Assembly: GCA_030595125.1 (NCBI GenBank)
Contig: JAUVDV010000007.1
Coordinates: forward strand, 9,039-73,038
From: Deltaproteobacteria bacterium
GTDB lineage: Bacteria; Myxococcota_A; Polyangia; JAAYKL01
Length of the DNA stretch: 64,000 nt
Reading direction: 5' to 3'
This document shows, in pieces, positions 1 through 64,000 of this stretch. The notes beneath the pieces are model-generated. The model had not been told where the DNA came from. It did not search any database and saw nothing but the letters and a program-made list of their open reading frames with translations. The position numbers and the translations under genes are program-made. Numbering within the stretch: the stretch's first letter is position 1; each line of letters opens with the position of its first letter.

Positions 1-697
1 GCCAGAGCGGTCTTGCCCATGGCCGGGCGTCCCGCCACGATGATCAGATCGGAAGGCTGGAATCCGGCGGTCAACTTGTCCAGCTCGCGAAAACCGCTGG
101 GCATGCCCGTCACGTCTCCCTTGCGCAGGGACGCCTTCTCCATGTCCTCGATGGTAGGGGCGAGTATCTGGGAGATATGAGCGTAGCCCTCGCCGATCCG
201 GGACTGTGACGCGTTGAAGATCACCTTTTCCGCCGCGTCGAGATATTCGTCGGCTTCTTCGTGATCCCCGAAACCGTCGGCAACAACCTGCTGAGCCGCG
301 TATATCATGCGCCTCACCGCCGCCTTTGATTTGACGATGCGCGCGTAGTGCTCGACATTGGCGACAGTGGCAACGCTGGTTGTCAGATTGTCCAGGGCCA
401 TCGGCCCGCCGATCTTCTCGAGATCACCTGCCTTCAACAACTCGTTGCCGAGGGTTACGTGGTCCACCGGGAGACCCTTCAGGGAAAGATCCTGGATGGC
501 TCCGTAAATCCTGTTGTGAACCTCGACGTAGAAATCTTCCCTGTTGACGATTTCCTGCACCAGGTTGAGCGCCTGGTTGTTGAGCAGGATGCATCCGATG
601 ACCGCCGCCTCGGCTTCCTTGCTGTATGGAGGTACCCGCCCACCCGGCGAAGACTGAATGCCGGATCCATCCTTGCTGATGCTCGAGGGCTTGTTCA
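1..697 (-). CDS. dnaB: Replicative DNA helicase DnaB. The N-terminal ~230 aa are in the window and the C-terminus runs off the left edge.
   Basis: Reverse translation of 1-697 gives MNKPSS...[28 protein letters not shown]. That is the DnaB N-terminal domain leading into the Walker A motif GRPAMGKT. It heads a dnaB-rplI-rpsR-rpsF gene order on the minus strand. Confidence 0.85.
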
Positions 698-732
698 TGC
701 GGCCCCCCTTTTCAAGAGTACCTGACGGGCGT

Positions 733-1176
733 TTATTCCTTGACGACCCAGACCTTGAACTCGGCGTTCACTCCGCCACGCAACTTGGCAGTGACAGTGT
801 ACACACCCAGGGACTTGATCGGTTCCTCAATCACAATGCGGCGTCGATCCAGGGTAACCCCTTCTTCGGCCAGCGCGGATGCGACATCCTTTGTGGTGAC
901 CGATCCGAAGAGTTTTTCGTTGTCGCCGGCGGCCTTGGTGACCGTGACGCTAACATTCTCGAGCCTCGCCTTCACCTCTTCGACCCGCGCGTTCTCGACA
1001 TCGATCTGCTTTTGGATCTCCCGGAGCGTATGCTCGCTCAACTTGATGTTACGAGATGTAGCCTGAGCGGCCAGACCCTGTGGAATCAAGTAGTTGCGTG
1101 CGTATCCCGGTTTGACGTTTACAACGGTCCCGGAGTCGCCGAGATGGGGTACGTCTTCGCGTAGTATGACCTTCAT
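733..1176 (-). CDS. rplI: 50S ribosomal protein L9
   Basis: 147 aa, [36 protein letters not shown]..., the canonical L9 N-terminus. It sits between rpsR and dnaB as in the conserved operon. Confidence 0.9.
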
Positions 1177-1185
1177 GGCGCCCTC

Positions 1186-1467
1186 CTATTTCGGTGCCGT
1201 AAAGGGCATCAGGGCGATATTGCGTGCCCGTTTGATTGCAAGGCAAACCTGGCGCTGGTGCTTTGCGCACGTTCCGGAAATCCGGCGCGGCACGATCTTG
1301 CCTCGTTCGGTCATGAAGTAACGAATTGCCTGCGCGTCCTTGTAATCGATCTGGAGGGTGCTGTCGGCGCAGAACTTACATACGCGGCGCCGCCGGAAAC
1401 CTCCGCCGCCGCCACGACGCCGGGGTTCCCCCTTGCCTTTTTTGTCATCATCATATTGCTCGGACAT
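1186..1467 (-). CDS. rpsR: 30S ribosomal protein S18
   Basis: 93 aa with CKFC...IDYKD...LRRFITERGKI-like S18 signature ([44 protein letters not shown]). Confidence 0.9.
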
Positions 1468-1476
1468 ATGGTCCTC

Positions 1477-2082
1477 CTACTTGGAATCCTTATCGGCGGA
1501 GTCTTGCTCGGCCGGCTTATCGCCATCTTTTTCCTCGGTCTTCGCGACCTTGGGCTCGGGCTCCTTTTTGGGGGCCTTTTCCTCGACCTTCGCGACCTTG
1601 GGCTCGGGCTCCTTTTTGGGGGCCTTTTCCTCGGTCTTCGCGACCTTGGGCTCGGGCTCCTTTTTGGGGGCCTTTTCCTCGGTCTTGGCGACGTAGGGTT
1701 CGGGTTCCTCGTGCCTGGGCACGAAGGAGATCTCCTCCTCGCGTACAGGCCTCGCCTCCGGATCTACGTCCTCATCAACCTTGACCGTGAGGTACTTGAC
1801 CACGGTGTCGAGCATGCGAAGGTTTCGCTCGAGCTCGTGCACCATGTTCTGGTAGCCCAGGTAGCGCAGGTAGATGTAGATCCCCTTGGGGTTCTTCTTG
1901 ACCGGGTAGGCCAGGCGGCGATTACCCCAGTTTTCGGCGCGCAGAAGTTTGCCATCGAGTCGAGAGATCACTTCCTGGCACCGGCCGGCCACCTTGTCGA
2001 TAACGGCGGTGTCCGACTCCGGATGGAGGATGAAGATGGTCTCGTACTCGCGCGCCCGGTGTTTGGGCAGAACGTTGCTCAT
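1477..2082 (-). CDS. rpsF: 30S ribosomal protein S6 with a C-terminal Lys/Glu/Pro-rich extension made of 4 tandem 16-aa repeats
   Basis: The N-terminus MSNVLPKHRAREYETIFILHPE...LRAENWGNRRLAYPV is the S6 fold. The C-terminus carries 4 copies of KAPKKEPEPKVAKTEE, encoded by 48-bp tandem DNA repeats at about 1526-1700. Confidence 0.88.
   Translation of the reverse strand: MSNVLPKHRAREYETIFILHPESDTAVIDKVAGRCQEVISRLDGKLLRAENWGNRRLAYPVKKNPKGIYIYLRYLGYQNMVHELERNLRMLDTVVKYLTVKVDEDVDPEARPVREEEISFVPRHEEPEPYVAKTEEKAPKKEPEPKVAKTEEKAPKKEPEPKVAKVEEKAPKKEPEPKVAKTEEKDGDKPAEQDSADKDSK
1526..1700. repeat. 48-bp tandem repeat (about 3.5 units) encoding the rpsF C-terminal tail
   Basis: The unit cgcgaccttgggctcgggctcctttttgggggccttttcctcg(g/a)(t/c)cttcg is seen directly repeated. 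Confidence 0.8.
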
Positions 2083-2274
2083 GATGCCTCCTTACGGGTC
2101 CAGCCCCGGATCTTTGTCCGGAGCAAGGAGTTACTCGCCGGCGAAAATACCCGCCTGAGCGAAGAGAGCCTTCGTATCCGAAGGACGGGGTTGCGTCAAG
2201 CTATTCGTGGCGACAGCTCTTTGCGGTGCAGCATTAATGTAAACGGAGTACAATGACCGAAGGAGGGAATGTAA

Positions 2275-2694
2275 ATGCATAAAATGCTAATTGTGTCCTT
2301 ATTGGTGGCGTCTGGTCTGGGGGCAGTCACTTTCGGTTGCGGCAGTGATGACAGCCGTGGATCGGGAGATTCCGATTCGGACAGCGACTCGGATACCGAC
2401 ACGGACACGGATACGGATACGGACAGCGACACAGATTCTGATTCAGATACGGACACGGATGCCGACACGGATACCGACACGGATGCGGATACCGATACGG
2501 ATACCGACACTGACACCGGCACCGATACCGGCACTGATACCGGCTCTGATACCGGCTCTGATACCGGGCCGGATCCTTGCCCCCCGACTGCCCCGACACC
2601 GGGAGGTTCGTGCTCGCCCCTCGGATTGAGCTGCTCCTACATGCCCCTGACGGTCTGCGTGTGTGAGGTCTCCGGTTGGCTTTGCGCCTATTAG
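2275..2694 (+). CDS. Small secreted (S/T)D-repeat protein with a Cys-rich C-terminal module. Putative lipoprotein or secreted.
   Basis: Signal peptide MHKMLIVSLLVASGLGAVTFGCGS, then about 70 residues of SD/TD/AD dipeptide repeats, then CPPTAPTPGGSCSPLGLSCSYMPLTVCVCEVSGWLCAY. RBS-like ggaggga sits 8 nt upstream. Confidence 0.6.
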   Translation: MHKMLIVSLLVASGLGAVTFGCGSDDSRGSGDSDSDSDSDTDTDTDTDTDSDTDSDSDTDTDADTDTDTDADTDTDTDTDTGTDTGTDTGSDTGSDTGPDPCPPTAPTPGGSCSPLGLSCSYMPLTVCVCEVSGWLCAY

Positions 2695-3053
2695 ATGCAG
2701 AGCATCGCGACTAACAATACCAGCCCGGATCCCGTCACGATGATTTCCTCCACGACGAGAAACCTCGGTTTGATCACTCTCATCAGGCGGTAGACGGGCT
2801 GGCTGACGGCCAGCGGCATCAGGCCGAGGGCCAGTGGGTTGATGGCGACGCTCCTTTCCAAGTCCCCGGCGAGCAGGGCCGCCGCAGCGGTGGTGGTTCC
2901 GCAAAGGGCGCACGGCTCACCGGTCAGCCCGGTATAGGGGCACGCAGTCAGGAAGGAGATAATATCGCCGAGAAGAACAGTGACCCACGCGCTCATGACG
3001 ATCACCAGCAACGCGAGATGAACTCCCCTCGGGTTCAGGCGTGTAGCAGTCAC
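2691..3053 (-). CDS. DUF2752-like membrane protein with a CPxxGxxCPxCGxTRA-type motif
   Basis: The minus-strand translation contains LTACPYTGLTGEPCALCGTTTAAAALLAGDLERSVAINPLALGL preceded by a TM helix. The start is assigned to a GTG that overlaps the upstream stop (GTGA). An alternative start is the ATG at 2995. Confidence 0.5.
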   Translation of the reverse strand: MTATRLNPRGVHLALLVIVMSAWVTVLLGDIISFLTACPYTGLTGEPCALCGTTTAAAALLAGDLERSVAINPLALGLMPLAVSQPVYRLMRVIKPRFLVVEEIIVTGSGLVLLVAMLCI

Positions 3054-3490
3054 GGTTGTGGTTGAGGCTGGACCGGCTCCAAGGGCTCCATCGGTTGCAT
3101 GGGCTCCATCGGTTCCATGGGCTGCATCGGTTGTCCGGGCTGGTTCGACGGGAATCCACCCGGCTGCAACGGTGGAAAACCAAACGGCGGCGCTTGCTGT
3201 CCGGGAACCTGCTGACCGGGAATCTGCTGCCAGGAACCTGCCGGATCGTACATCTCCCCCTGTGAGAACATCAGCACCCACCAGATAACGACCGCTATTA
3301 TCGCCAGCGGATTTAGAATGACCCCGGCGATGGCCGTGCCCTTCGGTCCGCCCGACCTGGACTTGATCACCAGATCGACGATCCCCAGGATGAGCCCGAT
3401 GACCGCCGGGACCAGAGCCCACGTTCCGCAAAAAGGAAAGGCCCCGACAACCAGAGCGATGATTCCTATCACGAGTGAAGCTATGCCCAT
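3050..3490 (-). CDS. DUF4190-like small membrane protein with a Pro/Gln-rich C-terminal tail
   Basis: MGIASLVIGIIALVVGAFPFCGTWALVPAVIGLILGIVDLVIKSRSGGPKGTAIAGVILNPLAIIAVVIWWVL followed by a PQ/PM-rich tail. A strong RBS aggagag sits immediately upstream of the ATG at 3490. Confidence 0.6.
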   Translation of the reverse strand: MGIASLVIGIIALVVGAFPFCGTWALVPAVIGLILGIVDLVIKSRSGGPKGTAIAGVILNPLAIIAVVIWWVLMFSQGEMYDPAGSWQQIPGQQVPGQQAPPFGFPPLQPGGFPSNQPGQPMQPMEPMEPMQPMEPLEPVQPQPQP

Positions 3491-3562
3491 GCTCTCTCCT
3501 GTTGAAGTCGGGATGAGGTCTTCGTAGATCGATGATAGAACAATTCGGGTTGCGCGCAAGAA

Positions 3563-4408
3563 CTACGCGTACTCGAATAAACCCTTCGCGATGGCCTTGT
3601 CCCCCGATCCCTCCACAGTGACTGTCACTGCGGCGCGGCCCGGTTCGTCGAGTTTCCAGCCCTCCACGATGAGGGTATCGCCGGGCATCACGACCTTCGC
3701 AAACCTCGCCTCGAAGGACTTGAAGCGCGCGGGATCGTCACCCGCCAGCTCCTTCAGCGCCACCCGACCCGCGATGCCGTAGAAGCACAGTCCGTGCAAG
3801 ATGGGCCTGTCGAAACCCGCTGCGGCTGCGATCTGCGGATCCGAGTGGATGGGGTTGATGTCGCCGTTAAGCCTGTACAGGAGGGCCTGATTCTCCGTGG
3901 TGGGCACACGCACCGCAAAGTCCGGGTCTGCCCCGGCGGGTGGTCTGACGTTGAGCAATTTCGGCGGACGCTCTCCTCCGAACCCTCCCTCGCCCCGCAG
4001 GAGGAGTTGCCATGACGTCCGTGCGGTCGGCTCTCCATCCACAGCCGTCTCGGTTTCGATGACAATCATCGCGCCGATCTTCATATCCCAGATTCCGCGT
4101 ATCTTCGCTGTTGTGCTCAGAGTTCCGCTCTTTTGAAACGGTCTTACCAGCTCGGTTCGCTGCGCGCTGTGAAGGAGGGTTACCATGTTGCCGCCCGTGG
4201 CCTTCAGCAACTCGAAGACCGGTTCGAACGCCGGCACGATCCCGTATGTGGGGAGCACCTTGTGGGGCGGATTCTCCACCAGGTAGTTCAGGTCTTCGGT
4301 GCCCGCGCTCAGGCCGATGGCGTAGAGGGCGGTGTCGCGCCAGTCGTACTGTCCGGTCAGCGGACCGAGCTCGCGACCCACGGTTTGAAGGTCGATTGTC
4401 ATTTGCAT
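3563..4408 (-). CDS. MaoC-like (R)-specific enoyl-CoA hydratase/dehydratase, double hot-dog
   Basis: About 280 aa with hot-dog motifs (NGDINPIHSDPQIAAAAGFDRPILHGLCFYG). RBS gaggg 4 nt before ATGCAAATG. Confidence 0.72.
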   Translation of the reverse strand: MQMTIDLQTVGRELGPLTGQYDWRDTALYAIGLSAGTEDLNYLVENPPHKVLPTYGIVPAFEPVFELLKATGGNMVTLLHSAQRTELVRPFQKSGTLSTTAKIRGIWDMKIGAMIVIETETAVDGEPTARTSWQLLLRGEGGFGGERPPKLLNVRPPAGADPDFAVRVPTTENQALLYRLNGDINPIHSDPQIAAAAGFDRPILHGLCFYGIAGRVALKELAGDDPARFKSFEARFAKVVMPGDTLIVEGWKLDEPGRAAVTVTVEGSGDKAIAKGLFEYA

Positions 4409-4412
4409 ACCC

Positions 4413-4991
4413 TCACTTTTCACCCGTCGCCAGGCGTTGTTCATCGAAATCTGCGGCGTTTCGTCGTACCTGATCGAGGTTGTCCCCGAGGCGGATCTTT
4501 TCCTTGATCAACTCGTCACGGTATGTCGCCAGCCCCCACTCCTCGCCCGCACGGGCCATCTGAAAACTACCGCCGCGAGTGGTCTTGACCGTAGCCGTGG
4601 TTTCGGTCAGGGCGCTGATTTCCGTCACGGCTCCGAGTCCCCGGGCAAGTTTTCGCAAGCAATCGTGCCGAGAACAGAAGGCCGAAAACACCTCGTGGGC
4701 ATTCTTCGATCCGGCCGCTTTGGCCCAGGTTCCGTAGACCGTGGCGGGATCTTGGCGGTCCGCAGGGTACGATTGGTCCACGATCTCGCCGATGGTCTTC
4801 AGGGTTCGATGGATCGTGGCGAGGGACCAGCGGCTGTCGCGGTCGAGCTCCTTAAAAAGACATCCGGTATCCGCCAGATCCACGCAGGGGGCCAACCTGG
4901 CAAACGCTCCCGCCGGGTCATTTCGAGATGGTGGTGGCGATTGGCAACCGGTTGCGATGGCGAGCAGCGCGACGGCGACTATGGTTCTCAT
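4413..4991 (-). CDS. Hypothetical lipoprotein
   Basis: Signal peptide plus lipobox MRTIVAVALLAIATGCQS. No recognisable catalytic motif. Confidence 0.5.
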   Translation of the reverse strand: MRTIVAVALLAIATGCQSPPPSRNDPAGAFARLAPCVDLADTGCLFKELDRDSRWSLATIHRTLKTIGEIVDQSYPADRQDPATVYGTWAKAAGSKNAHEVFSAFCSRHDCLRKLARGLGAVTEISALTETTATVKTTRGGSFQMARAGEEWGLATYRDELIKEKIRLGDNLDQVRRNAADFDEQRLATGEK

Positions 4992-5111
4992 GGTGTGCCA
5001 ATAACACGGGGCAAGCGCGTTGGACAAGCACATGAAGAAGATGATATATCGACGCGACGGGCGTAGATAAACCGGCTCGATCCGGTCCCCTTCAAGGAGA
5101 TATTTCGACGA

Positions 5112-7217
5112 ATGAGCGGTCCCGACAAAGACAGCGGCTCGCCCTCAGTCGAATCGGCTACCGGCCCCGCGTACCAGGAAGAAGTGGACGAGGAACTTCT
5201 GGCCCTCGCGCCGCCGCCGCCGAGCATTCGCCAGGCCCTCTTCGTGGGAATCATCCTGGCGTTGACCATTGTAATGCTCGTCTGGTTCTCCCCGGAGCTC
5301 AGGTATTTTCTCCGGTCTTTCGAAGGTCCAGTTCATCTCGGCGAGGCCCCGGACATCGATACCGGAGCGCTCAGCTCGCACAGCTATGTTTCGCTCAACG
5401 GTCTGCCCATGATCAACGAAACCCTCGTATTCAACGAGGGTGTCAAGTGGTTTGCCCAGAGCGACACCGAGCGTAAAATGTTCTCCCTGTCCGGGCAGCC
5501 CGACATCTTCGTGCAATGGGCCATGTCCGACGAGCACAAGGCTTACCGCGACCCGGAATTCGACCCGGTGAGCCCCCCCTTGCCGGCGTTTTTTGAGGGG
5601 CACCTGATCAAACGCGGGGAGATCGGCCCCAATTTCGACAAGGTGTGGGTCTTCTTCGATTGCCTGAACGTGCACACCGTTTCGCGCTGCAAGTACTGTC
5701 TCGGCAGGGTCTCCATGGATTCGTGCAGAGAGGCGTTCACCTGCCTCGAACGAAACACGTCCGATCAATGCGGAGAGTTCCTCGAGCGCTCCGCCGAAGG
5801 ACTGGCCTCCGAGATTGGAGATCTGGAGAACAAGGTGAGCAGTGGGGAAAACCCACAGGAGAATCGCAAGAAGATAGCTCATCTTACGGACCTGAAAATG
5901 TCGCTCAGGGAACAGGGCGTTGCCGTCAAGGCGGTTCGCCTCGAGGAGATGTTCGCCCGGGCCGATCGATTGTTGCGGATGGTCGGTGATGGGGAACGCG
6001 AGCGACGGGATCTCGAGTCAATAAGGACCGAAGTTCTGGGTATGCAGTTTGAGGACATGGCAATCAGAGCGGGCAAACCTGCGTCCGTGGTTGATTCCTT
6101 CAAGGGCGACGATCGGGCGCAGCTGGATCTCGCCCTGGAGCGTTACAAGAATCTGGTGAAAGCGGAGCCGGCCAAGATCGAGGATCTGAAGGCCATTCAG
6201 GCTGTCATCGAGATCGGCAACGGGCTTCAGAGACTCAAGGAGAGGTTGGCCTGGATCGACGAGAGAATCGTCCGACACGATCCCGTCCACATGGAACCCT
6301 TGAAAAAGTTGAAGCTCGATCCTGAAAAATCGACCGGCGCCCAGATCCTGGCCGCGGTAGAGATGCTTGAGCAGGCCCTTTCCAAACCGTCCGATCTCCG
6401 CGAGGAGATCGACGCTGACGCAGGTCCGACTGACGAAAAGCCCGGGGCGGATATCGACGAGATCGATGAACCGGATGTCAAGCGTGCGGTCCTGGCTCTG
6501 CGGGCCGTTGCGAGCAGAGCGGATTCTCTTCAGGACAGAGTTGCTTTTGTGGAACCGGGCGCGATTCCCGATTTTGATAAATGGGCCATGAAATCCAACA
6601 CGGTCCTTCACCTGTGCAGGAGCACGTCCAAGGACGGCTGCAAGATCCCCAAGGGGCTCCGGACCGACGAGATAATAGGAGCCCTCGACCGGCTGGAGAA
6701 GATGCTCGAGGGGGTGGTGCCAGAGGACGTAGAGGTGCCCGCGCTGTCGAGCAAGCTCGATCAGGGAATAGACGATCTCGACGAAATAAAAAAAGGTATC
6801 CGGGAACTCGAGGCCCGCTCAGGCCTGGTCGAACTCGAAGTAATGGAACCCCTTCTGGCGCTTCAAGAGTCCATCGCATCCCTGGCCGACAAACCCGGCG
6901 GCGCGCGCAAGGACGTGCGGGAGCTGGAGCGCGTGAAGCGGATAATGATGGAGAGGGGCTTCTACTCCACGCAACTCAAGGGCATGCCGGAGGAGCTCGC
7001 GGCTATCGAGAAGAATCTGGACGCCGGGAAATTATCGAAGCTGGACGAGCGGCTCGATGCGCTCGGCTCGACCATCGACAGGAGCGACTGGGTGCTTGTG
7101 GACGGCGACGTGCCAATCGACAATATCTGGGTGGTATTCGTCTACTTGTTGCTGGTTGTAATGATAGTGATCAACCTCAAAAAACTCTGGCGATTCTGGC
7201 TCGCCTGGAGGGCCTGA
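5112..7217 (+). CDS. Large membrane protein: N-terminal TM, Cys-containing periplasmic domain, about 400-aa coiled coil, C-terminal TM. Function unknown.
   Basis: 701-aa ORF with RBS aaggaga upstream. It has hydrophobic segments ALFVGIILALTIVMLVWF (N-terminal) and NIWVVFVYLLLVVMIVINL (C-terminal) and a Cys cluster FFDCLNVHTVSRCKYCLGRVSMDSCREAFTCLERNTSDQC. The long E/K/R/L-rich stretch is typical of coiled coils. Confidence 0.6.
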   Translation: MSGPDKDSGSPSVESATGPAYQEEVDEELLALAPPPPSIRQALFVGIILALTIVMLVWFSPELRYFLRSFEGPVHLGEAPDIDTGALSSHSYVSLNGLPMINETLVFNEGVKWFAQSDTERKMFSLSGQPDIFVQWAMSDEHKAYRDPEFDPVSPPLPAFFEGHLIKRGEIGPNFDKVWVFFDCLNVHTVSRCKYCLGRVSMDSCREAFTCLERNTSDQCGEFLERSAEGLASEIGDLENKVSSGENPQENRKKIAHLTDLKMSLREQGVAVKAVRLEEMFARADRLLRMVGDGERERRDLESIRTEVLGMQFEDMAIRAGKPASVVDSFKGDDRAQLDLALERYKNLVKAEPAKIEDLKAIQAVIEIGNGLQRLKERLAWIDERIVRHDPVHMEPLKKLKLDPEKSTGAQILAAVEMLEQALSKPSDLREEIDADAGPTDEKPGADIDEIDEPDVKRAVLALRAVASRADSLQDRVAFVEPGAIPDFDKWAMKSNTVLHLCRSTSKDGCKIPKGLRTDEIIGALDRLEKMLEGVVPEDVEVPALSSKLDQGIDDLDEIKKGIRELEARSGLVELEVMEPLLALQESIASLADKPGGARKDVRELERVKRIMMERGFYSTQLKGMPEELAAIEKNLDAGKLSKLDERLDALGSTIDRSDWVLVDGDVPIDNIWVVFVYLLLVVMIVINLKKLWRFWLAWRA

Positions 7218-7222
7218 TCTCC

Positions 7223-8287
7223 GTGGCCCGCGATCGCGCAGTAACCAATTCTCAACAAACCCTCGAGCTGACCGTGGCCGGGTGGTTCACCCTGTTCGCC
7301 GCGATCTGGGAGCTCCTCTTCAATCGCCTGTTTGCCTACCTCGGTTTCTACTCCGGGGTGGGGGCCAACGGACCCCTGGCCTGGCTGGCAACCTCCGGTT
7401 ATCTGGCAATGACCGTAACCGGGATGATGGCCCTGGTGCTCGCGGTGCCCGCCGGAGCTCGTCTGGTGATCACCCGCCGGTTGCCCGGGGTGTGGTGGCG
7501 CGCCGTGTTGTTCCTGATCTCCCCTACCTATCTGCTGGTCATTTTCTGGGCGATCTTCAGCTCCGGTCTATCGCCGTGGCTCATCCTCGCCGGTTACTTG
7601 ACGAGCATTCTCTCCGCGTTTTTCCTGTCCGTGCTCTCCGTCACGCGCAAGATCGGCCCGGGTCGGAGACGAACCATGCTCGCCCTGGGACTCATGGTTG
7701 CGCTCCAGGCGTTTGCCTGGACGGTCCTCGATTTTCTGGAAGTGGATCGGTTCGGCGACTGGGGAGCAATTGCCATCCGCGCATATCTGGTCTCCGAGCT
7801 GTTGATGGTCGCCATCCCCATCATCGGGTTTTTCGTATTTTTCCTGGATAGTCCGCGCAAGCTCGGCGCCTTCATCAGGAGGCCCCATCTCATCGCGGTT
7901 GCAGGAGCCCTGGTTGCCACTGCGGTGGGTCTGGGTGTCGTGCTGCACACCGACGACGGCGGGAGCTTCATGTCACAGGTAGCGTACCTGTCCATGGGCA
8001 TCACCATGTCGGTTCCCGGCGGACCGGCGGTCTACCTGATTTCCCTGTTCTTCGGCTCTCTTCTCATCGGATGTCTACTGTTCTCTTTTGGGCGGTGGAA
8101 GACCGACGGAAAATCGCAGAGGCTCGGTCTTGGTCTGGCATTCGTCTGGATCGCAGGGTTGCAGCCGTATCGCGTGTACCAGTTCGCGCTGATGCTGCTG
8201 GGGTTTGTGCTGATCACCCTGAGCATGGCGGAGTTGTCGCAGGCGGGGGACAAGGGCAGGGACAGCGTAGAAGATCTGCTGTACTAG
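7223..8287 (+). CDS. Polytopic integral membrane protein (at least 8 predicted TM helices), function unknown
   Basis: The in-frame ORF continues past the upstream stop. The start is assigned to the GTG at 7223, which lies 10 nt after GGAGGG. The rest is highly hydrophobic throughout (FTLFAAIWELLFNRLF..., LVLAVPAGARLVI..., IFWAIFSSGLSPWLILAGYL...). Confidence 0.5.
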   Translation: MARDRAVTNSQQTLELTVAGWFTLFAAIWELLFNRLFAYLGFYSGVGANGPLAWLATSGYLAMTVTGMMALVLAVPAGARLVITRRLPGVWWRAVLFLISPTYLLVIFWAIFSSGLSPWLILAGYLTSILSAFFLSVLSVTRKIGPGRRRTMLALGLMVALQAFAWTVLDFLEVDRFGDWGAIAIRAYLVSELLMVAIPIIGFFVFFLDSPRKLGAFIRRPHLIAVAGALVATAVGLGVVLHTDDGGSFMSQVAYLSMGITMSVPGGPAVYLISLFFGSLLIGCLLFSFGRWKTDGKSQRLGLGLAFVWIAGLQPYRVYQFALMLLGFVLITLSMAELSQAGDKGRDSVEDLLY

Positions 8288-9042
8288 AATCCGAACTCGA
8301 CACCCACATTGAACATGATGTTCATCGAGCGAACTTGTATTTCGTCGGCGTCCGGGAAGCCGGGGCGGTCGTCCTGAATTTCTTCGTTATCCACATCGTT
8401 GATCATATGCATCATCCACGTGACGCCCGGCACGATGTAGATCGGCCCGACAGGGATGGCGTATCCGAGGAAGACCCTCGGTCCCACGTTGAACCGGCGT
8501 ACCCAGTCCCATTCGTCGTCATCCCATTCCTGGGTGATCGTGAGGCTCCCTTCCTCCCACTTGGTTTTACCCTTCACCGCGATCCATATCCCGATGCCGA
8601 GGGAAGCCTGAAACCCCTTGATGTTGAGCTTGAACGCGATCGGAATCTCAAAGTAGGTAACTTTGTCCCAAAATGTTCCATCCGAGTCGGAACCGACAAC
8701 ATCGGCGTCGACTTCCGCCTTTCCGCCCTTGCCGATGAATCCGACCCCCGCCTCGATCGCCATCATCGGCGTGATGTAGAAGTCGAAGAACAAATTGAAC
8801 GCCAGGGCCAATTTCGGCTTGGCGTCAATGTTGTCTTCTACGTTGCCCCCGTAATGGTTCGCAGCCAGGAGGGTCTCGTAGTCTCCGGCGATCATGGCCA
8901 TTCCAATGCCGAATGTCGCACCAACGACAAATTTGTGGTCGCCACCTGCCGTGTCGGCCCCGACAGTTGCGCCCTCCGCAAAAGCGTCGGCTCCGCCAAG
9001 AGCCGAAACAAGAACAATCATTGCCATAAATGTCTTCTTCAT
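8284..9042 (-). CDS. Outer-membrane beta-barrel protein (OmpA-like/porin-family barrel)
   Basis: Signal peptide MKKTFMAMIVLVSALGGADAFA, alternating hydrophobic beta-strand pattern, and a C-terminal ...NVGVEFGF ending in Phe as in OM barrels. Confidence 0.68.
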   Translation of the reverse strand: MKKTFMAMIVLVSALGGADAFAEGATVGADTAGGDHKFVVGATFGIGMAMIAGDYETLLAANHYGGNVEDNIDAKPKLALAFNLFFDFYITPMMAIEAGVGFIGKGGKAEVDADVVGSDSDGTFWDKVTYFEIPIAFKLNIKGFQASLGIGIWIAVKGKTKWEEGSLTITQEWDDDEWDWVRRFNVGPRVFLGYAIPVGPIYIVPGVTWMMHMINDVDNEEIQDDRPGFPDADEIQVRSMNIMFNVGVEFGF

Positions 9043-9161
9043 AATTCCTCCAATAAGTTGAGGAAAATTTTATCCGCTAGTCCGGGTAGCGTCAATTGTC
9101 GGCGAGGCGTTGTTATGCTTCATTTTTCTCGTCGGTGGTCGAAAACCGGTATGATCCCTCC

Positions 9162-10193
9162 ATGTATATAAAAACAACCATTTCGATCTTTTCCCTGACG
9201 TTCATTGTCTCCGCGTGCGGATCCACATGCTCCGATGATCGCAGTGGCGCCGCGCAATCGACCGAACCACCAGAACAGACGAGCGCCACCCCCGATCCTC
9301 CCGCAAAGATCGCGGTGTCCCCTCTGAGTGTCGAGGCAAGGGAGTCGGGCATCAAGCCTCTCGTTCACACCGCTTCTCTTTCAACAGCCGGGACCGACGA
9401 TACATCCGATCCGGAGGCCCTGATCGTGGTTCGCGCCGGCGAATCGTCCGCGCTGCAAGGGATCACCCACGGGAAGGGAACGGAATGCTGGGTAGAGTCG
9501 GGATGGGAGGTCGATTTCGGGCTCGGACCCCTCGAGGATTTGTTGATGAAGTGGGTTACGATCGACAAGCGCGGAGCGGTTACCATCAAACCGCCAAGAG
9601 AAGCGCTCGGAGTCGCATTCATGTTGAGCGGCTGTGATCCGAAGAAGCCCGAGTGGACACGAAAAATTATTGCGATCGGCGCGGAGGGTCTTCATTCATA
9701 CAGATCCGCTCGCAGATACATTGAATCTCGATCAGGTGATACTGCCCTTCCCCCCGGCTTTCCGGACGAGGATCCGGTGCACTCGGTGAAGCTCACGCCG
9801 GTGGTCGTCTTTCGCTCTGACCTGGACGGGGACGGAAAGGGGGAGGTTCTGGTCTATGGATTCAAGAGCTGGCTGGACGACGAAGGGGATCAACTGGCCC
9901 AGGCGGGGGAGTTGGGAATAGTGTGGTCAAATCCCGAGAAGCGATCGTCTTCCGCTGTCTTTGGCCTTTCCCAGGGAGTTGCTTTTCCGTTTTTTCACGT
10001 GGTGCCCCCCGAGTTGAACGGCGGCTCCCATTTGTTCTACGGCGTACACCGCTGCTGCGGCGGGACCACCCTGCGCCACCATCACCTGTCAGGCACGATC
10101 TTCTCCGATGAGATATTCGAGACGAAGGAGGGAGATCGCTCCGTTTTCCTGACTCCCTCCGCCGATGGGCGGGCCAGGATCGCCATCGATTGA
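9162..10193 (+). CDS. Hypothetical lipoprotein with an FG-GAP-like DxDGDG segment
   Basis: Start MYIKTTISIFSLTFIVSACGS (lipobox). Contains FRSDLDGDGKGEVLVYGF. Confidence 0.5.
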   Translation: MYIKTTISIFSLTFIVSACGSTCSDDRSGAAQSTEPPEQTSATPDPPAKIAVSPLSVEARESGIKPLVHTASLSTAGTDDTSDPEALIVVRAGESSALQGITHGKGTECWVESGWEVDFGLGPLEDLLMKWVTIDKRGAVTIKPPREALGVAFMLSGCDPKKPEWTRKIIAIGAEGLHSYRSARRYIESRSGDTALPPGFPDEDPVHSVKLTPVVVFRSDLDGDGKGEVLVYGFKSWLDDEGDQLAQAGELGIVWSNPEKRSSSAVFGLSQGVAFPFFHVVPPELNGGSHLFYGVHRCCGGTTLRHHHLSGTIFSDEIFETKEGDRSVFLTPSADGRARIAID

Positions 10194-10418
10194 GCGGCGC
10201 AGACGATTCTTAATGACAACCAGGTTGGCAGGTAACCGCAAACTCGGTTGACATAATGGTCGTGAAAAATGTGTCTGGCACCCTTGTGGTTGGGTTGTTA
10301 GAGATGGCTGAAAGATTAATATAATCATATGTTTGGCGATAACACCTCCATGTGGCCGGCTATTTGCAATTTAGCAGAATGCCATGGGTTGGACACCCGG
10401 TCGGTTGCTGACAAGGAG

Positions 10419-12437
10419 GAAAATGTCATGAAAAGGTTATCTCTCGCAATAATGGTTCTGGTCGTCGGTTACGCGATGATGCACATGAGTTGCATGGATC
10501 GAGAGCCCGCGCCGGTCTGCCCGGTTCCCACCGAACTCAACGTGACCGAGGCGATGATCGGTGGTTTCGAGGGCGTGGACATGCTGGTTGTCGTGGATAA
10601 CTCCGGTTCCATGGCGGAGGAGCAGGAGATCCTGGCCACCGCGTTTTTCCCCCTGGTAAATTCGCTGGTCAATCCGCTCCCCGACTGGGGTTGGCCCAGT
10701 GTGGACGATGTTCGCATCGCCATCGTCACGTCGGACATGGGGCTATCCTGGGGCGGAAATCCCTACGAGGAGGGCGACGGATGGCCGGGAACACCTCCGT
10801 GCACCGCGACGGGTGACAACGGTGTGTTTCAGACATACGACAGCGGCATGACTATAGACATCGAGCACGACGTGATTTCGTGCGACAGCACCAATGCCCA
10901 GTGCCCAACCGGCTGGACCTGCAGCGCAAGCGATTCAGATGAAATCGGCACTTGCCAGGCCCCCGGCGGAGATGGCGCCAACCAGCTTTGTCCGGACTTG
11001 AACTCCACCTGGTCCGAGATCCTGCCGAACTCCCCCAACGCGGACATGGCGTTCGAGGTGGCGTGCCTGGCGGATCAGGGGACCAACGGCTGCGGTTTCG
11101 AGCAGCAGCTTCAGTCCGCCGCAGCGGCGCTGAGTCGATCCGATCAGGATACCTTCGTTCGAGAAAAGCGCCTGCTGACCATCTTGGTAGTCAGCGACGA
11201 GGGTGACTGCTCCATGGAGGACGGTCCGGCAATGTTCGCCTCCGACGAGATCCAGGATGAGAGCGGAATATCCAAGAAGAATATCGCTTGCGGGGAAAAC
11301 CCGGATTTCCTGTACGATGTCGAGCACTATTTCACCACGTTCACCGGGTTCAAAGAAGCTCCCAACAGCGTGATCTTTGCGTCCATCATCGGTGTGCCCA
11401 CGGAGAATGTTTGTCAGGGCACCGGCGACACTCTGGGCGATTGTCTCGATCACCCGGACATGGAGCTCAACCCGGTGGTCAAACCGGGTCCGACCGGCAC
11501 CGACACCTGGTACTACGAGGACGCGTGTACTCGCGGCACCGTGACCCAGGCCAAGCCGGGACGTCGCTACGTCCAGCTGGCCAACGAAGAGTTTGGAAAA
11601 ATGAGCTACGTCTACTCCATTTGTAATGCCGATTGGGGCCCCGCCATGGCGGAGATCGCGCGTCTCATCGCGTCCCAGATAGAGGGAACCTGCTACGAGA
11701 AACCCCTCGACTGGGATCCCTCCACCAGACAGGCCAAGTGCGACGTGGTAGTCGAGTACATCAACCCGGAAGACGACGAGTGTCCCGGCAATTTCGACGA
11801 CGACGAACCGGTCATTGTCAAAGATGAGAACGATGACGAGGTGGAGAACACCTTCGTATACTGCCGCATGCCCAAGATCGCGGCGCCCAAAGACTGCGCC
11901 GATATCGACGAGGGCAGCATGAACGACAAGTTCGGCTGGTACTACTGTGAGAATCTCGGTCGTGAGGATTTCAAGGATGCGTGCGAGGATGGCAGCGACA
12001 ACGACAACGACGGTCTGGTGGATTGCGATGACCCGGATTGTCAGGCCTGCCAGCTTTGCGGCGGCACCGAGGCGTGTACCGGCCTCTGCAAGTACATGGT
12101 CCAGCTCACCGCACCCGCCGAGGAAGAATCCATGCACCGTTCCATCTCCGTACAGTGCCTGCAGCAGTTCTCATTCGAGGACGAGAACTGCCAGGAGGAC
12201 TCACAAAAGGCGTGCGAAGATGGTCTGGACAACGACGGGAACGGCATCTGGGACTGCGACGCCGTGAGCGTCGACGATGACGAGGACAATCCGCACATGG
12301 CGGATCCCAATTGCTGCCCCATGATCAAGGAAGGCACGTCCTGTAAAAAGGTCAACACCGATTATTGCGGCGGAGGCGATGCCGGCAATATCGACGCCTG
12401 TCTGGCACACGCCAGCCTGCTCGGTTGCACTCTTTAG
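10419..12437 (+). CDS. Secreted von Willebrand factor A (VWA) domain protein with an extensive Cys-rich region and two CxDGxDNDxDG metal-binding-like motifs
   Basis: RBS aaggagg 8 nt upstream. Signal peptide MKRLSLAIMVLVVGYAMMHMSC. MIDAS-type motif VVVDNSGSM. More than 40 Cys in total, including ACEDGSDNDNDGLVDCDDPDC and ACEDGLDNDGNGIWDCDA. Confidence 0.7.
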   Translation, partial: ENVMKRLSLAIMVLVVGYAMMHMSCMDREPAPVCPVPTELNVTEAMIGGFEGVDMLVVVDNSGSMAEEQEILATAFFPLVNSLVNPLPDWGWPSVDDVRIAIVTSDMGLSWGGNPYEEGDGWPGTPPCTATGDNGVFQTYDSGMTIDIEHDVISCDSTNAQCPTGWTCSASDSDEIGTCQAPGGDGANQLCPDLNSTWSEILPNSPNADMAFEVACLADQGTNGCGFEQQLQSAAAALSRSDQDTFVREKRLLTILVVSDEGDCSMEDGPAMFASDEIQDESGISKKNIACGENPDFLYDVEHYFTTFTGFKEAPNSVIFASIIGVPTENVCQGTGDTLGDCLDHPDMELNPVVKPGPTGTDTWYYEDACTRGTVTQAKPGRRYVQLANEEFGKMSYVYSICNADWGPAMAEIARLIASQIEGTCYEKPLDWDPSTRQAKCDVVVEYINPEDDECPGNFDDDEPVIVKDENDDEVENTFVYCRMPKIAAPKDCADIDEGSMNDKFGWYYCENLGREDFKDACEDGSDNDNDGLVDCDDPDCQACQLCGGTEACTGLCKYMVQLTAPAEEESMHRSISVQCLQQFSFEDENCQEDSQKACEDGLDNDGNGIWDCDAVSVDDDEDNPHMADPNCCPMIKEGTSCKKVNTDYCGGGDAGNIDACLAHASLLGCTL

Positions 12438-12564
12438 CTCACGTTCCGCGCCCTCTTTATCCATAAACGGTCTTTGCCCTACACTTCGGTTGACAGACAC
12501 AAACCTCTTGGAGCCTAATTGACCGAAACCGCCATTCCCCGTGGGGGAAAAGGAGAGTCGACTC

Positions 12565-13362
12565 ATGATCCCATCGACGTTGCGCCAACCCCTTTTCGCA
12601 TTTTGCGGCTTTGTGTTTGTCACCGCTTCTGCCGTGCTGATGATCGGCTGTTGCGACGAGATCGAAGCAAGGAGAGCCGAACTCGAGCAGCTCAACATCA
12701 CGCGGGTCTCCGAGGTGAGAGACCTGCGCGCCAAAGTTGTGAGCATAGAGGAATTGCAGCAACAGCTCGCCGCGACCAAATCCAAGCTCGACTCCACTGC
12801 GGGTCGAATGAACGATCTGGAGGCGCGAGAGGAGCTGGCTGACAAGCGATTGCAGACTCTCAAGGACCTGCTCGAAAGGCTCAAGGGCGTGATCGAATCC
12901 GGTGATCTCACGGTGCGCATCAAGCGTGGACGCATGGTCCTCGAACTCCCCAGCGCGATCCTGTTCAAGTCGGGCGAGGCTGACCTGAGCGACAAGGGCA
13001 AGGAGACCCTCGACAAGGTCGCCACCGTGCTCAAGGATATCAAGGACCGGAACTTCCAGGTGGCCGGCCACACCGACAACGTGCCCCTGAGCAAGGACAA
13101 CCCATTCGGCAGCAATTGGCATCTCAGCGCGGCCCGCGCCGTGTCTGTGGTGCAGTACCTGGTCGAGCAAAAGGTGAACCCCAGGAACCTCTCGGCCGCG
13201 GGTTACTCCCGCTATCGCCCGGTCGCGTCCAACAAGGGCGCCAAGGGCAAGGCCCGCAACCGCCGGATCTCCATCGCGCTGATGCCCAACCTCAAGGAAC
13301 TCCCCGACCTGACCACCCTCGAGGCCGAGTTCGGCCTCAAGGAGCCCGAGGTGGGGTATTGA
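12565..13362 (+). CDS. OmpA/MotB C-terminal-domain lipoprotein with an N-terminal coiled coil
   Basis: RBS aaggagag 7 nt upstream. Lipobox VLMIGCC. Coiled-coil region. OmpA_C signature FQVAGHTDNVP...NWHLSAARAVSVVQYL...AAGYS...NRRISI. There is a paralog at 62215. Confidence 0.78.
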   Translation: MIPSTLRQPLFAFCGFVFVTASAVLMIGCCDEIEARRAELEQLNITRVSEVRDLRAKVVSIEELQQQLAATKSKLDSTAGRMNDLEAREELADKRLQTLKDLLERLKGVIESGDLTVRIKRGRMVLELPSAILFKSGEADLSDKGKETLDKVATVLKDIKDRNFQVAGHTDNVPLSKDNPFGSNWHLSAARAVSVVQYLVEQKVNPRNLSAAGYSRYRPVASNKGAKGKARNRRISIALMPNLKELPDLTTLEAEFGLKEPEVGY

Positions 13363-13375
13363 GGAAAGTCATCAG

Positions 13376-14029
13376 ATGAACGAGAAGACATGCCGCCTGG
13401 CCGTCCTTCTGTCCGGGGCCGGTTCAACCATGGTCAACCTGCAGGAGCATATAGAGCGGGGCGACGTTCCCGCCAGTATCGAGATCGTCGTATCCAGCCG
13501 GCGCGGGGTCAAGGGGCTGGAACGGGCGGAGAGTGTCGGCATCCCCACGAGAGTGCTCACCAGAAAGGGTTTCAGAAGGGAAGGGGGCCTCGATATTGAG
13601 GCCTACTCGGCGGCGCTGGCCGACTTGCTGGAGGAGTATTCCCCAGATCTGGTGGTGATGGCGGGCTTCATGACTCGCCTGGCCGAACCCCTGCTGTCCC
13701 GTTACCCGGTCATGAACGTGCACCCTGCGCTTTTGCCCATGTTCGGCGGCGAGGGATATTACGGTCATCACGTGCACGAGGCGGTGCTGGAGGCCGGGGT
13801 CAAGGTGTCGGGAGCGACCGTCCATTTCGCTGAGGCCGAGTACGATCAAGGCCCTATCATCATGCAGGAGGCGGTCGAAGTGCGGCACGACGACACCGCA
13901 GATACCCTGGCAGCCCGTGTACAGGATGCCGAGCGCAGGATTTACCCGAAGGCCGTCGCCGCCTTCGCCAGAGGGCTCATTCGGGTGGATGGGCGCAGGG
14001 CGATCCTGGCGCCTGTGGAGGGAGAATGA
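13376..14029 (+). CDS. purN: Phosphoribosylglycinamide formyltransferase
   Basis: LAVLLSGAGSTMVNL...NVHPALLPMFGG...SGATVHF, the formyl transferase signature. Confidence 0.85.
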   Translation: MNEKTCRLAVLLSGAGSTMVNLQEHIERGDVPASIEIVVSSRRGVKGLERAESVGIPTRVLTRKGFRREGGLDIEAYSAALADLLEEYSPDLVVMAGFMTRLAEPLLSRYPVMNVHPALLPMFGGEGYYGHHVHEAVLEAGVKVSGATVHFAEAEYDQGPIIMQEAVEVRHDDTADTLAARVQDAERRIYPKAVAAFARGLIRVDGRRAILAPVEGE

Positions 14030-14517
14030 TGCTGTCGAGACACACCAGGCGTTTCCTTGCGGTCTTTTCGGTTCTGGCGCTTTTCGGCTGTTTCGCCTGC
14101 TCGGCGAAGAAGGCTCCAAATCCCGGTGACACCGTCCTGAAGCTACTCGATCTGCACAACCTGGCAGGGAAACTGCCCGGGGAACGGACGAAGGAGAATC
14201 GGGAAGTGGAGGTGGACAGGGCGAAGCTCACGGCGCTCATCGTGGATCTCGATGAGCACGATCCCTTCGTCGCCGATATCTACGTCGGCTTCGTGCTCGG
14301 TGTGCTTGCCAGTCACCAGGCACGCCTTTTCGTCACAGTGGAGGGATCCCGCGCCGAGGTCGCGGCGGGGAAGGCCGTAATCAAGATGCGTCTCGTAGAC
14401 GGCAACTGGAAGATAGCGCTCGGCGAGTCTGTGCCCCGTGAGATCAAGGAACGCGCTATTGTGGAGAAGAAGAATTACGAGGAGGCGAAGGCCGCGGGCG
14501 CTTCGGCCTCTCAGTAA
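14026..14517 (+). CDS. Hypothetical lipoprotein
   Basis: ATGA start/stop overlap with purN. Signal peptide and lipobox FLAVFSVLALFGCFACS. Confidence 0.5.
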   Translation: MMLSRHTRRFLAVFSVLALFGCFACSAKKAPNPGDTVLKLLDLHNLAGKLPGERTKENREVEVDRAKLTALIVDLDEHDPFVADIYVGFVLGVLASHQARLFVTVEGSRAEVAAGKAVIKMRLVDGNWKIALGESVPREIKERAIVEKKNYEEAKAAGASASQ

Positions 14518-14526
14518 ACCGGTTTC

Positions 14527-14967
14527 TCAGTTGGGAAGGCACACCTTGCGGTTCTCGGTTCCTCCACCTGTGGAGCGGCAATGGAACTCGGGATGAACGT
14601 AGTACTCGCAGTAGTTCTCTTCGTCTTCCACATTTTCGCAGGTTACAAAACAGTATTTTTCGGGTGCGGATTCCAGCGGCGCGCACACCTGGGGAAGGTC
14701 TGATTTGCATTCACCGTCGACGGCACAGCAATTTTCGTCGTCCAGACAGGTGTGGGTGCAGTATCCCCCCTCGACGTTTTCCGACAGGCACTCGATATCC
14801 CCCTCGATGGCGTCCGTGTCCGCCTCGGGGTAACATTCTTCCGGTCCTTCACATGGTTGTCCGGCGTACTCTTCGTTGTAATCGTCATTGTCATCATCAT
14901 AATCGCAGGCTGTGACATACACGCTCGCAACCAGCAGGAATACAGGCAGAACTATGACTATTTTCAT
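14527..14967 (-). CDS. Small secreted acidic Cys-rich protein
   Basis: RBS aaggagg 7 nt upstream. Signal peptide MKIVIVLPVFLLVASVYVTAC. 16 Cys in about 120 mature residues. Acidic (D/E-rich). Confidence 0.5.
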   Translation of the reverse strand: MKIVIVLPVFLLVASVYVTACDYDDDNDDYNEEYAGQPCEGPEECYPEADTDAIEGDIECLSENVEGGYCTHTCLDDENCCAVDGECKSDLPQVCAPLESAPEKYCFVTCENVEDEENYCEYYVHPEFHCRSTGGGTENRKVCLPN

Positions 14968-15087
14968 GAAGGGGCCTCCTTGTGAAGCAAATGTCATATT
15001 ATACAGGACGTTATGGGATTACAAAAGGGGTCCCGGGTTTGCTCTGCGCTTCTTCGAGTCGTGACACCTTTGCCCGGTGTGGTACTA

Positions 15088-15108
15088 TCCCGCCGAGTTG
15101 ATCCAACT
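15088..15108 (+). promoter_or_regulatory. Perfect 8-bp stem/3-nt loop hairpin (CCGAGTTG-ATC-CAACTCGG) immediately 5' of the RBS of the HdrD-like gene
   Basis: Seen directly: ccgccgagttgatccaactcggaaaaggagagagaaATG. Confidence 0.4.
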
Positions 15109-15125
15109 CGGAAAAGGAGAGAGAA

Positions 15126-17159
15126 ATGCCTGAGCTATCCGAAGCAACGCGACCTCTATATTGGAACATTTCTGCCGTGTGGCTCATGTATACGTTGTTC
15201 CTCATCGCTTTCGGAATCTTTTGTTGGGGTCTGTACAGACGGGTTTCTTCGTGGAGAAAAGGAAAGCCGGATGGCGAGCGGTTTTCCGACTGGGGCAAGC
15301 GTCTGTGGCTGCTCATCAAGGAGCTCGCCCTGCAGCAACGCGTGCGTGACTCCTGGCTCCCGGGCCTGTTTCACAGTTTGATCTTCTATTCATTTTTGGT
15401 CCTCATTTTCACGACGACAATCGTTGCCCTGGACTGCGATTTCGGGACCACCCTGTTTAGGGGATACCTGTACGTGGCCCTGACCATCGGCGCTGAGTTG
15501 GCCGGCTTGTTGGTTCTCATTGGAGTGGCAATCGCCATCCTCCGCCGCGCTGTGAAGCGTCCCAAAACACTGGACAACAGTTTCAGCGATACGTGGCCCC
15601 TGTGGTTGATCGCCGCGATCATATTGACCGGGTTCCTCATTGAAGGGCTGCGGATCTCTACCAGGGGAGATGAGTGGGCGGTCCTTTCTCCGGTGGGCCA
15701 GGGGCTCAGCCTGTTGTTTGCCGGGCTTTCGGAAGAATCCGGCGCCTGCGCGCACAAGATCTTGTGGTGGACACACACCGTCCTTTCCATGGCTTGGATC
15801 GCGCTGATACCATACACAAAGTTTTTCCATTTACTGGCCCTGCCCACCAATATCTTTTTTGCCAAACTGAAACCGCGAGGCGAGCTCTCCAGGGTCAACC
15901 TGGAGGAGCTCATGGATAGCGACGATTTCGACGAAGACACCTTTTCGGTCGGTGTGGAAACCGCGGTGGATTTCACCTGGAAGCAGCGGCTCGATTTTGA
16001 CGCCTGCATCTCCTGTGGCCGCTGTGAGGAGGTCTGTCCCGCGTTCGACATCGGCAATATCTTTTCTCCCAAGCAGTTTATTTCCTCGTGTCTGGACTTT
16101 CTCGACAAGAAGGCCGCAGACGGCGGTGACGCCGGTGAAACGGAGCCTCCAACCGTGGTAGGCGACGGGCTCGAAGGCGAGGAGTTCATCTGGTACTGCC
16201 GGACCTGCGCCGCTTGTATGGAGGTCTGCCCGGCCTGTATCGACCATGTGGATACGTTTATCGAGGTGAGGCGCAATCAGGTTCTGATTCAAGGAGAGCT
16301 GCCGGACGAGGCCGCGCGCGCGTTGCGAACGATGGACACCACGGGCAACCCGTTCGGTCATCAGGACGACCGGATGGATTGGATGAAAGATCTGGACATC
16401 CGCGTAGTCGGTTCGGGCGAGAAGTGCGATGTGATTTACTGGCCCGGATGTTTTACATCGTTTGATCTGACCAAGCAGCAGATCGCCCGGGACTTCTGCA
16501 AGCTGCTTTCCCAGTGCGGGGTAGAGTTTGGAGTGCTTGGCAAGGATGAAATATGTTGCGGTGATCCGGCGCGGGTCATCGGCGATGAGCGTATATTTCA
16601 GGAGGCCGTGGACAAACAGGTCGAATTGCTCAACAAGCGCGAGTTCCGTGTGTTGGTTACCTCATGCCCCCATTGTTACAACACCCTCAAGAACGAGCAT
16701 CCGCAGTTCGGCGGCAATTACAACGTCGTGCATTACACCGAGTTCCTGCACGAATTGATCTCGTCCGGCAAGCTCGCGCCCGAGTCCGCAAGCACCAGGC
16801 GAGTCACCTACCAGGATCCGTGCTACCTGGGGCGCTATCAGAACGTTTACGACGAACCGCGGAAGGTCATCCAGAAGGTCGCCAACTCAAAGATCCTGGA
16901 GATGAAGGACTCGCAGCGGCGCTCAATGTGTTGCGGCGGAGGCGGCGGTCATTACTGGATGGACCTGAAGAGCGACGATCGTATCAACAACATGAGGATC
17001 CAGCAGGCGATCGACGCCGGGGCGGAAACCGTGGTCACCAGCTGCGCCTATTGCAAGCAGATGCTGGAGGATGCGGTCAAGGCCCTGGATCTCGATGAGC
17101 AACTCGAGGTTATGGATGTCGCGTCCCTCGTGGTCTTTAATTCACCGACTGACGAATAG
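15126..17159 (+). CDS. Membrane-bound Fe-S oxidoreductase, HdrD/DsrK-like. NarI-like heme-b membrane domain fused to 2x[4Fe-4S] ferredoxin and 2 CCG domains.
   Basis: N-terminal 5-6 TM helices. CISCGRCEEVCP and CRTCAACMEVCP cluster motifs. Two cysteine-rich CCG motifs (EICCGDP..., SMCCGGGGGHYW...CAYCKQ). RBS aaaaggagagag upstream. Confidence 0.72.
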   Translation: MPELSEATRPLYWNISAVWLMYTLFLIAFGIFCWGLYRRVSSWRKGKPDGERFSDWGKRLWLLIKELALQQRVRDSWLPGLFHSLIFYSFLVLIFTTTIVALDCDFGTTLFRGYLYVALTIGAELAGLLVLIGVAIAILRRAVKRPKTLDNSFSDTWPLWLIAAIILTGFLIEGLRISTRGDEWAVLSPVGQGLSLLFAGLSEESGACAHKILWWTHTVLSMAWIALIPYTKFFHLLALPTNIFFAKLKPRGELSRVNLEELMDSDDFDEDTFSVGVETAVDFTWKQRLDFDACISCGRCEEVCPAFDIGNIFSPKQFISSCLDFLDKKAADGGDAGETEPPTVVGDGLEGEEFIWYCRTCAACMEVCPACIDHVDTFIEVRRNQVLIQGELPDEAARALRTMDTTGNPFGHQDDRMDWMKDLDIRVVGSGEKCDVIYWPGCFTSFDLTKQQIARDFCKLLSQCGVEFGVLGKDEICCGDPARVIGDERIFQEAVDKQVELLNKREFRVLVTSCPHCYNTLKNEHPQFGGNYNVVHYTEFLHELISSGKLAPESASTRRVTYQDPCYLGRYQNVYDEPRKVIQKVANSKILEMKDSQRRSMCCGGGGGHYWMDLKSDDRINNMRIQQAIDAGAETVVTSCAYCKQMLEDAVKALDLDEQLEVMDVASLVVFNSPTDE

Positions 17160-17162
17160 GGC

Positions 17163-18056
17163 TCAGATCCAGGTGATGGCAGAGACCGTGTACCCGTTGT
17201 AGGTGATCGAATAGTCGCTATCGACACACGTTATCGCCTGATCATCTTGTACGAGCTGGCTGTAAGAGCCGTTGTAGGTCCCGGTGAAGAGGATGGTGCC
17301 CGAGCCGTTCTTCACGTAGAAATCGTCGCAGCACGACTCCACGTCGTAGGTGCCGACAATGCACAGGGCCACCGCTCCGAGACCGCTCAGGTCCCACAGC
17401 CTATAAGCGCTGTCCGATGAATAGCAATACTCGTCATCGTAGTAGCCGCTCGTGTCGAAGGGGATTCCCGTGGTGTAACTATTGGGCAGGGGGCAGCTGA
17501 GCGCGGCCCACTCCAATTCGGCGGTGAAGGCGCTCTCTAGCGGGGTTCCGCACACGTCGGTCACGCCGGTGCTCACCTCGATGGTGTAGGTTTCGCCCCA
17601 GCTGACCCCGGAGAACGCGATATCGTAGGTCGCTCCATCTACCTGAGTGATCGAGTCGAGCACTCCCGAGCCGCCGGAAGTGGCGGTCCAGGTGACGGAG
17701 GCGCCGTCCACGTTTTCCACGTCCTCGCTGAAGGTGAGCTGGTACGTGCCCGAGGTGTCGACCGCTTGCAAGCTAATCGCGATGTCACTTGTTACTGACG
17801 GCGCCCCGGCTACCGGATCGGTACACTCGGAATCGGTATCGGAGTCGGTGTCGGAATCAGTGTCAGAATCGGTATCGGAGTCGGTATCAGAATCGGAGTC
17901 GGTATCGGAGTCCGTATCGGAGTCGGAGTCCGAATCGGAGTCCGAATCCGTATCCCCTCCTCCGGTGGGCTTGATCTCCGTATCCACGCATCCGGACACC
18001 AGCCCGATCAGCGCGAGCGTGGTTACAATGTACCGGATCATTTTTAGTTGCCGCAT
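17163..18056 (-). CDS. (S/T)D-repeat lipoprotein with a Cys-containing C-terminal globular domain
   Basis: RBS gaggag. Lipobox LALIGLVSGC. 60-aa DSDSDTDSD tract. C-terminal domain with about 8 Cys. Confidence 0.6.
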   Translation of the reverse strand: MRQLKMIRYIVTTLALIGLVSGCVDTEIKPTGGGDTDSDSDSDSDSDTDSDTDSDSDTDSDTDSDTDSDTDSDTDSECTDPVAGAPSVTSDIAISLQAVDTSGTYQLTFSEDVENVDGASVTWTATSGGSGVLDSITQVDGATYDIAFSGVSWGETYTIEVSTGVTDVCGTPLESAFTAELEWAALSCPLPNSYTTGIPFDTSGYYDDEYCYSSDSAYRLWDLSGLGAVALCIVGTYDVESCCDDFYVKNGSGTILFTGTYNGSYSQLVQDDQAITCVDSDYSITYNGYTVSAITWI

Positions 18057-18181
18057 GAAAGGTCTCCTCACACTTATTGCGCCCGATATGTTTTTTTCAA
18101 CTCTTCGCACGCTGTGAAGGGTATTTTATCATAGGAACTGTTATAAATGGGACATCGTTTTTAAAGGGACTTGGGACTAAT

Positions 18182-19798
18182 ATGAGCGCGGACACTTATA
18201 CGGGAAAAACCCTCGACGGGAAGTATCGCCTGACCACTCTTCTGGGCCAGGGCGGTATGGGCTCTGTGTACAAGGGAGAGCACATCATCATTGGAAAGAT
18301 GGTGGCGATCAAATTCCTGCACTCGGAGCTCGCTCAGAACGAGGAAGTGGTCAAACGTTTCTACCGGGAGGCCCAGGCCGCCGCAGCCATCGGGCACGAC
18401 GCCATCATCGATGTGCTCGACGTGGGCATCTCTCCGAAGGGCGAACCTTACCTGGTCATGGAGTACCTGGAAGGGGAGAGCCTCGGCGAGATGCTGGCCC
18501 GCACGGGTCCCATGGAGCTGGGTGCGGCGTGCGGGATCATGGAGCCCGCCCTGCTGGCTCTCAACGCAGCGCATATCAAGGGAATAGTGCACAGGGATCT
18601 CAAGCCCGACAACATCTTCATTGTCCGCCAGGAAAATGCCCCCCCGAAGATCAAGCTCATCGACTTCGGGATATCCAAATTCATCGAGGGAGTTGGCGGG
18701 GAAAAACTCACCCAGACCGGTTCCGTCATGGGCACGCCGGCCTACATGGCCCCCGAGCAGGCCCGTGGCTCCGCCGATCTCGACCACAGGGCCGACATTT
18801 ACTCGATGGGCGTCATTTTCTATGAGATGCTCACCGCCAAGCTTCCCTTCAATGGAAGCAACTTCACCGAGATCATCATCAGCATCCTCACCGAGAACCC
18901 CGTTCCTCCTCTGGAGGCCTTCGAGGGATTTCCGGTCGAGGCACATGACGCGCTGTTTTGCTCGCTCAACAAGGATCCCGCCGACAGATATCAGAACGCG
19001 GTGGAATTTGTGGAGACCCTCAAGGGACTTACCGCGTTCGATGGTCGTCAGGACAAACTCACCCGGATAGCCGCAGCCGCCAACAAGATCACATTCGCCG
19101 GCGGAAGCCTGGGGGATACCTCCGGTGGGGGACTCGAAGACAGCCAGGTCGCGGCCAACGTGCTGTCCCAGGTGGCTGCCCGCCAGGGTACTCCAGCCGG
19201 GTGGACGCAGACGAAGCCCGCGTCAGGATCCCAGACCAGGACGCTCCTGCTCGTGGTCGCCGCCGCCGCAATCATAACAATCGGTGGTGTGATTACAGCT
19301 GTGCTCGTTTCGGGCAACAGTTCGGATCCGGCCCCGGGAACACTTGCGCCCGTTGAGGCCCCAACCGCGCCGCAGCCCACCTCGGTGACTATCAGCGTCG
19401 AAGGAGCGCCTGACGGCGCCCGCATCTTCTTCGACGATATGCTGGTGACCATAAATCCCTTCACGGTAAACAGGGTCGACTCGAACGCTATCCTGCGTGT
19501 CGAGAAAGATGGTTTCGAGCCCTTCGTGGCCTCGGTGATGCAGAACGCCGATCAGAAGATAGTCGTTTCGCTCAAGCCCGGATCGGCGGATTCGGCCTCG
19601 AGTGTTGTGCCCGAAAAGAGCGGGTCGGCAAAAAGCTCGTCCAGGTCGAAGAAGAAAAAGAAGAAGTCCAAATCGTCGACCGCGTCGCCTCCCGCGATTA
19701 CTTCCGCACCGGGACCCAAGACCACAAAGCCGCCAAAGAAAAATTCCTCGCTGCAAAAAGGAGCAAAGGGGACTAAGATGGCGGATAAATTCGAGTAG
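18182..19798 (+). CDS. Hanks-type Ser/Thr protein kinase with a TM segment, an extracytoplasmic PEGA domain and a Lys-rich tail
   Basis: GQGGMGSVYKG...VAIK...HRDLKPDNIF...DFGISK...GTPAYMAPE kinase subdomains. TM LLLVVAAAAIITIGGVITAVLV. PEGA-like SVTISVEGAPDGARIFFDDMLV...VEKDGFEPFV. KKKKKKSK tail. Confidence 0.85.
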   Translation: MSADTYTGKTLDGKYRLTTLLGQGGMGSVYKGEHIIIGKMVAIKFLHSELAQNEEVVKRFYREAQAAAAIGHDAIIDVLDVGISPKGEPYLVMEYLEGESLGEMLARTGPMELGAACGIMEPALLALNAAHIKGIVHRDLKPDNIFIVRQENAPPKIKLIDFGISKFIEGVGGEKLTQTGSVMGTPAYMAPEQARGSADLDHRADIYSMGVIFYEMLTAKLPFNGSNFTEIIISILTENPVPPLEAFEGFPVEAHDALFCSLNKDPADRYQNAVEFVETLKGLTAFDGRQDKLTRIAAAANKITFAGGSLGDTSGGGLEDSQVAANVLSQVAARQGTPAGWTQTKPASGSQTRTLLLVVAAAAIITIGGVITAVLVSGNSSDPAPGTLAPVEAPTAPQPTSVTISVEGAPDGARIFFDDMLVTINPFTVNRVDSNAILRVEKDGFEPFVASVMQNADQKIVVSLKPGSADSASSVVPEKSGSAKSSSRSKKKKKKSKSSTASPPAITSAPGPKTTKPPKKNSSLQKGAKGTKMADKFE

Positions 19799-19831
19799 AG
19801 GTTGTTGGAAACCAGCGTTCCTGGAGGTGAG

Positions 19832-21100
19832 ATGAAATCGAGATTCTCGTGCGTGGCACATGCCGTGGTAGTCGGTCTGGCCTTTATCGCAGTTACCGCA
19901 GTTGTACATGCGAACGAAAAAGAAGAGGCAAAGACCCATTTCCAGAACGGCTTCGCCATGATGGAATTGGAAGACTTTGCGGGCGCCGCAGTGGAATTCG
20001 AGGCGTCCGTGGCGAAATTCCCCACCAAGAACGCCATGTTCAATCTGGGCATGTGTCTCAAGGCAATGCACAAGTACCCTCAGGCGTTACAGGTTTTTCG
20101 GAAGATCCTCACACAGTTCGGCGCGGATCTTGGCGGCGAGATGCGATCGGAGGTCAGGAAAAACATTGCGTCGATAAACAAGATGATCGCGCAGGTGGAG
20201 GTCAACACCAATGTTCCGGGGGCAACGGTGCTGGTTGACGGGGAGGCAATGGGCACCACTCCACTGGGTCAGCCGCTGGTGATCGGCGCGGGGGAACACA
20301 GGATTCGCGTGTCTCTCGCCGGGTACGAGGATGTCGAGAAGACGGTGACCGTTGTTTCCCAGACCCGCAAGATCGTCGAATTCACCATGGCGCCGGCTGC
20401 CGGCGGGGGGGGTACCGGAGGCGTTCCGTTGGATATGGACGCCAAGGGAGCCCTTTTCTTTGCGCCCGGCGCGATCGCGCCGCCGCGGCCCGTACAGGGA
20501 TCGAGCGCGCCTCCGCCGCCCGGATCACTGACGCCTCCGCCGACCCCGCCCCTTCCCCCGATACCGTCTTCGGACGTTGGGCACACAATGAAAATCTACG
20601 GCATGGGCGTGGCGGTTCAGGCCGTGGGGATTGCGATCGGGCTCACCGTTCACTACGGATATGGTGGCACCTTGCCTCTCATCACGGCCGGAGGGCTGTA
20701 CTTCCTGGGATCCGCCGCAGCGGGGGGTGTGGTCACGTGGTTGTATGGAAACAAAAACAATTTCTATGATCTTCCCCCGTGGGCCGGTTTCCTCGGATCA
20801 GTGGCCGGCAACGGTCTGGCTTATGGAGTGGACGCATTGATATGGGTTGGTGTCATGGGGCAGGACAGCCCGGACGACGCCAACGAGAGCATGACCCTGT
20901 TTTCGCTTTACATGATCGCGATACTGATTCCCCCGGCCCTGGAGGCCGTTTCCTACGCAATCTTCAAGAAACCCGAGCCAAGATTCCAAAAAGCGGCCGC
21001 CTCGTTGGAAATCAGTGGCCCGATGATCGCCCCGATCATATCGATGGACGGCACGGGGCGCACAACCCTCGGTTGTCACATCATCGGCGGCAAGTTCTGA
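19832..21100 (+). CDS. Secreted TPR-like/PEGA-domain protein with a Pro-rich linker and a C-terminal hydrophobic Gly-rich domain
   Basis: RBS ggaggtg. Signal peptide MKSRFSCVAHAVVVGLAFIAVTAVVHA. PEGA-like NTNVPGATVLVDGEAMGTTPLGQPLVIGAGEHRIRVSLAGYEDVEKTV. It lies directly downstream of the kinase on the same strand. Confidence 0.6.
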   Translation: MKSRFSCVAHAVVVGLAFIAVTAVVHANEKEEAKTHFQNGFAMMELEDFAGAAVEFEASVAKFPTKNAMFNLGMCLKAMHKYPQALQVFRKILTQFGADLGGEMRSEVRKNIASINKMIAQVEVNTNVPGATVLVDGEAMGTTPLGQPLVIGAGEHRIRVSLAGYEDVEKTVTVVSQTRKIVEFTMAPAAGGGGTGGVPLDMDAKGALFFAPGAIAPPRPVQGSSAPPPPGSLTPPPTPPLPPIPSSDVGHTMKIYGMGVAVQAVGIAIGLTVHYGYGGTLPLITAGGLYFLGSAAAGGVVTWLYGNKNNFYDLPPWAGFLGSVAGNGLAYGVDALIWVGVMGQDSPDDANESMTLFSLYMIAILIPPALEAVSYAIFKKPEPRFQKAAASLEISGPMIAPIISMDGTGRTTLGCHIIGGKF

Positions 21101-21204
21101 TCAGCATTTGCTGTGACGAAACTTCCATATTTTTGGAAAAATCTACCGAAAAAGAACTCTAATCGGTTAAAATCAGTAGCTTCGTTTTTCAGACAGGAGT
21201 TGTG

Positions 21205-22923
21205 ATGACCCGTATAAATTCGTTTGTCATTTTCATTTTGGTTTGTTTCGTTTTCTTGTGGTCGAGCTGTGGCGAAGGTTCGGGGCTGAGCCAGTTCATG
21301 GATTCGGGAACGAACGATACGGACGGCGATTCGGATACGGACGGCGATTCGGATACGGACGGGGATTCGGATTCGGACGGCGATACGGACGGGGATTCGG
21401 ATTCAGATACGGATACGGATGCCGATTCGGACACGGATTCGGATACTGACGCCGACACTGATACGGATTCCGACCCGGAGTGCCTCGACATGGATTCGGA
21501 CTGGTGGTGCGAGGACTTCGATTGCAACGATACGGATTCGTCCATCAACCCTGGCATGACCGAGATTCCCGGCAACTCGATCGATGACGATTGCGACGGG
21601 TTTACCGACGAGACCGGGACCGACACTGACACGGACACTGACACCGACACGGATACGGATACGGGCACCGACACGGACACCGACACTGATACTTCGACAT
21701 GCGGAACCAGTGTTTTCGTACCGGAATGCGGAACCCCCACGGGTTGTAACTACTCGCTCGTAAACGAGGCAGCGCATTGCGATGGTCTCGACAACAACTG
21801 CAACGGCACCGTGGACGAGGGTTGCTCGTGTCAGATCGGGATGGTTCAGAGCTGCTTCCTCGGACCCCCCAACTACCACAACGTGGGCGCGTGCGTTGAC
21901 GGGTCGCAGAGCTGCGTGCCCGTGGGAGAATTCGGAACATGGGGCCCGTGCACCGGCGGAATAGTACCAACTCCCGAAGTCTGCGATTACGTGGACAACG
22001 ATTGCGACGGGTGCGTTGACGACGATCTCTGTTGCTCACCGCCCATCGATTGCTCGTACCCCGTGGGCGATGCCCAGCCTTTCGTAACCAAAACGATCAC
22101 CGGTTATCCGGGAATCTACAACGCATCCGACTGGAACACCGCCATATGGACCTGGTCGCTCACGCAGGGGCCGTGCGATATCGTGCTGGGAACCAACAGC
22201 TTCACCATGAACGGATCCGCCGTCACCTCGGTCTCGGGAGCGGGTCTGTCGACACTCAATCTCTATTTCAATCTGTCGGGAACGCACACATTGACGCTCA
22301 CCATCGTGTCCCCGATTAACGGAACCCTCACCTGTACCTGGGTGATAAACGTGGTTGCCCAGGGACTTCGTGTCGAGCTGTGCTGGGATACCACCGGAAC
22401 AGCGGACATAGATCTGAGACTGGGTAGAACGGATTCCAGTTACACGAGCGACTGGTTCTCGACCACGTTCGGGCACGAGGACTGCGGGTACAACAACTGT
22501 AAAGACTACAACCACGCCGTTAACTGGGGTTATCCGGATGTCGGCGGCAACCCGAACCCTCGCCTCGATATAGACAACATTTCCACGTCTGGTATTCCGG
22601 AGAATATCAATCTCGACAATCCGGGTTCGGGTCACAGCTTCCGGGTGCTCGTGCACTACTACGGCACATCGACCACCACACACCCGGTGGTCAATATCTA
22701 CTGCGGCGGAATACGCAAGACCACCTTCGGGTTGAGCCCGCAGGTCACCGGTTTCAACAACGCTGGATATTGGGACGGCGGGGACGGATGGAAGGTCGCC
22801 GATATCGAATGGGCCGGCGGCGTGTGGAGCGACACGTGCGTCATCGACCCGGTGCTGACCACGTCGTCGGCTTACTGGGTGGAGACCGGGCCGTTCAGCT
22901 GGAACAACCCCACATTCCCGTAA
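21205..22923 (+). CDS. (S/T)D-repeat lipoprotein with three CxDxDNDCDG metal-binding-like motifs and a large C-terminal beta-rich domain
   Basis: RBS aggag 5 nt before ATG. Lipobox FLWSSCGEGS. Two TD/SD tracts. Motifs SIDDDCDGFTDE, CDGLDNNCNGTVDEGC and CDYVDNDCDGCVDDD. Confidence 0.65.
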   Translation: MTRINSFVIFILVCFVFLWSSCGEGSGLSQFMDSGTNDTDGDSDTDGDSDTDGDSDSDGDTDGDSDSDTDTDADSDTDSDTDADTDTDSDPECLDMDSDWWCEDFDCNDTDSSINPGMTEIPGNSIDDDCDGFTDETGTDTDTDTDTDTDTDTGTDTDTDTDTSTCGTSVFVPECGTPTGCNYSLVNEAAHCDGLDNNCNGTVDEGCSCQIGMVQSCFLGPPNYHNVGACVDGSQSCVPVGEFGTWGPCTGGIVPTPEVCDYVDNDCDGCVDDDLCCSPPIDCSYPVGDAQPFVTKTITGYPGIYNASDWNTAIWTWSLTQGPCDIVLGTNSFTMNGSAVTSVSGAGLSTLNLYFNLSGTHTLTLTIVSPINGTLTCTWVINVVAQGLRVELCWDTTGTADIDLRLGRTDSSYTSDWFSTTFGHEDCGYNNCKDYNHAVNWGYPDVGGNPNPRLDIDNISTSGIPENINLDNPGSGHSFRVLVHYYGTSTTTHPVVNIYCGGIRKTTFGLSPQVTGFNNAGYWDGGDGWKVADIEWAGGVWSDTCVIDPVLTTSSAYWVETGPFSWNNPTFP

Positions 22924-22969
22924 CCCCATCCCGGCCTTCCCCTGAGATAGGGGAAGGGGAAGATGATGG
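22924..22969 (+). repeat. About 45-nt conserved hairpin element, copy A (ccccatcccggccttcccct-loop-aggggaaggggaagatgatgg)
   Basis: 9-bp stem ccttcccct/aggggaagg with loop gagat. Lies between convergent gene ends. The same element occurs at 52841, 58478 and 60927. Confidence 0.8.
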
Positions 22970-22979
22970 GGGCCAACTT

Positions 22980-23297
22980 CTAGTGCCCTATTGAGCGCGT
23001 GAGCAGCCGCTCAATTAATCCCTGACTGTAGGTGGTGAGTTCGGTGAAGACCACGCCCATACCCGGCGGATCGTCCTCCACGCGCACCACCTCGCCGGTG
23101 CCCTCGATGGTTTCGATGTCCTCCATGATGACCGTGAACCGCAGGTTGACATAGGTGCCGATCTCGAGCGGAACCTTGGACCGGATGAAGACACCGCTCC
23201 TCGAAATATTCGTCACGTACTCATGGATGAACGCGTCGAAGCTCTCGAACTCCTTGTTGATCGTGACTCGTTCCTGGTCTCTATTTGAATCGTTCAT
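22980..23297 (-). CDS. PilZ-domain protein (c-di-GMP-binding type)
   Basis: 105 aa starting MNDSNRDQERVTINKEFESFDAFIHEY...LSRSGVFIRS...GTYVNLRF...GEVVRV, which matches the PilZ fold pattern. RBS aggagg upstream. ATGA overlap with the rng stop. Confidence 0.65.
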   Translation of the reverse strand: MNDSNRDQERVTINKEFESFDAFIHEYVTNISRSGVFIRSKVPLEIGTYVNLRFTVIMEDIETIEGTGEVVRVEDDPPGMGVVFTELTTYSQGLIERLLTRSIGH

Positions 23298-24847
23298 GAT
23301 TCCTCCTGGCCCTTGCCCGGGTGGCGGGCACGAACCTGAAATTCTTCCAAATGGACCGTCTTGTCGGACGTGACGATCACCTTTTTTCCGATCTTGTTCT
23401 GGAGCGCTTTCAAGGGGCGCGAGCCCTCGCCCTTGAAGACCTCGGCCACGAACGGGTGGACCTTGATCTCGATCTGAGGGCTTCGGATCTCGTCGTGACG
23501 TCGCCGGATCTCTCGAAGCACCTCGTTTGCCACCGTTACCCGCGAAAGGGTGTTTCCGGTTCCGTCGCAGTATATGCACCTCTCGTGGAGGGTGCGCCCG
23601 AGGCTCTCTCGTGTGCGCTCCCGGGTCATCTCCACCAGGCCGAATCGCGAGATCTGAATTACCGATGTCTTGGCCCGGTCGTTTTCGAGGACCCCCTTGA
23701 GGATCTCCATGACCTTGTTTCGGTTGGCAGGACGGTCCATGTCGATGAGGTCGAGCACTATCAATCCGCCGATGTTGCGAAACCGTACCTGGTAGGCGAT
23801 TTCCTTGACGGCCTCGAGATTGGTGCGCAGGATCATTTCTTCCTGATCCCTCGACCCCTTGCCCACAAACTTCCCGGTGTTGACGTCGATGGCGGTCAGC
23901 GCCTCACCCTGGTCGATGACCAGGGATCCACCCGATGGGAGTTCAACTACCCGGTCCAGAGCACGCTTGATTTCCTCCTCGATACCGAACGCGTCGAAGA
24001 TGGGCTCATCACCGTCGTAGACCTGGATAGAATCGAGCCGGGCGGGCATCAAACTGTCCACGAAATCCCTGAGTTGATTCGCGGTCTGGACGTCGTCGAT
24101 CACCATTCGCCCCACAGAATCGTTTAGGCGATCTCTTGCCGCGCGCAGGGGAAGCGACAGCTCCTCGTAAAGCAGCCCGGGTTTCGAACGCTTCTTGTAG
24201 CGGTCCAGGATCGATCTCCAGGTATCGGTCAGGTATCCGGAGTCCGCTTCGAGGGCGTCGGCGCTCGCGGATTCGGCAACGGTCCTGGCGATGAGGCCTC
24301 CCTTTCCCGGAGCGATGCGCTTCAGGATCTTGGAGAGCCTCTTGCGCTCCTCTTCCGTGGAGATTTTCCTGCTGATGCCTCCCCTGTCGCTGAAGGGCAT
24401 GTATACGAGGTGTCGCCCTGCCAGGGACACTTCGGCGGTGATCCGGCATCCCTTGGTGCCGATTGGATCCTTGGAGATCTGAACGCAGAGGGGTTCACCT
24501 TCCTTGACTATTTCCTTGATCGAGGTGCGTCGCGATTTTCGGCGAGGCTTGTCCCCGTTCTCGCGACCGTTCGTTTCGCCCGAGTTCGCATCGGTGAACG
24601 GTTCGAGTTCGTCACTGGTGACTATGTCGGACACGTGGAGGAAGCCGTGTTTCTCCAGGCCAACATCGACGAACGCCGCCTGCATCTGAGGAAGTACGCG
24701 ATTCACTCTTCCCCTGTAGATGTTGCCTACCAGGGAACGATTCTGAGCGCGCTCCAGCATCAACTCCACGATCATGCCGTCTTCGATCGCCGCCACCCGG
24801 GTTTCTCCGAAATCGACGTTGATGACAATTATGTTTTCTTGCGACAT
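23294..24847 (-). CDS. rng: Ribonuclease G/E family endoribonuclease (S1 domain plus RNase E/G catalytic domain)
   Basis: MSQENIIVINVDFGETRVAAIEDG...LVGNIYRGRVNRVLPQMQAAFVDVGLEKHGFLH...DVNTGKFVG...FRNIGGLIVLD.... Confidence 0.85.
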   Translation of the reverse strand: MSQENIIVINVDFGETRVAAIEDGMIVELMLERAQNRSLVGNIYRGRVNRVLPQMQAAFVDVGLEKHGFLHVSDIVTSDELEPFTDANSGETNGRENGDKPRRKSRRTSIKEIVKEGEPLCVQISKDPIGTKGCRITAEVSLAGRHLVYMPFSDRGGISRKISTEEERKRLSKILKRIAPGKGGLIARTVAESASADALEADSGYLTDTWRSILDRYKKRSKPGLLYEELSLPLRAARDRLNDSVGRMVIDDVQTANQLRDFVDSLMPARLDSIQVYDGDEPIFDAFGIEEEIKRALDRVVELPSGGSLVIDQGEALTAIDVNTGKFVGKGSRDQEEMILRTNLEAVKEIAYQVRFRNIGGLIVLDLIDMDRPANRNKVMEILKGVLENDRAKTSVIQISRFGLVEMTRERTRESLGRTLHERCIYCDGTGNTLSRVTVANEVLREIRRRHDEIRSPQIEIKVHPFVAEVFKGEGSRPLKALQNKIGKKVIVTSDKTVHLEEFQVRARHPGKGQEES

Positions 24848-24968
24848 GCGACCGTTAGCGCACTTTCTGTAATAGGACGGCCGGCGACAACCGCGGACCG
24901 ACCGGATGGAAGTGCTGAACAAAGGTACACTCCCATGCCATTGATGATCAAGATAACGATGAGGGCGC

Positions 24969-25664
24969 TCAGGGCCTAATAATTTTGGCTCCTTTGGGGG
25001 GCACGAAGATGAATCGCTTGTGGCCGATGCCGATGTTGGTCTTGACGTTGGTCAGGGTGAAACGGGTGGCGGTGCCGGCGCGGTCGATCAGGACGACCCG
25101 GCTCACCGATGGGCAGGAACCTTCCATGGTCAGGAGTATACGTTCCACCAGCGGGATCGGTGTTCGGGGAACCAGCTCGACGACCCCTCGGGATCCTTTC
25201 GCCGGCTGCGCATCCCCTCCCACAAAACGGGTGTCGAACGCCTGTGTCTCGCGCTCTCCGAGCACAAAGCCAAATGCCAGCGCGACCATATCCTTGCGTG
25301 AAGATCCCTCGATGACGGTCCTGGTTTCAGGTTTCCAGGCGCGGACCACCTTTCCGTCTGAAACCACCAGCATGCGCTGCGGTTTCTTGTATTCCAGACG
25401 GATCCTCGATCCCCGACGGAGTTGAACCGTGCCCTCCATCACCTCCATGTCACCGCCCAGAACGTGGATTGTCTCCTGCGTGAAGTCGGCCTCCAGGCTG
25501 AACACACCATCGAGGCAACCACGTCCGTGGTCCAGCCATGCCTCGATCGGATCCGTCTGGGCGCCGAGTCGATCTCCGGGGAAAGAGGCCAGGGAGATCG
25601 TCGCCAGAACCCAGATACAGGCAACCGCCGGGGTAACTTTCAACGATGTGATGAAGTGTTTCAC
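24969..25664 (-). CDS. LolA-like periplasmic lipoprotein-carrier family protein
   Basis: Signal peptide. Size and beta-rich pattern resemble LolA/LppX-fold proteins. Assignment is tentative. Confidence 0.45.
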   Translation of the reverse strand: MKHFITSLKVTPAVACIWVLATISLASFPGDRLGAQTDPIEAWLDHGRGCLDGVFSLEADFTQETIHVLGGDMEVMEGTVQLRRGSRIRLEYKKPQRMLVVSDGKVVRAWKPETRTVIEGSSRKDMVALAFGFVLGERETQAFDTRFVGGDAQPAKGSRGVVELVPRTPIPLVERILLTMEGSCPSVSRVVLIDRAGTATRFTLTNVKTNIGIGHKRFIFVPPKGAKIIRP

Positions 25665-25672
25665 TGCTTGTC

Positions 25673-27013
25673 TCAGGGAAGGGCGATGGCCTGCCTCGCG
25701 GCCTCGAGGAGATCATTCATTTCCGATCCCCTGGTGAGATCCAGAACGCGAACACCCAAGCGGACGACCTCGGAGCGCCTGGTCTCCAGATGCGGAAGCA
25801 CCCCGTTCGCCAGGGAGGTATCGTCCGGTCCCTTCAGGCGCGTGGAAGTGATCTGAATAGCCGAACCGTCCTTGAACGGGTGAATAGTTTCCTGGGTGTC
25901 GACCCCGGCGGACCGACGACCGATCAGTATACCGCGCCCGGCTTTTCGAATGGCAGATGCGAAAATTTCCGCCAGGCCACTGGTTCCGCCGTTGATTACC
26001 ACTGCCACGGGAACGTCCAGGCGTTCACCGGGCGACCCGGGCTTCGCAGCCCATTTCCGGCTGCCCAGATCCCCGCGCATTTCCTTTGAACCGATGGAAC
26101 CCTTCTTGAGCAACAGGTCCGCCAGGGCGATCATTTCGTCCTCGCCGCCCGCCGCCGCGTTCCTCAGATCGAGCACCAGCCCGCCACAGGATCCGGCGAG
26201 TTCGCGAGCGACGGTTTTTGCCAGACCCTTTCCGAAATATCTCACGTGAATCGAGACCAGGTCCCCGTGACGTTCGAGCAAGAAGGGTGTGAAACTCCAC
26301 GGCGAATAACAGATCTTGATATCTCGTGTGACGCCTCCCCTCCGGGTAACCGAAACCTGGATCTTGTGACCGTCCGCTCCCCACAGCGCGGCGAGCGCAA
26401 TCGGACGCCTGACTCCCGAAACGCCCTTGCCGTTGATCCGGATGATCCTGTCCCCGTGAAGCAGGCCCGCATCGTACGCAGGGGAGCCCTCGTGAACCGC
26501 TATGATCTCGAGGACGTCGTCTTTTGGATAGACTCGCAATCCGAAGCCGACGAAATCTTCCGGAATGGATCCGATCTTCTTGTACGCGGACGGCAGAATG
26601 TAGAACCCGGAGGGATCTTCCATCGCCTCGACCATGGCGTCCATCACGTAGCGCTGGAAGACCGTCTTGTCGAAATCCTCTTGTGAAAGGCTGGCGGCGG
26701 CCAGGGCGGACTCCAGAATTCCGCGCCATGCTCGATTAGCGTCCGGTCCGCTCACCCCCTTTTTTGGAGGGAACATGCCGGGGATCTTGCATCCGGGCGC
26801 CGCAAGATCTTCCCCGCAGACACGCACAGTCCCCGCGCGCAACAGTGTTGCCTCGGGCGGTGGGGCAAGGGCCTTGTTCCGCAGAAAACGCAGGGCCTTT
26901 TCCACCAGGGGCATGGTGACGTTGACGCCCCGCGAGTCGGCAGAGGTCAAAACCGGGATCATTAGAGCACAAAGGAGAACGACCGTTTTAGTGTTCCGAA
27001 GGCGTCCGCGCAT
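25673..27013 (-). CDS. ctp: C-terminal processing peptidase, S41 family, with a PDZ domain
   Basis: PDZ-like GFGLRVYPKDDVLEIIAVHEGSPAYDAGLLHGDRIIRING. S41 core GLVLDLRNAAAGG...VVINGGTSGLAEIFASA. Confidence 0.8.
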   Translation of the reverse strand: MRGRLRNTKTVVLLCALMIPVLTSADSRGVNVTMPLVEKALRFLRNKALAPPPEATLLRAGTVRVCGEDLAAPGCKIPGMFPPKKGVSGPDANRAWRGILESALAAASLSQEDFDKTVFQRYVMDAMVEAMEDPSGFYILPSAYKKIGSIPEDFVGFGLRVYPKDDVLEIIAVHEGSPAYDAGLLHGDRIIRINGKGVSGVRRPIALAALWGADGHKIQVSVTRRGGVTRDIKICYSPWSFTPFLLERHGDLVSIHVRYFGKGLAKTVARELAGSCGGLVLDLRNAAAGGEDEMIALADLLLKKGSIGSKEMRGDLGSRKWAAKPGSPGERLDVPVAVVINGGTSGLAEIFASAIRKAGRGILIGRRSAGVDTQETIHPFKDGSAIQITSTRLKGPDDTSLANGVLPHLETRRSEVVRLGVRVLDLTRGSEMNDLLEAARQAIALP

Positions 27014-27033
27014 GATCGATGAGTTCCTTTCCC

Positions 27034-27894
27034 TCAAGGATGCCAACCCCATCCAGGATACCATCGATTCGCGATCATGTAGAAGAGCACGGTATCGATC
27101 ATCAGGTGCAGGATGATGATGTAGGCGAGCGATTGGGTTTTCTTGTACGTGTAGCCTTGAATCAGCGCAAAGGCGAAGATCAATATCGGGCCCACACCGA
27201 AGAAAGCCATGTCGTAGAGAAAGGCGGTGAAGAAGACCGCCTGGGCCAGGTTTGCCTCACGGAAACTGAAGTGTCGCAACAGGAGCACGAAGGCGAAGTT
27301 GATCCACGCCAGCTCGTCCCATATTCCGACCAGGTTGCAACCCCAGAATATTCGCCAAAGGCCCTCGGTCCGGTCTCCTTCCAGGGGCAGTGGCCATGCG
27401 TGATGGAGGGTCGGCGTCCATTTGAAGAAATAGGCCCACAGTATTGCGAAAGCCAGAGCGGTGCCCAGAGGCAGCCAGATCCACATTTGGAGGGACCATC
27501 GGCCGCTGAACCACCGGTAGTCCAGCGGTGTCTTGAGCCAGTATTTTGCGAGCAGGGCGGGCACCACAAGGATCCCGACGCCGAGCGTGAGGGTCAGTTC
27601 GAGCACGTGCAAATTGGATGTGTCCCCGTCGACCCTGGTGAACCAGAGCACCGTCATTGTGTACGCGAAAAGGACGCAGGTCTTGAACCAATTTCGGTCC
27701 GGACAGCGCCTGGAGAGCAGCAACGATGCCCCCATGAGGGGCCAGCCGAAGAGATTCCAGAAGGGCCAGCCGACCCGGTCTTCCTTGAGGGCGACGATGA
27801 AGATCATGGCCGCGCACATGAGCCACAGAGAGACCCTCTTGGACGTCAACAGGGACGTTGCGCGGGGTGTGTTGTCCATTGCGTTCGTCATCAT
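27034..27894 (-). CDS. CPBP (CAAX protease/Abi) family intramembrane metalloprotease
   Basis: Polytopic protein. Motif 1 EE-like WDELAWINFAFVLLLRHF (E-E-x-x-x-R), then FxxxH-like TAFLYDMAFFG, then HLMIDT (HxxxD/N). Confidence 0.65.
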   Translation of the reverse strand: MMTNAMDNTPRATSLLTSKRVSLWLMCAAMIFIVALKEDRVGWPFWNLFGWPLMGASLLLSRRCPDRNWFKTCVLFAYTMTVLWFTRVDGDTSNLHVLELTLTLGVGILVVPALLAKYWLKTPLDYRWFSGRWSLQMWIWLPLGTALAFAILWAYFFKWTPTLHHAWPLPLEGDRTEGLWRIFWGCNLVGIWDELAWINFAFVLLLRHFSFREANLAQAVFFTAFLYDMAFFGVGPILIFAFALIQGYTYKKTQSLAYIIILHLMIDTVLFYMIANRWYPGWGWHP

Positions 27895-28003
27895 GGAACC
27901 AGGGAGAACTTACACCGAACCGGGGTTCCTGCTCAAGCTCCGGATTGCGACCGGCCCATATCGGGTCTATGTTAGCAATTGAGATGAAAGGTAAATATAG
28001 ATC

Positions 28004-29092
28004 ATGCAAACTACTTTATTCACAACAGCGCTGGCCCTGATCATACTTGGAGTCGTTTCGTGCGAACCGAGCTTGCAAGAACAGATCGATGCGGAGCTGC
28101 GGTCCCACAATGAGTATCTTCTGAATGTGGAGGCCGGTGGGACGACGGTCCCATTGGCCCTGAAGGCGGTATCCGCTGACAAGTCGCCGGATTCAACCCT
28201 GGCAACGGTCTTCAGTACCGATTTCGAAGCCAGCAACGGCGGTTTCACCGGAACCCTCGATTGGGAGTGGGGAGTGTATTCGTTCTCTCCGGTCTGCACT
28301 TCCTACGCTGCGCCGACGGCGCCCCATTCCGGTACCAACATGTGGGGTACGGTGCTGAATGACTGCCATACGAACATAGGAAACAACGACGGATACGATA
28401 CCTGCATCGCGACCAACACTGCGGATGACAGCATCCTCTCCTTCTCCGTCGATCTTTCGCCCTATACCACCGCAACCCTCTCGTTTTGGGAATGGACGGA
28501 CCTTTTCGCCAATTGGGACTGGGCCGAAATCTACGTAAACGGGACGAGCGTCTTTCAGCACTGTGGAGGTTCATACGTGGCGCCGACCGCATGGGTTGAG
28601 CAGACAGTGGACCTGACACCTTTCGTGGGCGGCAGCGCCGCAATCGAGTTTCACATGATGGCGTCGAGTGTTGTGGAACGGGCCGGCTGGTACATCGATG
28701 ACGTCACTGTTTACGAAGGCGGATCGACTGACACCGACACGGACACCGACACGGATACGGATACCGATACGGATACGGACACCGACACGGATACCGACAC
28801 GGACACAGGCACCGACACGGACACAGAGACAGACGCCGATGCTGGCACAGATACAGACGCCGATGCGGACTCCGACACCGATGTCGATACGGATTCCGAT
28901 GCCGATGCGGACACAGACGCCGATGCGGACTCTGACAGCGACGCCGATACGGATTCCGACTCGGATTCCGACTCGGACTCCGACTCGGATTCCGACTCCG
29001 ACTCGGATAGCCTCACCACCGATTCTTGTGCGTGCACTGCGGTGGGCCCTTCGGGAAAACGTTCTATCCTGTCTGTGTTGTCAGGGCTCTGA
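28004..29092 (+). CDS. (S/T)D-repeat lipoprotein with an N-terminal beta-sandwich-like domain (WYIDDVTV ending)
   Basis: Lipobox [11 protein letters not shown]. Globular domain ending [29 protein letters not shown]. Then a 90-aa TD/AD/SD tract. C-terminus [27 protein letters not shown]. Confidence 0.65.
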
Positions 29093-29146
29093 GCAACTGA
29101 ATCCATCGCCGCTGTAACTGTATTGTTGTCGTGCACCCGCCATTGA

Positions 29147-30687
<1,541 letters not shown>

Positions 30688-30688
<1 letters not shown>

Positions 30689-31014
30689 TGCCGTCCGGAT
30701 CTCCAGCCCGGGTGTTCTTGTTTTTTTTGGTTTCGGTTTTTCTGGTTTCCTGCGGAGGGGCGCACAAGCCGGTCGATCCCGGGCCGAGAGGCACAGTCAG
30801 ATTTAAATGCGAGCCCAAAACCGCGGTGCTCGAGGTGGACGAGACGAGGCTCGGTCCGGTGAAGATGTTCGAGAAGACGGGGGTGCTCCTGCGTCCCGGC
30901 CAACATCGGGTGAGCCTGAGCGCAAAGGACCACTTTTCGGAGATGAAGCTGATCGAGGTGGTGGAGGGCAAAGTGACCATCGTGGAGATCAACCTGCGCG
31001 AAGTCCCCGAATGA
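30688..31014 (+). CDS. Small PEGA-domain lipoprotein
   Basis: The ATG overlaps the guaB TGA (TGATG). Lipobox VFLVSCGG. PEGA-like PKTAVLEVDETRLGPV...LRPGQHRVSLSAKDHFSEMKLIEVVEGKV. Confidence 0.55.
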
Positions 31015-31072
31015 CCTGGAGGCCTGTTGTGTCTGTGATCGTAGTACCCTGCGGGCGAACAGAGGGAGAATC

Positions 31073-31699
31073 GTGAAAAGCAGCGTTTTTGGAACGATCC
31101 TCATCGGGACGCTCCTGATAATTTTCGTCTGGTCCTATTTCGGCCCGGCGGACACCTTCACCTGGTTTCTGGAGATCGCCCCGGTCCTCATCGGCGCGGT
31201 TGTGCTGGCGGTCACTTACCGCCGTTTCAAGCTGACCCGGTTGACCTACTTCCTGCTGTGGGTTCACGCGATCATCCTGATCGTCGGGGGGCGCTACACC
31301 TACGCTCTGAACCCGGCCTTCGAGTGGCTGAAGGTGACCTTCGACCTGAGTCGCAACTACTACGATCGGCTGGGCCACTTCGCCCAGGGCTTCATCCCGG
31401 CGATCCTCGTCCGGGAGGTGCTGCTGCGCACTTCACCGCTCAGGCGGGGCAAGTGGCTCTTCTTCATCGTGACTTGCATATGCCTGGCGGTGAGCGCGGT
31501 CTACGAGTTCATCGAGTGGTGGGTGGCGCTGGGCACAGGCGAGGCGGCGGACGACTTCCTCGGCACCCAGGGCGACATATGGGACACCCAGTGGGACATG
31601 TTCCTGTGCACCTGTGGGGCGATCATCTCCCTGCTGGCACTGACGCGGTTGCATGATCGCTACTTGAGCCGGATAAATTCAGAGAAAAAAAGTGACTGA
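31073..31699 (+). CDS. DUF2238 (YjdF-like) inner-membrane protein
   Basis: 208 aa, 5-6 TM. Motifs RYTYA..P...WL, DRLGHF.QGF.P and EFIEWW.A are typical of the family. Confidence 0.62.
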   Translation: MKSSVFGTILIGTLLIIFVWSYFGPADTFTWFLEIAPVLIGAVVLAVTYRRFKLTRLTYFLLWVHAIILIVGGRYTYALNPAFEWLKVTFDLSRNYYDRLGHFAQGFIPAILVREVLLRTSPLRRGKWLFFIVTCICLAVSAVYEFIEWWVALGTGEAADDFLGTQGDIWDTQWDMFLCTCGAIISLLALTRLHDRYLSRINSEKKSD

Positions 31700-31721
31700 C
31701 ACCACAAATGGAGGTGAATCA

Positions 31722-32114
31722 ATGGATGAAAAAGTAAAACAGATGTTTTCCAATGAAAACATGGACTTCGAGACACTGGCCGAGGCATTTCCCGGAATAA
31801 AAGAGTATTTCCAGGGCACAAAACCCGGCGTGATCAACCGCTATGACAATGGCGTGATGAGCGCTTCAATTGAAGGCCAGGGCAAAAAATCCCCATCGAC
31901 GTTCGGGTATCTGCCGGTGGGCGAGTTCGTGTTCAATGTCGGGGGTAACCAGGAGACAATGCATTTTCTGTCTGGAGAAATAGACTGGGGTTATGGAAAG
32001 AACCCGACAATAAGGCCGAATCAGTATGATATTCTGCTGATACCGGCGGGCGAGGATCTGTTTCTGAACGTCAAGAAGCCCACCTTGTACGTTTGCGATT
32101 ACGTGAAGCAATGA
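31722..32114 (+). CDS. Hypothetical protein in a locally lower-GC patch
   Basis: RBS ggaggtga 5 nt before ATG (MDEKVKQMF...). Local GC is about 48%, against about 62% in the flanks. No recognised motif. Confidence 0.4.
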   Translation: MDEKVKQMFSNENMDFETLAEAFPGIKEYFQGTKPGVINRYDNGVMSASIEGQGKKSPSTFGYLPVGEFVFNVGGNQETMHFLSGEIDWGYGKNPTIRPNQYDILLIPAGEDLFLNVKKPTLYVCDYVKQ

Positions 32115-32166
32115 ACCAAGGTGGAACTTGACCAGCCCTCACCCCCGTCGATAGACTTGGTCGAAC

Positions 32167-33300
32167 ATGGAAGACAATTCTAGAATAATGATCAAGCGAT
32201 GGCTGTGGGGCCTAGGCATTCTGGTGGTCTTCCTCATCCTCGCCTGGAAGCTGGAGCGCCTGGCCACCCTCGCCATTCTTTCCTTCATTGTGGCGTACGT
32301 CCTCAACCCACTGGTCACGCGCCTCTCGAGGATCAAGTTCATCGGGCGCGCCGCCGCCACCGTCATCACCATGTTCGGCCTCACCGTCGGATTTCTCACG
32401 GTCCTGTTCTTTATCATCCCCGAGGTGTTCGAGGAGTTCAGAGCCTTTATTGGGCGCCTTCCGGCTCTCGCCGACAAGTTCCAGACCACCGCAATCCCCT
32501 GGGTGGAAAGCAACCTGGGTATGGAGGTTCCCGGATCCTGGAACGAGGCTTTCGGCCAGGTGCTGAATAGAGTTGAGAAGGGCGGCTCCGAAATGATCGC
32601 CCCGGCGGCCAGCGTTGCCACCAAGGTGTTCGGCACAACATTCTCCGCGTTTTTCACCATCATCGGCGCCCTCATGTTCCCCCTGTTCCTCTTCTTCCTG
32701 CTCAAGGATTTCCCGGAGATCATAACTGCGGTCGACCGCCTCATCCCCGGCAGGAACCGCGAGACCATTCACTCGCTCGCCAGGGACGTGGACAAGAGCC
32801 TCTCGGCCTTCCTGCACGGTCAGTTCACGGTGATGCTGGTGCTCGGAACCCTGTATTCCATCGGCTACTCGATCGTGGGCGTCCCGGTGGCGATCGGGGT
32901 GGGCCTGCTGACGGGCCTGCTGTGCTTCATACCATACGTGGGCGCCGCTTCCGGTTTCGTCCTCGCCCTTGTGTTGGCCGCCCTGGAGATGAAGGGATGG
33001 GGCTCTATCATCGGGGTTTCCGTGGTGTTCGGAGTGGTACAGCTGCTCGACGCCGTGCTGATCACACCCAAGATTCTCGGTGGAAAGCTCGGCCTCCAGC
33101 CTCTATGGATCATTGTCGCACTTATGGCCGGCGGGGAGTTGTTCGGTTTCCTGGGAGTCCTCCTGGCCGTGCCCACGACAGCGGTCATCAAGATTTTCGT
33201 GGCTCATTCCATCAAGAAATACAAGAAGAGCGCCCTGTTCCTCTCGGGTCGCTCCCCTGAAAAAGAGGGAACGAAACCGGACGGGGATCCCGAGGAATGA
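32167..33300 (+). CDS. AI-2E family transporter (PerM/YdiK/TqsA-like, UPF0118)
   Basis: 8 TM. Conserved ...LSAFLHGQFTVMLVLGTLYSIGYSIVGVP...FIPYVGAASG...VPTTAVIKIF pattern. Confidence 0.8.
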   Translation: MEDNSRIMIKRWLWGLGILVVFLILAWKLERLATLAILSFIVAYVLNPLVTRLSRIKFIGRAAATVITMFGLTVGFLTVLFFIIPEVFEEFRAFIGRLPALADKFQTTAIPWVESNLGMEVPGSWNEAFGQVLNRVEKGGSEMIAPAASVATKVFGTTFSAFFTIIGALMFPLFLFFLLKDFPEIITAVDRLIPGRNRETIHSLARDVDKSLSAFLHGQFTVMLVLGTLYSIGYSIVGVPVAIGVGLLTGLLCFIPYVGAASGFVLALVLAALEMKGWGSIIGVSVVFGVVQLLDAVLITPKILGGKLGLQPLWIIVALMAGGELFGFLGVLLAVPTTAVIKIFVAHSIKKYKKSALFLSGRSPEKEGTKPDGDPEE

Positions 33301-35495
33301 CCCGCCCGTCACCCTGGCGCTGGCCGACATCGATATTGACCGGCGGCGCGGCGGGTGCGGCGATCGGTTTTGGGGAAGGATTTACATGCCACTCGCAGGA
33401 TAAGCTGGCGGCCGGCGTCCTGGACGCGGGGCTGGTCACCGTCCCCGGAATGATAGCAGGCCTTCTTGCGGCCACAGGTGTTTTTCTGCTGGCAGGCGCG
33501 GATCCCATGCGGCGGTTGACGGAAACCAAAAAACGCCTCGCGACCGATGCCAATTTCGCCGCCCTGTTTACCGTCCGATCGATCCTCGTCCAGCTCGCCG
33601 GGTTAGTGTGGCTGACTGCGGCATTTCACGCGGGGCGCATCTCATTTGCGGCCTTTCACCACATGGGCCTGGCTGCGTTCCTCCTGACAGTCGGCCTGAT
33701 CGGCTTGGGCATTTGCATCTTCGTCGTGTCGCAGGCGCTTTGTCGCGTTGCGGTCCCCATGCTTGCTCGGATCGTGCCGGGGAGCGCCATGCGAATTCTT
33801 GCCGTAGCTTCCATCTTCCTTGCGCCCATAATGCTGACAGGTTTCATTGCCCTCTCACCCGTAGACGGATCCGGATGGTTCGGATTTCTGGGCCTGGTCA
33901 AGAGGGATGAGCTCGAGATTCGTCACGTCCTTCTCATGTTCGTTCCCTTTATCGCCGCCGGCGCGGCGTTTGTAGTCACCTCCAATTTTCGTTACCGATG
34001 GCTCATTCCCGTTGTATCGCTGATGACGGGAGCCGGACTCGCCGGAACCTTCATGGCCGCGCGTCAATTCGATTCAGGCGCCGACGCCTGTTCTGCAGTG
34101 GAAGTAGAGACGGCCCTGGGTAGCAGGATTCTCCCCCACGCAAGAGGAATGTTCGACAGGGACGGTGACGGGGCGTCAGCTCTCTTCTGGGGAGGCGATT
34201 GCGACGACGACGATCCCGGGCGCCGGCCGGGAGCCATCGACAGGCCGGGCAACGGCATCGACGAGGACTGCTCCGGAAAGGATGCGGTCCCGCTGCCAAC
34301 CGTGGATCCGGAGCCCGACGAATCTATTAGCGAGGACGACGCCGGAGTTGTTATCCCAGAGGGGCTCTCATTGATAATGATCACTGTGGACGCCCTTCGG
34401 TGGGATGTGGGCTACATGGGGTACGAGCGAGATCTCTCTCCCAATATCGACGAGCTCGCGAGCAGGGGCATCGTGTTCGAGAGGTCTTACGCGCTCTCCT
34501 CCTTCACCGGGAGGTCCATCGGGCCGAGCCTGATCGGACGATATCCGTCGGAGACCTTCTGCAGCGCGAATCATCTGGGGATCTACTACAACAAGAACGA
34601 GATGCTGGCGGAGACCCTGAAGGCCGCCGGCTTTCGGACCGGCGGAGTCCAGGCTCACCCGTACTTCAAGCGCTCGGGCCTCGAGCAGGGTTTCGATCGC
34701 TGGGAGATGGTCATCCCACCAGGTGACAAGGCCCAGGACCAGAAGATCACGAGCCCGGCGATAACGGACAAGCTGGTCGATATTCTCGAGGACGACGAGT
34801 TCACGGGCGACAGGTTCTTCTTGTGGGCCCACATGATGGACCTCCACAAGGCGTACTTGCCCCACAAGGGTTTTGCGAGTTTCGGCGACACGAACCGGGA
34901 CAGGTACGACGGGGAGGTGGCCTTCGTCGATCACCATGTCGGGCGCATCATCGACAAAGTGAAAAAACTCGGTCTTGCCGATCGCACTATCATCATGATC
35001 TCTTCAGATCACGGGGAGGCGTTTATGGAACACGACATCCTGTTTCACGGGCGTCGCCTGTGGGAGGAGGTTGTGCGGGTTCCATGGGTATGGGTGGTGC
35101 CCGGAGTTGAGACCAGGCGCGTGAAGGGGCGTGTTTCTCAGGTGGATCTGGCGGCCACGGTGTACGATCTGCTCGGGGTGAAGCCCCCGGCACATTCGCG
35201 GGGCAAAAGCCTTGTTCCCATGATGATCGGAAAAGAAGAGGGCGATCGCCAAATTTTCCTGGAGCAGCCTCTCGGGGAGTATATGCCGGAGATGTACGCA
35301 ATCATCGACGGTGGATACAAGCTAATCCACACAGTCGCGGGAAACCGCTACCGGTTGTTCAACCTGGAGACCGACCCCGGGGAGAAAACCGACCTCTCCA
35401 GATCGCACCCGGACAAGCTCGCCGCCATGAAGGAAATCTACCAGCAGACCCGCGGATCGCTGGAGATGAACGCGGACATCTGGAAGAGGGACTGA
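33297..35495 (+). CDS. Membrane-anchored sulfatase/alkaline-phosphatase-superfamily protein (N-terminal multi-TM domain, DCDDDD...GIDEDCSG linker, C-terminal sulfatase domain)
   Basis: ATGA overlap with the upstream gene. TM region residues about 60-260. GGDCDDDDPGRRPGAIDRPGNGIDEDCSG. Sulfatase motifs ITVDALRWD...SSDHGEAF. Confidence 0.72.
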   Translation: MTRPSPWRWPTSILTGGAAGAAIGFGEGFTCHSQDKLAAGVLDAGLVTVPGMIAGLLAATGVFLLAGADPMRRLTETKKRLATDANFAALFTVRSILVQLAGLVWLTAAFHAGRISFAAFHHMGLAAFLLTVGLIGLGICIFVVSQALCRVAVPMLARIVPGSAMRILAVASIFLAPIMLTGFIALSPVDGSGWFGFLGLVKRDELEIRHVLLMFVPFIAAGAAFVVTSNFRYRWLIPVVSLMTGAGLAGTFMAARQFDSGADACSAVEVETALGSRILPHARGMFDRDGDGASALFWGGDCDDDDPGRRPGAIDRPGNGIDEDCSGKDAVPLPTVDPEPDESISEDDAGVVIPEGLSLIMITVDALRWDVGYMGYERDLSPNIDELASRGIVFERSYALSSFTGRSIGPSLIGRYPSETFCSANHLGIYYNKNEMLAETLKAAGFRTGGVQAHPYFKRSGLEQGFDRWEMVIPPGDKAQDQKITSPAITDKLVDILEDDEFTGDRFFLWAHMMDLHKAYLPHKGFASFGDTNRDRYDGEVAFVDHHVGRIIDKVKKLGLADRTIIMISSDHGEAFMEHDILFHGRRLWEEVVRVPWVWVVPGVETRRVKGRVSQVDLAATVYDLLGVKPPAHSRGKSLVPMMIGKEEGDRQIFLEQPLGEYMPEMYAIIDGGYKLIHTVAGNRYRLFNLETDPGEKTDLSRSHPDKLAAMKEIYQQTRGSLEMNADIWKRD

Positions 35496-35502
35496 TTTCA
35501 AG

Positions 35503-36615
35503 TCAATCCCAGGGGAAGGTATAGCCGGTCAGCTTTAGTTCCCGGCGCATGGTGTCTATCTCCGTGCGCAGGCTCTCGTTGATGGGAGCTCCGCGGTCCT
35601 TGCGATAGACATAGTTGTCGTGCTCCTTCTCCCAGGCGGTGTAGATGCGCTCGGCGCCTGGCGCCTTATCCGACGCGCGCAGGCTCCTGGTGATGTTGCC
35701 GGCGATGAGTTTGAACGTCTCGACGGGCACGAAGTTCTCCACGTTGATGGCCAAAAAGAAATGGCCCAACTTGTAAGGAACCCTTTTTCCATCCTCATCG
35801 ATACCCAGGAGCTGTTTCATGTACGATCCGTCCTGGAGCGCCGCGCACATGATCTCTATGAAGGTGGCGTATCCGTATCCCTTGAACCCGGCTGTCTCCT
35901 CGCCGATACCCCCCACCGGCACCAGCGCTGCTGTGCCTGCAACCAGATCCTTCAGAATCTGCACCGAGTCGGTGCTCGTCTCGCCCTCCCGGTTGATAAC
36001 CCACCCCGCCGGGAGCTGCTTGCCCTCGCGTGCGTACACCTCGATCTTGCCGCGCTGGCTCACTGATGTGGCGCAGTCCAGAAGGAACGGGAAGGGATCG
36101 TCCGTGGGGCAACCGAGGGTGAGCGGGTTGGTGCCGAGCATGTTCTCCACCCCGAAGGTGGGAGCGATGGACGGGCGAGCGTTGGTGCCCGTTATTCCTA
36201 TCATGCCGTTCTCGATGGCCATCAGCGGGTAGTACCCCGCTATTCCGTAATGGGTGGAGTTGCGCACCGCGACCATCCCGAGCCCATATTCCCGCGCCTT
36301 GTCGATGGCCATCTGCATGGAGCGTTTTGCAACTACGTGTCCCATTCCGTGGTGGCCGTCGATCAATGCCGTGGTAGGCGTTTCCTTGACCACCTCGAAT
36401 TCCGTGACCGGTTGCTGGATACCGATGTTGATCCGATCGTAGTAGATCGGCTTGCATCTGGAGATCCCGTGGGAATCGATGCCGTACCTGTCTGCGGTCG
36501 TCAGCACTTCCGCACACACCTCCGCATCATCTGCGGGCACGCCCACTCCAATGAAAACATCCTTCATGAAACTCTCGAGTTGATCGAATTTTACCCAATA
36601 TGTCTTGTCAGTCAT
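35503..36615 (-). CDS. Ldh2-family (malate/L-lactate/L-sulfolactate) dehydrogenase
   Basis: RBS aagggaga. GIDSHGISR...GHHGMGHVVA...HYGIAGYY, the Ldh_2 family pattern. Confidence 0.78.
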   Translation of the reverse strand: MTDKTYWVKFDQLESFMKDVFIGVGVPADDAEVCAEVLTTADRYGIDSHGISRCKPIYYDRINIGIQQPVTEFEVVKETPTTALIDGHHGMGHVVAKRSMQMAIDKAREYGLGMVAVRNSTHYGIAGYYPLMAIENGMIGITGTNARPSIAPTFGVENMLGTNPLTLGCPTDDPFPFLLDCATSVSQRGKIEVYAREGKQLPAGWVINREGETSTDSVQILKDLVAGTAALVPVGGIGEETAGFKGYGYATFIEIMCAALQDGSYMKQLLGIDEDGKRVPYKLGHFFLAINVENFVPVETFKLIAGNITRSLRASDKAPGAERIYTAWEKEHDNYVYRKDRGAPINESLRTEIDTMRRELKLTGYTFPWD

Positions 36616-36700
36616 GGTTCTCCCTTCATTTCGGCAGAACACTATATCCAGAACAACGAAGAAACGCGAATCGTTGATGGTTTCGTGCTAGAAACGCTTC

Positions 36701-38944
36701 ATGAAGCGCGAGATCGCAGGCGGCCTGATTGCCGGAGCTACCGGGGCGTTGATCGTCTCTATCGTCGAGCCGCTGCTCGGTGAGGGCGCGCCGCTCTTTG
36801 CATCCATTGCCGTGGCGTCAGGCCTTAACCTTCCCGTGGGCCTCTTGACGGGTCTTGTCCTGGTGCTGGTTCGCGCGCTCGCGCCGGAGGGTTGCAAGCC
36901 GTCCGACTGGATTCGCACGCTCGCCTCCCGGGATAACGCGGGCGCCGCCGCCCGGATCCTTGGCGTGGGCCTGGGGTCTCTCGCGTTGTTCCCGGTGTAC
37001 TACCGGATGATCTTCTTTTTCCTCACCGGCTTTCACCACCACGGCCTCGCCGCACTTGCCCTTTCTGTCTCTTCACTGCTTCTGACCGCGATCGCCGTCC
37101 TCATGGGCGTGAGGCTCGTCTCCTGGATGACCGTGCTCATCTCGCGATCCCCCGGGTTTCTCGGGGTTATTCGACGCCCCGCCGTCTGTCTGGCGGTTGT
37201 CGTCGCGGCATGGACCGCAGCCCTCGCTCCCCCGCTGCACACGGGATCCGACGCTACGGGCATCTTCGGCTTCGTGGGTTTTTTGATGAAGGACGGCCTC
37301 GGTGCGGGTCCTCTTTTCTCATGGATCGTCCTGACGACGATTGCCATTGCCATCCTCTGGCCTCTTCTCAAGCGGGATCGCGTGTGGCTCGTCCCGGCGG
37401 CCGGCGCCTGTCTTTTACTCGGCTTCCTGGGCCCCGTCTGGGCCGGTTCGATGATCGCGCACACTCCGCAAACCCTGGACAGGATCGACTCCGCAGGCGG
37501 GATGTCTCCGATGATCGGCAAGATCATCCGCAAGCTGGGAGACGGTGACGGCGACGGCCATGCCCGCTGGATGGGTGGCCTGGATTGCAACGACGAGGAT
37601 CCGTCCATCCGCCCGGGCGCACGGGAGATCCCGAACAATGGTGTAGATGAGGACTGCTCCGGCGCCGACCTGGATCTCGACGAGCTTCGCGCCGCCGCCT
37701 CGGGTGGTTCTGCCGGGGCCACGGGGGAGGGGACAACCTCCTTGAAACGCCCGGATCTGCCGAAAGACGTCTCCCTCTTCTTCCTCACGGTGGACGCGCT
37801 GCGCTGGGACGGGCCGGGGTTCATGGGCTACGACCGCCCGGTGACGCCGAACCTGGACAGGCTTGTGAAAAACGGAACCATCTACGATCGCGCCTACGCG
37901 CTGGGATCGTACACCGGCCAGTCCATACCCGCCGTGTTGACGGGCAAGTATGTCTCGGAGTTATTGAGGAACGACAAGCACGAGCTGCGCGTGTCGGGCA
38001 AGGAGAAATTTGCCGCCGAGTACATATGCGGCGATAACGTCCGCTGCAACGCCGTCCTCTCGCACTTTCTGTTCAAGCCCCACTACGGCTGGAGCCAGGG
38101 TTTTCAGGAGTGGCGAGTGTCGGGCGCGTCCCCGGAAGGCCCCGGGCATATTGACTCAAAGTACAACTCTCACCTGGTGGCGAATATGGCCATGAAGTGG
38201 TTGAAGGACCCGGAGAACACGAAGGGTCGATTCTGGATATGGACCCACTTCATGGATCCTCACAAGGAATACCTGGACCACAAGGGGTTCAAGCGGTTCG
38301 GAGACGATCGACGATCCCGCTACGACCAGGAAGTACTCTTCACCGATCACCATGTGGGGCGGATGCTCGACTTCTTCATGACCCTCCCCGCGGCGAAGCG
38401 CACAATCTTCATTGTGACCTCGGACCACGGGGAGGCGTTCAACGAGCATGGGCGATGGTGTCACGGCAAGGAGCTGTGGGAGGAAATTGTGCGCGTACCC
38501 TTGGCAGTGGTCGGACCGGGAATTGCCAAAAAGCGGATCGCGCGGCAGACCAGCCACATCGACCTGTTTCCCACCTTCCTGGATATCTTCAACCAGAAGA
38601 TCCCCGACGGTATACACGGAAGAAGTTTGCTGCCCGACTGGGTGGATGGGCAGGAGATCCCGGAGAAACCCATAGTGGTCGACCAGCCGAAGAACCCGTA
38701 CTACGAAACACGGCGAGTGTTCATCAAAGACGGCTGGAAGCTCCATGATCTCCCCGATACGGGCACCCACCGACTCTATCAAATTACCGACGACTACGAG
38801 CGAGGCGATTCCCTGGTAGAGACCGAGCCCGATAAGTTCACCGAGATCAAGGCGGCGTACGACCTCTTCATGGCCACGGAGTTCAAGCCCGTCTCGACTG
38901 TCAATTACGGAGCGGGCGACGTGAACAAGATGCCCCTGCCTTAG
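36701..38944 (+). CDS. Membrane-anchored sulfatase-family protein, paralog of 33297-35495 with the same three-part architecture
   Basis: N-terminal TM domain. GDGDGDGHARWMGGLDCNDEDPSIRPGAREIPNNGVDEDCSG. LTVDALRWD...TSDHGEAFNEHGRWCHG. Confidence 0.72.
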   Translation: MKREIAGGLIAGATGALIVSIVEPLLGEGAPLFASIAVASGLNLPVGLLTGLVLVLVRALAPEGCKPSDWIRTLASRDNAGAAARILGVGLGSLALFPVYYRMIFFFLTGFHHHGLAALALSVSSLLLTAIAVLMGVRLVSWMTVLISRSPGFLGVIRRPAVCLAVVVAAWTAALAPPLHTGSDATGIFGFVGFLMKDGLGAGPLFSWIVLTTIAIAILWPLLKRDRVWLVPAAGACLLLGFLGPVWAGSMIAHTPQTLDRIDSAGGMSPMIGKIIRKLGDGDGDGHARWMGGLDCNDEDPSIRPGAREIPNNGVDEDCSGADLDLDELRAAASGGSAGATGEGTTSLKRPDLPKDVSLFFLTVDALRWDGPGFMGYDRPVTPNLDRLVKNGTIYDRAYALGSYTGQSIPAVLTGKYVSELLRNDKHELRVSGKEKFAAEYICGDNVRCNAVLSHFLFKPHYGWSQGFQEWRVSGASPEGPGHIDSKYNSHLVANMAMKWLKDPENTKGRFWIWTHFMDPHKEYLDHKGFKRFGDDRRSRYDQEVLFTDHHVGRMLDFFMTLPAAKRTIFIVTSDHGEAFNEHGRWCHGKELWEEIVRVPLAVVGPGIAKKRIARQTSHIDLFPTFLDIFNQKIPDGIHGRSLLPDWVDGQEIPEKPIVVDQPKNPYYETRRVFIKDGWKLHDLPDTGTHRLYQITDDYERGDSLVETEPDKFTEIKAAYDLFMATEFKPVSTVNYGAGDVNKMPLP

Positions 38945-38965
38945 TAGGGGGTAGGGAAGAACCGT
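38881..38965 (+). repeat. Direct repeat copy 1: the last 60 bp of the sulfatase gene plus about 25 bp downstream
   Basis: gttcaagcccgtctcgactgtcaattacggagcgggcgacgtgaacaagatgcccctgcc is 60/60 identical to 40108-40167. The next ~25 nt are imperfectly conserved (ggaagaaccgttga). Confidence 0.9.
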
Positions 38966-38989
38966 TGATATATGTCAAGTGGAGGGGCG

Positions 38990-39976
38990 CTATTCGACTC
39001 CGGCCGAGAACTTCATGAACTGCACCCGCTCCCAGGCAGCCGGGTTGTCGGATTCGGCATGGCTCAGCAAACCCCTGAAAGCATCGACAGTCTCGAACTC
39101 GTGCTCCTCCATCCAGGTAAATAGTTGCTGGTTGAGGGTAGTAATGTAGTCGACACCGTTCTTGTACAGGGCGGAGACGACCTGAACGGTGGTCGCCCCT
39201 GCCAGGAGCAGCTTGATAACTGTCGCCGCGTTATGAACCCCTGTGGTAGCGCTCAGATCGCAATCCACCCGACCGTGCAGGAGAGAAATCCACCTCAGTG
39301 GAAGAATGAACTCACCTGGATCGCTCAGGACCGGCCCCTTCTTTAACTCCATGCTATCGATATCGATATCCGTGCTGAAAAAGCGATTAAACAGCGTTAG
39401 AGCTGCAACACCATCTTTGGACAGTTGCCGAGCGGTATTCGCCAGCCCCGAGAAATAGCTGCCCAGCTTGAGGGCCACCGGGATGTCGACGCGATCCCGA
39501 ACGGCCTTCGCGAGATCGCCGTAGAGTTGCTCAATTTGCCCTGCGGTTCGATCTGGATCGGAAGGAAGAACAAATGCGTTGAGCTCCAGGGCGTGGGCTC
39601 CCGCCGATTCGAGCCGCTTCGCGAAATCCGGCCACGCAGCGGCGGAAACACAGTGCACACTGGCGATGACAGGGATTTCCACCTTCTTGCGCGTTTCATC
39701 CACCAGCTTGAGGTATCTGGAAACCTCGTTCTCCCGAGTGTAAGCCCGTGTGTACTGAAGCGCCTCGGGATGCCACAGGCTCTCTTCCGCCGCAGATATC
39801 TCCGATTCAGTTTCGTGGGCTATCACCTCCTCGAAAATCGATTTGAGCACGACAGCACCGGCACCCGCCTGGGCGCACTTTTCCACGCCTTCGATATTCC
39901 TTGTGAGCCCGCAACTACCCACAATAAGAGGACTGTCGAGCTCCATGCCCATGTAAGTGGTTTTTAATGTTTTCAT
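38990..39976 (-). CDS. Dihydroorotate dehydrogenase-like (PyrD/PreA-family TIM-barrel flavoprotein)
   Basis: MKTLKTTYMGMELDSPLIVGSCGLT...GAGAVVLKSI...IPVIASV...LELN.S.P......VALKL, the DHODH-like pattern. The start is tentative. Confidence 0.58.
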   Translation of the reverse strand: MKTLKTTYMGMELDSPLIVGSCGLTRNIEGVEKCAQAGAGAVVLKSIFEEVIAHETESEISAAEESLWHPEALQYTRAYTRENEVSRYLKLVDETRKKVEIPVIASVHCVSAAAWPDFAKRLESAGAHALELNAFVLPSDPDRTAGQIEQLYGDLAKAVRDRVDIPVALKLGSYFSGLANTARQLSKDGVAALTLFNRFFSTDIDIDSMELKKGPVLSDPGEFILPLRWISLLHGRVDCDLSATTGVHNAATVIKLLLAGATTVQVVSALYKNGVDYITTLNQQLFTWMEEHEFETVDAFRGLLSHAESDNPAAWERVQFMKFSAGVE

Positions 39977-40107
39977 GAAGGAAAGATAACCCCAGCGCCG
40001 CTCAAAGGAAACCCTGAATGGGGTCAGGCCTGGAATGGGGTGGAAGGTTTCATGGCGATTCGGGTACGATGTTGCACTTCTCAATGACTCCCACTCCTGC
40101 AACCAGG

Positions 40108-40192
40108 GTTCAAGCCCGTCTCGACTGTCAATTACGGAGCGGGCGACGTGAACAAGATGCCCCTGCCGCCGGGTTACGGAAAGAACCGTTGA
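40108..40192 (+). repeat. Direct repeat copy 2 (duplicate of the sulfatase 3' end), at the left boundary of the low-GC island
   Basis: Identical 60-mer plus the imperfect tail gg-aaagaaccgttgaca. Confidence 0.9.
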
Positions 40193-40223
40193 CAAGTATA
40201 GCTTTAACCCTTTTGTTATTCGT

Positions 40224-41186
40224 TTACGCCCCCCCAGCAATACTGTTTAGGATAATGTCCCTTATAAAAATGTCCTTTCCAGTAATTACATCCACAACTG
40301 GCAAGTGCCTTATTAATTCTATGCGATTCCTTCCCCCTATATGCGACAAAGAACCATCCTTATTGCGCGATTCTCTAATATGACCCTCAATATATCCTGA
40401 CTTTGCTGTTAATACTTTAAATTTATTAGATAAATCCTTTCTTACGAAAAAAGCATTACTTCCCGCACTATTTGATCCTACAAAATCATATCCCTTTTTC
40501 TCTGCCAGATAACATAGTGCCGGCAATGAGGCGCCATAATACAGATTAGAATAATGGGCTTTTGTGCGTACAAAGCACGGATCATACGGAATAGTTACAG
40601 CTTTCACATTACCAAATACATTGTTATATTCACAGATAATGATTATGGGTTGCACAACATCAATGGCATCCCAGACCCAGTAGTCATTTCCATCTATATC
40701 AATACTCAACAATCCTATATCACCTTTAAAGCCGCTCATCTCAATAATATTGTTTATATTTTCTCTTGTAATGAAATGACTCTCCGCTGTTAACTCATAT
40801 TTCCAATATATATTATTTTTCTTGACGCGCTCAATATTTTTCTCCGAGCCATCAAATATCAAACCCTTCCAGTTATTATTCATCAATAAGAAACGTGTAT
40901 TTGCCTCCCTATAATCTTCAACACCAAACTCAATGAATGTCTTCTTTTTTTCTATTGAGATTTGATTAATTAAATATTGTATAATTCCATCTTCTCCCCA
41001 TTGGGAAAAAACCTTAAATTCTACCTCACTAAGCGAATTTATTGAACCTAATTGTTTTATCCTGCCAATATGGAGGCCTGCAGTAAGGAATAAGTTGGCT
41101 TCCAAATCACCTCGAAGTTCTCTATTAATAAAAGTTCGATATTTGGATGACAATTTTGAAAGTAATTTACTAATATCGCTAATCAT
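40224..41186 (-). CDS. Hypothetical protein of the low-GC glycan cassette. Possible sugar-modifying enzyme.
   Basis: 320 aa, GC about 35%. Motif FSQWGEDGII. I cannot place the family from memory. Confidence 0.45.
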   Translation of the reverse strand: MISDISKLLSKLSSKYRTFINRELRGDLEANLFLTAGLHIGRIKQLGSINSLSEVEFKVFSQWGEDGIIQYLINQISIEKKKTFIEFGVEDYREANTRFLLMNNNWKGLIFDGSEKNIERVKKNNIYWKYELTAESHFITRENINNIIEMSGFKGDIGLLSIDIDGNDYWVWDAIDVVQPIIIICEYNNVFGNVKAVTIPYDPCFVRTKAHYSNLYYGASLPALCYLAEKKGYDFVGSNSAGSNAFFVRKDLSNKFKVLTAKSGYIEGHIRESRNKDGSLSHIGGRNRIELIRHLPVVDVITGKDIFIRDIILNSIAGGA

Positions 41187-41198
41187 TTTACATCCTAA

Positions 41199-42464
41199 CT
41201 ATAAGATCGGCATCGCATTTATTATATCTTGATCTTCTTCTGACAATTCTACTCCCAATATTTTTCGATAATATGCTCGGAAATGGCGGCAAGTACGCTC
41301 CCATGTAAACCCATTTACATTTAGTTTTCCCTTTATAGACAGTTTTTCTCTTAATTTATCGTCTAACCATAATGTTTTAATGGCATTGGCAATACTTTGC
41401 TTGTCATAAGGGTCAAAGACCAGCGCTGCATTGTCTGCTTGTGCTGGAAGTGAAGTAACATTAGAACAAGCAACTGGCGCACCTGCATAAAAGGCCTCCC
41501 ATAGAGGAAAACTTGCTGCTTCAAATTTTGTCGGTATAATTACACAGCGGCATAATCTATAAAGTGCCTGTAACTCCCGTGGGGACACAAACCCTAAAAA
41601 TTTAACCTGATCATCCATTCTATATTTTTTGATAGCTTCCTGTATTCTAAGGTAAAATACATTTTTATGTCCAGAAAAAACAAGAGGTATTTTAATATCT
41701 AGTTCATCTCGCAAAGATGCCACTGCTTCAATTAAAGTAATGTGATTTTTATGCTCCCATGTTTGTGCAGGATAAAAAACAAAATCAGTCTGAAGTGCAT
41801 ACTTCTTTTTGGTGTCACATAAATCATCTTCTGTTGGCATTGGATACCCTACAGTGGGTGGCGCCAAAGGAATTACTTGTACCTTTTGATTTTGTAAGCC
41901 ATACTGAATTATTAAATCTTTTTTTGTCCATGTAGATACCACAGCAACTATTTTTGCTTGTTCACAAAATTTTCTGTATTGCACCTCTCGATTCAAATAC
42001 TGCCACTTGCTGAAAAATTCAGGCAAATGAATATGCTGAAGATCATGTGGATGATAGATGCTTGGCACATCTGTTAAAAATGCACCCTGTGATACAAAAT
42101 GAATTAAATTGATACCATGTTTTTCGATTAGACCGTCGGAACAGGCTATCTTAATCGCCCTGCTACCAATGATTGTGTATTGTGCAGACTTGATGAAACG
42201 CCATATTTTATTTGTAATTGGATATCGCTTGCTTATTCTGGTTTTCCAATGCGGAACAGAAGGGTTACTACGGCAAGTTATTATTTCACATGACCCATGA
42301 GTATAATTCTCCAACCAATTTTGAGACTCTGGATAAGTAAGAAAATAATATTTCTCATCGCCATCTACTAATTTTGAGAAACCTTGAGCCAGGCCAATAA
42401 CAACCTGCTCAACACCGCCGGATTTACCGGGTTCAACTCGAGCGTCTATGCAGATTTTTGGCAC
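41199..42464 (-). CDS. Glycosyltransferase family 4 (GT-B, RfaB-like)
   Basis: C-terminal GT4 signature PTKFEAASFPLWEAFYAGAPVACSNVTSLP. 421 aa. Confidence 0.78.
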   Translation of the reverse strand: MPKICIDARVEPGKSGGVEQVVIGLAQGFSKLVDGDEKYYFLTYPESQNWLENYTHGSCEIITCRSNPSVPHWKTRISKRYPITNKIWRFIKSAQYTIIGSRAIKIACSDGLIEKHGINLIHFVSQGAFLTDVPSIYHPHDLQHIHLPEFFSKWQYLNREVQYRKFCEQAKIVAVVSTWTKKDLIIQYGLQNQKVQVIPLAPPTVGYPMPTEDDLCDTKKKYALQTDFVFYPAQTWEHKNHITLIEAVASLRDELDIKIPLVFSGHKNVFYLRIQEAIKKYRMDDQVKFLGFVSPRELQALYRLCRCVIIPTKFEAASFPLWEAFYAGAPVACSNVTSLPAQADNAALVFDPYDKQSIANAIKTLWLDDKLREKLSIKGKLNVNGFTWERTCRHFRAYYRKILGVELSEEDQDIINAMPIL

Positions 42465-42922
42465 AGTCTAAACGTACCTATAAGCTCTTCATCGTTCAGC
42501 TGTTCAAAACTATAGCCAAAACTTTTATACATTTTTAAAGCTACTTCGTTGTCTTTGTATACCTTCAGTCTGACAATTTGAGCTTTTTTATTGCGGGCTA
42601 CATCATGAAGATATTGTATTAGCAATTTTCCTGCCCCCTTACCTCTTTTTTGGGGTGATATTGCAATCCCAAGGAATGGCACTTCATATCCCTCATCCCA
42701 ACCTCTTAATATGCCATAACCAATAATTTTGTTTTCATGCGTCATTACGCAATATATATCTTTACCTTTATAATTGACTACATTAAAGGCTTCTTTTTTA
42801 GTCAGAGGATGTGGATGAAAAAATTTATCATCACCAGAAGCTCTTAACTCCAAAAAATAATTGAATAATGCATCGCCCCATGAGGGTGACAAGTGTCTAA
42901 TTTCCAAAGAAGATGAGCACAT
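42446..42922 (-). CDS. GNAT-family N-acetyltransferase (WecD-like)
   Basis: 158 aa. Acetyl-CoA-binding motif-like ISPQKRGKGAGKLLI. Overlaps its neighbours. Confidence 0.7.
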   Translation of the reverse strand: MCSSSLEIRHLSPSWGDALFNYFLELRASGDDKFFHPHPLTKKEAFNVVNYKGKDIYCVMTHENKIIGYGILRGWDEGYEVPFLGIAISPQKRGKGAGKLLIQYLHDVARNKKAQIVRLKVYKDNEVALKMYKSFGYSFEQLNDEELIGTFRLCQKSA

Positions 42923-44046
42923 TAATGGTTGTCACTATAGTTTCTAATTATCTGTGATATTTCTGAAATATTATCATCCCTTAAATCAGCGTATGTAGGC
43001 AAATTCATTCCTGAAAAACTTAATTTACACGTAACTGGTAGTACCTCATTTCTACACTTAGACTCTTCCCGAAACGGTGGCAAAGTATGCAACGGAACAA
43101 AAAAAGGTCGAGTATCAACTCCTTTCTCTGCAAGAAATTCCATTAACTCATCTCGGGAACGTCCATAACTTTCTTGATCAACGGTGATACAAAACAACCA
43201 CGGCGCAGGATCTGCCCATTCTGCAAAGGGCTGAAATCCGATTCCGGGAATATCCCGAAGTAATTCACGGTAGGTCTTAAATATCTCCATTCTTCGTGCA
43301 ATTATTTCTTCAGAACGTTCCAACTGAGCACAAAGGATTGCGCAGGCAATATTTGTTAGGCGAAAATTGTATCCCGTGACGGGGAAATAATATTGTCTTA
43401 TGGGATCCATGCCTTGTCCACGCAAGGTTCTGGCTCGAACCGCCAATTGTTTATCGTGAAGAGCAATTGCTCCGCCTTCGCCACAAGTGAGGATCTTGTT
43501 GCCATAGAATGAAAAAGTTCCAATCTGTCCCAATCCCCCTACAGGTATGCCCTTATATTTTGCAAAATGTGCCTCAGCAGCATCTTCTACAACCCATAGG
43601 CCATGAACAGCTGCAATGTGATTAATTGCATCCATATCTGCAGGATGACCATACAAGTGGACGGCTATAATCCCCTTGGTACGACGGGTTATGTTTTCCT
43701 CTAAAAGATTCGGATCAATACACCAGGTATCTGGATCAATATCCACAAAAACAGGCTCAGCGCCTACATAGCGCACCGCATTTGCGGTGGCAATATAAGT
43801 TAACGAAGGAATAAGAACCTCATCTCCAGGCCGGACATCTAAAGCAAGCAACGCAAGATGCAAAGCAACAGTTCCGTTACATACACTCAGCACATGATCT
43901 GTATCGCACTTGTTTGCAAACTCTTCTTCAAATTGATCTATGTATGCCCCAGTAGATGAAATCCAAGTGCTTTCGATAGCATCGGATACATATTTATTTT
44001 CATTTCCTGACAAGTCAGGAATTGCTACTGGTATTTTAGTCACCAA
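42922..44046 (-). CDS. DegT/DnrJ/EryC1/StrS-family PLP-dependent sugar aminotransferase (WecE-like)
   Basis: LSVCNGTVALHLAL...GDEVLIPSLTY.AT.NA...GA.PVFVDID...FSFYGNKILTCGEGGA. Confidence 0.85.
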   Translation of the reverse strand: MVTKIPVAIPDLSGNENKYVSDAIESTWISSTGAYIDQFEEEFANKCDTDHVLSVCNGTVALHLALLALDVRPGDEVLIPSLTYIATANAVRYVGAEPVFVDIDPDTWCIDPNLLEENITRRTKGIIAVHLYGHPADMDAINHIAAVHGLWVVEDAAEAHFAKYKGIPVGGLGQIGTFSFYGNKILTCGEGGAIALHDKQLAVRARTLRGQGMDPIRQYYFPVTGYNFRLTNIACAILCAQLERSEEIIARRMEIFKTYRELLRDIPGIGFQPFAEWADPAPWLFCITVDQESYGRSRDELMEFLAEKGVDTRPFFVPLHTLPPFREESKCRNEVLPVTCKLSFSGMNLPTYADLRDDNISEISQIIRNYSDNH

Positions 44047-44960
44047 AATAATTTCCTCAACCTTCTGAATTGAGTTTTAAAGCTGTTTGTTTTTGAACGC
44101 TTCTTTTTATAAAAACTAATTATCATTTCCCTTGCATGAGTATTCTCTACAATATCAATTGTAACTAGGTTCACTTGATGATCAAGAGATAGTACCATAT
44201 CATAGTAACTATTTTTAACACAATGAGTTCCACTTCCGTCGTGGCCAATATTTCTCACCAAGCTTTTCCCAGGCATTAAGTGTAGCTTTTTATTTATAAA
44301 GTTAGATGCATACCATCTTATTGCCCAGGAATCAATTTTCCCATCAATTTGATTAAGTAACATACTATAAAAAGAGAAAGTTCCATCAAGATCAAACTGT
44401 TTCTTTTTTTTACTGCGATTTATTTCAAATAATAGCCGGTTGGCATCTTTTTCAAAAGAATTCCATGTTTTTTCCCAAGTAGCCCACCCCCAGCTACTCC
44501 CCTTTTCTAAAAAAAAGTTTTCAGGCAAACCAACTATCGGTTCAATAAAACCACTTATTGATGCGATATTATCATTATTAGCATATTTGTTCAGAGCATC
44601 ATTCATAAATCTCAAGAAATATGGACTGGTTACCAGATCATCCTCAAGGACAATGACTCTCCCATATTTGTTAACTACCTTGCTAACGCCATCAATAATA
44701 GAATCTGCCAGCCCCAGATTTTTTTCTCCAATTCGGATGGTCACTGTTTTAAATCCATCAATAGTGTGAATATACTTCCTCACCTTTTGAACAGCTTCTT
44801 CACTTTGCTCGTCTTTGGGGGCATCTGAATAGATGAAAAGGTCACTTCGATCGGACAGCTCATTCTTCTGCAAAGTTTCAACAGTTTGTTGCGTATGCCA
44901 GGGGCGGTTGTATACAAAGAGAACTATTGGGGCTAATTCCATCTTGTACTCTTTCATCAT
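44040..44960 (-). CDS. GT-A fold glycosyltransferase (family 2-like) with a DxD motif
   Basis: PIVLFVYNRPWHTQQTVETL, then VIVLEDDLV (DxD). Low GC, no SD (consistent with a Bacteroidota-like donor). Confidence 0.6.
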   Translation of the reverse strand: MMKEYKMELAPIVLFVYNRPWHTQQTVETLQKNELSDRSDLFIYSDAPKDEQSEEAVQKVRKYIHTIDGFKTVTIRIGEKNLGLADSIIDGVSKVVNKYGRVIVLEDDLVTSPYFLRFMNDALNKYANNDNIASISGFIEPIVGLPENFFLEKGSSWGWATWEKTWNSFEKDANRLLFEINRSKKKKQFDLDGTFSFYSMLLNQIDGKIDSWAIRWYASNFINKKLHLMPGKSLVRNIGHDGSGTHCVKNSYYDMVLSLDHQVNLVTIDIVENTHAREMIISFYKKKRSKTNSFKTQFRRLRKLFW

Positions 44961-45435
44961 AGCAAATATCGGAAAAACCACTAAATGCTTGGGTATAGCT
45001 TGTTAGATGCCTCAGATACCTGTCTGTTTGGTGGTGTTTAGGCAGTTAAAATCCAGAAACAACACCGCTGTTTTTAGCGGATGCGGCGGAATAAACGTAT
45101 TTGATGAACTATTTTGCACATCGCCCTCTATTTAAAACTCAATAATTTAGAACTCAAAAATCTTTCAAAATACACAATAGTCTTTACAAGCCCATCTTTC
45201 AGCTTGATCTCCGGCTAACAATCCGGCTCCTCCTTTGCCACGATGATATAATGGGAGTCTTTTTCACGATAATACCTCTTTAATATCCATTCTTCGGAAG
45301 CACGTAGCCCGTATTAAGATATGTCATTATTGACAAACTACTGTCTAAAACAGCTTTTCAGCTGAGAAATGTTAAAATTGACACCTTCGATTAATGGCAA
45401 AATGCCATCGCTAAACACCAAAGGAGGGCACAGCG

Positions 45436-45981
45436 ATGGTACCACGAACAGCGAGAATCTTCAGTCAACTTCTAAAAATATTCCCGCAGACCGAGTTCGC
45501 GAAAATCGTAAGGAAACACGGGGCCGAGAGCCACTCCAAGGGTTTCACGAGCTGGTCCCAGTTTGTCTCGATGCTGTTTTGCCAACTCGCGGGGGCGGAG
45601 TCGCTGCGCGAGATCTGCACCGGGTTGGGTTGTTGCCTCGGAAAACGGCGACACCTGGGCGTGAACACGCCTCCCAACAAGTCAACGTTATCGTACGCCA
45701 ACGCCCACAGGCCCGCCGCGATGTTCGAGGAGCTGTTCGTGAACACAATCGCACGTTTCAGATCTCTGGGCGAGTTGGGTCCCGGGAAGTACAAGTTCCG
45801 GTTCAAGAACAAGCTGTACAGCATGGACGCCACGGTCATCTCGCTGTGCCTGTCAATGTTCCCTTGGGCCAGGTACCGCACCGCCAAGGGCGGCGTGAAG
45901 GCTCACGTTCTCATCAGCCACAGCGATTACATGAACCCGCCCCTACTCGGGTACGATGTTGCCCCATTCGGGCTCGGATGA
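45436..45981 (+). pseudogene. Truncated IS4-family (DUF4372-type N-terminus) transposase fragment, an IS remnant
   Basis: 181 aa FSQLLKIFPQTEFAKIVRKHGAESHSKGFTSWSQFVSMLFCQLAGAESLREICTGL...TLSYANAHRPAAMFEELF matches the N-terminal region of IS4-family transposases. It lacks the DDE catalytic part and ends inside the neighbouring gene's 3' end. Confidence 0.6.
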
Positions 45982-48324
45982 CGGCGCCTCGCCGTCGTAT
46001 TCCTCGTCGTCTTCAGGCAGCACCCGGATCCCGCTTCGGCTGATGGGTATCCTCGATTCCGGAAGAGGATCTCCCTCGTAGTAGAACCGGAGTTCCTGGT
46101 TCAGCCCCTCCGCAAGCTCCGCCCGGTCGATTCTCCCGCGATCGAACATGGTTTTCATCACCCGGTGCAGGGAGTTCATCTTGCGCTCGGACACCTGGTT
46201 TCGCACGTAGGTTCCGTGGCGGGTTATCGGGCTGGGCAGAAGCTTGATCAGGAAGACCGACTCCACGAGGTTGAGCTCGTATGGCTCCCGTCCGAAGTAA
46301 TGGTTTGCCGCCTCCTTGATTCCGTACAGAGACGGGCCGAATTCGATGACGTTGAAATACAACTCCAGGATCTCGTCTTTTGTGAACTGGGACTCCAGGT
46401 ACCAGGTGAAGAAGAGCTCCTGCAGCTTTCTGGCCACGGTCCGCTCCCGGTTCATGAAGAGGTTCTTGGCCAGCTGCATGGTGATGGTGCTGGCCCCGTG
46501 GCTCAGGCTGTCCTTCTTGAGGTTGAGCTCGATGGCTCTTCTTATCTCCGGGATGGTCACGCCCCGATGATGCCGAAACTTCCCATCTTCGGTGGTGAGC
46601 GCCGCCTCCACGAGGTACGGCGAGATCGCGGAGTACGGCGTCCATCTGTCCGTCCCCTGACCGCTGATCAGTCGCATGGGTTCTGCGTCGGCGTCATAGA
46701 CGGTGTAAGAGAACGGTCTTCGGAAATCCTGCGGGTTCGGTATAGTGCCGAAGTCTGTGATCTGGCATCGGTTGTCCAGGTTCACCTCCAGCGCCGTTTT
46801 TTTAGGTGCGTCCTCGTCGATGCCCAGTCGCATGTCCAGGGCGAACAACCCCTTCAGCTGTGTCCCTTCCAGGCGAGGCTTCAGCTGCGAGGGCACCGCC
46901 GCGAGGATCTGGCGACAGGCCGTGGGAGGGACGTTACCGGAGATATCAAAGGCGAAACGATCAAACATCACGTTGCCTCGCAGGGTGATCCTGGCAAGCC
47001 CTCGCACCACCATCAACCGCTCCAGGTTGAGCTGCTCCTTGCCCTTCTCGTAGCTCGCCTTGAAATCCAGATGGGCGTCGATATCCTCGATGGGCTCCGC
47101 CGCCAGCTTCGGATGACTCACCTCAACCCCCGAGATCGAAGCCTGGCCTTCGAACGCCAACTTCTCCCCGTTGTCCTGCAACTCCACAACTACGGTTCCG
47201 TCGACCGATGCATGCCCCCACTTTACGTGTTCGTTGGGCACAAACATCTCACCGACGGTCTTCAGCGGCATGTCCGGTATTTCGAAAGAAGCGCTGGGAT
47301 CCCCTTCTTTGGGCCAACTCGCCCCCAACACCCATCGAGCATCGGTTCCCGGCATCTGTCCGCTCGCCCGGATCATCAACGCCTTTTTTCGTGTCATGGA
47401 AATCTCCCCGGATACGCCGGAGAGCTTTACCTCCAGATCCACGTCGCCCGATTTCGACAGCACGCCGGCCGCATCCAGGACGTCTACCTTCACCGAGATA
47501 CCCTCATCATCATCTGCCGGACCGGCCTCCACCGGCTCGGCGCCCCCATCGGTCGTGCCCGGGCCTCCCTGCGAATCAAGCATGCCGAGCGCGCGTGCGC
47601 TATCCCTGGCGTCATTGACGAGTTTTTCAAGATCATTGAAGGCCACGGGCAGATCGAAGCCCGGTTGATTGAGGGAAAGAGATACATGTTCTCTCTCGCT
47701 TCTTATCTGGACCTCGCAGGATTCCCCGACAACAAGATTTTGCCCGAGATGAACCAGCGTGAAATCATCGGTGTTGACTACAGCTCCTCCCCCGTCCGAC
47801 AGCCGCCCGGACAACCCCTCTACAGTCACCGAGAATCTTCCATCATCCGCGACGAGACGACCCGAGACGATGTGGACCTCGGGGATGGATCGCATCGGAC
47901 CGTCGCCTTTCGCCTCCGCGTCCGTTCTGCTGGCAACCCGTTCGATCACCCCCCTCCATTCTGCGGCCGGTGCTCCGTCGAGGGGTTCACCCATCCTGAT
48001 CTCGAGGCCGTCCACCCGGATGCCGGTGAGATCGAGATCTCCCATCAACAACGACCCTACCCGCACCCCGACTCCGAGGCTCTCGATCAGGGCGAGCGGC
48101 CGTGAACCCTCCGTCGACCGGACCTCTACATTTTCGAAAACCACTGAAGAAAGCGAGATGTCTACATCTTCGAAGGATATTCTAACGCCAAGTCGCTCCT
48201 CGACCCTGGGAATCAAGCCCTCGATGATACGCTCGTCGGCCCCGGATTGAAGAAACAGAAGCGCCAGGAGGCCCAGAACGAGCACCAATATGAAGAGGGC
48301 GAGGAGCCAGCGCTTGATACCCAT
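45943..48324 (-). CDS. Large membrane-anchored protein with a C-terminal monofunctional peptidoglycan transglycosylase (GT51) domain and an about 550-aa N-terminal AsmA-like region
   Basis: N-terminal TM LLALFILVLVLGLLALLFL. C-terminal EDGKFRHHRGVTIPEIRRAIELNLK...GASTITMQLAKNLF...RKLQELFFTWYLE...KDEILELYFNVIEFG (GT51 motifs). Confidence 0.72.
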   Translation of the reverse strand: MGIKRWLLALFILVLVLGLLALLFLQSGADERIIEGLIPRVEERLGVRISFEDVDISLSSVVFENVEVRSTEGSRPLALIESLGVGVRVGSLLMGDLDLTGIRVDGLEIRMGEPLDGAPAAEWRGVIERVASRTDAEAKGDGPMRSIPEVHIVSGRLVADDGRFSVTVEGLSGRLSDGGGAVVNTDDFTLVHLGQNLVVGESCEVQIRSEREHVSLSLNQPGFDLPVAFNDLEKLVNDARDSARALGMLDSQGGPGTTDGGAEPVEAGPADDDEGISVKVDVLDAAGVLSKSGDVDLEVKLSGVSGEISMTRKKALMIRASGQMPGTDARWVLGASWPKEGDPSASFEIPDMPLKTVGEMFVPNEHVKWGHASVDGTVVVELQDNGEKLAFEGQASISGVEVSHPKLAAEPIEDIDAHLDFKASYEKGKEQLNLERLMVVRGLARITLRGNVMFDRFAFDISGNVPPTACRQILAAVPSQLKPRLEGTQLKGLFALDMRLGIDEDAPKKTALEVNLDNRCQITDFGTIPNPQDFRRPFSYTVYDADAEPMRLISGQGTDRWTPYSAISPYLVEAALTTEDGKFRHHRGVTIPEIRRAIELNLKKDSLSHGASTITMQLAKNLFMNRERTVARKLQELFFTWYLESQFTKDEILELYFNVIEFGPSLYGIKEAANHYFGREPYELNLVESVFLIKLLPSPITRHGTYVRNQVSERKMNSLHRVMKTMFDRGRIDRAELAEGLNQELRFYYEGDPLPESRIPISRSGIRVLPEDDEEYDGEAPSSEPEWGNIVPE

Positions 48325-48471
48325 GACCGACGAAGTCTTTCATGAACACTGAATTAATTCAACGTACCCGCATACGAATCATGGGTGATCGGTCAAGCAA
48401 CATGCGCTTGAGGAAACTGCGACCTTTTGCGAAGATGACCGGCGATGGGACGTTTGATCAGGCAAACAGAA

Positions 48472-48957
48472 ATGGAGACAATGGCCGGAACACTGGTGGC
48501 GCAGCTGGCCGATTTCGATCCGCAAGCGGTGGTCTACATCCATTCCCAGGGTCATTTCTTCGGTGAGTTGATCGCTCGTTCCTACGGTGTGGATCTTTTC
48601 AAGCTGGACCTTCGATATCCCTTCAGCCGTGTACTCACCTCGATCCCGAGGCCGCTCCACATTCCCCTGTGGCCGCTGAAGGAGTTGATTTACAAGGTTT
48701 CGGCTCCTTCATTCAATGGAGCCGTGCAACTGCCACGCCCGGGTGTTCGGGTAACCCTGGTGGATGACTCGGCGAGCAGCGGGCGAACGATCCGAATTGC
48801 CCTGCGTATCCTCGAGGACAACGGTCACAAGCGCAAAGACATTCGCGTTGCCGTGCTTCGATGCGGCGGCAGGGCTCGGGAACTGGTAGATCATTACGTT
48901 ACCGGGAGTCCGAGGATATTCAGTCCTCCAAAGAGCCGGGGCGTAAAGGAAGCATGA
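48472..48957 (+). CDS. Phosphoribosyltransferase-like protein
   Basis: PRPP-binding-type motif VTLVDDSASSGRTI. Confidence 0.5.
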   Translation: METMAGTLVAQLADFDPQAVVYIHSQGHFFGELIARSYGVDLFKLDLRYPFSRVLTSIPRPLHIPLWPLKELIYKVSAPSFNGAVQLPRPGVRVTLVDDSASSGRTIRIALRILEDNGHKRKDIRVAVLRCGGRARELVDHYVTGSPRIFSPPKSRGVKEA

Positions 48958-49651
48958 GCTCAAGGGCCTGGCCCCCTTCGGTATCACCAACTGCGGCGGA
49001 ACCGCGCAGAAAGTTTGCTGCGAGCCCCACGGCGTACAGGCCGAGCGCCCGCCCGTACCGCGAGCCGGAATCCGATTTCGACCGGGTCTGATGGGACTTG
49101 GTAAAAATATCTTCGTGGTGCTCCCTGGCAATGGGCGCACCCTGATCTCGCACAACGAACAAGGCATTGTTCCCCTCGACTCGCGCGCTTACTTTTACGA
49201 CGCCGTCGGTGGGGGAGTACCGGCTGGCAGTGACAATCAGATTATCCAGCGCGAGTTCGGCGTACGGGGTCTCCCACTCGCAAATTTGGGGCACAATCCC
49301 ATCATCGATCTCGATGGGCGGGCTCGAAGCCGAAAACAGCTTGCGACACCTTTCCACCGATCTGTTCACGAATTCGTCGAGCTTCACGGAACCCACCCCT
49401 TGATGCTCGCCAGCTTCCAGTCGCCCGATCTGAGTAAAATTGCCTATCATGGCCAGGAGGGAATTGACGGCCTGAATGGAATCTTCAATGGCTTCACGGG
49501 TATCCTCGTCTGCATCCTCCATCACGGTTTTTATGTAACTCAGATTAGTTATGATCGCGGAAATGGGGTTCCGAAAATCGTGGGTGAGAAGCTTGACGGA
49601 GCTTGAATTACCGTTGATCCAGTCCTCTAGAGCGTTATCTGGTCCGGGCAT
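48920..49651 (-). CDS. Cytoplasmic sensor histidine kinase (HisKA plus HATPase_c only)
   Basis: H-box LTHDFRNPISAI. N-box/G-box-like regions ...DNLIVTASRYS...GLGLYAV.... Confidence 0.68.
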   Translation of the reverse strand: MPGPDNALEDWINGNSSSVKLLTHDFRNPISAIITNLSYIKTVMEDADEDTREAIEDSIQAVNSLLAMIGNFTQIGRLEAGEHQGVGSVKLDEFVNRSVERCRKLFSASSPPIEIDDGIVPQICEWETPYAELALDNLIVTASRYSPTDGVVKVSARVEGNNALFVVRDQGAPIAREHHEDIFTKSHQTRSKSDSGSRYGRALGLYAVGLAANFLRGSAAVGDTEGGQALELMLPLRPGSLED

Positions 49652-50054
49652 GCCTTACGAATCTTCTTGCCACGTAGCAACGTAGCTGTTCCCTGGCGTC
49701 GTGACCCATGTCACAGAATGCCACGCCCATCCCCGCGCTTCCCTGGCCGTCTCCAACGTCGGCCCGGACGACCTTTCCCTTGACGGAAAACGGACGCCGG
49801 CTGGAGGGCAGGGAAAGTCGAAGGAGCAACTCCTCACCCTCGTATAACAGGAGATCCGAGTGCAGATAAACTCCCACGGCGCTCAGGTCGAAGCAGTCGA
49901 ATGCCATGGCATCCCCCTGTTCGTCCACCAGCTCGATTGACACATCCTCCATTGATCTTCGGGTACTTGTCCTGCGATTCACCCGGCGGGACGACCCCGT
50001 GGCAGTCACTGCAACTTGCTTTGCGGCGTGTCCGGAGCGTCGCGGATTAACCAT
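49635..50054 (-). CDS. PilZ-domain protein
   Basis: RRVNRRTSTRRSMEDVSIELVDEQGDAMAFDCFDLSAVGVYLHSDLLLYEGEELLLRLSLP (RxxxR...DxSxxG PilZ motifs). The start is uncertain (ATG at 50054 or TTG at 50114). Confidence 0.55.
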   Translation of the reverse strand: MVNPRRSGHAAKQVAVTATGSSRRVNRRTSTRRSMEDVSIELVDEQGDAMAFDCFDLSAVGVYLHSDLLLYEGEELLLRLSLPSSRRPFSVKGKVVRADVGDGQGSAGMGVAFCDMGHDAREQLRCYVARRFVRHARTR

Positions 50055-50149
50055 GAAATCAATTATTTCACAACTGGGACCCGGGGTCAAAATCTTTCTA
50101 TTATACTTCGCCAATCGATGCTAATATGCTCTTTATCAAGGAGCCAAAC

Positions 50150-51325
50150 ATGCCCAAAATTGCCTCGATGAATTTTGATGCGCCGCCGAAGGTGGACAAA
50201 ACCATAGGAGCCATCGGGCCGGCGCTGGTCGGGGGCAAGATTATGTACCGTCCGAACAGCTCGATCTGGAACGGCCATTATCAGCACATATTCTGGATTG
50301 GCGTGAACGGGTACGTCATCGTGAATCATTACGAGCCCAGAGAAATAGTGCTGGTCGATCCCTGGCCGACCTACAGACCCTGGTTGAACAGGCTCACCAA
50401 GAAAGAGCACTGGAAGCGGCTCCTGGAACTGGCCAACTTCCTTCGTCGAGGTGTCGAGGAAGGGTACGCACTGTCCGGAGTATTGCTCACCCACGTTCAC
50501 TATGATCACACCAGGGATGTCCCGTTCCTTTTCGAGTTGCTGACCATGGCGCCGGGAAAACGAAAGAACCACAAGAGGGTCAAGTTCAACCTCGAAGGGC
50601 CAAAGGTGCCCGTCAACAAGTTGCCGACGATATGCTGCGATGGTGACACCGGGAAGGATTTAAAGAAGCGCTTCAAGAAGATATCGAAGCTCGCCGGATA
50701 CGATGGTTGGCACGACATCACCGATACAGGGGGAAAAAAACTGCATTATGACGACGTGTACAACGGTCACTCCCAAAATCCGCTCATGGCCGGAGTAGCG
50801 GCCCCGAGTTTTCCTGTCGGGGGGTTCACCGTACAGCCGTACATCTGGGATCATCTCAACGTGGGCCCCGCTGACAAGTGGGGAATCGGTCTTATCTCGG
50901 GAAGCTACCAGCGCATGTCGGCATTTCTCGTCTACAAATCGGAGGTGAAAAAAGCCAGACGGACGTTCATTGTCGGCAGCGCAGGTGAGATGAGCCGTGC
51001 GCACACAATCACGGTCGCCGATTCCGATATCAAGACCGATCTCCTGATTCAGTCCATCTGCAGCAATCGTGATCGCACCAACGAACTCGTGAAATACCAG
51101 TTGAGATGTGTGAAGAACCCCCGCTTCATTGCATGCTCCCACTGGGAGAAATTCGTCGGGGGGCCCGCCGATGGGAGCAGGCGAAAAAAGGACTTCCGCA
51201 AAAGGGTGAAAACGTACGTGAAAGCACTCGAGGGCAGCGGCGTGGATTCCCGGGTCTTTGTCTTTGCCAGGGCCGGGTTCGAGATGGATATGCCGGATAA
51301 ACCTTCGGAATTTTTGCACATCTGA
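50150..51325 (+). CDS. MBL-fold metallo-hydrolase-like protein
   Basis: LLTHVHYDHTRD (HxHxDH). Otherwise unrecognised. Confidence 0.55.
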   Translation: MPKIASMNFDAPPKVDKTIGAIGPALVGGKIMYRPNSSIWNGHYQHIFWIGVNGYVIVNHYEPREIVLVDPWPTYRPWLNRLTKKEHWKRLLELANFLRRGVEEGYALSGVLLTHVHYDHTRDVPFLFELLTMAPGKRKNHKRVKFNLEGPKVPVNKLPTICCDGDTGKDLKKRFKKISKLAGYDGWHDITDTGGKKLHYDDVYNGHSQNPLMAGVAAPSFPVGGFTVQPYIWDHLNVGPADKWGIGLISGSYQRMSAFLVYKSEVKKARRTFIVGSAGEMSRAHTITVADSDIKTDLLIQSICSNRDRTNELVKYQLRCVKNPRFIACSHWEKFVGGPADGSRRKKDFRKRVKTYVKALEGSGVDSRVFVFARAGFEMDMPDKPSEFLHI

Positions 51326-51332
51326 TCTGATA

Positions 51333-52334
51333 TCACGGAAAAACCAGGATGCGCTCCTCTCCGTGTTTAGCGATCAATTCGTCCACGTGGGCGATCAATG
51401 CGTCTCTTCTGGCTAGCAAGAGCGCGATCTCCGATTTACGAAGCAGCGCTCGACCCGGGCCGGTGGGTCCCCACTCCACGGCATCCGTCACCGCTCTTTC
51501 TTCGAGCTCTCGCAATCGGGAAATCAGGGCGACGGAGAATCTCTGACACGACGAAAGCAGATCGTCCATTCTCTCGTGCTGCCGTTTCGACCAGTTCGAG
51601 AAAGAGCCGTTATTATCGATCAGCACGAGGGAAGAGCCGGAGCTGTCGGCGAACAGGTTCCCGCCCGAGAACCGATCCCAGTTTCCGGTCACGTAGTCGA
51701 GCACTACCATTGACGACGCGGGCGCAACGAGCGGTTCTTCGCCGGACGTGGGACCGTCAATGGAGAGGAGCAAGTCAAGCTTCACGCGACCCTTGCGACC
51801 ATCGAATCCGGACTCGACGATATCGTCCATCCAGGCGATCATTGCGCCGGAGACCGCCCCGTTGTTACCCGTGAGCGCCTCTTTCCCAAGGGATGAAGCT
51901 ACATCCGGGAAGTGTTTGTCCAGGTGTCCCATGAGCCTGGAAAGTGGGATCTCGTGCATGATCGAGGGGGGCACCCTCTCCACCCCGAGCAATTTTGCGA
52001 GGCGGAAGTAAGCAACCTCGAAACGGGCGGTGCGGTTGTCACGGCGCATGGGCTTGAAGACCGCAACATCGCCTTGCGCCAGCCTGATCTTCAACGACAG
52101 GGACCGCATCGAGATTGGACGCACTCCAACCATTTTCCCGCCGACGAGATTTTTTGTCATGTCTTCGGGCAAGCTTGCCGGTGGGGCAGGTTCTTCCACC
52201 TGAACGCGAGGGATCACGTCCTCCTTCGCCACCCGGGTAACCGGCCGATCTTTCTCGCCCGAATGCTCACCCGTTCCCGAGCAACTCAAAGTCAGGACTC
52301 CGAACAAAAACGTCCGTATGGTTATTCTGGTCAT
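51333..52334 (-). CDS. Hypothetical lipoprotein. Possible Fam20/Fjo-like secretory-kinase fold (speculative).
   Basis: Lipobox FGVLTLSCSG. Segments VLDYVTGNWDRFSGGN and LVLIDNNGSF are reminiscent of the DxG/DNGRGF region of FAM20-type kinases. Confidence 0.45.
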   Translation of the reverse strand: MTRITIRTFLFGVLTLSCSGTGEHSGEKDRPVTRVAKEDVIPRVQVEEPAPPASLPEDMTKNLVGGKMVGVRPISMRSLSLKIRLAQGDVAVFKPMRRDNRTARFEVAYFRLAKLLGVERVPPSIMHEIPLSRLMGHLDKHFPDVASSLGKEALTGNNGAVSGAMIAWMDDIVESGFDGRKGRVKLDLLLSIDGPTSGEEPLVAPASSMVVLDYVTGNWDRFSGGNLFADSSGSSLVLIDNNGSFSNWSKRQHERMDDLLSSCQRFSVALISRLRELEERAVTDAVEWGPTGPGRALLRKSEIALLLARRDALIAHVDELIAKHGEERILVFP

Positions 52335-52464
52335 TAACTCCCTCTTGTCTGGGATATACTAACCGAATGCTGTCTTTACAAAACTAAAACGGTGGTCCTT
52401 GACAGCGGGCGGGGGCACCCTTTAAGGTGCTTGCCTCGTTTCGACGAGGTGGAGGGATAAGAAA

Positions 52465-52830
52465 ATGAAGAAAAAAGAGAAAGACAAGTTTAAAAAGATA
52501 TTGATGGGCAAGCGGGACAAGCTCCTGGTCAACGCGCGCCAGACTCTCGATGAAGACATGACCCTTGACAAGGCCGATCTCGCGGACGAAATGGATCTCG
52601 CCTCCAGCGAATATCTGCAGTCCTTCCAGTTCCGGTTGAGAGGCAGGGAGCGAACCTTCCTGAGCAAAATCGACAAGGCGTTGACAAAGCTGAAGGACGG
52701 ATCTTTCGGTGTTTGCGAGTACTGCGGCGAGCCCATCCACACCAAGCGCCTCGAAGCAAGGCCCGAGACCAATTTGTGCATCAGGTGCAAGGAAGAGCAA
52801 GAACGCGAAGAACAGCAGTTCGGCGACTAG
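52465..52830 (+). CDS. DksA/TraR-family C4-type zinc-finger protein
   Basis: Coiled-coil N-terminus plus CEYCGEPI...RLEARPETNLCIRCK. Confidence 0.7.
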   Translation: MKKKEKDKFKKILMGKRDKLLVNARQTLDEDMTLDKADLADEMDLASSEYLQSFQFRLRGRERTFLSKIDKALTKLKDGSFGVCEYCGEPIHTKRLEARPETNLCIRCKEEQEREEQQFGD

Positions 52831-52840
52831 AAGCTGGCCT

Positions 52841-52884
52841 CCATCATCTTCCCCTTCCCCTCGCAGGGGAAGGCCGGGATGGGG
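52841..52884 (-). repeat. Conserved hairpin element, copy B (reverse orientation)
   Basis: ccatcatcttccccttcccctcgcaggggaaggccgggatgggg. Lies between the convergent dksA-like and histidine-kinase stops. Confidence 0.8.
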
Positions 52885-52886
52885 TC

Positions 52887-54623
52887 CTACCGGACCGGAA
52901 TGCTCACCAGGAACGTCGTTCCCCCGCCTCGCACAGTCGTGAAATTGATTTTACCCCCATGCGCTTCGACGATCTCTCTGGCCACCGCCAGACCCAGCCC
53001 CGTACCGTTTTCTTTGCCCAGGGTGACGAATGACTGAAACAGGGAACCCTGAATCTCATCCGGTATTCCCGGACCCGTGTCGGTGAAGCTGAAGATCAGC
53101 TCATTGCCGAGTCTGTCCACCTCGAAAATCATCTTTCCACCACCGACCATTGCCTCGGCGGCATTGATGGCAATGTTATTGAACGCGCGGATCATCTTCT
53201 CGGTGTCCAGCCGTACGGAGCCCGCCGTGCGCAGGTGGATCTCCAGTTCCACATTGTTCGACTTGAGGTGCTGCTCGACCTGTCCCCTGAACTCATCGAC
53301 GAACTCGGGAAGAAGACAATTGCTGGGAAGGACCCGGCGCTCCCCCCTGGAGAAGGCGATGATCTCCGCAGCCATCATTGTGATCCTGTCGAGGGCCGCG
53401 TTCACGTGTTCGAGGTAATCATCACCCTCCCGCGTGTCGACCCTGGCCGCCAGCATCTCCGCATACCCGGAGACCACGGTGATGGGCGACTTGAGGTCGT
53501 GAAGGACGCCTGCCAGAAGCCTGCCTACGGTTGCGAGTCGTCGTTCGCGCTCACGCACGACACGATCCGTGAGATGGTCCACGGCGGACGCGAGCTGGGC
53601 GGCCACGAGCCGCAGCAACATCAGATCGGGCTCCGTGAACCCGCCCTCCGCGCCCCTGTTGGCCACGAGCAGAGCCCCTCGCATGTTTCTATCCTCGGGG
53701 AACGGAAGCGGAACTGCGGCCAGGTTCTTCACGGCGATGCCGATGCGTTTCTCGATGCTGGACTGAAAACGCGGATCTCCCGCCGGCTCGTCGATCAGTA
53801 GTTCCTGACCCCTGGCGGACACCCATCCGCAAAACCCCCTCCCTGCATCCACCCGGATGACCCGGCTCGTCTTTGCGTCCGAGGTCAGTACTCGGATCTG
53901 TGCTCCGGAGTCGTCCATGCTATGGAGGATGGCCACCCCTGCATCGCAGATCTTCAGCACCCTGCCGAGAATTGACGCTGCCAGGGAGTCCAGATCCTCG
54001 GCCCGCGCCACGAGACGCTCGAGATCGAGCAGGAGGTTCAGCTCCCTGTTTCGACGCTCGACGTCGATCTTTGCATTGGTGATGGCGCGGTTCTTTTCGA
54101 CCAGGTCGATCATCATGACCGAATTCTCGACCGTGAGCGCGAGCTGCCCGCAGAGCAGGCCCAGGATCTCCAGATCCTCCTGGTCGAAAGTACCGTCGAT
54201 CCTGTTGAGCACCTCGGCGACACCGATGACCGTGCCGTGCCGCCCGAGGATCGGATGACACATGATGTCTCGCGTGACGAAGCCTGTTTTCTCGTCCCAG
54301 GTGGGATCGAATCGCTCGTCCAGGCTGGTGTCGGTCACGATCAACGGTCTTGCGTGACGGGCAGCCCAGCCGGCAACTCCCTGTCCTGGCGCGAGGTGGA
54401 TCTCGTTTACGCCGTCACCTTCGATGACTCTCGACAACAGATCACCATCGGAATTCACCAGGAAGAGCGTGGATCGCTCCGCTCCCATGAGTCGAGTCGT
54501 CCTCTCCACCGCCATGGTGAGAATCTCGTCGAATGTCATGGTGGATTCGAGGGCCAGGCCGATCTCTCTCAACACACTGAACTGCTGCTCGGCTTTTTCG
54601 AGCCGACGCTCCATTTCGGTCAT
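52887..54623 (-). CDS. Sensor histidine kinase with two GAF domains
   Basis: GAF-like regions. H-box LHDLKSPITVV. HATPase GTGLGLAVAREIVEAHGGKI. The upstream part of the long ORF is an out-of-frame read of the neighbouring gene, so the start is set at MTEMERR (54623), with a GTG four codons upstream as an alternative. Confidence 0.68.
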   Translation of the reverse strand: MTEMERRLEKAEQQFSVLREIGLALESTMTFDEILTMAVERTTRLMGAERSTLFLVNSDGDLLSRVIEGDGVNEIHLAPGQGVAGWAARHARPLIVTDTSLDERFDPTWDEKTGFVTRDIMCHPILGRHGTVIGVAEVLNRIDGTFDQEDLEILGLLCGQLALTVENSVMMIDLVEKNRAITNAKIDVERRNRELNLLLDLERLVARAEDLDSLAASILGRVLKICDAGVAILHSMDDSGAQIRVLTSDAKTSRVIRVDAGRGFCGWVSARGQELLIDEPAGDPRFQSSIEKRIGIAVKNLAAVPLPFPEDRNMRGALLVANRGAEGGFTEPDLMLLRLVAAQLASAVDHLTDRVVRERERRLATVGRLLAGVLHDLKSPITVVSGYAEMLAARVDTREGDDYLEHVNAALDRITMMAAEIIAFSRGERRVLPSNCLLPEFVDEFRGQVEQHLKSNNVELEIHLRTAGSVRLDTEKMIRAFNNIAINAAEAMVGGGKMIFEVDRLGNELIFSFTDTGPGIPDEIQGSLFQSFVTLGKENGTGLGLAVAREIVEAHGGKINFTTVRGGGTTFLVSIPVR

Positions 54624-54669
54624 ATTGAGTTCGGTCACCAGCTCCCCCCTGTCATGAATGGGACCGATA

Positions 54670-55875
54670 TTACGACTTGGTGCCGCACTCGGGGCAGAAC
54701 TTTGCGTCGTCTTCGAGTTTGGCACCGCAGTTGCTGCAAAACTTGGGACCCTGCGCCAGGGGCTGGCCACACTCCGCGCAGAACTTGCCCGGCGCCACCA
54801 GCTTGCTGCATCCGGGACACGTGACGCCCGCGCCTGCTGTCGCCTGGCCGGCTGGAGTTTGCGCGCCCGCGAGGGCGCCCGCGCCACCCTGGGCTCCACC
54901 CTGGGGATAACCCTGCTGCTGGGGTGGCAAGGGAGGCGCCTGCTGCTGCTGCATTCCCTGCTGCTGGAACATCCCGGCCATCCCGAACCCGACGCCGAGC
55001 GCCGCGCCTCCGAGCATGGCGTTTCCGCCGCCGCCACCGCCGCCGCCGCCTTCTCCACCACCGCCACCGCCCGCAGCCATCCCTTCTCCGGCGCCCATCA
55101 GTGCCTTGCCCGAAGCGAACTGCTGGAACCCCTGCATGCCGCCGGCCATCCGCACATACGCGGCGTCGGTGTACAGCTTCTTGAGGGTCTTCTCGTCCTC
55201 TTCCTTGATCCCGATGACGAAGTTGCCCATCTGGGCGATGCGCACGCCGTAGTGCTCAGTGTACTTCTTGACGCCCTCGAGGACCGTTACCTCGATCTCC
55301 TCGGTGTACGCGCCGGAGACCACGTCGAGCAACGGCCACTTCTCCTTGACGACGAGCTCGGCGATCTGATCGCGGATGACCTTCAACACCTGCTGCTTGA
55401 ACCAGTTGAAGAAAGAATCGTTGTCCGACTGCTGCATGCCCACGAGCCCGATGATGAGTTGCTCCGGGTTGAAGACCTGCAAGGCGAAGTCACCGTGGAC
55501 CAACGTCTCGACGGGAACGCCGGACTTGGGATCCTCCACCGAGCCGATTCGCCCGCCGAACTTGATGCCCGGAAACTGCCGCGTGGAGACGAAAAACACC
55601 TCGGCGATAAGGACGTTGCCGCCGGTGAACGAGTCGACCAGGTTGGACAGGAACGGTATGTTTGAGGAATTCAGGGTATGCCGCCCCGGTGGGAGCTTGC
55701 CCTCAACCTTACCGTCCTTGAAGAAGACGGCTACCTCGTCCGAATCGACGGTCAACTGAGCGTAGTTGGGAATGGTTTGATCCGGGTGCTTGTAAATCGC
55801 GAAGTTTTTGGCTTCGTCCGGTCGCGCGATCATCATCTCCTGGACGCCGCGCTTCAGAAAACTGCCGATACCCAT
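54670..55875 (-). CDS. SPFH (band-7) domain protein with a Gly/Gln-rich linker and a C-terminal double zinc ribbon
   Basis: RBS aaggagag. The SPFH region runs from MGIGSFLKRG to YVRMAGG. Then GGGGGGEGGGGGGGGG and Q-rich stretches. Then CPGCSK...CAECG...CSNCG...CPECG. Confidence 0.68.
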   Translation of the reverse strand: MGIGSFLKRGVQEMMIARPDEAKNFAIYKHPDQTIPNYAQLTVDSDEVAVFFKDGKVEGKLPPGRHTLNSSNIPFLSNLVDSFTGGNVLIAEVFFVSTRQFPGIKFGGRIGSVEDPKSGVPVETLVHGDFALQVFNPEQLIIGLVGMQQSDNDSFFNWFKQQVLKVIRDQIAELVVKEKWPLLDVVSGAYTEEIEVTVLEGVKKYTEHYGVRIAQMGNFVIGIKEEDEKTLKKLYTDAAYVRMAGGMQGFQQFASGKALMGAGEGMAAGGGGGGEGGGGGGGGGNAMLGGAALGVGFGMAGMFQQQGMQQQQAPPLPPQQQGYPQGGAQGGAGALAGAQTPAGQATAGAGVTCPGCSKLVAPGKFCAECGQPLAQGPKFCSNCGAKLEDDAKFCPECGTKS

Positions 55876-56083
55876 GTCTCTCTCCTTCGCCTGATAAAAA
55901 AAAGGCGGATGCTTAAAAAACTCTCGTACTCGAAGCCTGAAAGTATAGTGTCCACCCGCTATTCGGTCAACGAGCCCGCTCGTCAATCCCGCAGCATCTC
56001 GGGTGTATCCGGTCGAGCCTCTTTTTCTGTAAGAGATCGGTCGAAAAAACGCTACAATAACGCACCCTAATCTGGAGGTTGCC

Positions 56084-57262
56084 ATGCGATTCCACTTCAC
56101 GCTCCTGTTCAAGACGATACTGCTCCTGTCGCTCCTCATCGGCTGCGGCGGGTCCGGGAAAAGGCCCGGGAGGTCGTCCGATCCCGACGCGGAGGAAACC
56201 GATACGGAAGAGCGGATGACCTCGGAGGATATGATCCCCCGGGCCGTGCTTGTTCGCGCCGAGTTTACCCGTGAGGTGGACTTGCAACGCTTCAAGGCCA
56301 CGGGCGAGATCCTCAAGGAATTCGATCCGACCGTGGATGTCATTTACCTGGTGGGCAAACTCAAGCGGGTGCCCACCCAGGCGACGATCGAGGTTCGCTG
56401 GTTTCGGGATTCCAGGAGGGATCCCATTCTTATCTCGGACGTCCTTGGTTCGGACAGCTTCTCCTTTGTGGCCGATTTTCGACCCGTCGAGGAGGATTTC
56501 ATCCCCGGATCACACACGGCGCGCGTATTTATTGACGGCGCGGAGGTGAGTGGCGCCTCGTTCACGATCACGGGGGAAGATCCCTTCGCCGCCGGGGTGC
56601 GCGTCAAGAAGCCGACCGTTTCCACCCGGGTGACCCGGAAGATGAAGCCCCGGCAGCCATCCAAACTATTCAAGGAAAAGACAAAAAGGCTCCACGTCAC
56701 TTTCGACATCGAGAACGCTACGCCTGGAACCGAAGTTACCGTGCGCTGGCTACGCAACGGCAACCTGTTCAACGAACAGGAGGTCGGCGTGGCGCCAAAG
56801 GGACGGTTCGGGAGCGAGATCGAATCCCCCTCCGGGCTGCCCTCGGGAAACTACACTGTGGAGATCGAGGCAAACGGCGAATCGAAGGCCGAAACCCGCT
56901 TCACTATCGGGGAGGTGTCCAATGGACCGGCGGTTGATCTCCTGGCCCTCGGTCTCGCTCTGGGCGGCGATAACCTGCCCACGGTGGAGCAGACGGTGTT
57001 CAAGGTGGGTCACCCGGCCGTCAAGTGCGGCTTGAGATTTCTGGACGTGCCCCCGGAATCGATCGTCGAGGTTCGCTGGATCCAGTTGGAGGAAGACAAC
57101 GAATCCACCTGGCACACCACGCGCACCGCTGTGACCGCCGGAGGATCCGGGACATTGAGCGCTGTGTGGGAAGCGAACGGCTCTTTTTCGGAAGGGGCGT
57201 ACAAGGTCGTCGTGCTGATCAACGACGTGGCCGTGGCCGAAAAGGAATTCACTATCGAGTGA
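56084..57262 (+). CDS. Hypothetical lipoprotein with internal repeats
   Basis: Lipobox LLSLLIGCGGS. Two related segments (IEVRWFRD... and VEVRWIQLEED...). Confidence 0.5.
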   Translation: MRFHFTLLFKTILLLSLLIGCGGSGKRPGRSSDPDAEETDTEERMTSEDMIPRAVLVRAEFTREVDLQRFKATGEILKEFDPTVDVIYLVGKLKRVPTQATIEVRWFRDSRRDPILISDVLGSDSFSFVADFRPVEEDFIPGSHTARVFIDGAEVSGASFTITGEDPFAAGVRVKKPTVSTRVTRKMKPRQPSKLFKEKTKRLHVTFDIENATPGTEVTVRWLRNGNLFNEQEVGVAPKGRFGSEIESPSGLPSGNYTVEIEANGESKAETRFTIGEVSNGPAVDLLALGLALGGDNLPTVEQTVFKVGHPAVKCGLRFLDVPPESIVEVRWIQLEEDNESTWHTTRTAVTAGGSGTLSAVWEANGSFSEGAYKVVVLINDVAVAEKEFTIE

Positions 57263-57890
57263 TGTTGTTCATGGAGATAATTATCTCCTGATTCGGGGCG
57301 CCGTGCATGTGTTTCATGGGATCCACTGCCTTTCCCCTCACCAGCAGGGCGAAGTGCAGGTGCGACCCCCTCGATATACCCGTGTTGCCCACATTGCCGA
57401 TCACATCGTTCCGCTCGAGTCGTTGTCCCGGCTCGACCTTGAAGCGATCGAGATGCGCGTACAGGGTGACCCATCCTCCCGTATGCAACACCATTACCAG
57501 ATTGCCGTACCCCTTCACTTCGTTGTCCGAGTAGCCGACTATCCCCGGCGCCATCACGTGGACGGGAGTTCCTGTGTCCGCCGTGATATCGACGGCGCGA
57601 TGTCGCCCGTTGTCCGATTTGAAGCCCCTCCCGAGGCGATGATTGGGGATCGGCCACTGGAGATAGCCCGGAGGCTCAAATCCACCCGCGGCCATCTCCC
57701 AGTTTATGGGGAATTCTCCGTTCAACAACAGAGTTGCCGCCCTCCGGGTTCCAAGACCCAATTCATCGGCCAGCTTTCGCGCTTCGACGTGACTGAAGAC
57801 CGTGCCCTGGGCACGACTGCTCAGGGAAACGGAAAAAAAGGCGGTCAAAGACGCCAGAAGCAAGGCTGTTGTTAAAAAAGGATATTTCAT
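57252..57890 (-). CDS. M23-family (LytM-type) metallopeptidase
   Basis: Signal peptide. HRAVDITADTGTPVHVMAPG...GNTGISRGSHLHFAL (HxxxD ... HxH). Confidence 0.75.
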   Translation of the reverse strand: MKYPFLTTALLLASLTAFFSVSLSSRAQGTVFSHVEARKLADELGLGTRRAATLLLNGEFPINWEMAAGGFEPPGYLQWPIPNHRLGRGFKSDNGRHRAVDITADTGTPVHVMAPGIVGYSDNEVKGYGNLVMVLHTGGWVTLYAHLDRFKVEPGQRLERNDVIGNVGNTGISRGSHLHFALLVRGKAVDPMKHMHGAPNQEIIISMNNITR

Positions 57891-57988
57891 TATCTTCGCG
57901 TTCCTCGAACGTTCGAAACGCGATGATTATCGCGGTTATTCCCGTCTCGTTCAAGAAACTTGGGTTCGATCCCGATGAAACGCCGGAG

Positions 57989-58459
57989 CTATGCGAACTC
58001 TTCGATGAGCTTGTCGTCCCACTCATCCGCAACTGTGGCGACCGTGTGTAAAATGTCCTCGAACTCGGCATATTCGAGCCCGTTGACGGAGCGGAGCGCG
58101 CGCAGGCACACAGTGTCGGTTTCCTTTTCGATGGCAAACGCGCCGTCCGAGGTGGCCAGGAAATTCAACTCGAGCAGGTGTCTGTAAAACTCGGTACTAC
58201 GTTCTTTCGGGATCTTCATTATGCGAGACAGGAAGAGCAACACACCCTGCTCCTCGATGACGTTGATCCCGATGGTCGCCGACCCCCTGTTTATGCTCGT
58301 GTATCCGTCACCATCTAGGGGATCGAACATCACCGAGTCACCGGTCGCCTCCGACACCTTCTGAGAAAACCTCTTGATGAACTCGTTGATCAACGCAACC
58401 GCAGTGGGATGCTCCTGCCCCGTATCCCGATCGATATATCGGTTGTCCATCTCGGTCAT
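57989..58459 (-). CDS. YbjN-like domain protein (putative sensory-transduction/chaperone-like)
   Basis: Size and secondary-structure pattern only. Weak. Confidence 0.45.
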   Translation of the reverse strand: MTEMDNRYIDRDTGQEHPTAVALINEFIKRFSQKVSEATGDSVMFDPLDGDGYTSINRGSATIGINVIEEQGVLLFLSRIMKIPKERSTEFYRHLLELNFLATSDGAFAIEKETDTVCLRALRSVNGLEYAEFEDILHTVATVADEWDDKLIEEFA

Positions 58460-58477
58460 TTTGGATCCTCCTTTTTG

Positions 58478-58524
58478 AAGCCGGCTACCATCATCTTCCC
58501 CTTCCCCTGCCGCCAGGGGAAGGT
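58478..58524 (-). repeat. Conserved hairpin element, copy C (reverse orientation, 6-nt loop)
   Basis: ccatcatcttccccttcccctgccgccaggggaaggtcgggatgggg. Confidence 0.8.
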
Positions 58525-58544
58525 CGGGATGGGGTTTTTAAAAA

Positions 58545-59567
58545 CTATCTGAATCCAACAATCTCTTCGAGTGCAATTGTAACCATGCGATCGAGCTTCG
58601 ACGGTTCCTGCGCGGGCAACGGCAACCTGCGGCTCCGAAGGAACTCCTCCGTCCAGGTAGTCTCGAACCGCGCCGCGCTCATCCGTCGCTTGAAAAACGC
58701 CCCGACGGACCAGCGGCACGTCTTGTCCATGCGAGACAGCGCACGACGGGCACCCGCCGCCAGATCGAATCCAGCCGGAACATGCTCCCTCGCAGACACC
58801 GAGATCCCGTCCACGATTTTCCCGGTGTCGCCTCCGAATCGAGAGAGGAGGTGGAGGGTTCTGCCACCGGGGTCCGGATCGACATCCTTCAGGCCTACCA
58901 CCACGTCGACCAGGTAATCCAGATCCGTGAGGATGAGCTGCCCGTTTCCCTCCCAGGGGGTGGAGTCCCCGGCGGCCAGGCACAGATGAACCAGCGGGCA
59001 CAGATTTTCACCCTCTCCGACGATCCAGCCTGACCGGATCACCGTTATGGGTACGTCTCCGAAGTGCCTGCGATACACCCGCTCGGCGGCGAGACGCATC
59101 TTTGCAGATCCCCCGTCGAACCGCTGGCCCACGATAAGATCCACTTCGCGAAAAGTTTCTCGGTGATTTCCCGCAACGTCCAGATGGGACAACACGACCA
59201 CCTGTTGAAGGTTCTTCGCCGCCGCCGCCAGCTCCAGCACCTCTCGACCGGTGGTCCTGGCGGATTCGAGGTCGTCTCCGTCCGGATAGGAACACGGGGG
59301 CACCAGGTTGTAAATCGATGAGACCTGTTCGCTCAGGCGTCCGAACCGTTCCCCGGACAAGCCGAAATCAATATGGTTCCAGTCGCCTTCAATAATCTCG
59401 ATTTTCGCGCTCTCTCGTCGGATTAGCTCCCTTGCTCGAGGTAAATCGGATGGGCGGACTATTACCTCGACGGACATCTCGTTGCCGGATGCCAGTCCCA
59501 GGGCCACGCGACAGGCCGGCTCCGCAGGGAAACCCAGGATCAGAGCTGTTCTGCCGGGTTCGCTCAT
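58545..59567 (-). CDS. Hypothetical protein. Possibly a degenerate NAD(P)-binding epimerase/reductase-like fold.
   Basis: 340-aa ORF whose stop overlaps the coaE start. No clean GxxGxxG. Confidence 0.4.
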   Translation of the reverse strand: MSEPGRTALILGFPAEPACRVALGLASGNEMSVEVIVRPSDLPRARELIRRESAKIEIIEGDWNHIDFGLSGERFGRLSEQVSSIYNLVPPCSYPDGDDLESARTTGREVLELAAAAKNLQQVVVLSHLDVAGNHRETFREVDLIVGQRFDGGSAKMRLAAERVYRRHFGDVPITVIRSGWIVGEGENLCPLVHLCLAAGDSTPWEGNGQLILTDLDYLVDVVVGLKDVDPDPGGRTLHLLSRFGGDTGKIVDGISVSAREHVPAGFDLAAGARRALSRMDKTCRWSVGAFFKRRMSAARFETTWTEEFLRSRRLPLPAQEPSKLDRMVTIALEEIVGFR

Positions 59568-60193
59568 TTCACTTCTCCCGAGTAACGTTCTTTCAACACA
59601 GCGATCAGCTTTTGCGTTTCTTCCTTCAGTTCCTCGACAGTTCCATTATTTTGAATCACATGGTCGGCCACTGCCAGCTTTTCGTCTATGGGAAGCTGCG
59701 CCGCAATGCGCACGGCGGCGGCTTGCCTGGAATACCCCTCTCGGAAGCCCAGCCTTGTCAGCTGGTTTTCCAGAGAACATGAGACGACAATCAGGGCTTC
59801 GAGGCTCTCGTGGATTCCGGTTTCCACCAGCAGCGCCGCTTCGTATACGGCCAAGTGTAGTCCTTTTTGCGCGATCATGTGAAGGCCCTGGCCGGCGAGC
59901 TGTCCTATGGCGGGGTGGGTGATCGCCTCAAGAGCCGCCCGCCGGTCTGGATTATCGAACACTATCTTGCCGAGCTTCTGCCGGTCTATGGTGCGATCGT
60001 CGACTCCGAGAATCCCGGTTCCGAACTCGTCAACGACAGCCTGGTAAGCGATGCCGTCCGGCTCCAGGGACAGGTGCCCAAGGCCGTCCGCGTCGATTAC
60101 CGGGATGCCGGCGCTCCTCATTATTTCCGCTACAGTGCTTTTGCCCGAAGCGATGCCGCCGGTGAGTCCGACAACGGTGAGATTGGTGGTCAT
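59564..60193 (-). CDS. coaE: Dephospho-CoA kinase
   Basis: VGLTGGIASGKST P-loop. ...THP.I... Confidence 0.85.
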   Translation of the reverse strand: MTTNLTVVGLTGGIASGKSTVAEIMRSAGIPVIDADGLGHLSLEPDGIAYQAVVDEFGTGILGVDDRTIDRQKLGKIVFDNPDRRAALEAITHPAIGQLAGQGLHMIAQKGLHLAVYEAALLVETGIHESLEALIVVSCSLENQLTRLGFREGYSRQAAAVRIAAQLPIDEKLAVADHVIQNNGTVEELKEETQKLIAVLKERYSGEVK

Positions 60194-60226
60194 GGCATTG
60201 TCAGATTCTGCGCCCCCCAAAAGTGT

Positions 60227-60853
60227 TTAGAAGAGCCCGTCAAGGGAGTCGTCATCCCCGCCCTCGTCTTCCTCCGGCTCCGGCTCCGCCATGCCGCCCA
60301 CTTCCTTCTCATCCTCCGGAGTTGTCCCGAAGCCGGCGGAAGTGGCGAAATCGTCGTCCATCACCGTGGTCGGGCCCTTGTTATCGGCGGGTTTGAGGCG
60401 CTTCTTTGCGCGCTGCAGTTTGACCGCCTCCCATTTTTTTCCCGCGTCGTCCTCGCCGTAACCCCACTCGCCCTTGACCCAGTGCACCATACGTTTCTTG
60501 GTGGTGCCTTCTTCAATGACAATGTACTTGAAATACCCGCCTCCCGTGGAATCGGCTATCTTGCCGCCCACCTTGGTGTTGGTGCTGGTCCATCGGAATT
60601 TATACAGATCTCCGGTGACCGTACCCTCCATGCGTCCGTACCTGCTGTCGCTCTCGAAGAGCCCGACCGCGTTTGATCCATCCACCGTGATCTCCAAACG
60701 GCCCCATGCGGGGGACTGATATATCCCGTCGAAGGTGCCGTCCTGCGGCATATTTCCCGCCCTGGCAGCGGATTTTCCGGGCTGAGGGCCGCCACAGCCG
60801 AATGCCACAGCCAAACCCAGAACGATAATTGTGTTTACAATCCAGTTTTTCAT
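60227..60853 (-). CDS. Hypothetical lipoprotein with an acidic C-terminal tail
   Basis: RBS gggagga. Lipobox VLGLAVAFGCGG. C-terminus EPEPEEDEGGDDD. Confidence 0.45.
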   Translation of the reverse strand: MKNWIVNTIIVLGLAVAFGCGGPQPGKSAARAGNMPQDGTFDGIYQSPAWGRLEITVDGSNAVGLFESDSRYGRMEGTVTGDLYKFRWTSTNTKVGGKIADSTGGGYFKYIVIEEGTTKKRMVHWVKGEWGYGEDDAGKKWEAVKLQRAKKRLKPADNKGPTTVMDDDFATSAGFGTTPEDEKEVGGMAEPEPEEDEGGDDDSLDGLF

Positions 60854-60926
60854 GGCTTCCTCCCATTCATTGGACGCGGTGCAGTTTAGCAAGCCGCAAT
60901 TCAAGCTGCAACGTTGAACTCCATTT

Positions 60927-60970
60927 ACCCCATCCCGGCCTTCCCCTGCGAGGGGAAGGGGAAGTTGTTG
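60927..60970 (+). repeat. Conserved hairpin element, copy D
   Basis: ccccatcccggccttcccctgcgaggggaaggggaagttgttgg, in the divergent intergenic region upstream of mglB. Confidence 0.8.
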
Positions 60971-61099
60971 GAGGCCAGCATCATATTGATTTGATCTTGT
61001 AGGGAGCGGGAAGGTTTGGTAATGATTGTTACTTCTCTTTGTCGAGGGAGTGGTGTGCTTTTCGACGCTGTCGGCGATAGCACCAAGGGAGAACAATAA

Positions 61100-61582
61100 A
61101 TGGTCGATCCGCAGATGGTGATGTACGAGGAGGAGTTCAACCACATTCAGGTGGTTTGCGACAAGCTCGTACGCGATGCTAATGCCCTCGTGGTTTTCAT
61201 AGTGGACAAGAACGGGCAGTTGATTGCCACGTCAGGGGAATACGAGCATCTGGACACAACGTCCCTGGCTTCCCTGACCGCAGGCAACATCGCTGCAACC
61301 GGTGGAATGGCGAAGCTCCTCAAGGAGAACGAGTTCGCCACCCAGTTTCATGAGGGCGAGCATCAGAACATTCATATTCAGATAGTCGGGCAGCGTGTCA
61401 TTCTGGTAGTCATTTTCGACGAGCGTTCCTCCCTGGGCCTGGTGAGGTTGAGGGTTCGCAAGGCAACCGCTGAGCTGGACAGGATCTTCGAGAGTCTGTT
61501 GAGAAAAGTTCAGGATCCCGGCACGCCTTCACCGTTCGCCGAGATCACCGATGATGACATCGACAACTTGTTCAACGATTAG
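61100..61582 (+). CDS. mglB: Roadblock/LC7-domain protein MglB (GAP of MglA)
   Basis: 160 aa. It lies immediately upstream of mglA, 18 bp apart. Roadblock-like VVFIVDKNGQLIATSGE. Confidence 0.82.
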   Translation: MVDPQMVMYEEEFNHIQVVCDKLVRDANALVVFIVDKNGQLIATSGEYEHLDTTSLASLTAGNIAATGGMAKLLKENEFATQFHEGEHQNIHIQIVGQRVILVVIFDERSSLGLVRLRVRKATAELDRIFESLLRKVQDPGTPSPFAEITDDDIDNLFND

Positions 61583-61599
61583 GAAAAGGGCCCCAATAG

Positions 61600-62187
61600 A
61601 TGTCGTTCATCAATTACTCATCGCGCGAAATCAACTGCAAGATCGTTTACTATGGTCCCGGGTTATGCGGAAAGACAACCAATCTCCAGTACATTTACAA
61701 CCGTACAAATCCCGATGCCAAGGGCAAGATGATCTCCCTTGCCACCGAAACCGAGAGGACATTGTTTTTCGACTTTCTGCCGCTCTCGTTGGGAGAAATT
61801 CGCGGATTTAAAACAAGGTTCCATCTCTACACCGTCCCAGGGCAAGTCTTCTACGATGCTTCGAGAAAGCTCATCCTCAAGGGGGTGGACGGTGTTATTT
61901 TCGTGGCCGACTCTCAGATTGACCGCATGGAAGCCAACATCGAGTCACTGGAGAACCTGCGGTATAACCTGCAAGAGCAAGGTTACGAGCTCGACAATCT
62001 TCCGTATGTGGTCCAGTACAACAAGCGCGATCTGCCGAACGTGGCCTCCGTCGACGAGCTTCGCGAATTGCTGAACATCACAATGGCTCCCGATTTCGAG
62101 GCCATCTCTACCACCGGCCAGGGAGTTTTCGATACCCTCAAGGCGGTCGCCAAGGCGGTGCTCACGGATCTCAAGCGCGGCAGCTGA
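61600..62187 (+). CDS. mglA: Ras-like small GTPase MglA (motility/polarity regulator)
   Basis: MSFINYSSREINCKIVYYGPGLCGKTTNLQYIYN...LPLSLGEIRGFKTRFHLYTVPGQVFYDASRKLILKGVDGV.FVADSQ..RMEAN.ESLENL...YNKRDLPN. By recollection this is nearly identical to M. xanthus MglA. Confidence 0.93.
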   Translation: MSFINYSSREINCKIVYYGPGLCGKTTNLQYIYNRTNPDAKGKMISLATETERTLFFDFLPLSLGEIRGFKTRFHLYTVPGQVFYDASRKLILKGVDGVIFVADSQIDRMEANIESLENLRYNLQEQGYELDNLPYVVQYNKRDLPNVASVDELRELLNITMAPDFEAISTTGQGVFDTLKAVAKAVLTDLKRGS

Positions 62188-62214
62188 TTTAATAGCCTAC
62201 ACAAGGAGACAACA

Positions 62215-63036
62215 ATGAAAATTCCGGTTTGCCTTTTCATCGGATTCTCGATGGTATTGCTCATCGCCGCCGGTTGCGGCATTCCCGAGGAGCAGTACAA
62301 CGCCAAGGTCAAGGAAGCGGCAAAGTTGCGGGCGGATCTGGACCAGGCCACTGCGGCGAACAAGAAGCTCGAGGAGCAGCTCTTCGAAATGCGCTCCGAG
62401 AACCAGACTCTGGCGGCTCGCTTGCTGGAGCTGGGTGATGACGTTGAGAAGCTCCTGGGCGAGAAGAGCGCTCTCTCTTCCGACTTGCAGCAAACACGGG
62501 ATCGCGAGATGCGCCTGCGCCGTGAGCAGGAAGCCCAGCGCGCCAGGATGGCCAAGTACCGCCAGGTCATCGAGAAGTTCAAGGCCCTGATCAGCTCCGG
62601 CAAGCTCAAGATCCGCATCGTTCGCGGACAGCTGGTGGTGGAGCTGTCATCCAGCATCCTGTTCGAGTCGGGCAAGGCCATTCTGAGCGAGGAGGGCGAG
62701 GCGGCCCTTGCGGAGTTGGCGTCCATCCTGTCCACCATCAAGGGTCGAAGCTTCCAGGTCGCCGGGCACACAGACAATGTCCCCATGAAGTCCAAAAAAT
62801 TCCCATCCAACTGGGAGCTCTCCGGGGAGCGTGCGGTCAAGGTTGTCAGGTTCCTCCAGGACTCGGGCGTCAACCCGAACAACCTGTCGGCGGCTGGCTA
62901 TGCAGAATTCCAGCCGGCAACGAGCAACGACACCAGAGAAGGCAAGGCCAGTAATCGCCGTATCGAAATCGTTCTCATGCCCAACCTCGACGAGCTCCCG
63001 GACCTCAGCGATCTCGAAAGCGACATCGGCAAGTAA
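62215..63036 (+). CDS. OmpA/MotB C-terminal-domain lipoprotein with an N-terminal coiled coil (paralog of 12565-13362)
   Basis: RBS aaggaga. Lipobox LLIAAGCG. FQVAGHTDNVP...NWELSGERAVKVVRFL...AAGYAEF...NRRIEIV. Confidence 0.78.
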   Translation: MKIPVCLFIGFSMVLLIAAGCGIPEEQYNAKVKEAAKLRADLDQATAANKKLEEQLFEMRSENQTLAARLLELGDDVEKLLGEKSALSSDLQQTRDREMRLRREQEAQRARMAKYRQVIEKFKALISSGKLKIRIVRGQLVVELSSSILFESGKAILSEEGEAALAELASILSTIKGRSFQVAGHTDNVPMKSKKFPSNWELSGERAVKVVRFLQDSGVNPNNLSAAGYAEFQPATSNDTREGKASNRRIEIVLMPNLDELPDLSDLESDIGK

Positions 63037-63041
63037 CCACC

Positions 63042-63977
63042 GTGAACGACACCGAGTTACCACGCTGCGCCGTCGGCCTGGATATCGGATCCAATACATT
63101 CAGTTGTGCAGAGATCGTGGTTGACCCGTCGGGTGCCCCCCTCGTCGTCAAGGACATTTCGAGGGCTGTCCGGCTCTCGGAAGATCTCTTGCCCGGCGGG
63201 CGGCTCAAGCAATCTGCGGTAGCTCGTGGACTCGACGCCCTGGGCGATCTGGCGCGGGATTTCGACATGGCAAGGAAGCCGTTTCGCGTTGTGGCAACAG
63301 CGGTTCTGAGGATGACGTCGCACCCCCAAGACTTCACCGACCCGGCAAAAGAAATTCTGGGCTCCGACGTGGAAATCATCGACGGTGAAGGGGAGGCGCT
63401 GCTCGTCAGCAGGGGCGCGGTACTCGATCTCGAGCCGGCCGCGAACGGAGCCGGCTGGATAATCGCGGACGTCGGAGGTCAGTCGACCGAGGTGTGCCAG
63501 ATCGGTGGTGCAGCCACGGCGAACCCGGTCAGCATGCCCCTCGGGGTGGTGGGGCTCACCGAGCGGTTTCTCAACGACGATCCGCCAACAGTTGAACAGA
63601 TCTCAAACCTCGAAGATTACGTGTTCGAGCAAGTTTCGAAACTCTTACCCGGTAACCCGGCCGGCCAGCTCGTGGGCGTCGCCGGAACCGCAACCACCCT
63701 GGGGATGCTGGAGCTTGGCCGGGCGAGATGGGACAGGTCGGCGGTCCACGGACTGGAGATCTCCCGATCGGCGAGCCTCGATTGGCAAGAGCGAATGACG
63801 GAAATCGACGCACAGGCTCGTCAGGATCGTTTTGGCATCACGGGTCTGCGGGCGGATGTCTTCCCTGCCGGTCTCTGTATAATCAATACGTTGTTGAAGT
63901 ACTTCGAGCGAGATGTATTCACGGTCAGCGCCAACGGCCTGCGGATCGGCGCCGCGCTTTCCATTTTGAAAGGTTAA
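63042..63977 (+). CDS. Ppx/GppA-family phosphatase (N-terminal actin-like ATPase domains only)
   Basis: GTG start. AVGLDIGSNTFSC...ATAVLRMTS...DGEGEALL...ADVGGQSTEV. Confidence 0.72.
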   Translation: MNDTELPRCAVGLDIGSNTFSCAEIVVDPSGAPLVVKDISRAVRLSEDLLPGGRLKQSAVARGLDALGDLARDFDMARKPFRVVATAVLRMTSHPQDFTDPAKEILGSDVEIIDGEGEALLVSRGAVLDLEPAANGAGWIIADVGGQSTEVCQIGGAATANPVSMPLGVVGLTERFLNDDPPTVEQISNLEDYVFEQVSKLLPGNPAGQLVGVAGTATTLGMLELGRARWDRSAVHGLEISRSASLDWQERMTEIDAQARQDRFGITGLRADVFPAGLCIINTLLKYFERDVFTVSANGLRIGAALSILKG

Positions 63978-64000
63978 AAAATGGATCTCGGACTGACAGG

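Follow-up and report, generated by a model that had tools for sequence, protein, structure and literature searches.

Translation of the open reading frames in the window, the 64-kb stretch of DNA from an uncultured myxobacterium of cold seeps analysed here, showed that the four genes predicted to carry acidic dipeptide tracts, termed A, B, C, and D, are all real at the positions listed in Table 1. Within the window, runs of at least five consecutive (S/T/A/G)D dipeptides were confined to these genes. Tracts of at least ten dipeptides occurred in three non-anchor ORFs across 1.54 Mb of other loci, mostly from Myxococcota (~2 per Mb), compared with four tract genes in 64 kb here; the clustering is more than chance, and the original prediction was right to call it unusual. 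Tract size ranged from 42 to 103 residues instead of the 60–100 first estimated, with the strict tract of B at the lower limit. The C-terminal modules all differed, as anticipated. BLASTP cross-comparisons with the tracts masked gave E > 3 in every case, and since no similarity remained outside the repeats, the proposed paralogy of the four genes was ruled out.

A, B, and C match the PROSITE PS51257 lipobox core with K/R in the n-region and are predicted by the lipobox rule to be lipidated; in all three, the tract directly follows the lipobox Cys. The signal peptide of D has a lipobox-like Cys without K/R, and its tract (residues 243–336 of 362) lies C-terminal to the globular domain and before a 26-residue C-x-C tail. 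The predicted design of a signal peptide with a lipobox-like Cys and a tract ahead of a C-terminal module was therefore recovered in A–C, and D fits it only in part. The carriers' domains are binding-type folds (Big_5, MopE, TerD-like plus Ig-like, and MAM/CBM-like). Structure predictions covered the globular domains, and ~110 kb of DNA from the host clade was covered.

A search of 1.84 billion representatives gave 14 matches at E ≤ 1e-3 to the six-Cys module of A, which matched no model in Pfam or NCBIfam; P0218 and P0219 carry the module in tandem in 5–7 copies. For gene B, whose C-terminal Cys domain is lineage-restricted, 5.8 billion proteins yielded only three homologs; the two that are full-length (P0216 and P0217) are both tract-bearing. 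In C, Cys22 is followed by linker 1, MopE motif 1, linker 2, MopE motifs 2 and 3, an Ig/PKD-like domain, and a TerD-like beta-sandwich. The metal-binding-like repeats predicted for this protein are the three MopE motifs, whereas the conserved domain of ~290 residues beyond them had gone unmentioned.

Table 1. Positions of the tract-bearing genes, their parts, and two neighbouring genes in the window
Feature	Position	Strand	Description
Gene A	2275..2694	+	139 aa; signal peptide and lipobox (Cys22; translation, lipobox rule), 78-residue acidic linker, 40-residue six-Cys module
Tract of A	2365..2574	+	Strict xD dipeptides 2365-2514, then (T/S)DTG units (TDTG/SDTG) to 2574
Six-Cys module of A	2575..2691	+	Pattern CPxTxPxxGxxC..C.Y..C.C..GW.C
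Gene B	17163..18056	-	297 aa; lipoprotein signal (Cys23), 53-residue linker, Big_5 Ig-like domain, C-terminal Cys-containing domain
Tract of B	17832..17957	-	Strict (S/T)D, 42 residues
Ser/Thr kinase	18077..19798	+	Cytoplasmic kinase domain, one TM helix at residues ~390-412, external PEGA domain
Gene C	21205..22923	+	572 aa; lipoprotein signal (Cys22)
Tract 1 of C	21319..21474	+	52 residues (T/S/G/A)D within a 70-residue Cys-to-Cys linker
Tract 2 of C	~21613..21690	+	26 residues TD/TG, between MopE motif 1 and the remaining protein
CPBP/Rce1-like membrane protein gene	27034..27894	-	Divergent from D; PF02517 33 bits vs cut-off 22.4
Gene D	28004..29092	+	362 aa; lipobox-like Cys20, alpha-helix, MAM-like jelly roll, ~100-residue tract, C-x-C tail
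Tract of D	28727..29008	+	94 residues: TD, then AD/TD, then SD; dipeptide runs 28727-28804 and 28847-29008
C-terminal tail of D	29009..29089	+	C-x-C motif, two Cys one residue apart

Composition and conservation of the tracts

Asp occupied 228 of the 232 D-register positions. Because it is retained despite a near-equilibrium mix of codons (GAT 132, GAC 96), the D-register Asp is, on codon evidence, under strong purifying selection. The x-register contained T, S, A, and G in decreasing order of frequency, with rare N, V, and M; K, R, P, and large hydrophobics were absent. Net charge was −0.38 to −0.45 per residue (−0.40 in A, −0.45 in D) and hydropathy ~0.30; by the Uversky boundary, these values class the tracts as disordered by a wide margin. 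The contour lengths are ~28 nm for A and ~37 nm for D. The strict Asp periodicity is not obviously needed by a plain spacer and hints at something more, for example cation binding, a modified tract, or protection from proteases.

Comparison with relatives bore out the predicted length variation. In relatives ~90% identical, tract lengths differed, always by whole dipeptides, and the ORFs were intact in five relatives. Linker 1 of C spans 60–73 residues across orthologs (70/68/70/60/62 in the compared relatives) and the linker of B 41–62 residues (53/41/47), while an ortholog of A with 71% identity (P0220) keeps the design with a shorter tract. In orthologs down to 50–57% identity, the tract remained at an unchanged site with bounded length. 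The xD form of the linker is limited to the host clade and a few other Myxococcota. Distant homologs of the C family have different acidic low-complexity segments (DNDTE/PDTP-type runs) at the tract site, and the D homologs P0127, P0132, P0133, and P0158 have Pro/Thr-rich linkers there, with IPTL-CTERM, dockerin, or a TM helix and RR at the C-terminal end. These linkers share site and family with the tracts and differ in composition. The tract is thus a linker, since its site is kept in orthologs, its length is bounded, and other linkers replace it in distant homologs. The original prediction had named a low-complexity linker of ordinary secreted enzymes with known function as the finding that would count against it; a linker of secreted proteins is essentially what the homologs reveal, although these proteins have no known function.

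Proposed spacer role and related systems

We put at roughly 60% the probability that this Myxococcota lineage uses the tracts as spacers, intrinsically disordered and strongly polyanionic, by which unrelated domains of binding or adhesion type are held to the cell envelope. This reading is supported by the recurrence of the post-lipobox position in otherwise unrelated carriers, which extends to all unrelated tract-bearing ORFs detected at other Myxococcota loci (L003 2213-3004, L006, and L039). Each tract would most likely be a flexible stalk keeping its binding domain off the membrane. In A, B, and C, it starts 8–17 residues past the Cys predicted to be lipid-modified and would form an electrostatically stiffened tether of 19–28 nm (contour) from the lipid anchor to the globular domain, and C would have a second spacer of 10 nm between modules. 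In D, the tract comes after the MAM-like domain, at a site that in homologs is taken by a Pro/Thr-rich linker leading to dockerin or to an anchor at the C-terminus. Selection would retain Asp at every second position, small uncharged T/S/A/G between, and a bounded total length, with length drifting slowly by gain or loss of 6-nt units. Position, composition, and ortholog comparison thus support the extended spacer originally proposed; taken together, the earlier observations were partly confirmed and their interpretation partly supported.

Among the closest known arrangements is the SD-repeat R region of the staphylococcal Clf-Sdr MSCRAMMs, which likewise consists of long x-Asp dipeptide runs with mixed synonymous codons, lies between a ligand-binding domain and an anchorage point, and varies in length from strain to strain. 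However, anchorage there is by a C-terminal LPXTG and sortase, compared with an N-terminal lipobox in a Gram-negative Myxococcota host here, and the x position is only Ser there, compared with T > S > A > G here. The NCBIfam ClfA, ClfB, SdrC, and SdrD models aligned to the tracts only, with no A-domain homology (35–60 bits against cut-offs of 999–2500).

In E. coli, approximately half of the outer-membrane lipoproteins have N-terminal disordered linkers of >22 residues, and Lol sorting depends on linker length and disorder, not sequence (El Rayes et al., bioRxiv 10.1101/2021.01.05.425367). The linkers of RcsF, Pal, and NlpD resemble the tracts in placing a long unstructured segment right after the lipidated Cys and in that length and disorder, rather than sequence, appear conserved. 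The tracts differ in being two to three times longer (53–78 residues against the >22 threshold), strictly periodic, and extremely acidic; by analogy, they may contribute to Lol-dependent sorting or surface exposure. Acidic residues shortly after the lipoprotein +1 Cys (C-GSDDS in A) also recall the LES, a motif of ~4–5 residues at +2 to +5 in another phylum than the host (PMC5080379), whereas the acidic run here covers 40–100 residues and begins 8–17 residues past the Cys. The design is judged to be a local variant of a known arrangement and not a new system, the tracts being a Gram-negative variant of both the staphylococcal SD-repeat stalk and the disordered lipoprotein tethers.

Alternative readings of the tracts

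The tracts could instead primarily bind Ca2+ or Mg2+, acting as a polyanionic shield or store of cations or influencing how carbonate nucleates at the surface of a cold-seep cell, with spacing secondary; we consider this unlikely. Asp, rather than Glu, is strictly kept at alternate positions, charge density reaches its maximum in D, and the carriers have other putative metal-binding parts, namely the MopE motifs and the TerD-like fold of C, whose solved TerD relative 2kxt is annotated as calcium-binding. The nearest relatives are from cold-seep MAGs, and molluscs offer a parallel, as their CaCO3 mineralisation is controlled by Asp-rich proteins. However, homologs in other lineages retain the family with Pro/Thr-rich or mixed acidic linkers, suggesting that tract chemistry is dispensable for the function of the domains, and the strict association with a lipobox or anchor is predicted by a tether and unneeded for a cation sink.

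It is rather improbable that the tract Ser/Thr residues are substrates of O-glycosylation or phosphorylation, with the modified tract serving as protease protection or a glycan coat. Ser and Thr together account for 100 of 120 x positions across the four proteins of the window. SdgA/SdgB put GlcNAc on the SD repeats of ClfA and Sdr proteins (PMC3794999, PMC8561734), and streptococci glycosylate Ser/Thr-rich extracytoplasmic disordered regions (PMC12041528). The hydroxyl groups are nevertheless not required, because Ala and Gly are freely accepted at x and close homologs (P0001, P0014, and L006) are mostly AD or GD. No SdgA/SdgB-type partner was identified for the tract genes, and the GT4 glycosyltransferase gene within the window (41199-42464) belongs to a low-GC glycan cassette 12 kb off, unlinked to them. 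The adjacent Ser/Thr kinase, raised earlier as a possible modifier, was rejected because its catalytic domain is cytoplasmic and because the adjacency does not hold where the orthologous loci are ≤63% identical.

Equally improbable is a neutral origin, in which the tracts are slippage by-products of a GC-rich genome tolerated in exported proteins, or a variant in which they are contingency loci for phase or length variation. TRF detected period-6 DNA, relatives differ by whole dipeptides, tracts of different genes share 85–94% identity over 26–62 nt, and the 5' half of the C tract is rearranged in L059 in a locus that is 95% identical in nucleotides (97% aa in the conserved domain). However, the DNA is not highly repetitive and slippage-prone, as originally described, in the manner of a hypervariable VNTR: exact period-6 runs reach only 14–17 nt, synonymous codons are mixed, and TRF matches are 65–94%, so the tracts are poor microsatellites with low expected slippage rates. 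The 6-nt unit also means that length change cannot toggle the reading frame. Purifying selection on the D-register, retention of tract presence and length in orthologs at 50–57% identity, and confinement to post-lipobox or pre-C-terminus sites likewise speak against a neutral origin.

Gene D, its tail, and the CPBP neighbour

Like MYXO-CTERM surface proteins, D has a C-x-C motif near its C-terminus that comes after a low-complexity region, and the MXAN_5453 MYXO-CTERM family model aligned weakly to the tract (E 0.018). The MYXO-CTERM-like signal envisaged earlier was not recovered: the tail gave no match to MYXO-CTERM or any other sorting-signal model searched, and it has no TM helix or terminal Arg cluster, neither of which is supplied by alternative frames. 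The tract of D lies between an anchor and a domain only if this atypical C-x-C tail, which lacks the known sorting-signal features, is anchored.

CPBP/Rce1-like proteases have been proposed or demonstrated as the enzymes for MYXO-CTERM and three further Cys-containing C-terminal signals (Haft, bioRxiv 10.1101/2023.06.07.544157; PMC11980579). D and its CPBP/Rce1-like neighbour might by extension be a dedicated substrate and sorting enzyme, with the C-x-C tail as a new Cys-type signal and the tract as the stalk before it. The neighbour exceeds the PF02517 threshold, MYXO-CTERM signals often have two Cys one residue apart, and D homologs usually carry an anchor of one kind or another at the C-terminus; such a pair is nonetheless highly improbable given a tail that lacks the TM helix and Arg cluster and matches no sorting-signal model, a neighbour that matched no myxosortase model and showed HxxxD alone of the CPBP signature, the lack of a CPBP neighbour beside D-family genes in three other genomes, and a relative (L002) that keeps the CPBP gene at 95% conservation without D.

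Gene D is also missing from L058, which has a 34-residue remnant of the CPBP gene, and from its distribution D is judged an accessory insertion. Because the CPBP gene is conserved in L002, D looks like a later arrival beside it.

Architecture and globular domains of the four tract-bearing genes

Open reading frames with xD tracts (x = Thr, Ser, Ala or Gly) were present at all four places named in the original prediction. A six-frame scan of the 64-kb window revealed that runs of at least five (S/T/A/G/..)D dipeptides are confined to these genes, designated A, B, C and D, and the GC3 of each (0.64-0.75) is similar to that of the adjoining genes. In gene D the tract lies on the C-terminal side of the globular domain, not on its N-terminal side.

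Positions and layouts of the four tract-bearing genes (window coordinates)
Gene	Position	Strand	Tract	Product and layout
A	2275-2694	+	2365-2574	139 aa; lipobox Cys22, 78-residue linker, 40-residue six-Cys module
B	17163-18056	-	17832-17957	297 aa; Cys23, 53-residue linker, Big_5 Ig-like domain, Cys-containing C-terminal domain
C	21205-22923	+	21319-21474 and 21613-21690	572 aa; Cys22, 70-residue linker, MopE motif 1, 28-residue TD linker, two further MopE motifs, ~290 conserved residues
D	28004-29092	+	28727-29008	362 aa; Cys20, helix, jelly-roll domain ending WYIDDVTV, ~100-residue tract, tail of 27 residues

The lipoprotein rule applied was PROSITE PS51257 (K/R within the first 7 residues, a hydrophobic core, [LIVMFWSTAG](2)-LIVMFYSTAGCQ-[AGS]-C, and Cys at 15-35). 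A, B and C show every element of the rule, including the n-region K/R, and are predicted to be lipidated, whereas D has the lipobox core (a lipobox-like VVSC) but lacks K/R. Among the four proteins, the stricter G+LPP pattern matched B alone.

The genes had been described as paralogous, which the comparison of their globular parts contradicts: tract-masked all-against-all BLASTP gave a best E of 3.5, and the Pfam families differ. B contains Big_5, C contains three stretches of MopE (PF11617, 63.6 bits with a gathering score of 27), D has a weak match to InhA-like MAM (PF20773, 15.3 bits with a gathering score of 26.9), and A yielded compositional noise only. PF11617 is also present in homologs of C, one of which is named MopE-related protein, and for this uncharacterised MopE-related family of 687 members an Ig-like plus TerD-like fold is confidently predicted. 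PF20773 is precomputed on homologs of D with 60% identity; the domain has 94 homologs, mostly ~250-aa proteins from several phyla that bear PF20773, and its AF2 model (pLDDT 81.8) gave Foldseek matches to the meprin MAM, InhA2 and CBM35 jelly rolls with E ~1e-5. B had just three homologs among 5.8 billion proteins. The small six-Cys module of A recurs in 14 representatives, in some of them in tandem (5-7 copies); it is newly recognised here and has no covering model in Pfam or NCBIfam. Sequences identical to A-D were absent from a 15-billion-protein collection and from the contig index, a PDB sequence search with the three larger globular parts returned nothing significant, and NCBIfam models gave zero matches on the tail of D, the module of A and the domains of B. 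The original observation of genes and tracts is real, but its interpretation was overstated: A-D are envelope proteins of no common descent that have in common a polyanionic stalk, typical of the lineage, under selection and disordered by composition.

Housekeeping genes lie between and around A-D, with products that comprise ribosomal protein S6, MaoC dehydratase, OmpA-like protein, PurN, HdrD-like CCG protein, a Ser/Thr kinase, an S41 protease, a PEGA/TPR protein, LolA, RNase G and IMPDH. Two sulfatase genes (33297-35495 and 36701-38944), with an Ldh_2 gene between them, each carry one MopE (PF11617) motif ahead of the catalytic domain. The window also encodes a 702-aa exported, very acidic, Cys-rich protein with CEDGxDNDxDGxxDCDDPDC-type motifs (10329-12437, +) and a 156-aa very acidic, Cys-rich lipoprotein starting C-DYDDDNDDYNEEY (14527-14997, -), both with no Pfam match and no xD tract.

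Position, composition and length of the tracts

Several lines of evidence indicate that the tract is a linker. Directly after the lipobox is where it stands in A, B and C, and the same holds for all three unrelated ORFs with a tract that were detected among 1.54 Mb from other loci. Across 13 orthologous tracts, 228 of the 232 positions in the D-register (the Asp position of the dipeptide) hold Asp and the remainder Gly, and the Asp codons are mixed (GAT 132, GAC 96), indicating that synonymous change is near saturation with Asp identity held. The x-register (the alternate position) of the same tracts comprises T 120, S 74, G 20, A 8, N 5, V 3 and M 2; K, R, P and bulky hydrophobics never occur there. 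Estimates based solely on composition gave a net charge per residue of -0.38 to -0.45 and a normalised hydropathy of ~0.30, values that lie deep within the disordered region, and a tract contour length of 19-37 nm. On the same basis, the linkers of A (78 residues), B (53) and C (70) all fall on the disordered side of the charge-hydropathy boundary. At the tract site of distant C homologs stand other acidic low-complexity segments (e.g., DNDTEPVSD or ETPENPDT runs), and in homologs of D the corresponding linker is rich in Pro/Thr and precedes IPTL-CTERM, dockerin, or a TM helix with RR. Among orthologs the tract is conserved in its presence and length but not in sequence.

Linker lengths in residues (L, fetched loci of relatives; P, homologous proteins)
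Linker	Window	Relatives	Distant orthologs
B	53	L002 41, L058 47, P0216 47	P0217 62 (57% identity)
C, linker 1	70	L059 68, L001 70, L002 60, L058 62	67-73 (50-72% identity)
C, linker 2	28	26 in all four close relatives	21-22

Between genomes with 88-95% nucleotide identity, linker lengths differed by 0-12 residues, and the differences among L001, L002, L058, L059 and P0216 were always even numbers of residues. The expectation of VNTR behaviour held insofar as lengths vary between relatives by whole dipeptides, but it was not supported as regards hypervariable, near-perfect repeats. TRF revealed period-6/12/18 arrays with 65-94% matches, in which the longest exact period-6 run was 14-17 nt because synonymous codons are scrambled; these values, together with the small length differences across genomes, argue against a contingency locus or hypervariable VNTR. 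Whole-dipeptide changes at 5-12% nucleotide divergence point to slow change rather than contingency-locus behaviour.

The remark that four copies in 27 kb are unusual proved correct, with 4 tract-bearing ORFs in 64 kb compared to a background of ~2 per Mb in other Myxococcota loci. A-D are not a functional cluster, since B and C are conserved in place among relatives, D is a recent insertion and A lies outside the region that the relatives cover. More tract examples occur in related MAGs (L003 2213-3004, P0007, P0012, P0014 and P0230), and wide use of xD tracts in exported proteins of this clade is the most economical view.

Among known systems, the tracts most resemble the SD-repeat region of staphylococci and the disordered tethers found on Gram-negative lipoproteins. 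The tracts share a long SD dipeptide-repeat region with the staphylococcal Clf-Sdr MSCRAMMs, but the N-terminal ligand-binding A domain of that family is absent, the globular parts are Big_5, MopE/TerD-like and MAM-like, and the C-terminal LPXTG sortase signal is absent from all four C-termini. NCBIfam models for ClfA, ClfB, SdrC and SdrD matched the repeat region only (E 1e-8 to 1e-16), and scores of 20-60 bits against cut-offs of 999-2500 show that these matches reflect composition, not homology. For annotation, compositional ClfA/Sdr matches in such genomes should not be taken as adhesin homology, and A-D are best named by their globular domains. Compared with the disordered lipoprotein tethers of more than 22 residues described by El Rayes et al. 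(bioRxiv 10.1101/2021.01.05.425367), which start directly at the lipidated Cys, the linkers of A, B and C are longer than this value and disordered as judged by composition only, whereas D is excluded by its C-terminal tract. If the spacer reading is right, the tracts would be a clean natural example of how a disordered lipoprotein tether can be selected for its composition, periodicity and length but not for its sequence; a genetic result obtained with a few lipoproteins of E. coli would then extend to an uncultured lineage of Myxococcota, and Gram-negative bacteria would have arrived at the x-Asp stalk also seen in staphylococcal adhesins.

A plain spacer leaves one feature unexplained, the strict periodicity of Asp, and a cation-binding or modification role may be possible. 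On a more far-reaching reading, the xD tract would be a selected lineage-specific cassette, not a generic linker: a Ca2+/Mg2+-responsive polyanionic stalk, possibly modified, forming a 20-35 nm envelope brush in this cold-seep Myxococcota clade, with common tract DNA allowing unrelated binding domains to recombine onto one stalk, also when newly acquired, as in the case of D. The stalk would then be to Gram-negative bacteria what the SD repeats are to staphylococci, and would have a biology of its own. Tract DNA of different genes is 85-94% identical over 26-62 nt (92.7% over 55 nt for A and D), which would make ectopic recombination between tracts a conceivable route of domain shuffling, and the homologous protein P0230 carries the terminal module of A plus extra modules, with two tracts separating them. 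We consider the cassette unlikely to be the correct account.

Gene D, its CPBP neighbour and its C-terminus

The closest genomic relatives are the cold-seep MAGs CSMAG_220 and CSMAG_2956, labelled Deltaproteobacteria, whereas the labels of remoter relatives read Myxococcales or Polyangia. Collinearity with the window spans ~20 kb in L002 and L058 (88-93% nucleotide identity in aligned blocks) and was also seen in L059, at 95% identity, and in L001, at 88%; ~47 kb of close-relative sequence was compared beyond the window. For the 140-kb contig of P0001 the comparison used the gene list. Positions 27912-29132 are missing from L002 and 27102-29132 from L058, with an identical right-hand junction, and the domain of D has no homolog above ~63% identity, the best ones being from other phyla. 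Gene D is accessory and recently inserted.

Divergent from D lies a gene for a CPBP/Rce1-like membrane protein (27034-27894, -; PF02517, 33 bits), which is the first of several consecutive genes on one strand, the others being those for the S41 protease, LolA and RNase G. CPBP/Rce1-like proteins are the enzyme family of myxosortases, and the MYXO-CTERM signal is a motif near the C-terminus built around one invariant Cys, or frequently a pair of nearby, non-adjacent Cys, with a hydrophobic TM segment immediately behind it and a C-terminal Arg-rich cluster (Haft, bioRxiv 10.1101/2023.06.07.544157). A role of the CPBP protein as dedicated sortase for D is mostly unsupported. Curated NCBIfam myxosortase models did not match the protein, in which the HxxxD motif alone of the CPBP signature was found; the gene is 95% conserved in L002, which is without D, and a 34-residue remnant persists in L058. 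No CPBP gene adjoins D-family genes at three loci elsewhere. The simplest reading is that D inserted beside a pre-existing CPBP gene; a functional pairing of the two is possible but highly improbable.

A MYXO-CTERM-like sorting signal had also been suggested. The C-terminus of D (...DSCACTAVG...) contains the C-x-C of this signal, and A, B and C are without such a tail. Curated sorting-signal HMMs gave no match on the isolated D tail (E <= 10) or the whole D protein (E <= 1), nor did sorting-signal models match any of the four C-termini. In the D tail no hydrophobic stretch reaches TM length and the Arg cluster at the terminus is missing, other reading frames supply neither, and on these grounds a MYXO-CTERM identity is ruled out.

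Further variable segments were seen in L058 (~90% identical), which is without 9158-12316, 27102-29132, 31023-32120 and 35497-36647. Their cargo comprises the 702-aa Cys-rich acidic secreted protein, the CPBP gene and D, a DUF2238 gene with a Ppnp-like gene, and the Ldh_2 dehydrogenase, indicating small-scale gene flux within an otherwise collinear region. Where L002 covers these segments, only gene D (27912-29132) is missing, and a different, longer sequence (~1.0 kb) occupies ~31.0-31.7 kb. In L138 (6001-7442), from a CSSED10-type MAG, a D-family MAM-like gene adjoins a DUF2238 gene; in the window (28004-31699) the DUF2238 gene lies 2 kb from D, in another segment variable between relatives, and this recurring proximity may be coincidence.

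Candidate tract modifiers and other repeats

The suggested link to the adjacent Ser/Thr kinase (18077-19798) is ruled out by topology and non-conserved adjacency. The kinase has no signal peptide, an N-terminal kinase domain, one TM helix at ~390-412 and an external PEGA domain, which places the catalytic domain on the membrane side opposite to the exported tracts, and orthologous loci with 63%, 53% and 72% identity do not show the kinase/PEGA-C arrangement. A link to a glycosyltransferase was rejected as well, since the only such enzyme in the window belongs to an unrelated low-GC glycan cassette (40.2-45.0 kb); as for glycosylation, the predominance of AD or GD dipeptides in close homologs shows that the tracts do not need hydroxyl groups. 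The low-GC island itself (40224-45981; GC 0.37-0.43 compared to ~0.59, GC3 ~0.3) contains genes for a DegT-type aminotransferase, a GT4 glycosyltransferase and a GNAT acetyltransferase as well as two ORFs that Pfam does not match, with a DUF4372 (IS4-type transposase N-terminus) gene after the glycan genes, and looks like a horizontally acquired amino-sugar/glycan cassette.

Two other repeat types were observed. A dispersed intergenic element of ~60 nt with the palindrome CCTTCCCCTGCGAGGGGAAGG occurs at 22924-22990, directly 3' of the gene C stop codon, at 52820-52886, 58477-58535 and 60927-60982, and in L002 at 11226-11292; in appearance it is REP-like or terminator-like. The gene for ribosomal protein S6 (1477-2082, -) has a C-terminal extension in which a 16-residue Lys/Glu/Pro-rich unit (KAPKKEPEPKVAKTEE) recurs ~4 times; the corresponding DNA at 1529-1709 is a 48-bp tandem repeat with 93% matches.

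Follow-up and report, generated by a model that had tools for sequence, protein, structure and literature searches.

The 64-kb window, the whole stretch of DNA that was analysed, carries four copies of a short hairpin-containing element, here called A to D, all of which are intergenic. The copies and their neighbouring genes are listed below.

22923..22982, + strand: copy A, 60 nt, loop GAGAT
52828..52885, - strand: copy B, 58 nt, loop GCG
58476..58535, - strand: copy C, 60 nt, loop GGCGGC, G12A
60927..60985, + strand: copy D, 59 nt, loop GCG, 3' arm GTTGTTGG, atypical tail GCATCATA
21202..22923, + strand: secreted protein with MopE-type metal-binding motifs, stop codon abutting copy A
22980..23579, - strand: PilZ-domain protein, stop codon inside the last 3 nt of copy A
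52465..52830, + strand: DksA/TraR-family protein, stop codon inside the last 3 nt of copy B
52887..55067, - strand: GAF histidine kinase, stop codon 1 nt from the first base of copy B
57989-58459, - strand: CesT/YbjN-like protein, downstream of copy C in the tandem pair 57989..59567
58545-59567, - strand: NAD-binding protein, upstream of copy C in the same pair
61100-61582, + strand: MglB-like protein (Roadblock/LC7), downstream of copy D
61600-62187, + strand: MglA-like GTPase, downstream of copy D

The positions and orientations given in the original prediction were confirmed in the window sequence, as were the gene contexts: copies A and B lie between convergent genes, copy C between tandem genes and copy D upstream of the MglB/MglA pair. 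Copy A shares its first base with the end of the upstream TAA stop codon, and its last three nucleotides (CTA) read on the opposite strand as the TAG stop of the PilZ gene, which is convergent. Copy B occupies the entire gap between the convergent histidine kinase and DksA genes, its terminal CTA being the TAG stop of DksA on the + strand. The true start of the kinase gene may be downstream of the listed ORF start. Copy C is located 10 nt past the upstream TAG stop and 16 nt ahead of the downstream ATG, with AAGGAGG in between, and copy D precedes mglB by 114 nt within a divergent region. The stem pattern CCTTCCCCT-N(2-12)-AGGGGAAGG matched four times in the window and never in 100 dinucleotide shuffles, and AGGGGAAGGGGAAG, with up to two mismatches, gave four matches against a shuffle mean of 0.84. 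An nhmmer profile search of the window returned no additional or degenerate copy beyond the four.

The repeat unit was found to be 57 nt long, a period set by head-to-tail arrays whose members abut, with the consensus ACCCCATCCCGGCC-TTCCCCT-GCG-AGGGGAA-GGGGAAGATGATGG-mGGCCrGCTTTA. A C-rich 5' arm leads into a single invariant 9-bp hairpin, which is followed by an asymmetric 3' arm and a tail. The extent of about 45 nt originally assigned to the element is thus too short, as the conserved block extends 12-14 nt further 3' (...GATGATGG-aGGCCaGCTTCTA) and the window copies measure 58-60 nt. The perfect 9-bp stem in each copy and the loops gagat, gcg, ggcggc and gcg were recovered as described. 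The flanking arms, which had been considered non-complementary, can in fact pair in three of the four copies, A, B and C (CCCCATC with GATGG(GG)). Since this pairing is not kept in copy D or in the GTTGTTGG subfamily, what is conserved in the arms is their sequence rather than a helix.

Among the matches listed, 131 of 142 unique copies share an identical stem, with eight single substitutions and no compensatory change, and two 3'-tail subfamilies carry one common hairpin. Variation confined to the loop had been taken as the pattern of either a structured RNA or a protein-recognised DNA site; the first part of this proposal found no support, whereas the second is probable. The invariance is that of a homogeneous repeat family, the hairpin of which is probably recognised as DNA.

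A pattern search in relatives, which had been suggested in order to obtain the copy number, revealed a large dispersed family that is not restricted to the window. The core motif occurs at a minimum of 109 loci in GTDB genomes and the window-type element at no fewer than 120 loci in metagenomes. Among the matches listed, related Myxococcota-like metagenome DNA totalling 1.15 Mb contained 171 copies, of which 149 are distinct in their flanks; the window itself holds four in 64 kb. The repeat has spread to hundreds of intergenic sites in an uncultured marine-sediment Myxococcota-like lineage, and the family has not been described before. Most of the 171 listed copies are singlets (131, or 77%), while 32 (19%) belong to head-to-tail arrays and four (2%) have an inverted neighbour within 400 nt. 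Adjacent copies share their orientation in 12 pairs and oppose each other in 12, indicating no local strand bias. Related modules, consisting of an ACCCYATCCC arm and the same hairpin, are present in Dehalococcoidia and Undibacterium.

The junctions of the element show a distinct signature. Among the matches listed, the left flank of 132 solo copies has T at position -3 in 51%, T at -2 in 66% and A or G at -1 in 90% of cases, where the background frequency of A and of T is 20.5% each; the right flank opens with A in 73%. No more than about 35% of copies have TA directly in front, and the sequence at site D does not match TTR^A. With regard to the suggested test for a flanking target-site duplication, none was found, including in clean pairs of filled and empty sites; the within-copy identity of the left flank to the copy's own 3' end or right flank, at position -1, was 59% compared with 54% after permutation (p = 0.12), and this lack of a significant correlation argues against a duplication. 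Copy positions peak sharply where they abut stop codons. According to crude stop-to-stop ORF calls, on which the stop-codon and orientation statistics rest, the upstream stop ends on the first A of the element in 20 copies and an antisense stop uses the terminal TTA in about 26 (both among the matches listed), and 28 copies are sense-only and 34 antisense-only relative to genes, which amounts to no bias. Copies A and B of the window exhibit both overlaps. Furthermore, a same-strand Shine-Dalgarno sequence and start codon follow within 17 nt (11-17 nt) downstream in 22 of 149 copies among the matches listed.

In relatives that have diverged by about 10%, orthologous sites are filled, empty, or marked by a deletion scar that lacks the hairpin. 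Site A is filled in L166, with a GCG loop and a 14-nt duplication of the 5' arm. Site B is filled in L117 and L218 and empty in L114, where 2 nt separate the two genes, and site C is filled in L114, L117 and L218. The element is cleanly absent at site D from L112 and L113, which encode an identical MglA and have otherwise identical flanks, whereas L114 and L117 carry a copy there whose interior has been replaced. The comparison of L201 (filled) with L065 (empty) likewise shows a clean insertion. Presence/absence polymorphism, as expected of a mobile repeat, was therefore observed at sites B and D and in the L201/L065 pair; at both B and D, subtracting the element from the filled sequence leaves a 1-nt difference from the empty allele. 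Scars without a hairpin were found in L065, L029, L210 and at site E of L117, and copies decay by deletion between the internal GGCC/CCGGC direct repeats of the element.

At orthologous sites, divergence was 10.3% in the flanks, 11.1% in the tail and 2.1% in the core, the loop being replaced in four of nine pairs; a scar lacking the hairpin has diverged by about 23% between L114 and L117. Intact cores thus diverge approximately five times more slowly than their flanks, in a comparison that is partly ascertainment-biased because the copies were found by patterns fixing part of the core. When only the free stem positions were considered, there was one mismatch in 51 positions versus 270 in 2625 (p = 0.057). 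The slow divergence of the core would imply that individual copies are homogenised by replacement or conversion or, alternatively and by analogy, that the host keeps them as post-stop-codon hairpins for mRNA 3'-end protection or insulation. Such protection and insulation after stop codons are documented for the REPs of E. coli.

We consider it about 65% probable that the four hairpins represent a high-copy, non-coding, REP-like dispersed repeat of an uncultured Myxococcota-like marine-sediment lineage, and in our reading the element is a REP-like hairpin repeat that is non-autonomous or was once mobile. Under this reading, an enzyme acting in trans would mobilise it, or would have done so recently, through recognition of the invariant hairpin as DNA, and would insert it at TTR^A sites. 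With A as its first base and TTA as its last three, an element that enters a TAA or TGA stop on either strand would regenerate the stop, and for this reason copies could persist in an exact fit between the ends of genes. The 3' end of a resident copy (...TTTA^A) would itself be a target, giving head-to-tail arrays. Slippage could equally give rise to such arrays. The likeliest class of enzyme, as a candidate only, would be a single-strand HUH/Y1 transposase of the IS200/IS605 or RAYT type.

The search for a mobilising gene gave no candidate in the DNA examined. All genes enclosed by inverted or direct pairs of copies are housekeeping genes, no multi-copy IS-like segments were found, and no RAYT was detected near any copy. 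A tblastn search with approximate Y1 transposase sequences as queries found no TnpA or other Y1-like match in 1.8 Mb of incomplete genome sequence. The CGTC REPs have no identified transposase either (Di Nocera et al. 2013, PMC3733652).

The original prediction had named a REP/MITE-like element as one candidate. Copy number, presence/absence polymorphism, arrays and sequence-level conservation bear this out in the broad sense, but the strict definitions of a REP (GTAG/CGTC tag) and of a MITE (terminal inverted repeats and target-site duplication) do not apply. Like the enterobacterial REP/BIMEs and the GTAG/CGTC REP superfamilies, the family combines a short GC-rich palindrome with a conserved motif that stays unpaired at one of its ends (PMC3733652). 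It also shares with tagged REPs a high copy number, with hundreds of extragenic copies mostly downstream of genes and between unidirectional or convergent ORFs, termini that often provide stop codons to flanking ORFs, and the existence of head-tail dimers (PMC3733652). In contrast, the GTAG/CTAC and CGTC/GACG tags that define tagged REPs (PMC3733652) are absent from the 57-nt consensus and its reverse complement, and the unpaired conserved motif is ACCCCATCCCGG instead. A GTAG beside copy B is the stop-codon context of the kinase gene and is not conserved in other copies. The 57-nt unit, with its long asymmetric 3' arm and tail, also differs from REPs of 20-40 nt (PMC3733652), and the host phyla are not those of tagged REPs.

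REPINs associated with RAYTs are, like the present repeats, non-autonomous hairpin elements that are homogeneous within a lineage, persist vertically at orthologous sites and can be excised (PMC3116915). Their mobilisation has been proposed to proceed via a single-strand Y1 transposase without target duplication (Bertels & Rainey 2011, PMC3116915). REPINs are, however, inverted REP doublets, which account for 93% of doublets in SBW25 (PMC3116915), whereas the listed copies of this family are mainly singlets and very few have an inverted neighbour. A REPIN doublet folds into one long hairpin, and its RAYT, a Y1 transposase, is encoded in the same genome by a single-copy gene with the cognate repeats on either side.

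As in IS200/IS605 elements, insertion occurs directly 3' of a short specific sequence without duplication, and a hairpin and asymmetric ends are found in place of terminal inverted repeats. IS608 and ISDra2 insert in this manner, recognising DNA hairpins. IS200/IS605 elements nevertheless have a sub-terminal hairpin at each end and a replication-strand bias, and no local strand bias was seen here; with its one hairpin, the element differs from both REPINs and IS200/IS605 ends, which have two. MITEs (Neisseria Correia, ERIC, RUP, bcr1) are also small, non-coding, intergenic mobile repeats that are present or absent depending on the strain and can affect neighbouring transcripts. MITEs are bounded by terminal inverted repeats and flanked by a duplicated target site (TA in the case of Correia), and this family has neither feature: its 3' end GGCCGGCTTTA does not repeat its 5' end ACCCCATCC in inverted form, and only internal segments pair. 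MIRUs form direct head-to-tail arrays of units of about 50 nt in the intercistronic spacers of operons, abutting stop and start codons, but they are not hairpins and mostly occur as local variable-number arrays, whereas this family consists mainly of dispersed singlets with an invariant hairpin.

The foremost alternative, which we regard as unlikely, is a family of transcription terminators or attenuators whose palindromic stem works in both directions and evolved, or was recruited, to end or damp transcription after genes. The stable stem, the location directly behind stop codons, in the gap of convergent gene pairs (A, B) and within an operon (C), and the conservation of intact cores at orthologous sites are all consistent with such a role, as is the Dehalococcoidia-type relative, in which a T-run directly follows an extended hairpin, as in a canonical terminator. 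The window type has no T-tract on either strand, however, GGAAGATGATGG and CCGGGATGGGGT following the stem, and a terminator scan of 51000-62500 did not place copies B, C and D among terminator-like sites, so that the bidirectional terminator first suggested is not supported in its canonical form. A terminator would have no need of the 21 + 24 nt of conserved non-stem sequence, nor would it be expected 11-17 nt upstream of the start codon of the next cistron or, as with copy D, in a promoter region where a near-identical strain dispenses with it. In addition, the hundreds of near-identical copies point to copying and not to convergent evolution. A weaker effect of the hairpin after stop codons may exist.

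Somewhat more doubtful is a host DNA site for a chromosomal protein (a nucleoid-associated protein, gyrase or a regulator) that serves chromosome organisation or supercoiling relief at gene ends, its spread being secondary. Conservation of sequence beyond the stem, slower divergence of the core than of coding flanks, and the absence of an orientation bias, as expected of an orientation-independent function, agree with this proposal, and a precedent is found in the E. coli REP/BIMEs, which are bound by gyrase and IHF (PMC3733652). Against it, the data point to no protein partner, close relatives differ by gain and loss of sites, with two of the four window sites dispensable, and the TTR^A junction signature and the head-to-tail arrays are left unexplained.

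The proposal of a small structured RNA or a multi-copy cis-regulatory RNA motif, to which the stable hairpin, the variable loop and the intergenic location had lent some weight, is largely refuted and very improbable. The suggested covariance-model search with Rfam 15 gave no hits in the window at the gathering threshold, and at E values up to 10 only miRNA/RNase P noise (E 0.8-2.3) appeared around copy B. The absence of compensatory changes, folding z-scores of only -0.7 to -1.9, the use of both orientations relative to genes, the arrays and the presence/absence polymorphism, including the absence of copy D from between otherwise identical flanks in a relative, are inconsistent with an RNA.

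A REP-like intergenic repeat is by itself an ordinary class of feature. The present family falls outside the definitions of tagged REPs, REPINs and MITEs and yet has a precise junction signature and a stop-regenerating geometry, making it a tractable case in the search for a new mobilising enzyme or target rule. Because its intact cores diverge slowly, the element is also a candidate for host co-option at gene 3' ends. REP-like repeats are usually regarded as vertically inherited; finding the arm-plus-hairpin module in three groups of bacteria that are far apart prompts the question whether they have spread horizontally. A bolder and less probable reading would see a third, hitherto unrecognised superfamily of tagged hairpin repeats, common to Myxococcota-like bacteria, Dehalococcoidia/Chloroflexota and a betaproteobacterium, and characterised by the unpaired ACCCYATCCC arm, the hairpin CCTTCCCCT/AGGGGAAGG and insertion after T-R. 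A putative horizontally transferred TTR^A enzyme would have spread it, stops would have been regenerated on either strand, and intact copies might later have been kept by the host as hairpins behind stop codons.

Some metagenome contigs (L111, L123, L144, L170, L193) begin or end inside copies or arrays, but an assembly or k-mer artefact has a negligible probability, given that contig breaks are the expected consequence of a real repeat and that copies bordered by unique sequence to left and right are found again at orthologous positions in assemblies made independently from different samples, among them those of A, B and C in L166, L117, L218 and L114. As an aid to annotation, the family accounts for contig breaks and for gene ends apparently without intergenic space in the uncultured sediment lineage, as well as for spurious ORFs such as 60227-61144(-).

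The hairpin repeats of the window are best explained as members of a REP-like family of mobile hairpin repeats, either non-autonomous or relic, whose insertion at TTR^A is compatible with stop codons; we infer the mobilising enzyme and any host function of the repeat. All four copies of the original prediction were found in the window on the expected strands, and the gene contexts ascribed to them agree with the Pfam annotation, from which these neighbours are taken:

22923-22982, + strand: copy A, between the convergent genes of a MopE-motif protein and a PilZ protein
52828-52885, - strand: copy B, between the convergent genes of a GAF histidine kinase and a DksA/TraR protein
58476-58535, - strand: copy C, between the tandem genes of an NAD-binding protein and a CesT/YbjN-like protein
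60927-60985, + strand: copy D, upstream of the genes of a Roadblock/LC7 protein (MglB) and an Arf-like GTPase (MglA)

The stem pattern gave four matches in the window and none in 100 dinucleotide-preserving shuffles, and a profile search found no additional or degenerate copy there. With regard to the extent of the element, alignment with the flanks and the family data confirmed the predicted core but placed the 3' limit 12-14 nt further out. The outer arms had been described as non-complementary, but minimum-free-energy folding of copies A, B and C pairs CCCCATC with GATGG(GG). This pairing is absent in copy D and in the whole GTTGTTGG subfamily, so the arms are not maintained as a helix. Both ends of copies A and B coincide with the stop codons of the flanking genes; these copies thus fill the entire space between convergent genes. 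A 305-aa ORF without a Pfam match runs through copy D (60227-61144, - strand). Given that the gene called in relatives is only 208-210 aa long and stops before the element, this ORF is an artefact of a frame left open through the repeat.

A scan with the stem plus GGAAG as the pattern, in which a single genome represented each GTDB species, revealed at least 109 loci, which fall into three groups: the window type, represented among the matches listed by the metagenome-assembled genomes (MAGs) CSMAG_2956 and CSMAG_220, a Dehalococcoidia/Chloroflexota type, and single cases elsewhere. A metagenome scan with the outer arms fixed and the stem and loop free gave at least 120 loci. In total, 1.15 Mb yielded 171 window-type copies, of which 149 are unique as judged by their flanks. 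The unit is exactly 57 nt long, as set by abutting head-to-tail arrays (ACCCC...GCTTTA|ACCCC...). One hairpin is common to two subfamilies, whose 3' arm and tail read GATGATGG-mGGCCrGCTTTA in the first and GTTGTTGG-AAACCCGCGTTR in the second. Of the 149 copies, 114 have the loop GCG, and GTG, GAGGT, GAGAT and GGC recur as variants. The stem is invariant in 131 of 142 unique copies; eight carry a single substitution each, and none is compensated. It is therefore the sequence that is conserved, as in a recently copied repeat, and not the structure.

The junctions of 132 solo copies carry a clear signature. T stands three bases upstream of the element in 51% and two bases upstream in 66%, and A or G stands directly before it in 90%, against a background of 20.5% each for A and T; A follows directly in 73%. 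This T-T-R + A junction mirrors the end of the element itself, ...GCTTTA followed by A. The left flank shows no within-copy correlation with the copy's own tail beyond their common consensus, and TA precedes only about one third of the copies. These flank statistics rule out a TA or TTAA target-site duplication and argue for a target preference instead. The junction of the Dehalococcoidia type is alike (T in 66% at -2, A or G in 99% at -1, then ACCC).

The relation to genes was assessed with crude stop-to-stop ORF calls, which gave two sharp peaks: in 20 copies an upstream sense stop (TAA or TGA) ends on the first A of the element, and in about 26 the terminal TTA/CTA, read on the opposite strand, is the stop of a convergent gene. 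By the same calls, the orientation of copies relative to genes is unbiased (28 sense-only, 34 antisense-only, 34 both). Adjacent copies on one contig were found in opposite orientation in 12 cases and in like orientation in 12. A Shine-Dalgarno sequence and start codon lie within 17 nt downstream of 22 of the 149 copies, and copy C is placed likewise. An element that starts with A and ends with TTA, once inserted at TTR^A, would regenerate a TAA or TGA stop on either strand, so that insertions at stop codons would be neutral and survive. The 3' end of a resident copy would itself be a target site, which could account for the head-to-tail arrays and for frequent insertion beside decayed older tails.

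Gain and loss of copies were followed at orthologous sites. Window positions 1-1518 match a contig of the cold-seep MAG 'Deltaproteobacteria bacterium CSMAG_220' at 92% identity. The window MglA is 100% identical to the protein P0002 and shares 96-97% identity with proteins encoded on long contigs of CSMAG_2956 (GCA_030621515.1) and an ENA metagenome scaffold; remoter matches carry the labels Myxococcota or Polyangia. The syntenic loci L114, L117, L218 and L166 show 86-93% DNA identity and thus represent different species of one genus. Site D, the locus of copy D, is filled in the window (CTCCATTT[59 nt]TTGATTTG) and cleanly empty (CTCCATTCTTGATTTG) in L112/L113, which encode an identical MglA and have otherwise identical flanks. 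In L114 and L117 the termini are kept and the interior is replaced and longer: in these copy-D orthologues (L114 9261-9386, L117 9294-9384), 35-75 nt with CCTCCTTCGCCAAGG(G)CTAC repeats replace the 5' half of the stem. Among 240 loci, this motif occurs only at site D (L114 and the overlapping L115). At site B, the window, L117 and L218 carry a copy; L114 has none, and 2 nt separate its convergent stop codons there. Site C is filled in every locus compared. The search across all collected loci yielded a further clean filled/empty pair, L201 and L065; as a direct example of stop-codon regeneration it was rejected because the site is intergenic.

Several apparently empty alleles are scars, in which ACCCCATCCCGGC is joined directly to the tail, the last 12 nt of the repeat. 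They were found at these positions:

L065, about 5700: scar
L029, about 6000: scar
L210, about 2800: scar
L117, 17642-17686: scar

The comparisons of L065 with L231 and of L029 with L234, and also L210, show that scars arise by deletion between internal GGCC/CCGGC direct repeats, which takes out the hairpin. At an unbiased site (L117, about 17.66 kb), the scar has diverged by about 23% from its L114 orthologue.

Across nine orthologous, non-identical pairs of copies, the flanks differ by 10.3%, the 12-nt tail by 11.1% and the 42-nt arms plus stem by 2.1%, part of this core being fixed by the search patterns; the loop was replaced wholesale in four of the nine. When only the free stem positions of three re-matched orthologous pairs were counted, there was one mismatch in 51 versus 270 in 2625 (p = 0.057). 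At sites B and C of the loci found through MglA, which were not ascertained by the element, a hand count gave two changes versus about ten expected at the flank rate. The slow divergence of the core, together with the fast decay of scars, indicates that intact copies are either homogenised by replacement or conversion or retained by selection.

Among known families, the element behaves like a REP and has a trait in common with transposons of the IS200/IS605 type. Duplication-free insertion after a short specific sequence is a hallmark of IS200/IS605-type single-strand transposition, and the window type inserts in this way, but it has one hairpin only, no strand bias and no detected transposase. 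REPs are dispersed extragenic hairpins with an unpaired conserved arm, located after genes, with termini that supply stops and with head-tail dimers (PMC3733652). The window-type element resembles them in its hairpin, unpaired arm, post-gene position, stop-supplying ends and head-tail dimers, but it carries neither the GTAG nor the CGTC tag and is therefore not a member of the tagged REPs. In Pseudomonas SBW25, doublets account for 61% of REPs, and 93% of these doublets are inverted (PMC3116915), whereas inverted doublets make up just 2% of window-type copies, which are thus not REPINs. Nor is the element a MITE, given that it has neither terminal inverted repeats nor a target-site duplication. 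An attC/integron site, suggested by the AAC...GTT-like ends, was rejected on account of mixed orientations and ends that are off consensus, and a pseudoknot between 5' CCCGGCC and 3' GGCCGGC because the second subfamily has AAACCCGCG in place of the 3' segment, with the 5' arm unchanged. A canonical terminator was dismissed, since no copy has a T-tract and the terminator scan called none. Rfam gave no match at the gathering threshold in the whole window and nothing meaningful at E up to 10 around copy B, and the window contains no tRNA or tmRNA.

As candidates for an autonomous parent of the REP-like repeat, the genes enclosed by paired copies were rejected, being either housekeeping genes or unrelated ones. 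Inverted pairs enclose genes for NUDIX, RNase J, RlmN, a sigma-54 activator, SAICAR synthase and an M20 peptidase; between direct pairs lie genes for DUF374 and a PHA-granule protein, together with two unannotated ORFs without similarity to transposases; and in Dehalococcoidia the enclosed genes are those for S9, phosphoglucomutase, MaoC and SDR. With IS200, IS608 and RAYT queries of approximate sequence, tblastn found no Y1-transposase-like match in 1.8 Mb. Self-BLAST revealed only orthologous overlaps and no multi-copy coding segments, and annotated plasmids and phages did not match the element. In the searchable literature, its sequence strings are absent from any bacterial context, and the search for papers describing such repeats in Myxococcota or Dehalococcoidia was negative.

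The arm-plus-hairpin module is distributed more widely. The very abundant Dehalococcoidia/Chloroflexota type has the 5' arm (ACCCTATCCCC...) and hairpin in common with the window type and a different 3' module. In addition to the T-R junction of the window type, this element of about 88 nt, ACCCTATCCCCTTTATCC-CCTTCCCCT-TGATA-AGGGGAAGGGGAAGAT-T(6-7)-AAGAGGGGCTTCGCCCCTCTTAAACTCCC, has a T-run and a second hairpin, and it resembles a canonical terminator. A third variant, AAACCCATCCCC...CCTTCCCCT-TGA-AGGGGAAGGGG, occurs in the cultured betaproteobacterium Undibacterium danionis. Examples are:

L037, 3609-3636 and 5947-5974: Dehalococcoidia/Chloroflexota element (among L001-L109)
L052, 4232-4259 and 6206-6233: Dehalococcoidia/Chloroflexota element (among L001-L109)
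L023, 127-175 (- strand) and 207-255 (+ strand): head-to-head inverted doublet of Undibacterium danionis CCM 8677

The Undibacterium doublet adjoins genes for a U32 peptidase and an HD phosphohydrolase, with no RAYT within the 8 kb examined. Many contigs support the Myxococcota-like context, and many the Dehalococcoidia context; the labels of L081, L100 and L104 may reflect MAG contamination. In IMG/VR, one contig carries the Dehalococcoidia type at both ends, and a broader pattern matched no contig. The one contig, L110 (IMGVR_UViG_3300034984_000069, 8067 nt), is classed as viral and has its copies at 4-34 and 7986-8036 in the same orientation; it may have been broken at repeats, or its call as circular or viral may be wrong. 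In an Oscillospiraceae MAG, L013 5154-5184 is a perfect 35-nt palindrome, GCCTTCCCCTTCCCCT-CAA-AGGGGAAGGGGAAGGC, which lacks the ACCC arm; here the pattern has probably picked up an unrelated hairpin.

Other features of the window were also observed. Positions 40200-45000 form a low-GC island (GC 0.39 versus 0.58-0.60 elsewhere) with genes for a GT4 glycosyltransferase, a GNAT acetyltransferase and a DegT/DnrJ aminotransferase, unannotated ORFs and no visible transposase, which is probably a horizontally acquired sugar-modification cluster. At its edge lies a perfect 60-nt direct repeat (38881-38940 and 40108-40167, spacing 1227 nt), whose first copy forms the 3' end of the gene at 36701-38944 (747 aa); the repeat may represent a duplicated integration site. 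Hexanucleotide-period (GAYWCN)n repeats at 2344-2609, 17815-17966, 21312-21716 and 28688-29019 give rise to long runs of Asp-Thr/Asp-Ser in the products of four different genes, one of them the MopE-motif gene that precedes copy A, and similar stretches occur in the related loci L003 and L005. Finally, positions 1529-1709 hold an apparently coding 48-nt tandem repeat of 3.8 copies with 93% matches.

Follow-up and report, generated by a model that had tools for sequence, protein, structure and literature searches.

A duplicated sulfatase gene end as the probable scar of two cargo alleles joined in tandem at a variable locus of a deltaproteobacterium

Chromosomal HGT hotspots between conserved core genes are a general concept. 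The locus described here differs from it in no essential respect, since two syntenic core genes flank a variable segment with foreign low-GC sugar genes and IS debris; it is one example of ordinary genome plasticity, with an unusually legible junction. Homology-facilitated illegitimate recombination (HFIR) during the uptake of foreign DNA is known from Acinetobacter, Streptococcus pneumoniae, and Pseudomonas stutzeri (works cited in PMC5361080) and has also been found when E. coli conjugates (PMC3240628). Arrays of orphan 3' regions behind a conserved gene, the outcome of 3'-end (C-terminal) displacement, are described for Rhs, CDI, and T6SS effector-immunity loci (PMC5361080 and works cited there).

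The stretch of DNA that was analyzed (the window; 64,000 nucleotides) contains a sulfatase-family gene on the plus strand (36701-38944), the core gene that bounds the variable locus on its left side. It encodes a membrane N-terminus, a MopE motif, and a sulfatase domain (Pfam PF00884, 6.8e-33, and PF11617), and its orthologues in contigs L001, L002, L006, and L008 are 86-97% identical at the nucleotide level. The right core gene is a penicillin-binding-protein (PBP)/transglycosylase gene on the minus strand (45943-48324; PF00912, 6.3e-49) with orthologues in L001, L006, L009, and L014. The gap between these convergent genes is a hypervariable cargo site in this uncultured deltaproteobacterial lineage; at least five different cargoes are found there in contigs that are 85-97% identical, or six states if combinations are counted, namely, a lipoprotein gene in L001, at least 7 kb of plus-strand genes in L002, a 300-amino acid gene plus a TonB-dependent receptor in L006 and L007, a DHODH-like gene alone in L009, the DHODH-like gene combined with the L006 cargo in opposite orders in L008 and L004, and 28-nt tandem repeats adjoining the PBP gene in L014. 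The synteny comparison proposed in the original prediction thereby gave various cargoes following the sulfatase gene; in none of the relatives does the low-GC island of the window lie directly next to it.

The duplication of the sulfatase 3' end that had been predicted, 60 of 60 nucleotides with an imperfect tail, was recovered by a repeat search and withstood comparison with shuffled sequence. Copy 1 (38881-38940, plus strand) lies within the sulfatase CDS and is identical to copy 2 (40108-40167, plus strand). Both 30-nt halves of the 60-mer occur exactly twice in the window, even with up to 3 mismatches allowed (chance expectation, 0 in 100 shuffles), and the same half searches of the window revealed no third site. 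Beyond the 60-mer, the tails extend to 38968 in copy 1 and to 40192 in copy 2. They consist of 13-16 diverged bases with a 3-nt length difference, followed by a 15-nt block, GG(G/A)AAGAACCGTTGA, which matches at 14 of 15 positions (38954-38968 versus 40178-40192). The two copies differ at 0 of 60 positions in the 60-mer and at 8 of 25 in the tails, and the sulfatase ends of the relatives differ from copy 1 at 3-12 of the 60 positions.

Tail 1 (38941-38968, plus strand) is a DHODH-type ("B-type") sulfatase end with the premature stop CCT TAG TAG ...GGGAAGAACCGTTGA; it is also present in L008 and L009, with one TAG fewer in the tail alignment, the premature TAG being common to all three. Tail 2 (40168-40192, plus strand) is of the ancestral type and would encode PPGYGKNR followed by a stop codon (40190-40192), which is the full-length sulfatase C-terminus as in L002, L006, and L001; the end region of copy 2 is 95% identical to the sulfatase end of L002 over 79 nt. 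The approximately 25 bp that were originally taken to lie downstream of copy 1 are, in fact, ancestrally coding, with the relatives reading through (..MPLPPG[AYV]GKN[RQ], then a stop). Because tail 2 is of the full-length type and tail 1 of the premature-stop type specific to DHODH-type contigs, the two copies derive from different alleles. Copy 2, 5' of which an in-frame TGA is found at 40085-40087, is a non-functional orphan, that is, a pseudogene fragment.

The sulfatase gene is followed by an intergenic flank, TATATGTCAAGTGGAGGGGCG (38969-38989), which includes the motif TGGAGGG at 38980-38986. Over these 7 nt, the flank 3' of the sulfatase gene and the DHODH module overlap, as the homology to L001 stops at 38986 and that to L004 begins at 38980. 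In agreement with the original prediction, the DHODH-like gene (38990-39976, minus strand; 328 amino acids) is the sole CDS between the repeat copies. Its product matches NCBIfam NF005741 (399.5 bits, 1.1e-119) and shares 98% amino acid identity with P0001; a database call of a 364-amino acid DHODH-like protein is likely over-extended into the junction filler described below. The region 5' of the gene (39977-40059, minus strand) is conserved in alignments with L004, L008, and L009. Over positions 36676-40075 of the window, L008 is 96.9% and L009 94.7% identical, and in both contigs the sulfatase gene with tail 1 faces the DHODH-like gene across a junction identical to that of the window, with a single sulfatase end and no copy 2. 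Since they share this arrangement with one sulfatase end, the DHODH-like gene is read as resident cargo, and the allele to which it belongs would, from these comparisons, be the resident one.

A second, shorter duplication had been overlooked. The 16-mer TCGGGTACGATGTTGC occurs twice in the window, where 0.04 occurrences are expected. The right 16-mer (45947-45962, minus strand) comprises the functional last PBP codons (GNIVPE), and the left one (40060-40075) is an orphan PBP 3' end, at which the homology to DHODH-type contigs ends. Flanked by these duplicated last 16 nt of the PBP gene, a 5.9-kb insertion (40076-45946) lies in the 3' end of the convergent PBP gene. It is composed, in order, of a 32-nt filler, ACTTCTCAATGACTCCCACTCCTGCAACCAGG (40076-40107), which marks an illegitimate junction, the 85-nt sulfatase 3' end with copy 2 at the left edge, a sugar-biosynthesis island, and a truncated DUF4372 transposase gene. 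A source of the filler was found neither in the window nor in any compared locus nor in metagenome_contigs. The left junction of the insertion is made up of non-homologous filler, while the right side continues homologously into the PBP gene. There, the native PBP-downstream sequence ..CCGCCCCTAC (45921-45946), shared with L006, overlaps the end of the IS fragment by 13 nt (45921-45933), and the join between the two is, therefore, a microhomology junction. Empty sites are present in L004 and L009, where the region 5' of the DHODH-like gene passes through one 16-mer straight into the PBP gene. These empty sites, the flanking 16-nt duplication, and the fact that copy 2 belongs to the insertion's left edge support the alternative that had been offered originally, a recombination or duplication scar through which a foreign island was inserted.

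Other junctions at this locus look illegitimate too, namely, the TGGAGGG overlap and the 13-nt microhomology in the window, a 16-nt filler in L004, and one of 24 nt in L008. The breakpoint after GTTGC, the end of TCGGGTACGATGTTGC, is the same to the nucleotide in the window and in L008, and the sequence beyond differs. Such an identical breakpoint is not predicted by random illegitimate joining.

The polysaccharide island (40224-44981) begins right after copy 2, as had been predicted, with the GC content falling from 56% to 34-44% there and ranging from 33 to 44% in the island. Its five minus-strand genes encode a 293/320-amino acid unknown protein, a GT4 glycosyltransferase, a GNAT acetyltransferase, a DegT/LegC-type aminotransferase, and a 313-amino acid GNT-I-like protein. 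The island is foreign, because its core (40259-44038) is 84.5% identical to contigs L010-L012 of 38-39.5% GC, in which it belongs to a larger polysaccharide cluster. The independent Logan contig L013 is 100% identical to 40138-44646 and breaks 30 nt inside copy 2. The IS fragment (45436-45933, plus strand; PF14294, 1e-25) encodes residues 1-166 of approximately 398 of a DUF4372 family transposase and is 89% identical to P0308 over residues 1-166; full-length copies of its cluster are found on many contigs of ~1.5 kb. Transposon or IS insertion was rejected as the origin of the 5.9-kb insert. Its ends (ACTTCTCAATG... and ...CCGCCCCTAC) do not form inverted repeats, the transposase ends at residue 166 of 398, and the duplication of 16 bp, compared with target duplications of 2-14 bp, corresponds to the extent of PBP coding homology.

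According to the original prediction, the repeats could be attL and attR of an integration event bracketing an excisable DHODH-like gene. Like an integrase island, the locus has perfect direct repeats over a gene 3' end, which here bracket one gene, and a foreign low-GC island adjoining one repeat; also, the same GTTGC breakpoint in two arrangements hints at site preference. That the 60-85-bp repeats were made by an integrase, with either the DHODH-like gene or the island as an element regenerating the sulfatase 3' end, is nevertheless extremely unlikely. The bracketed gene is resident in relatives, occupying the same site in L008 and L009 without the right-hand repeat, and no relative is seen from which it is absent exactly between the repeats. 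The island itself is not bracketed, its far end being devoid of a 60-mer copy. Moreover, the repeats are not the sole duplication: copy 2 is preceded by the 32-nt filler and the 16-nt fragment of the PBP gene on the other flank, neither of which is a product of att recombination. Neither the 1.2-kb unit nor the island encodes an integrase or recombinase, and none was detected in a Pfam and NCBIfam scan of long ORFs at 21.2-62.9 kb (part of the ORFs of that span), among which the truncated DUF4372 transposase gene is the sole mobile-element gene. The window contains no tRNA gene, there is no Rfam match, a GTTRRRY core is missing, and the repeat copies, folded as DNA on both strands, show no unusual structure (z of -1.05 to +0.5 versus shuffles). 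An integron cassette (attC) was rejected as well, as none of the boundaries GTTCAAG, GTTGACA, and GTTGCAC fits GTTRRRY, the folds of the copies do not stand out from those of shuffles, and no IntI is encoded in the scanned ORFs. The 1227-bp unit might still be excised through homologous recombination of the two 60-bp repeats.

Conservation of both copies in diverged relatives, which was originally held to indicate an ancient and stable arrangement, was seen in 0 of 6 contigs: L001, L002, L006, L007, L008, and L009 are all without a second repeat copy. L004 stops short of the sulfatase end and is uninformative on copy 1. With a probability of about 0.6, the repeat is an orphan leftover of HFIR/3'-end displacement, by which two alternative cargo alleles of a hypervariable locus came to lie in tandem. 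The order of parts is sulfatase with 60-mer and tail 1, DHODH-like gene, and 16 nt of the PBP gene; the 32-nt filler; and sulfatase end with 60-mer and tail 2, island, truncated IS, and PBP gene. The middle scar, consisting of PBP end, filler, and sulfatase end, connects one allele at its right end with the other at its left end. Most likely, DNA would have been exchanged between two strains of one population, one carrying sulfatase-DHODH-PBP and the other sulfatase-island-PBP. This would have required a normal homologous crossover within either of the flanking core genes plus a single illegitimate end-join with filler; no site-specific recombinase would be involved. The DHODH-type parent allele is seen in L009. 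The sulfatase-island parent with tail 2, which was not found among the contigs searched (L013 ends inside the 60-mer), is postulated. The contrast of 0/60 to 8/25 differences is sharper than expected from simple divergence and, therefore, calls for an extra assumption, namely, gene conversion, a crossover where the 60-mer ends, or a donor of nearly identical sequence. The perfect 60-mer would reflect either a very close donor or a later gene conversion between the copies that ended where the tails diverge.

The proposed event resembles HFIR in having one end in a conserved anchor gene and a non-homologous join at the other, with foreign DNA added beside the anchor; the junction is likewise near the homologous region, in this case a few nucleotides inside. 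It differs in that the join includes a 32-nt filler and in that the product keeps the 85-nt and 16-nt duplications of the flanking genes, whereas recipient DNA is deleted in HFIR; also, the event is deduced here from comparative anatomy alone. With the Rhs, CDI, and T6SS loci the locus shares an orphan anchor 3' end with its own stop, which is located 3' of the functional gene and heads displaced cargo, as well as many alternative cargoes in close strains. The anchor is, however, a sulfatase-family enzyme rather than a polymorphic toxin, with no toxin-immunity logic visible, and there is a single orphan of 85 nt instead of a whole toxic domain.

The same final structure would result if pairing in the 60-mer had been the key step, either in a Campbell-type insertion of a small circle or in a tandem duplication with later allele replacement. 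In the circle version, an illegitimate join would have closed a circle of 1227 bp (60-mer, tail 1, DHODH-like gene, PBP 16-mer, and filler), which would then have entered a chromosome with the island directly after the sulfatase gene by RecA-dependent crossover in the 60-bp homology. In the duplication version, the unit from sulfatase end to PBP end would have doubled in tandem, and the cargo of one copy would later have been swapped by homologous recombination. The order of parts is predicted exactly as observed, with copy 2 starting sharply at the filler and the 16-mer lying next to it, and pairing or crossover within the 60-mer would account for the perfect identity of its 60 nt and the sudden loss of identity in the tails. 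These pathways are considered unlikely, however, as two rare events would be needed instead of one and a homology of 60 bp, or of 16 bp in the mirror-image version, supports homologous recombination poorly. Neither the circle nor the sulfatase-island parent has been seen, and the upstream sulfatase and Ldh_2 genes are as close to L008 (96.5-96.9%) as the DHODH module is, so that nothing marks the latter as incoming.

The window stems from an 87-kb contig of a metagenome-assembled genome, and the junction between filler and copy 2 is present in one assembly only. A metagenome assembler might have merged co-existing strains of the sulfatase-DHODH-PBP and sulfatase-island-PBP types, in which case both copies would not be present on any one chromosome; related-strain contigs often stop at the sulfatase 3' end (P0176 and P0177 end at ..PPGYGK), and the break in L013 shows a graph branch inside copy 2. 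Yet a repeat-mediated join would fall at the repeat, whereas the unique 32-nt filler and the PBP fragment found here need real reads. L008, an independent assembly from another sample, has the same kind of stacking with the same 16-mer orphan, and if k-mers of k119-k141 were used, as named in related contigs, single k-mers would span filler, 60-mer, and tail. An assembly chimera is, all in all, quite unlikely.

It is very improbable that an unrecognized site-preferring process shuffles cargo modules at defined points, for which breakage directed by a hairpin of the inverted repeat GAATGGGG/CCCCATTC, an HUH/rolling-circle type element, or an unknown recombinase would be candidates. The exact break nucleotide shared with L008 in spite of different sequence beyond, the 8-nt inverted repeat adjoining the break, the DHODH module flanking the L006-type cargo on one side in L008 and on the other in L004, and the IS remnants at or near the junctions would be compatible with it. 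There are, however, two instances only, the fillers have no common motif (shuffle fractions of ~0.8), the TGGAGGG and 60-mer left-edge junctions lie at other kinds of sequence, and neither a candidate enzyme gene in the scanned ORFs nor an unusual fold was found. The same low probability applies to the notion of the sulfatase-PBP gap as a cassette-like site, where modules (DHODH-like gene, TonB-receptor pair, sugar island) would be joined at defined nucleotides by such a process, with the break after TCGGGTACGATGTTGC that the window shares with L008 as its footprint and the 60-mer as a second site.

The case warns against a common misreading, because the 3' end of a gene duplicated beside a low-GC island does not, on its own, speak for an integrase-driven element. 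If the breakpoint shared with L008 reflected a real site preference, the locus would merit a closer look. As parts of both flanking genes survive in the scar, the event can be retraced nucleotide by nucleotide, and the locus provides a natural and unusually readable example, of modest importance, of foreign genes being added at a variable spot rather than swapped.

The direct duplication of the sulfatase end was confirmed, the 60-mer at 38881-38940 (copy 1) recurring at 40108-40167 (copy 2) with 60/60 bases identical. With up to three mismatches allowed, each of its 30-nt halves is found at these two places of the 64-kb window and nowhere else in it, and shuffled sequences gave no match. The tail following the 60-mer is imperfect, as had been described; 13-16 diverged bases with a length difference of 3 nt are followed by a similar 15-nt block, GG(G/A)AAGAACCGTTGA, with a 14/15 match between 38954-38968 and 40178-40192. 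A whole-window repeat search revealed no third copy at the far end of the low-GC island, and an Rfam scan of 38700-40400 gave no match. Folds of both copies on both strands were nothing unusual in comparison with shuffles (z from -1.05 to +0.5), and the signal for a terminator or promoter role of the repeat was not above shuffle expectation.

Copy 1 is the genuine 3' end of the plus-strand sulfatase-family CDS 36701-38944 (Pfam Sulfatase, 6.8e-33; MopE motif). Relatives were retrieved with the sulfatase and the DHODH-like protein as queries, and in three of these contigs, L001, L002, and L006 (86-90% identical), the sulfatase reading frame continues beyond the 60-mer to the terminus ..MPLPPG(A/Y/V)GKN(R/Q)*, at a conserved ..GAACC(GT/AA)TGA. 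Copy 2 corresponds to this full-length version; its sequence GCC GGG TTA CGG AAA GAA CCG TTG A would encode PPGYGKNR*, and it is 95% identical to the end of L002 across 79 nt. Copy 1 runs into a premature stop, CCT TAG TAG, which is found with a single TAG in the related contigs L008 and L009. Since L008 and L009 share this stop and L001, L002, and L006 read through, the two copies stand for distinct alleles of the sulfatase 3' end. The 25 bp beyond copy 1, originally taken for downstream DNA, are indeed repeated imperfectly; given the read-through in the relatives, they are former coding sequence. Upstream (5') of copy 2 there is no more sulfatase homology and an in-frame TGA is located at 40085-40087, so that copy 2 is an orphan fragment.

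Exact-protein look-ups of the sulfatase and the DHODH-like protein of the window returned no record. The premature TAG is common to the sulfatases of the DHODH type (window 38941-38946, L008, L009), by which the last 8 codons of the relatives are lost, and it is doubled (TAGTAG) in the window. Two further contigs of this sulfatase (JGI, 3.7-3.9 kb; proteins P0176 and P0177) break off exactly at ..MPLPPGYGK; assemblies breaking where the variable region begins suggest strain heterogeneity at the locus in several samples. The sulfatase-family gene 36701-38944 has a paralogue at 33297-35495 (33% amino acid identity); both products are membrane-anchored and carry a MopE-type Cys-rich motif N-terminal to the catalytic domain. 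The two genes are separated by one for an Ldh_2-family dehydrogenase on the opposite strand, and the sulfatase pair is kept in L006.

The sole gene between the copies is, as stated in the original prediction, the minus-strand gene at 38990-39976, which encodes a dihydroorotate dehydrogenase-like protein (NCBIfam NF005741, 399.5 bits). The proposal that attL and attR sites of a site-specific integration flank this gene was not borne out. L008 (ENA ERZ27250555) and L009 (JGI 3300083231) are 96.9% and 94.7% identical to window 36676-40075 and 37473-40075, respectively, and in both, the sulfatase with the premature-stop tail is followed by TATATGTCAAGTGGAGGG and the convergent DHODH-like gene, with the same junction as in the window and a single sulfatase end. 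The presence of this junction in both contigs without a second sulfatase end implies that the DHODH-like gene is resident and was not inserted; neither is this gene a mobile cassette, nor is the repeat an att site. The gene is also found in contig L004, with 97.8% identity. Plasmid and phage collections contained nothing similar to the 1.3-kb DHODH unit, none of the long ORFs scanned with Pfam and NCBIfam in the stretch from 21.2 to 62.9 kb gave an integrase or recombinase, and the window contains no tRNA gene. An integron attC site was considered and rejected, because no boundary had the GTTRRRY core and the fold of the repeat was no different from shuffles. The database protein for this gene, P0181 (364 amino acids), extends over 39977-40084 to a TTG start that falls within the junction filler; this start is probably over-extended, homologues being 320-328 amino acids long.

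The extent of the insertion becomes apparent from the convergent penicillin-binding-protein (PBP)/transglycosylase gene at 45943-48324 on the minus strand, whose last codons, GNIVPE, constitute a 16-mer that occurs twice in the window, at 40060-40075 and 45947-45962 (0.04 expected by chance). In L004 and L009, the upstream region of the DHODH-like gene joins the PBP 3' end directly, via one TCGGGTACGA(T/C)GTT(G/A)C. Homology of the window to L004, L008, and L009 ends at 40075, and homology to L004 and L009 restarts at 45947. Set against the empty sites in L004 and L009, this gap identifies window 40076-45946 as an insertion with copy 2 at its left edge, which upholds the alternative initially offered, a recombination scar through which the island was brought in.

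The insertion begins with a 32-nt filler (40076-40107), for which no source was found, followed by the orphan sulfatase end (40108-40192) and five minus-strand island genes (40224-44981) encoding an unknown 293/320-amino acid protein, a GT4 glycosyltransferase, a GNAT acetyltransferase, a DegT/LegC-type aminotransferase, and a GNT-I-like protein. K-mer and local alignment searches for the filler in the window and all fetched loci gave chance 10-11-mers only. Pattern scans of metagenome_contigs with the filler and a degenerate sulfatase end gave no matches; as the latter pattern should match L009, a known JGI contig, this collection seems to be without the lineage. The low GC content directly after copy 2 was confirmed, dropping from about 56% to 34-44% and rising again to 60% near 45.5 kb. 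Contigs L010-L012, of 38-39.5% GC, match the island core (40259-44038) with 84.5% identity and have it within a larger polysaccharide cluster, so that the island is foreign to the 58-62% GC genome. Next to it lies a DUF4372 IS transposase fragment (45436-about 45933), cut off after codon 166 of about 398 and 89% identical to the database protein P0308. Its 90% cluster includes full-length copies on numerous short contigs (about 1.5 kb), from which it follows that the element is active or recent in the community; a search of viral_contigs returned no full-length copy. The end of the fragment overlaps PBP-downstream sequence in common with L006 (45921-45946; ..CCGCCCCTAC) by a 13-nt imperfect microhomology, which reads CAGCGATTACATG in the window and CAGCGACGACACG in L006.

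The locus is hypervariable. Among contigs whose flanks are 85-97% identical, the interval between sulfatase and PBP has different contents, and allele divergence begins exactly at the stop codons of both core genes. L001 has an LRR-like lipoprotein gene there, L002 a run of plus-strand genes (about 50% GC) spanning at least 7 kb, L006 and L007 a 300-amino acid gene plus a TonB-dependent receptor, and L009 the DHODH-like gene alone. L008 has the DHODH-like gene followed by L006-type cargo, and L004 has L006-type cargo followed by the DHODH-like gene. With the DHODH module right of the TonB-receptor cargo in L004 (reverse strand, 1260-1310; L006, 15225-15310) and left of it in L008, the two contigs are reciprocal stackings of the same two alleles. 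The L004 junction consists of a 16-nt filler plus about 13 nt that resemble the flank downstream of the sulfatase. In L014 (GCA_030621295.1, JAUXIA010000046.1), whose PBP gene is 97% identical to that of the window, tandem repeats of 28 nt follow straight after the PBP stop; at 4619-4727 there are 3.9 copies of the unit GATGACGTTCGACGCTTGTCCGCCGTCG, within which the contig stops, and the 9-mer TGTCCGCCG of this unit is present at the L004 junction, too.

The repeat is best explained as a recombination scar at which two cargo alleles were stacked at a horizontal-transfer hotspot. With S60 and P16 denoting the sulfatase 60-mer and the PBP 16-mer, the layout of the window is S60-tail 1-DHODH-P16 / filler / S60-tail 2-island-IS'-P16-PBP, that is, two complete units from sulfatase end to PBP end with different cargoes and one non-homologous junction. 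In the simplest scenario, DNA of a DHODH-type strain and DNA of an island-type strain would have been combined through a single homologous crossover, located in one of the flanking core genes, and a single illegitimate join containing filler. As the premature TAG is shared by the window, L008, and L009, the truncation predates the stacking and is tolerated. L008 resembles the window about as closely in the upstream genes as in the DHODH module, and divergence profiles of the sulfatase-DHODH region and the PBP gene showed no clear switch that would mark the crossover point and, with it, the resident allele. Other untidy junctions of the locus are the sulfatase/DHODH join with its TGGAGGG overlap of 7 nt, the fillers of 16 nt in L004 and 24 nt in L008, and the IS/PBP-downstream microhomology. 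The same end structure could arise if a circle of 1227 bp integrated within the 60-mer, or from tandem duplication and subsequent allele replacement; we consider both routes improbable.

An assembly chimera of two strains, joined between filler and copy 2, would be conceivable for a window that is part of a metagenome-assembled genome (contig of 87 kb). The Logan contig L013 (SRR18920792), 100% identical to 40138-44646, stops 30 nt inside copy 2, as expected of a branch in a k=31 graph; it thus confirms the junction of tail 2 with the island, but not that of filler with copy 2. However, the join consists of unique filler with a PBP fragment alongside and not of a shared repeat, and comparable stacking is present in L008, which comes from a different sample and a different assembler; both points make a chimera unlikely.

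Under the stacking model, the complete identity of the 60-mers calls for comment, for the window copies have 0/60 differences there and about 8/25 in the tails, and the 60-mers of L008, L002, L009, L006, and L001 differ from the window at 3, 3, 5, 6, and 12 positions, respectively. Possibly, a donor from within the population carried an identical 60-mer, the homologous step occurred inside the 60-mer itself, or later gene conversion between the copies homogenised the stretch similar enough to pair. Recombination between the 60-bp repeats could, as a prediction, delete the DHODH unit, restoring a full-length sulfatase beside the island.

Homology to the DHODH-type PBP end is lost at the identical nucleotide in the window (40075/40076) and in L008 (4755/4756), after ..GATGTTGC (TCGGGTACGATGTTGC). 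Beyond this point, the window continues with the 32-nt filler and the sulfatase end, and L008 with 24 nt and the L006-type 300-amino acid gene; no motif is common to the fillers. The reverse complement of the L008 filler (4756-4779) has a 16/19 match to window 45845-45863, in the CLSMFPW region of the IS transposase. This filler may be a captured IS fragment, although 1/200 shuffles reached the score before correction for about 18 comparisons, and the match is statistically weak after multiple testing. An 8-nt inverted repeat abuts the break, with GAATGGGG at 40034-40041 and, in intact PBP genes, CCCCATTC directly following the 16-mer; this repeat could mark a hotspot of breakage, but folding revealed no significant structure. 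Its arms, at 40034-40041 and 45962-45969 in the window, are present in L004 and L009, too, and GAATGGGGT occurs twice upstream of the DHODH-like gene (40015-40023, 40034-40042). The coincidence of breakpoints could reflect a breakage hotspot, shared ancestry with subsequent rearrangement, or chance; a site-preferring cassette-joining process at the locus is highly improbable.

Homology-facilitated illegitimate recombination (PMC5361080, PMC3240628) follows the same logic of a homologous anchor and an illegitimate join. Displacement of 3' ends has been put forward to account for the effector-immunity arrays of Rhs, CDI, and T6SS loci (PMC5361080, PMC3240628), in which orphan 3' ends of a conserved gene head displaced cargo, and the logic of the window is alike. 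The proposed stacking of two cargo alleles between the sulfatase and PBP genes is a further case of an already known kind of event.
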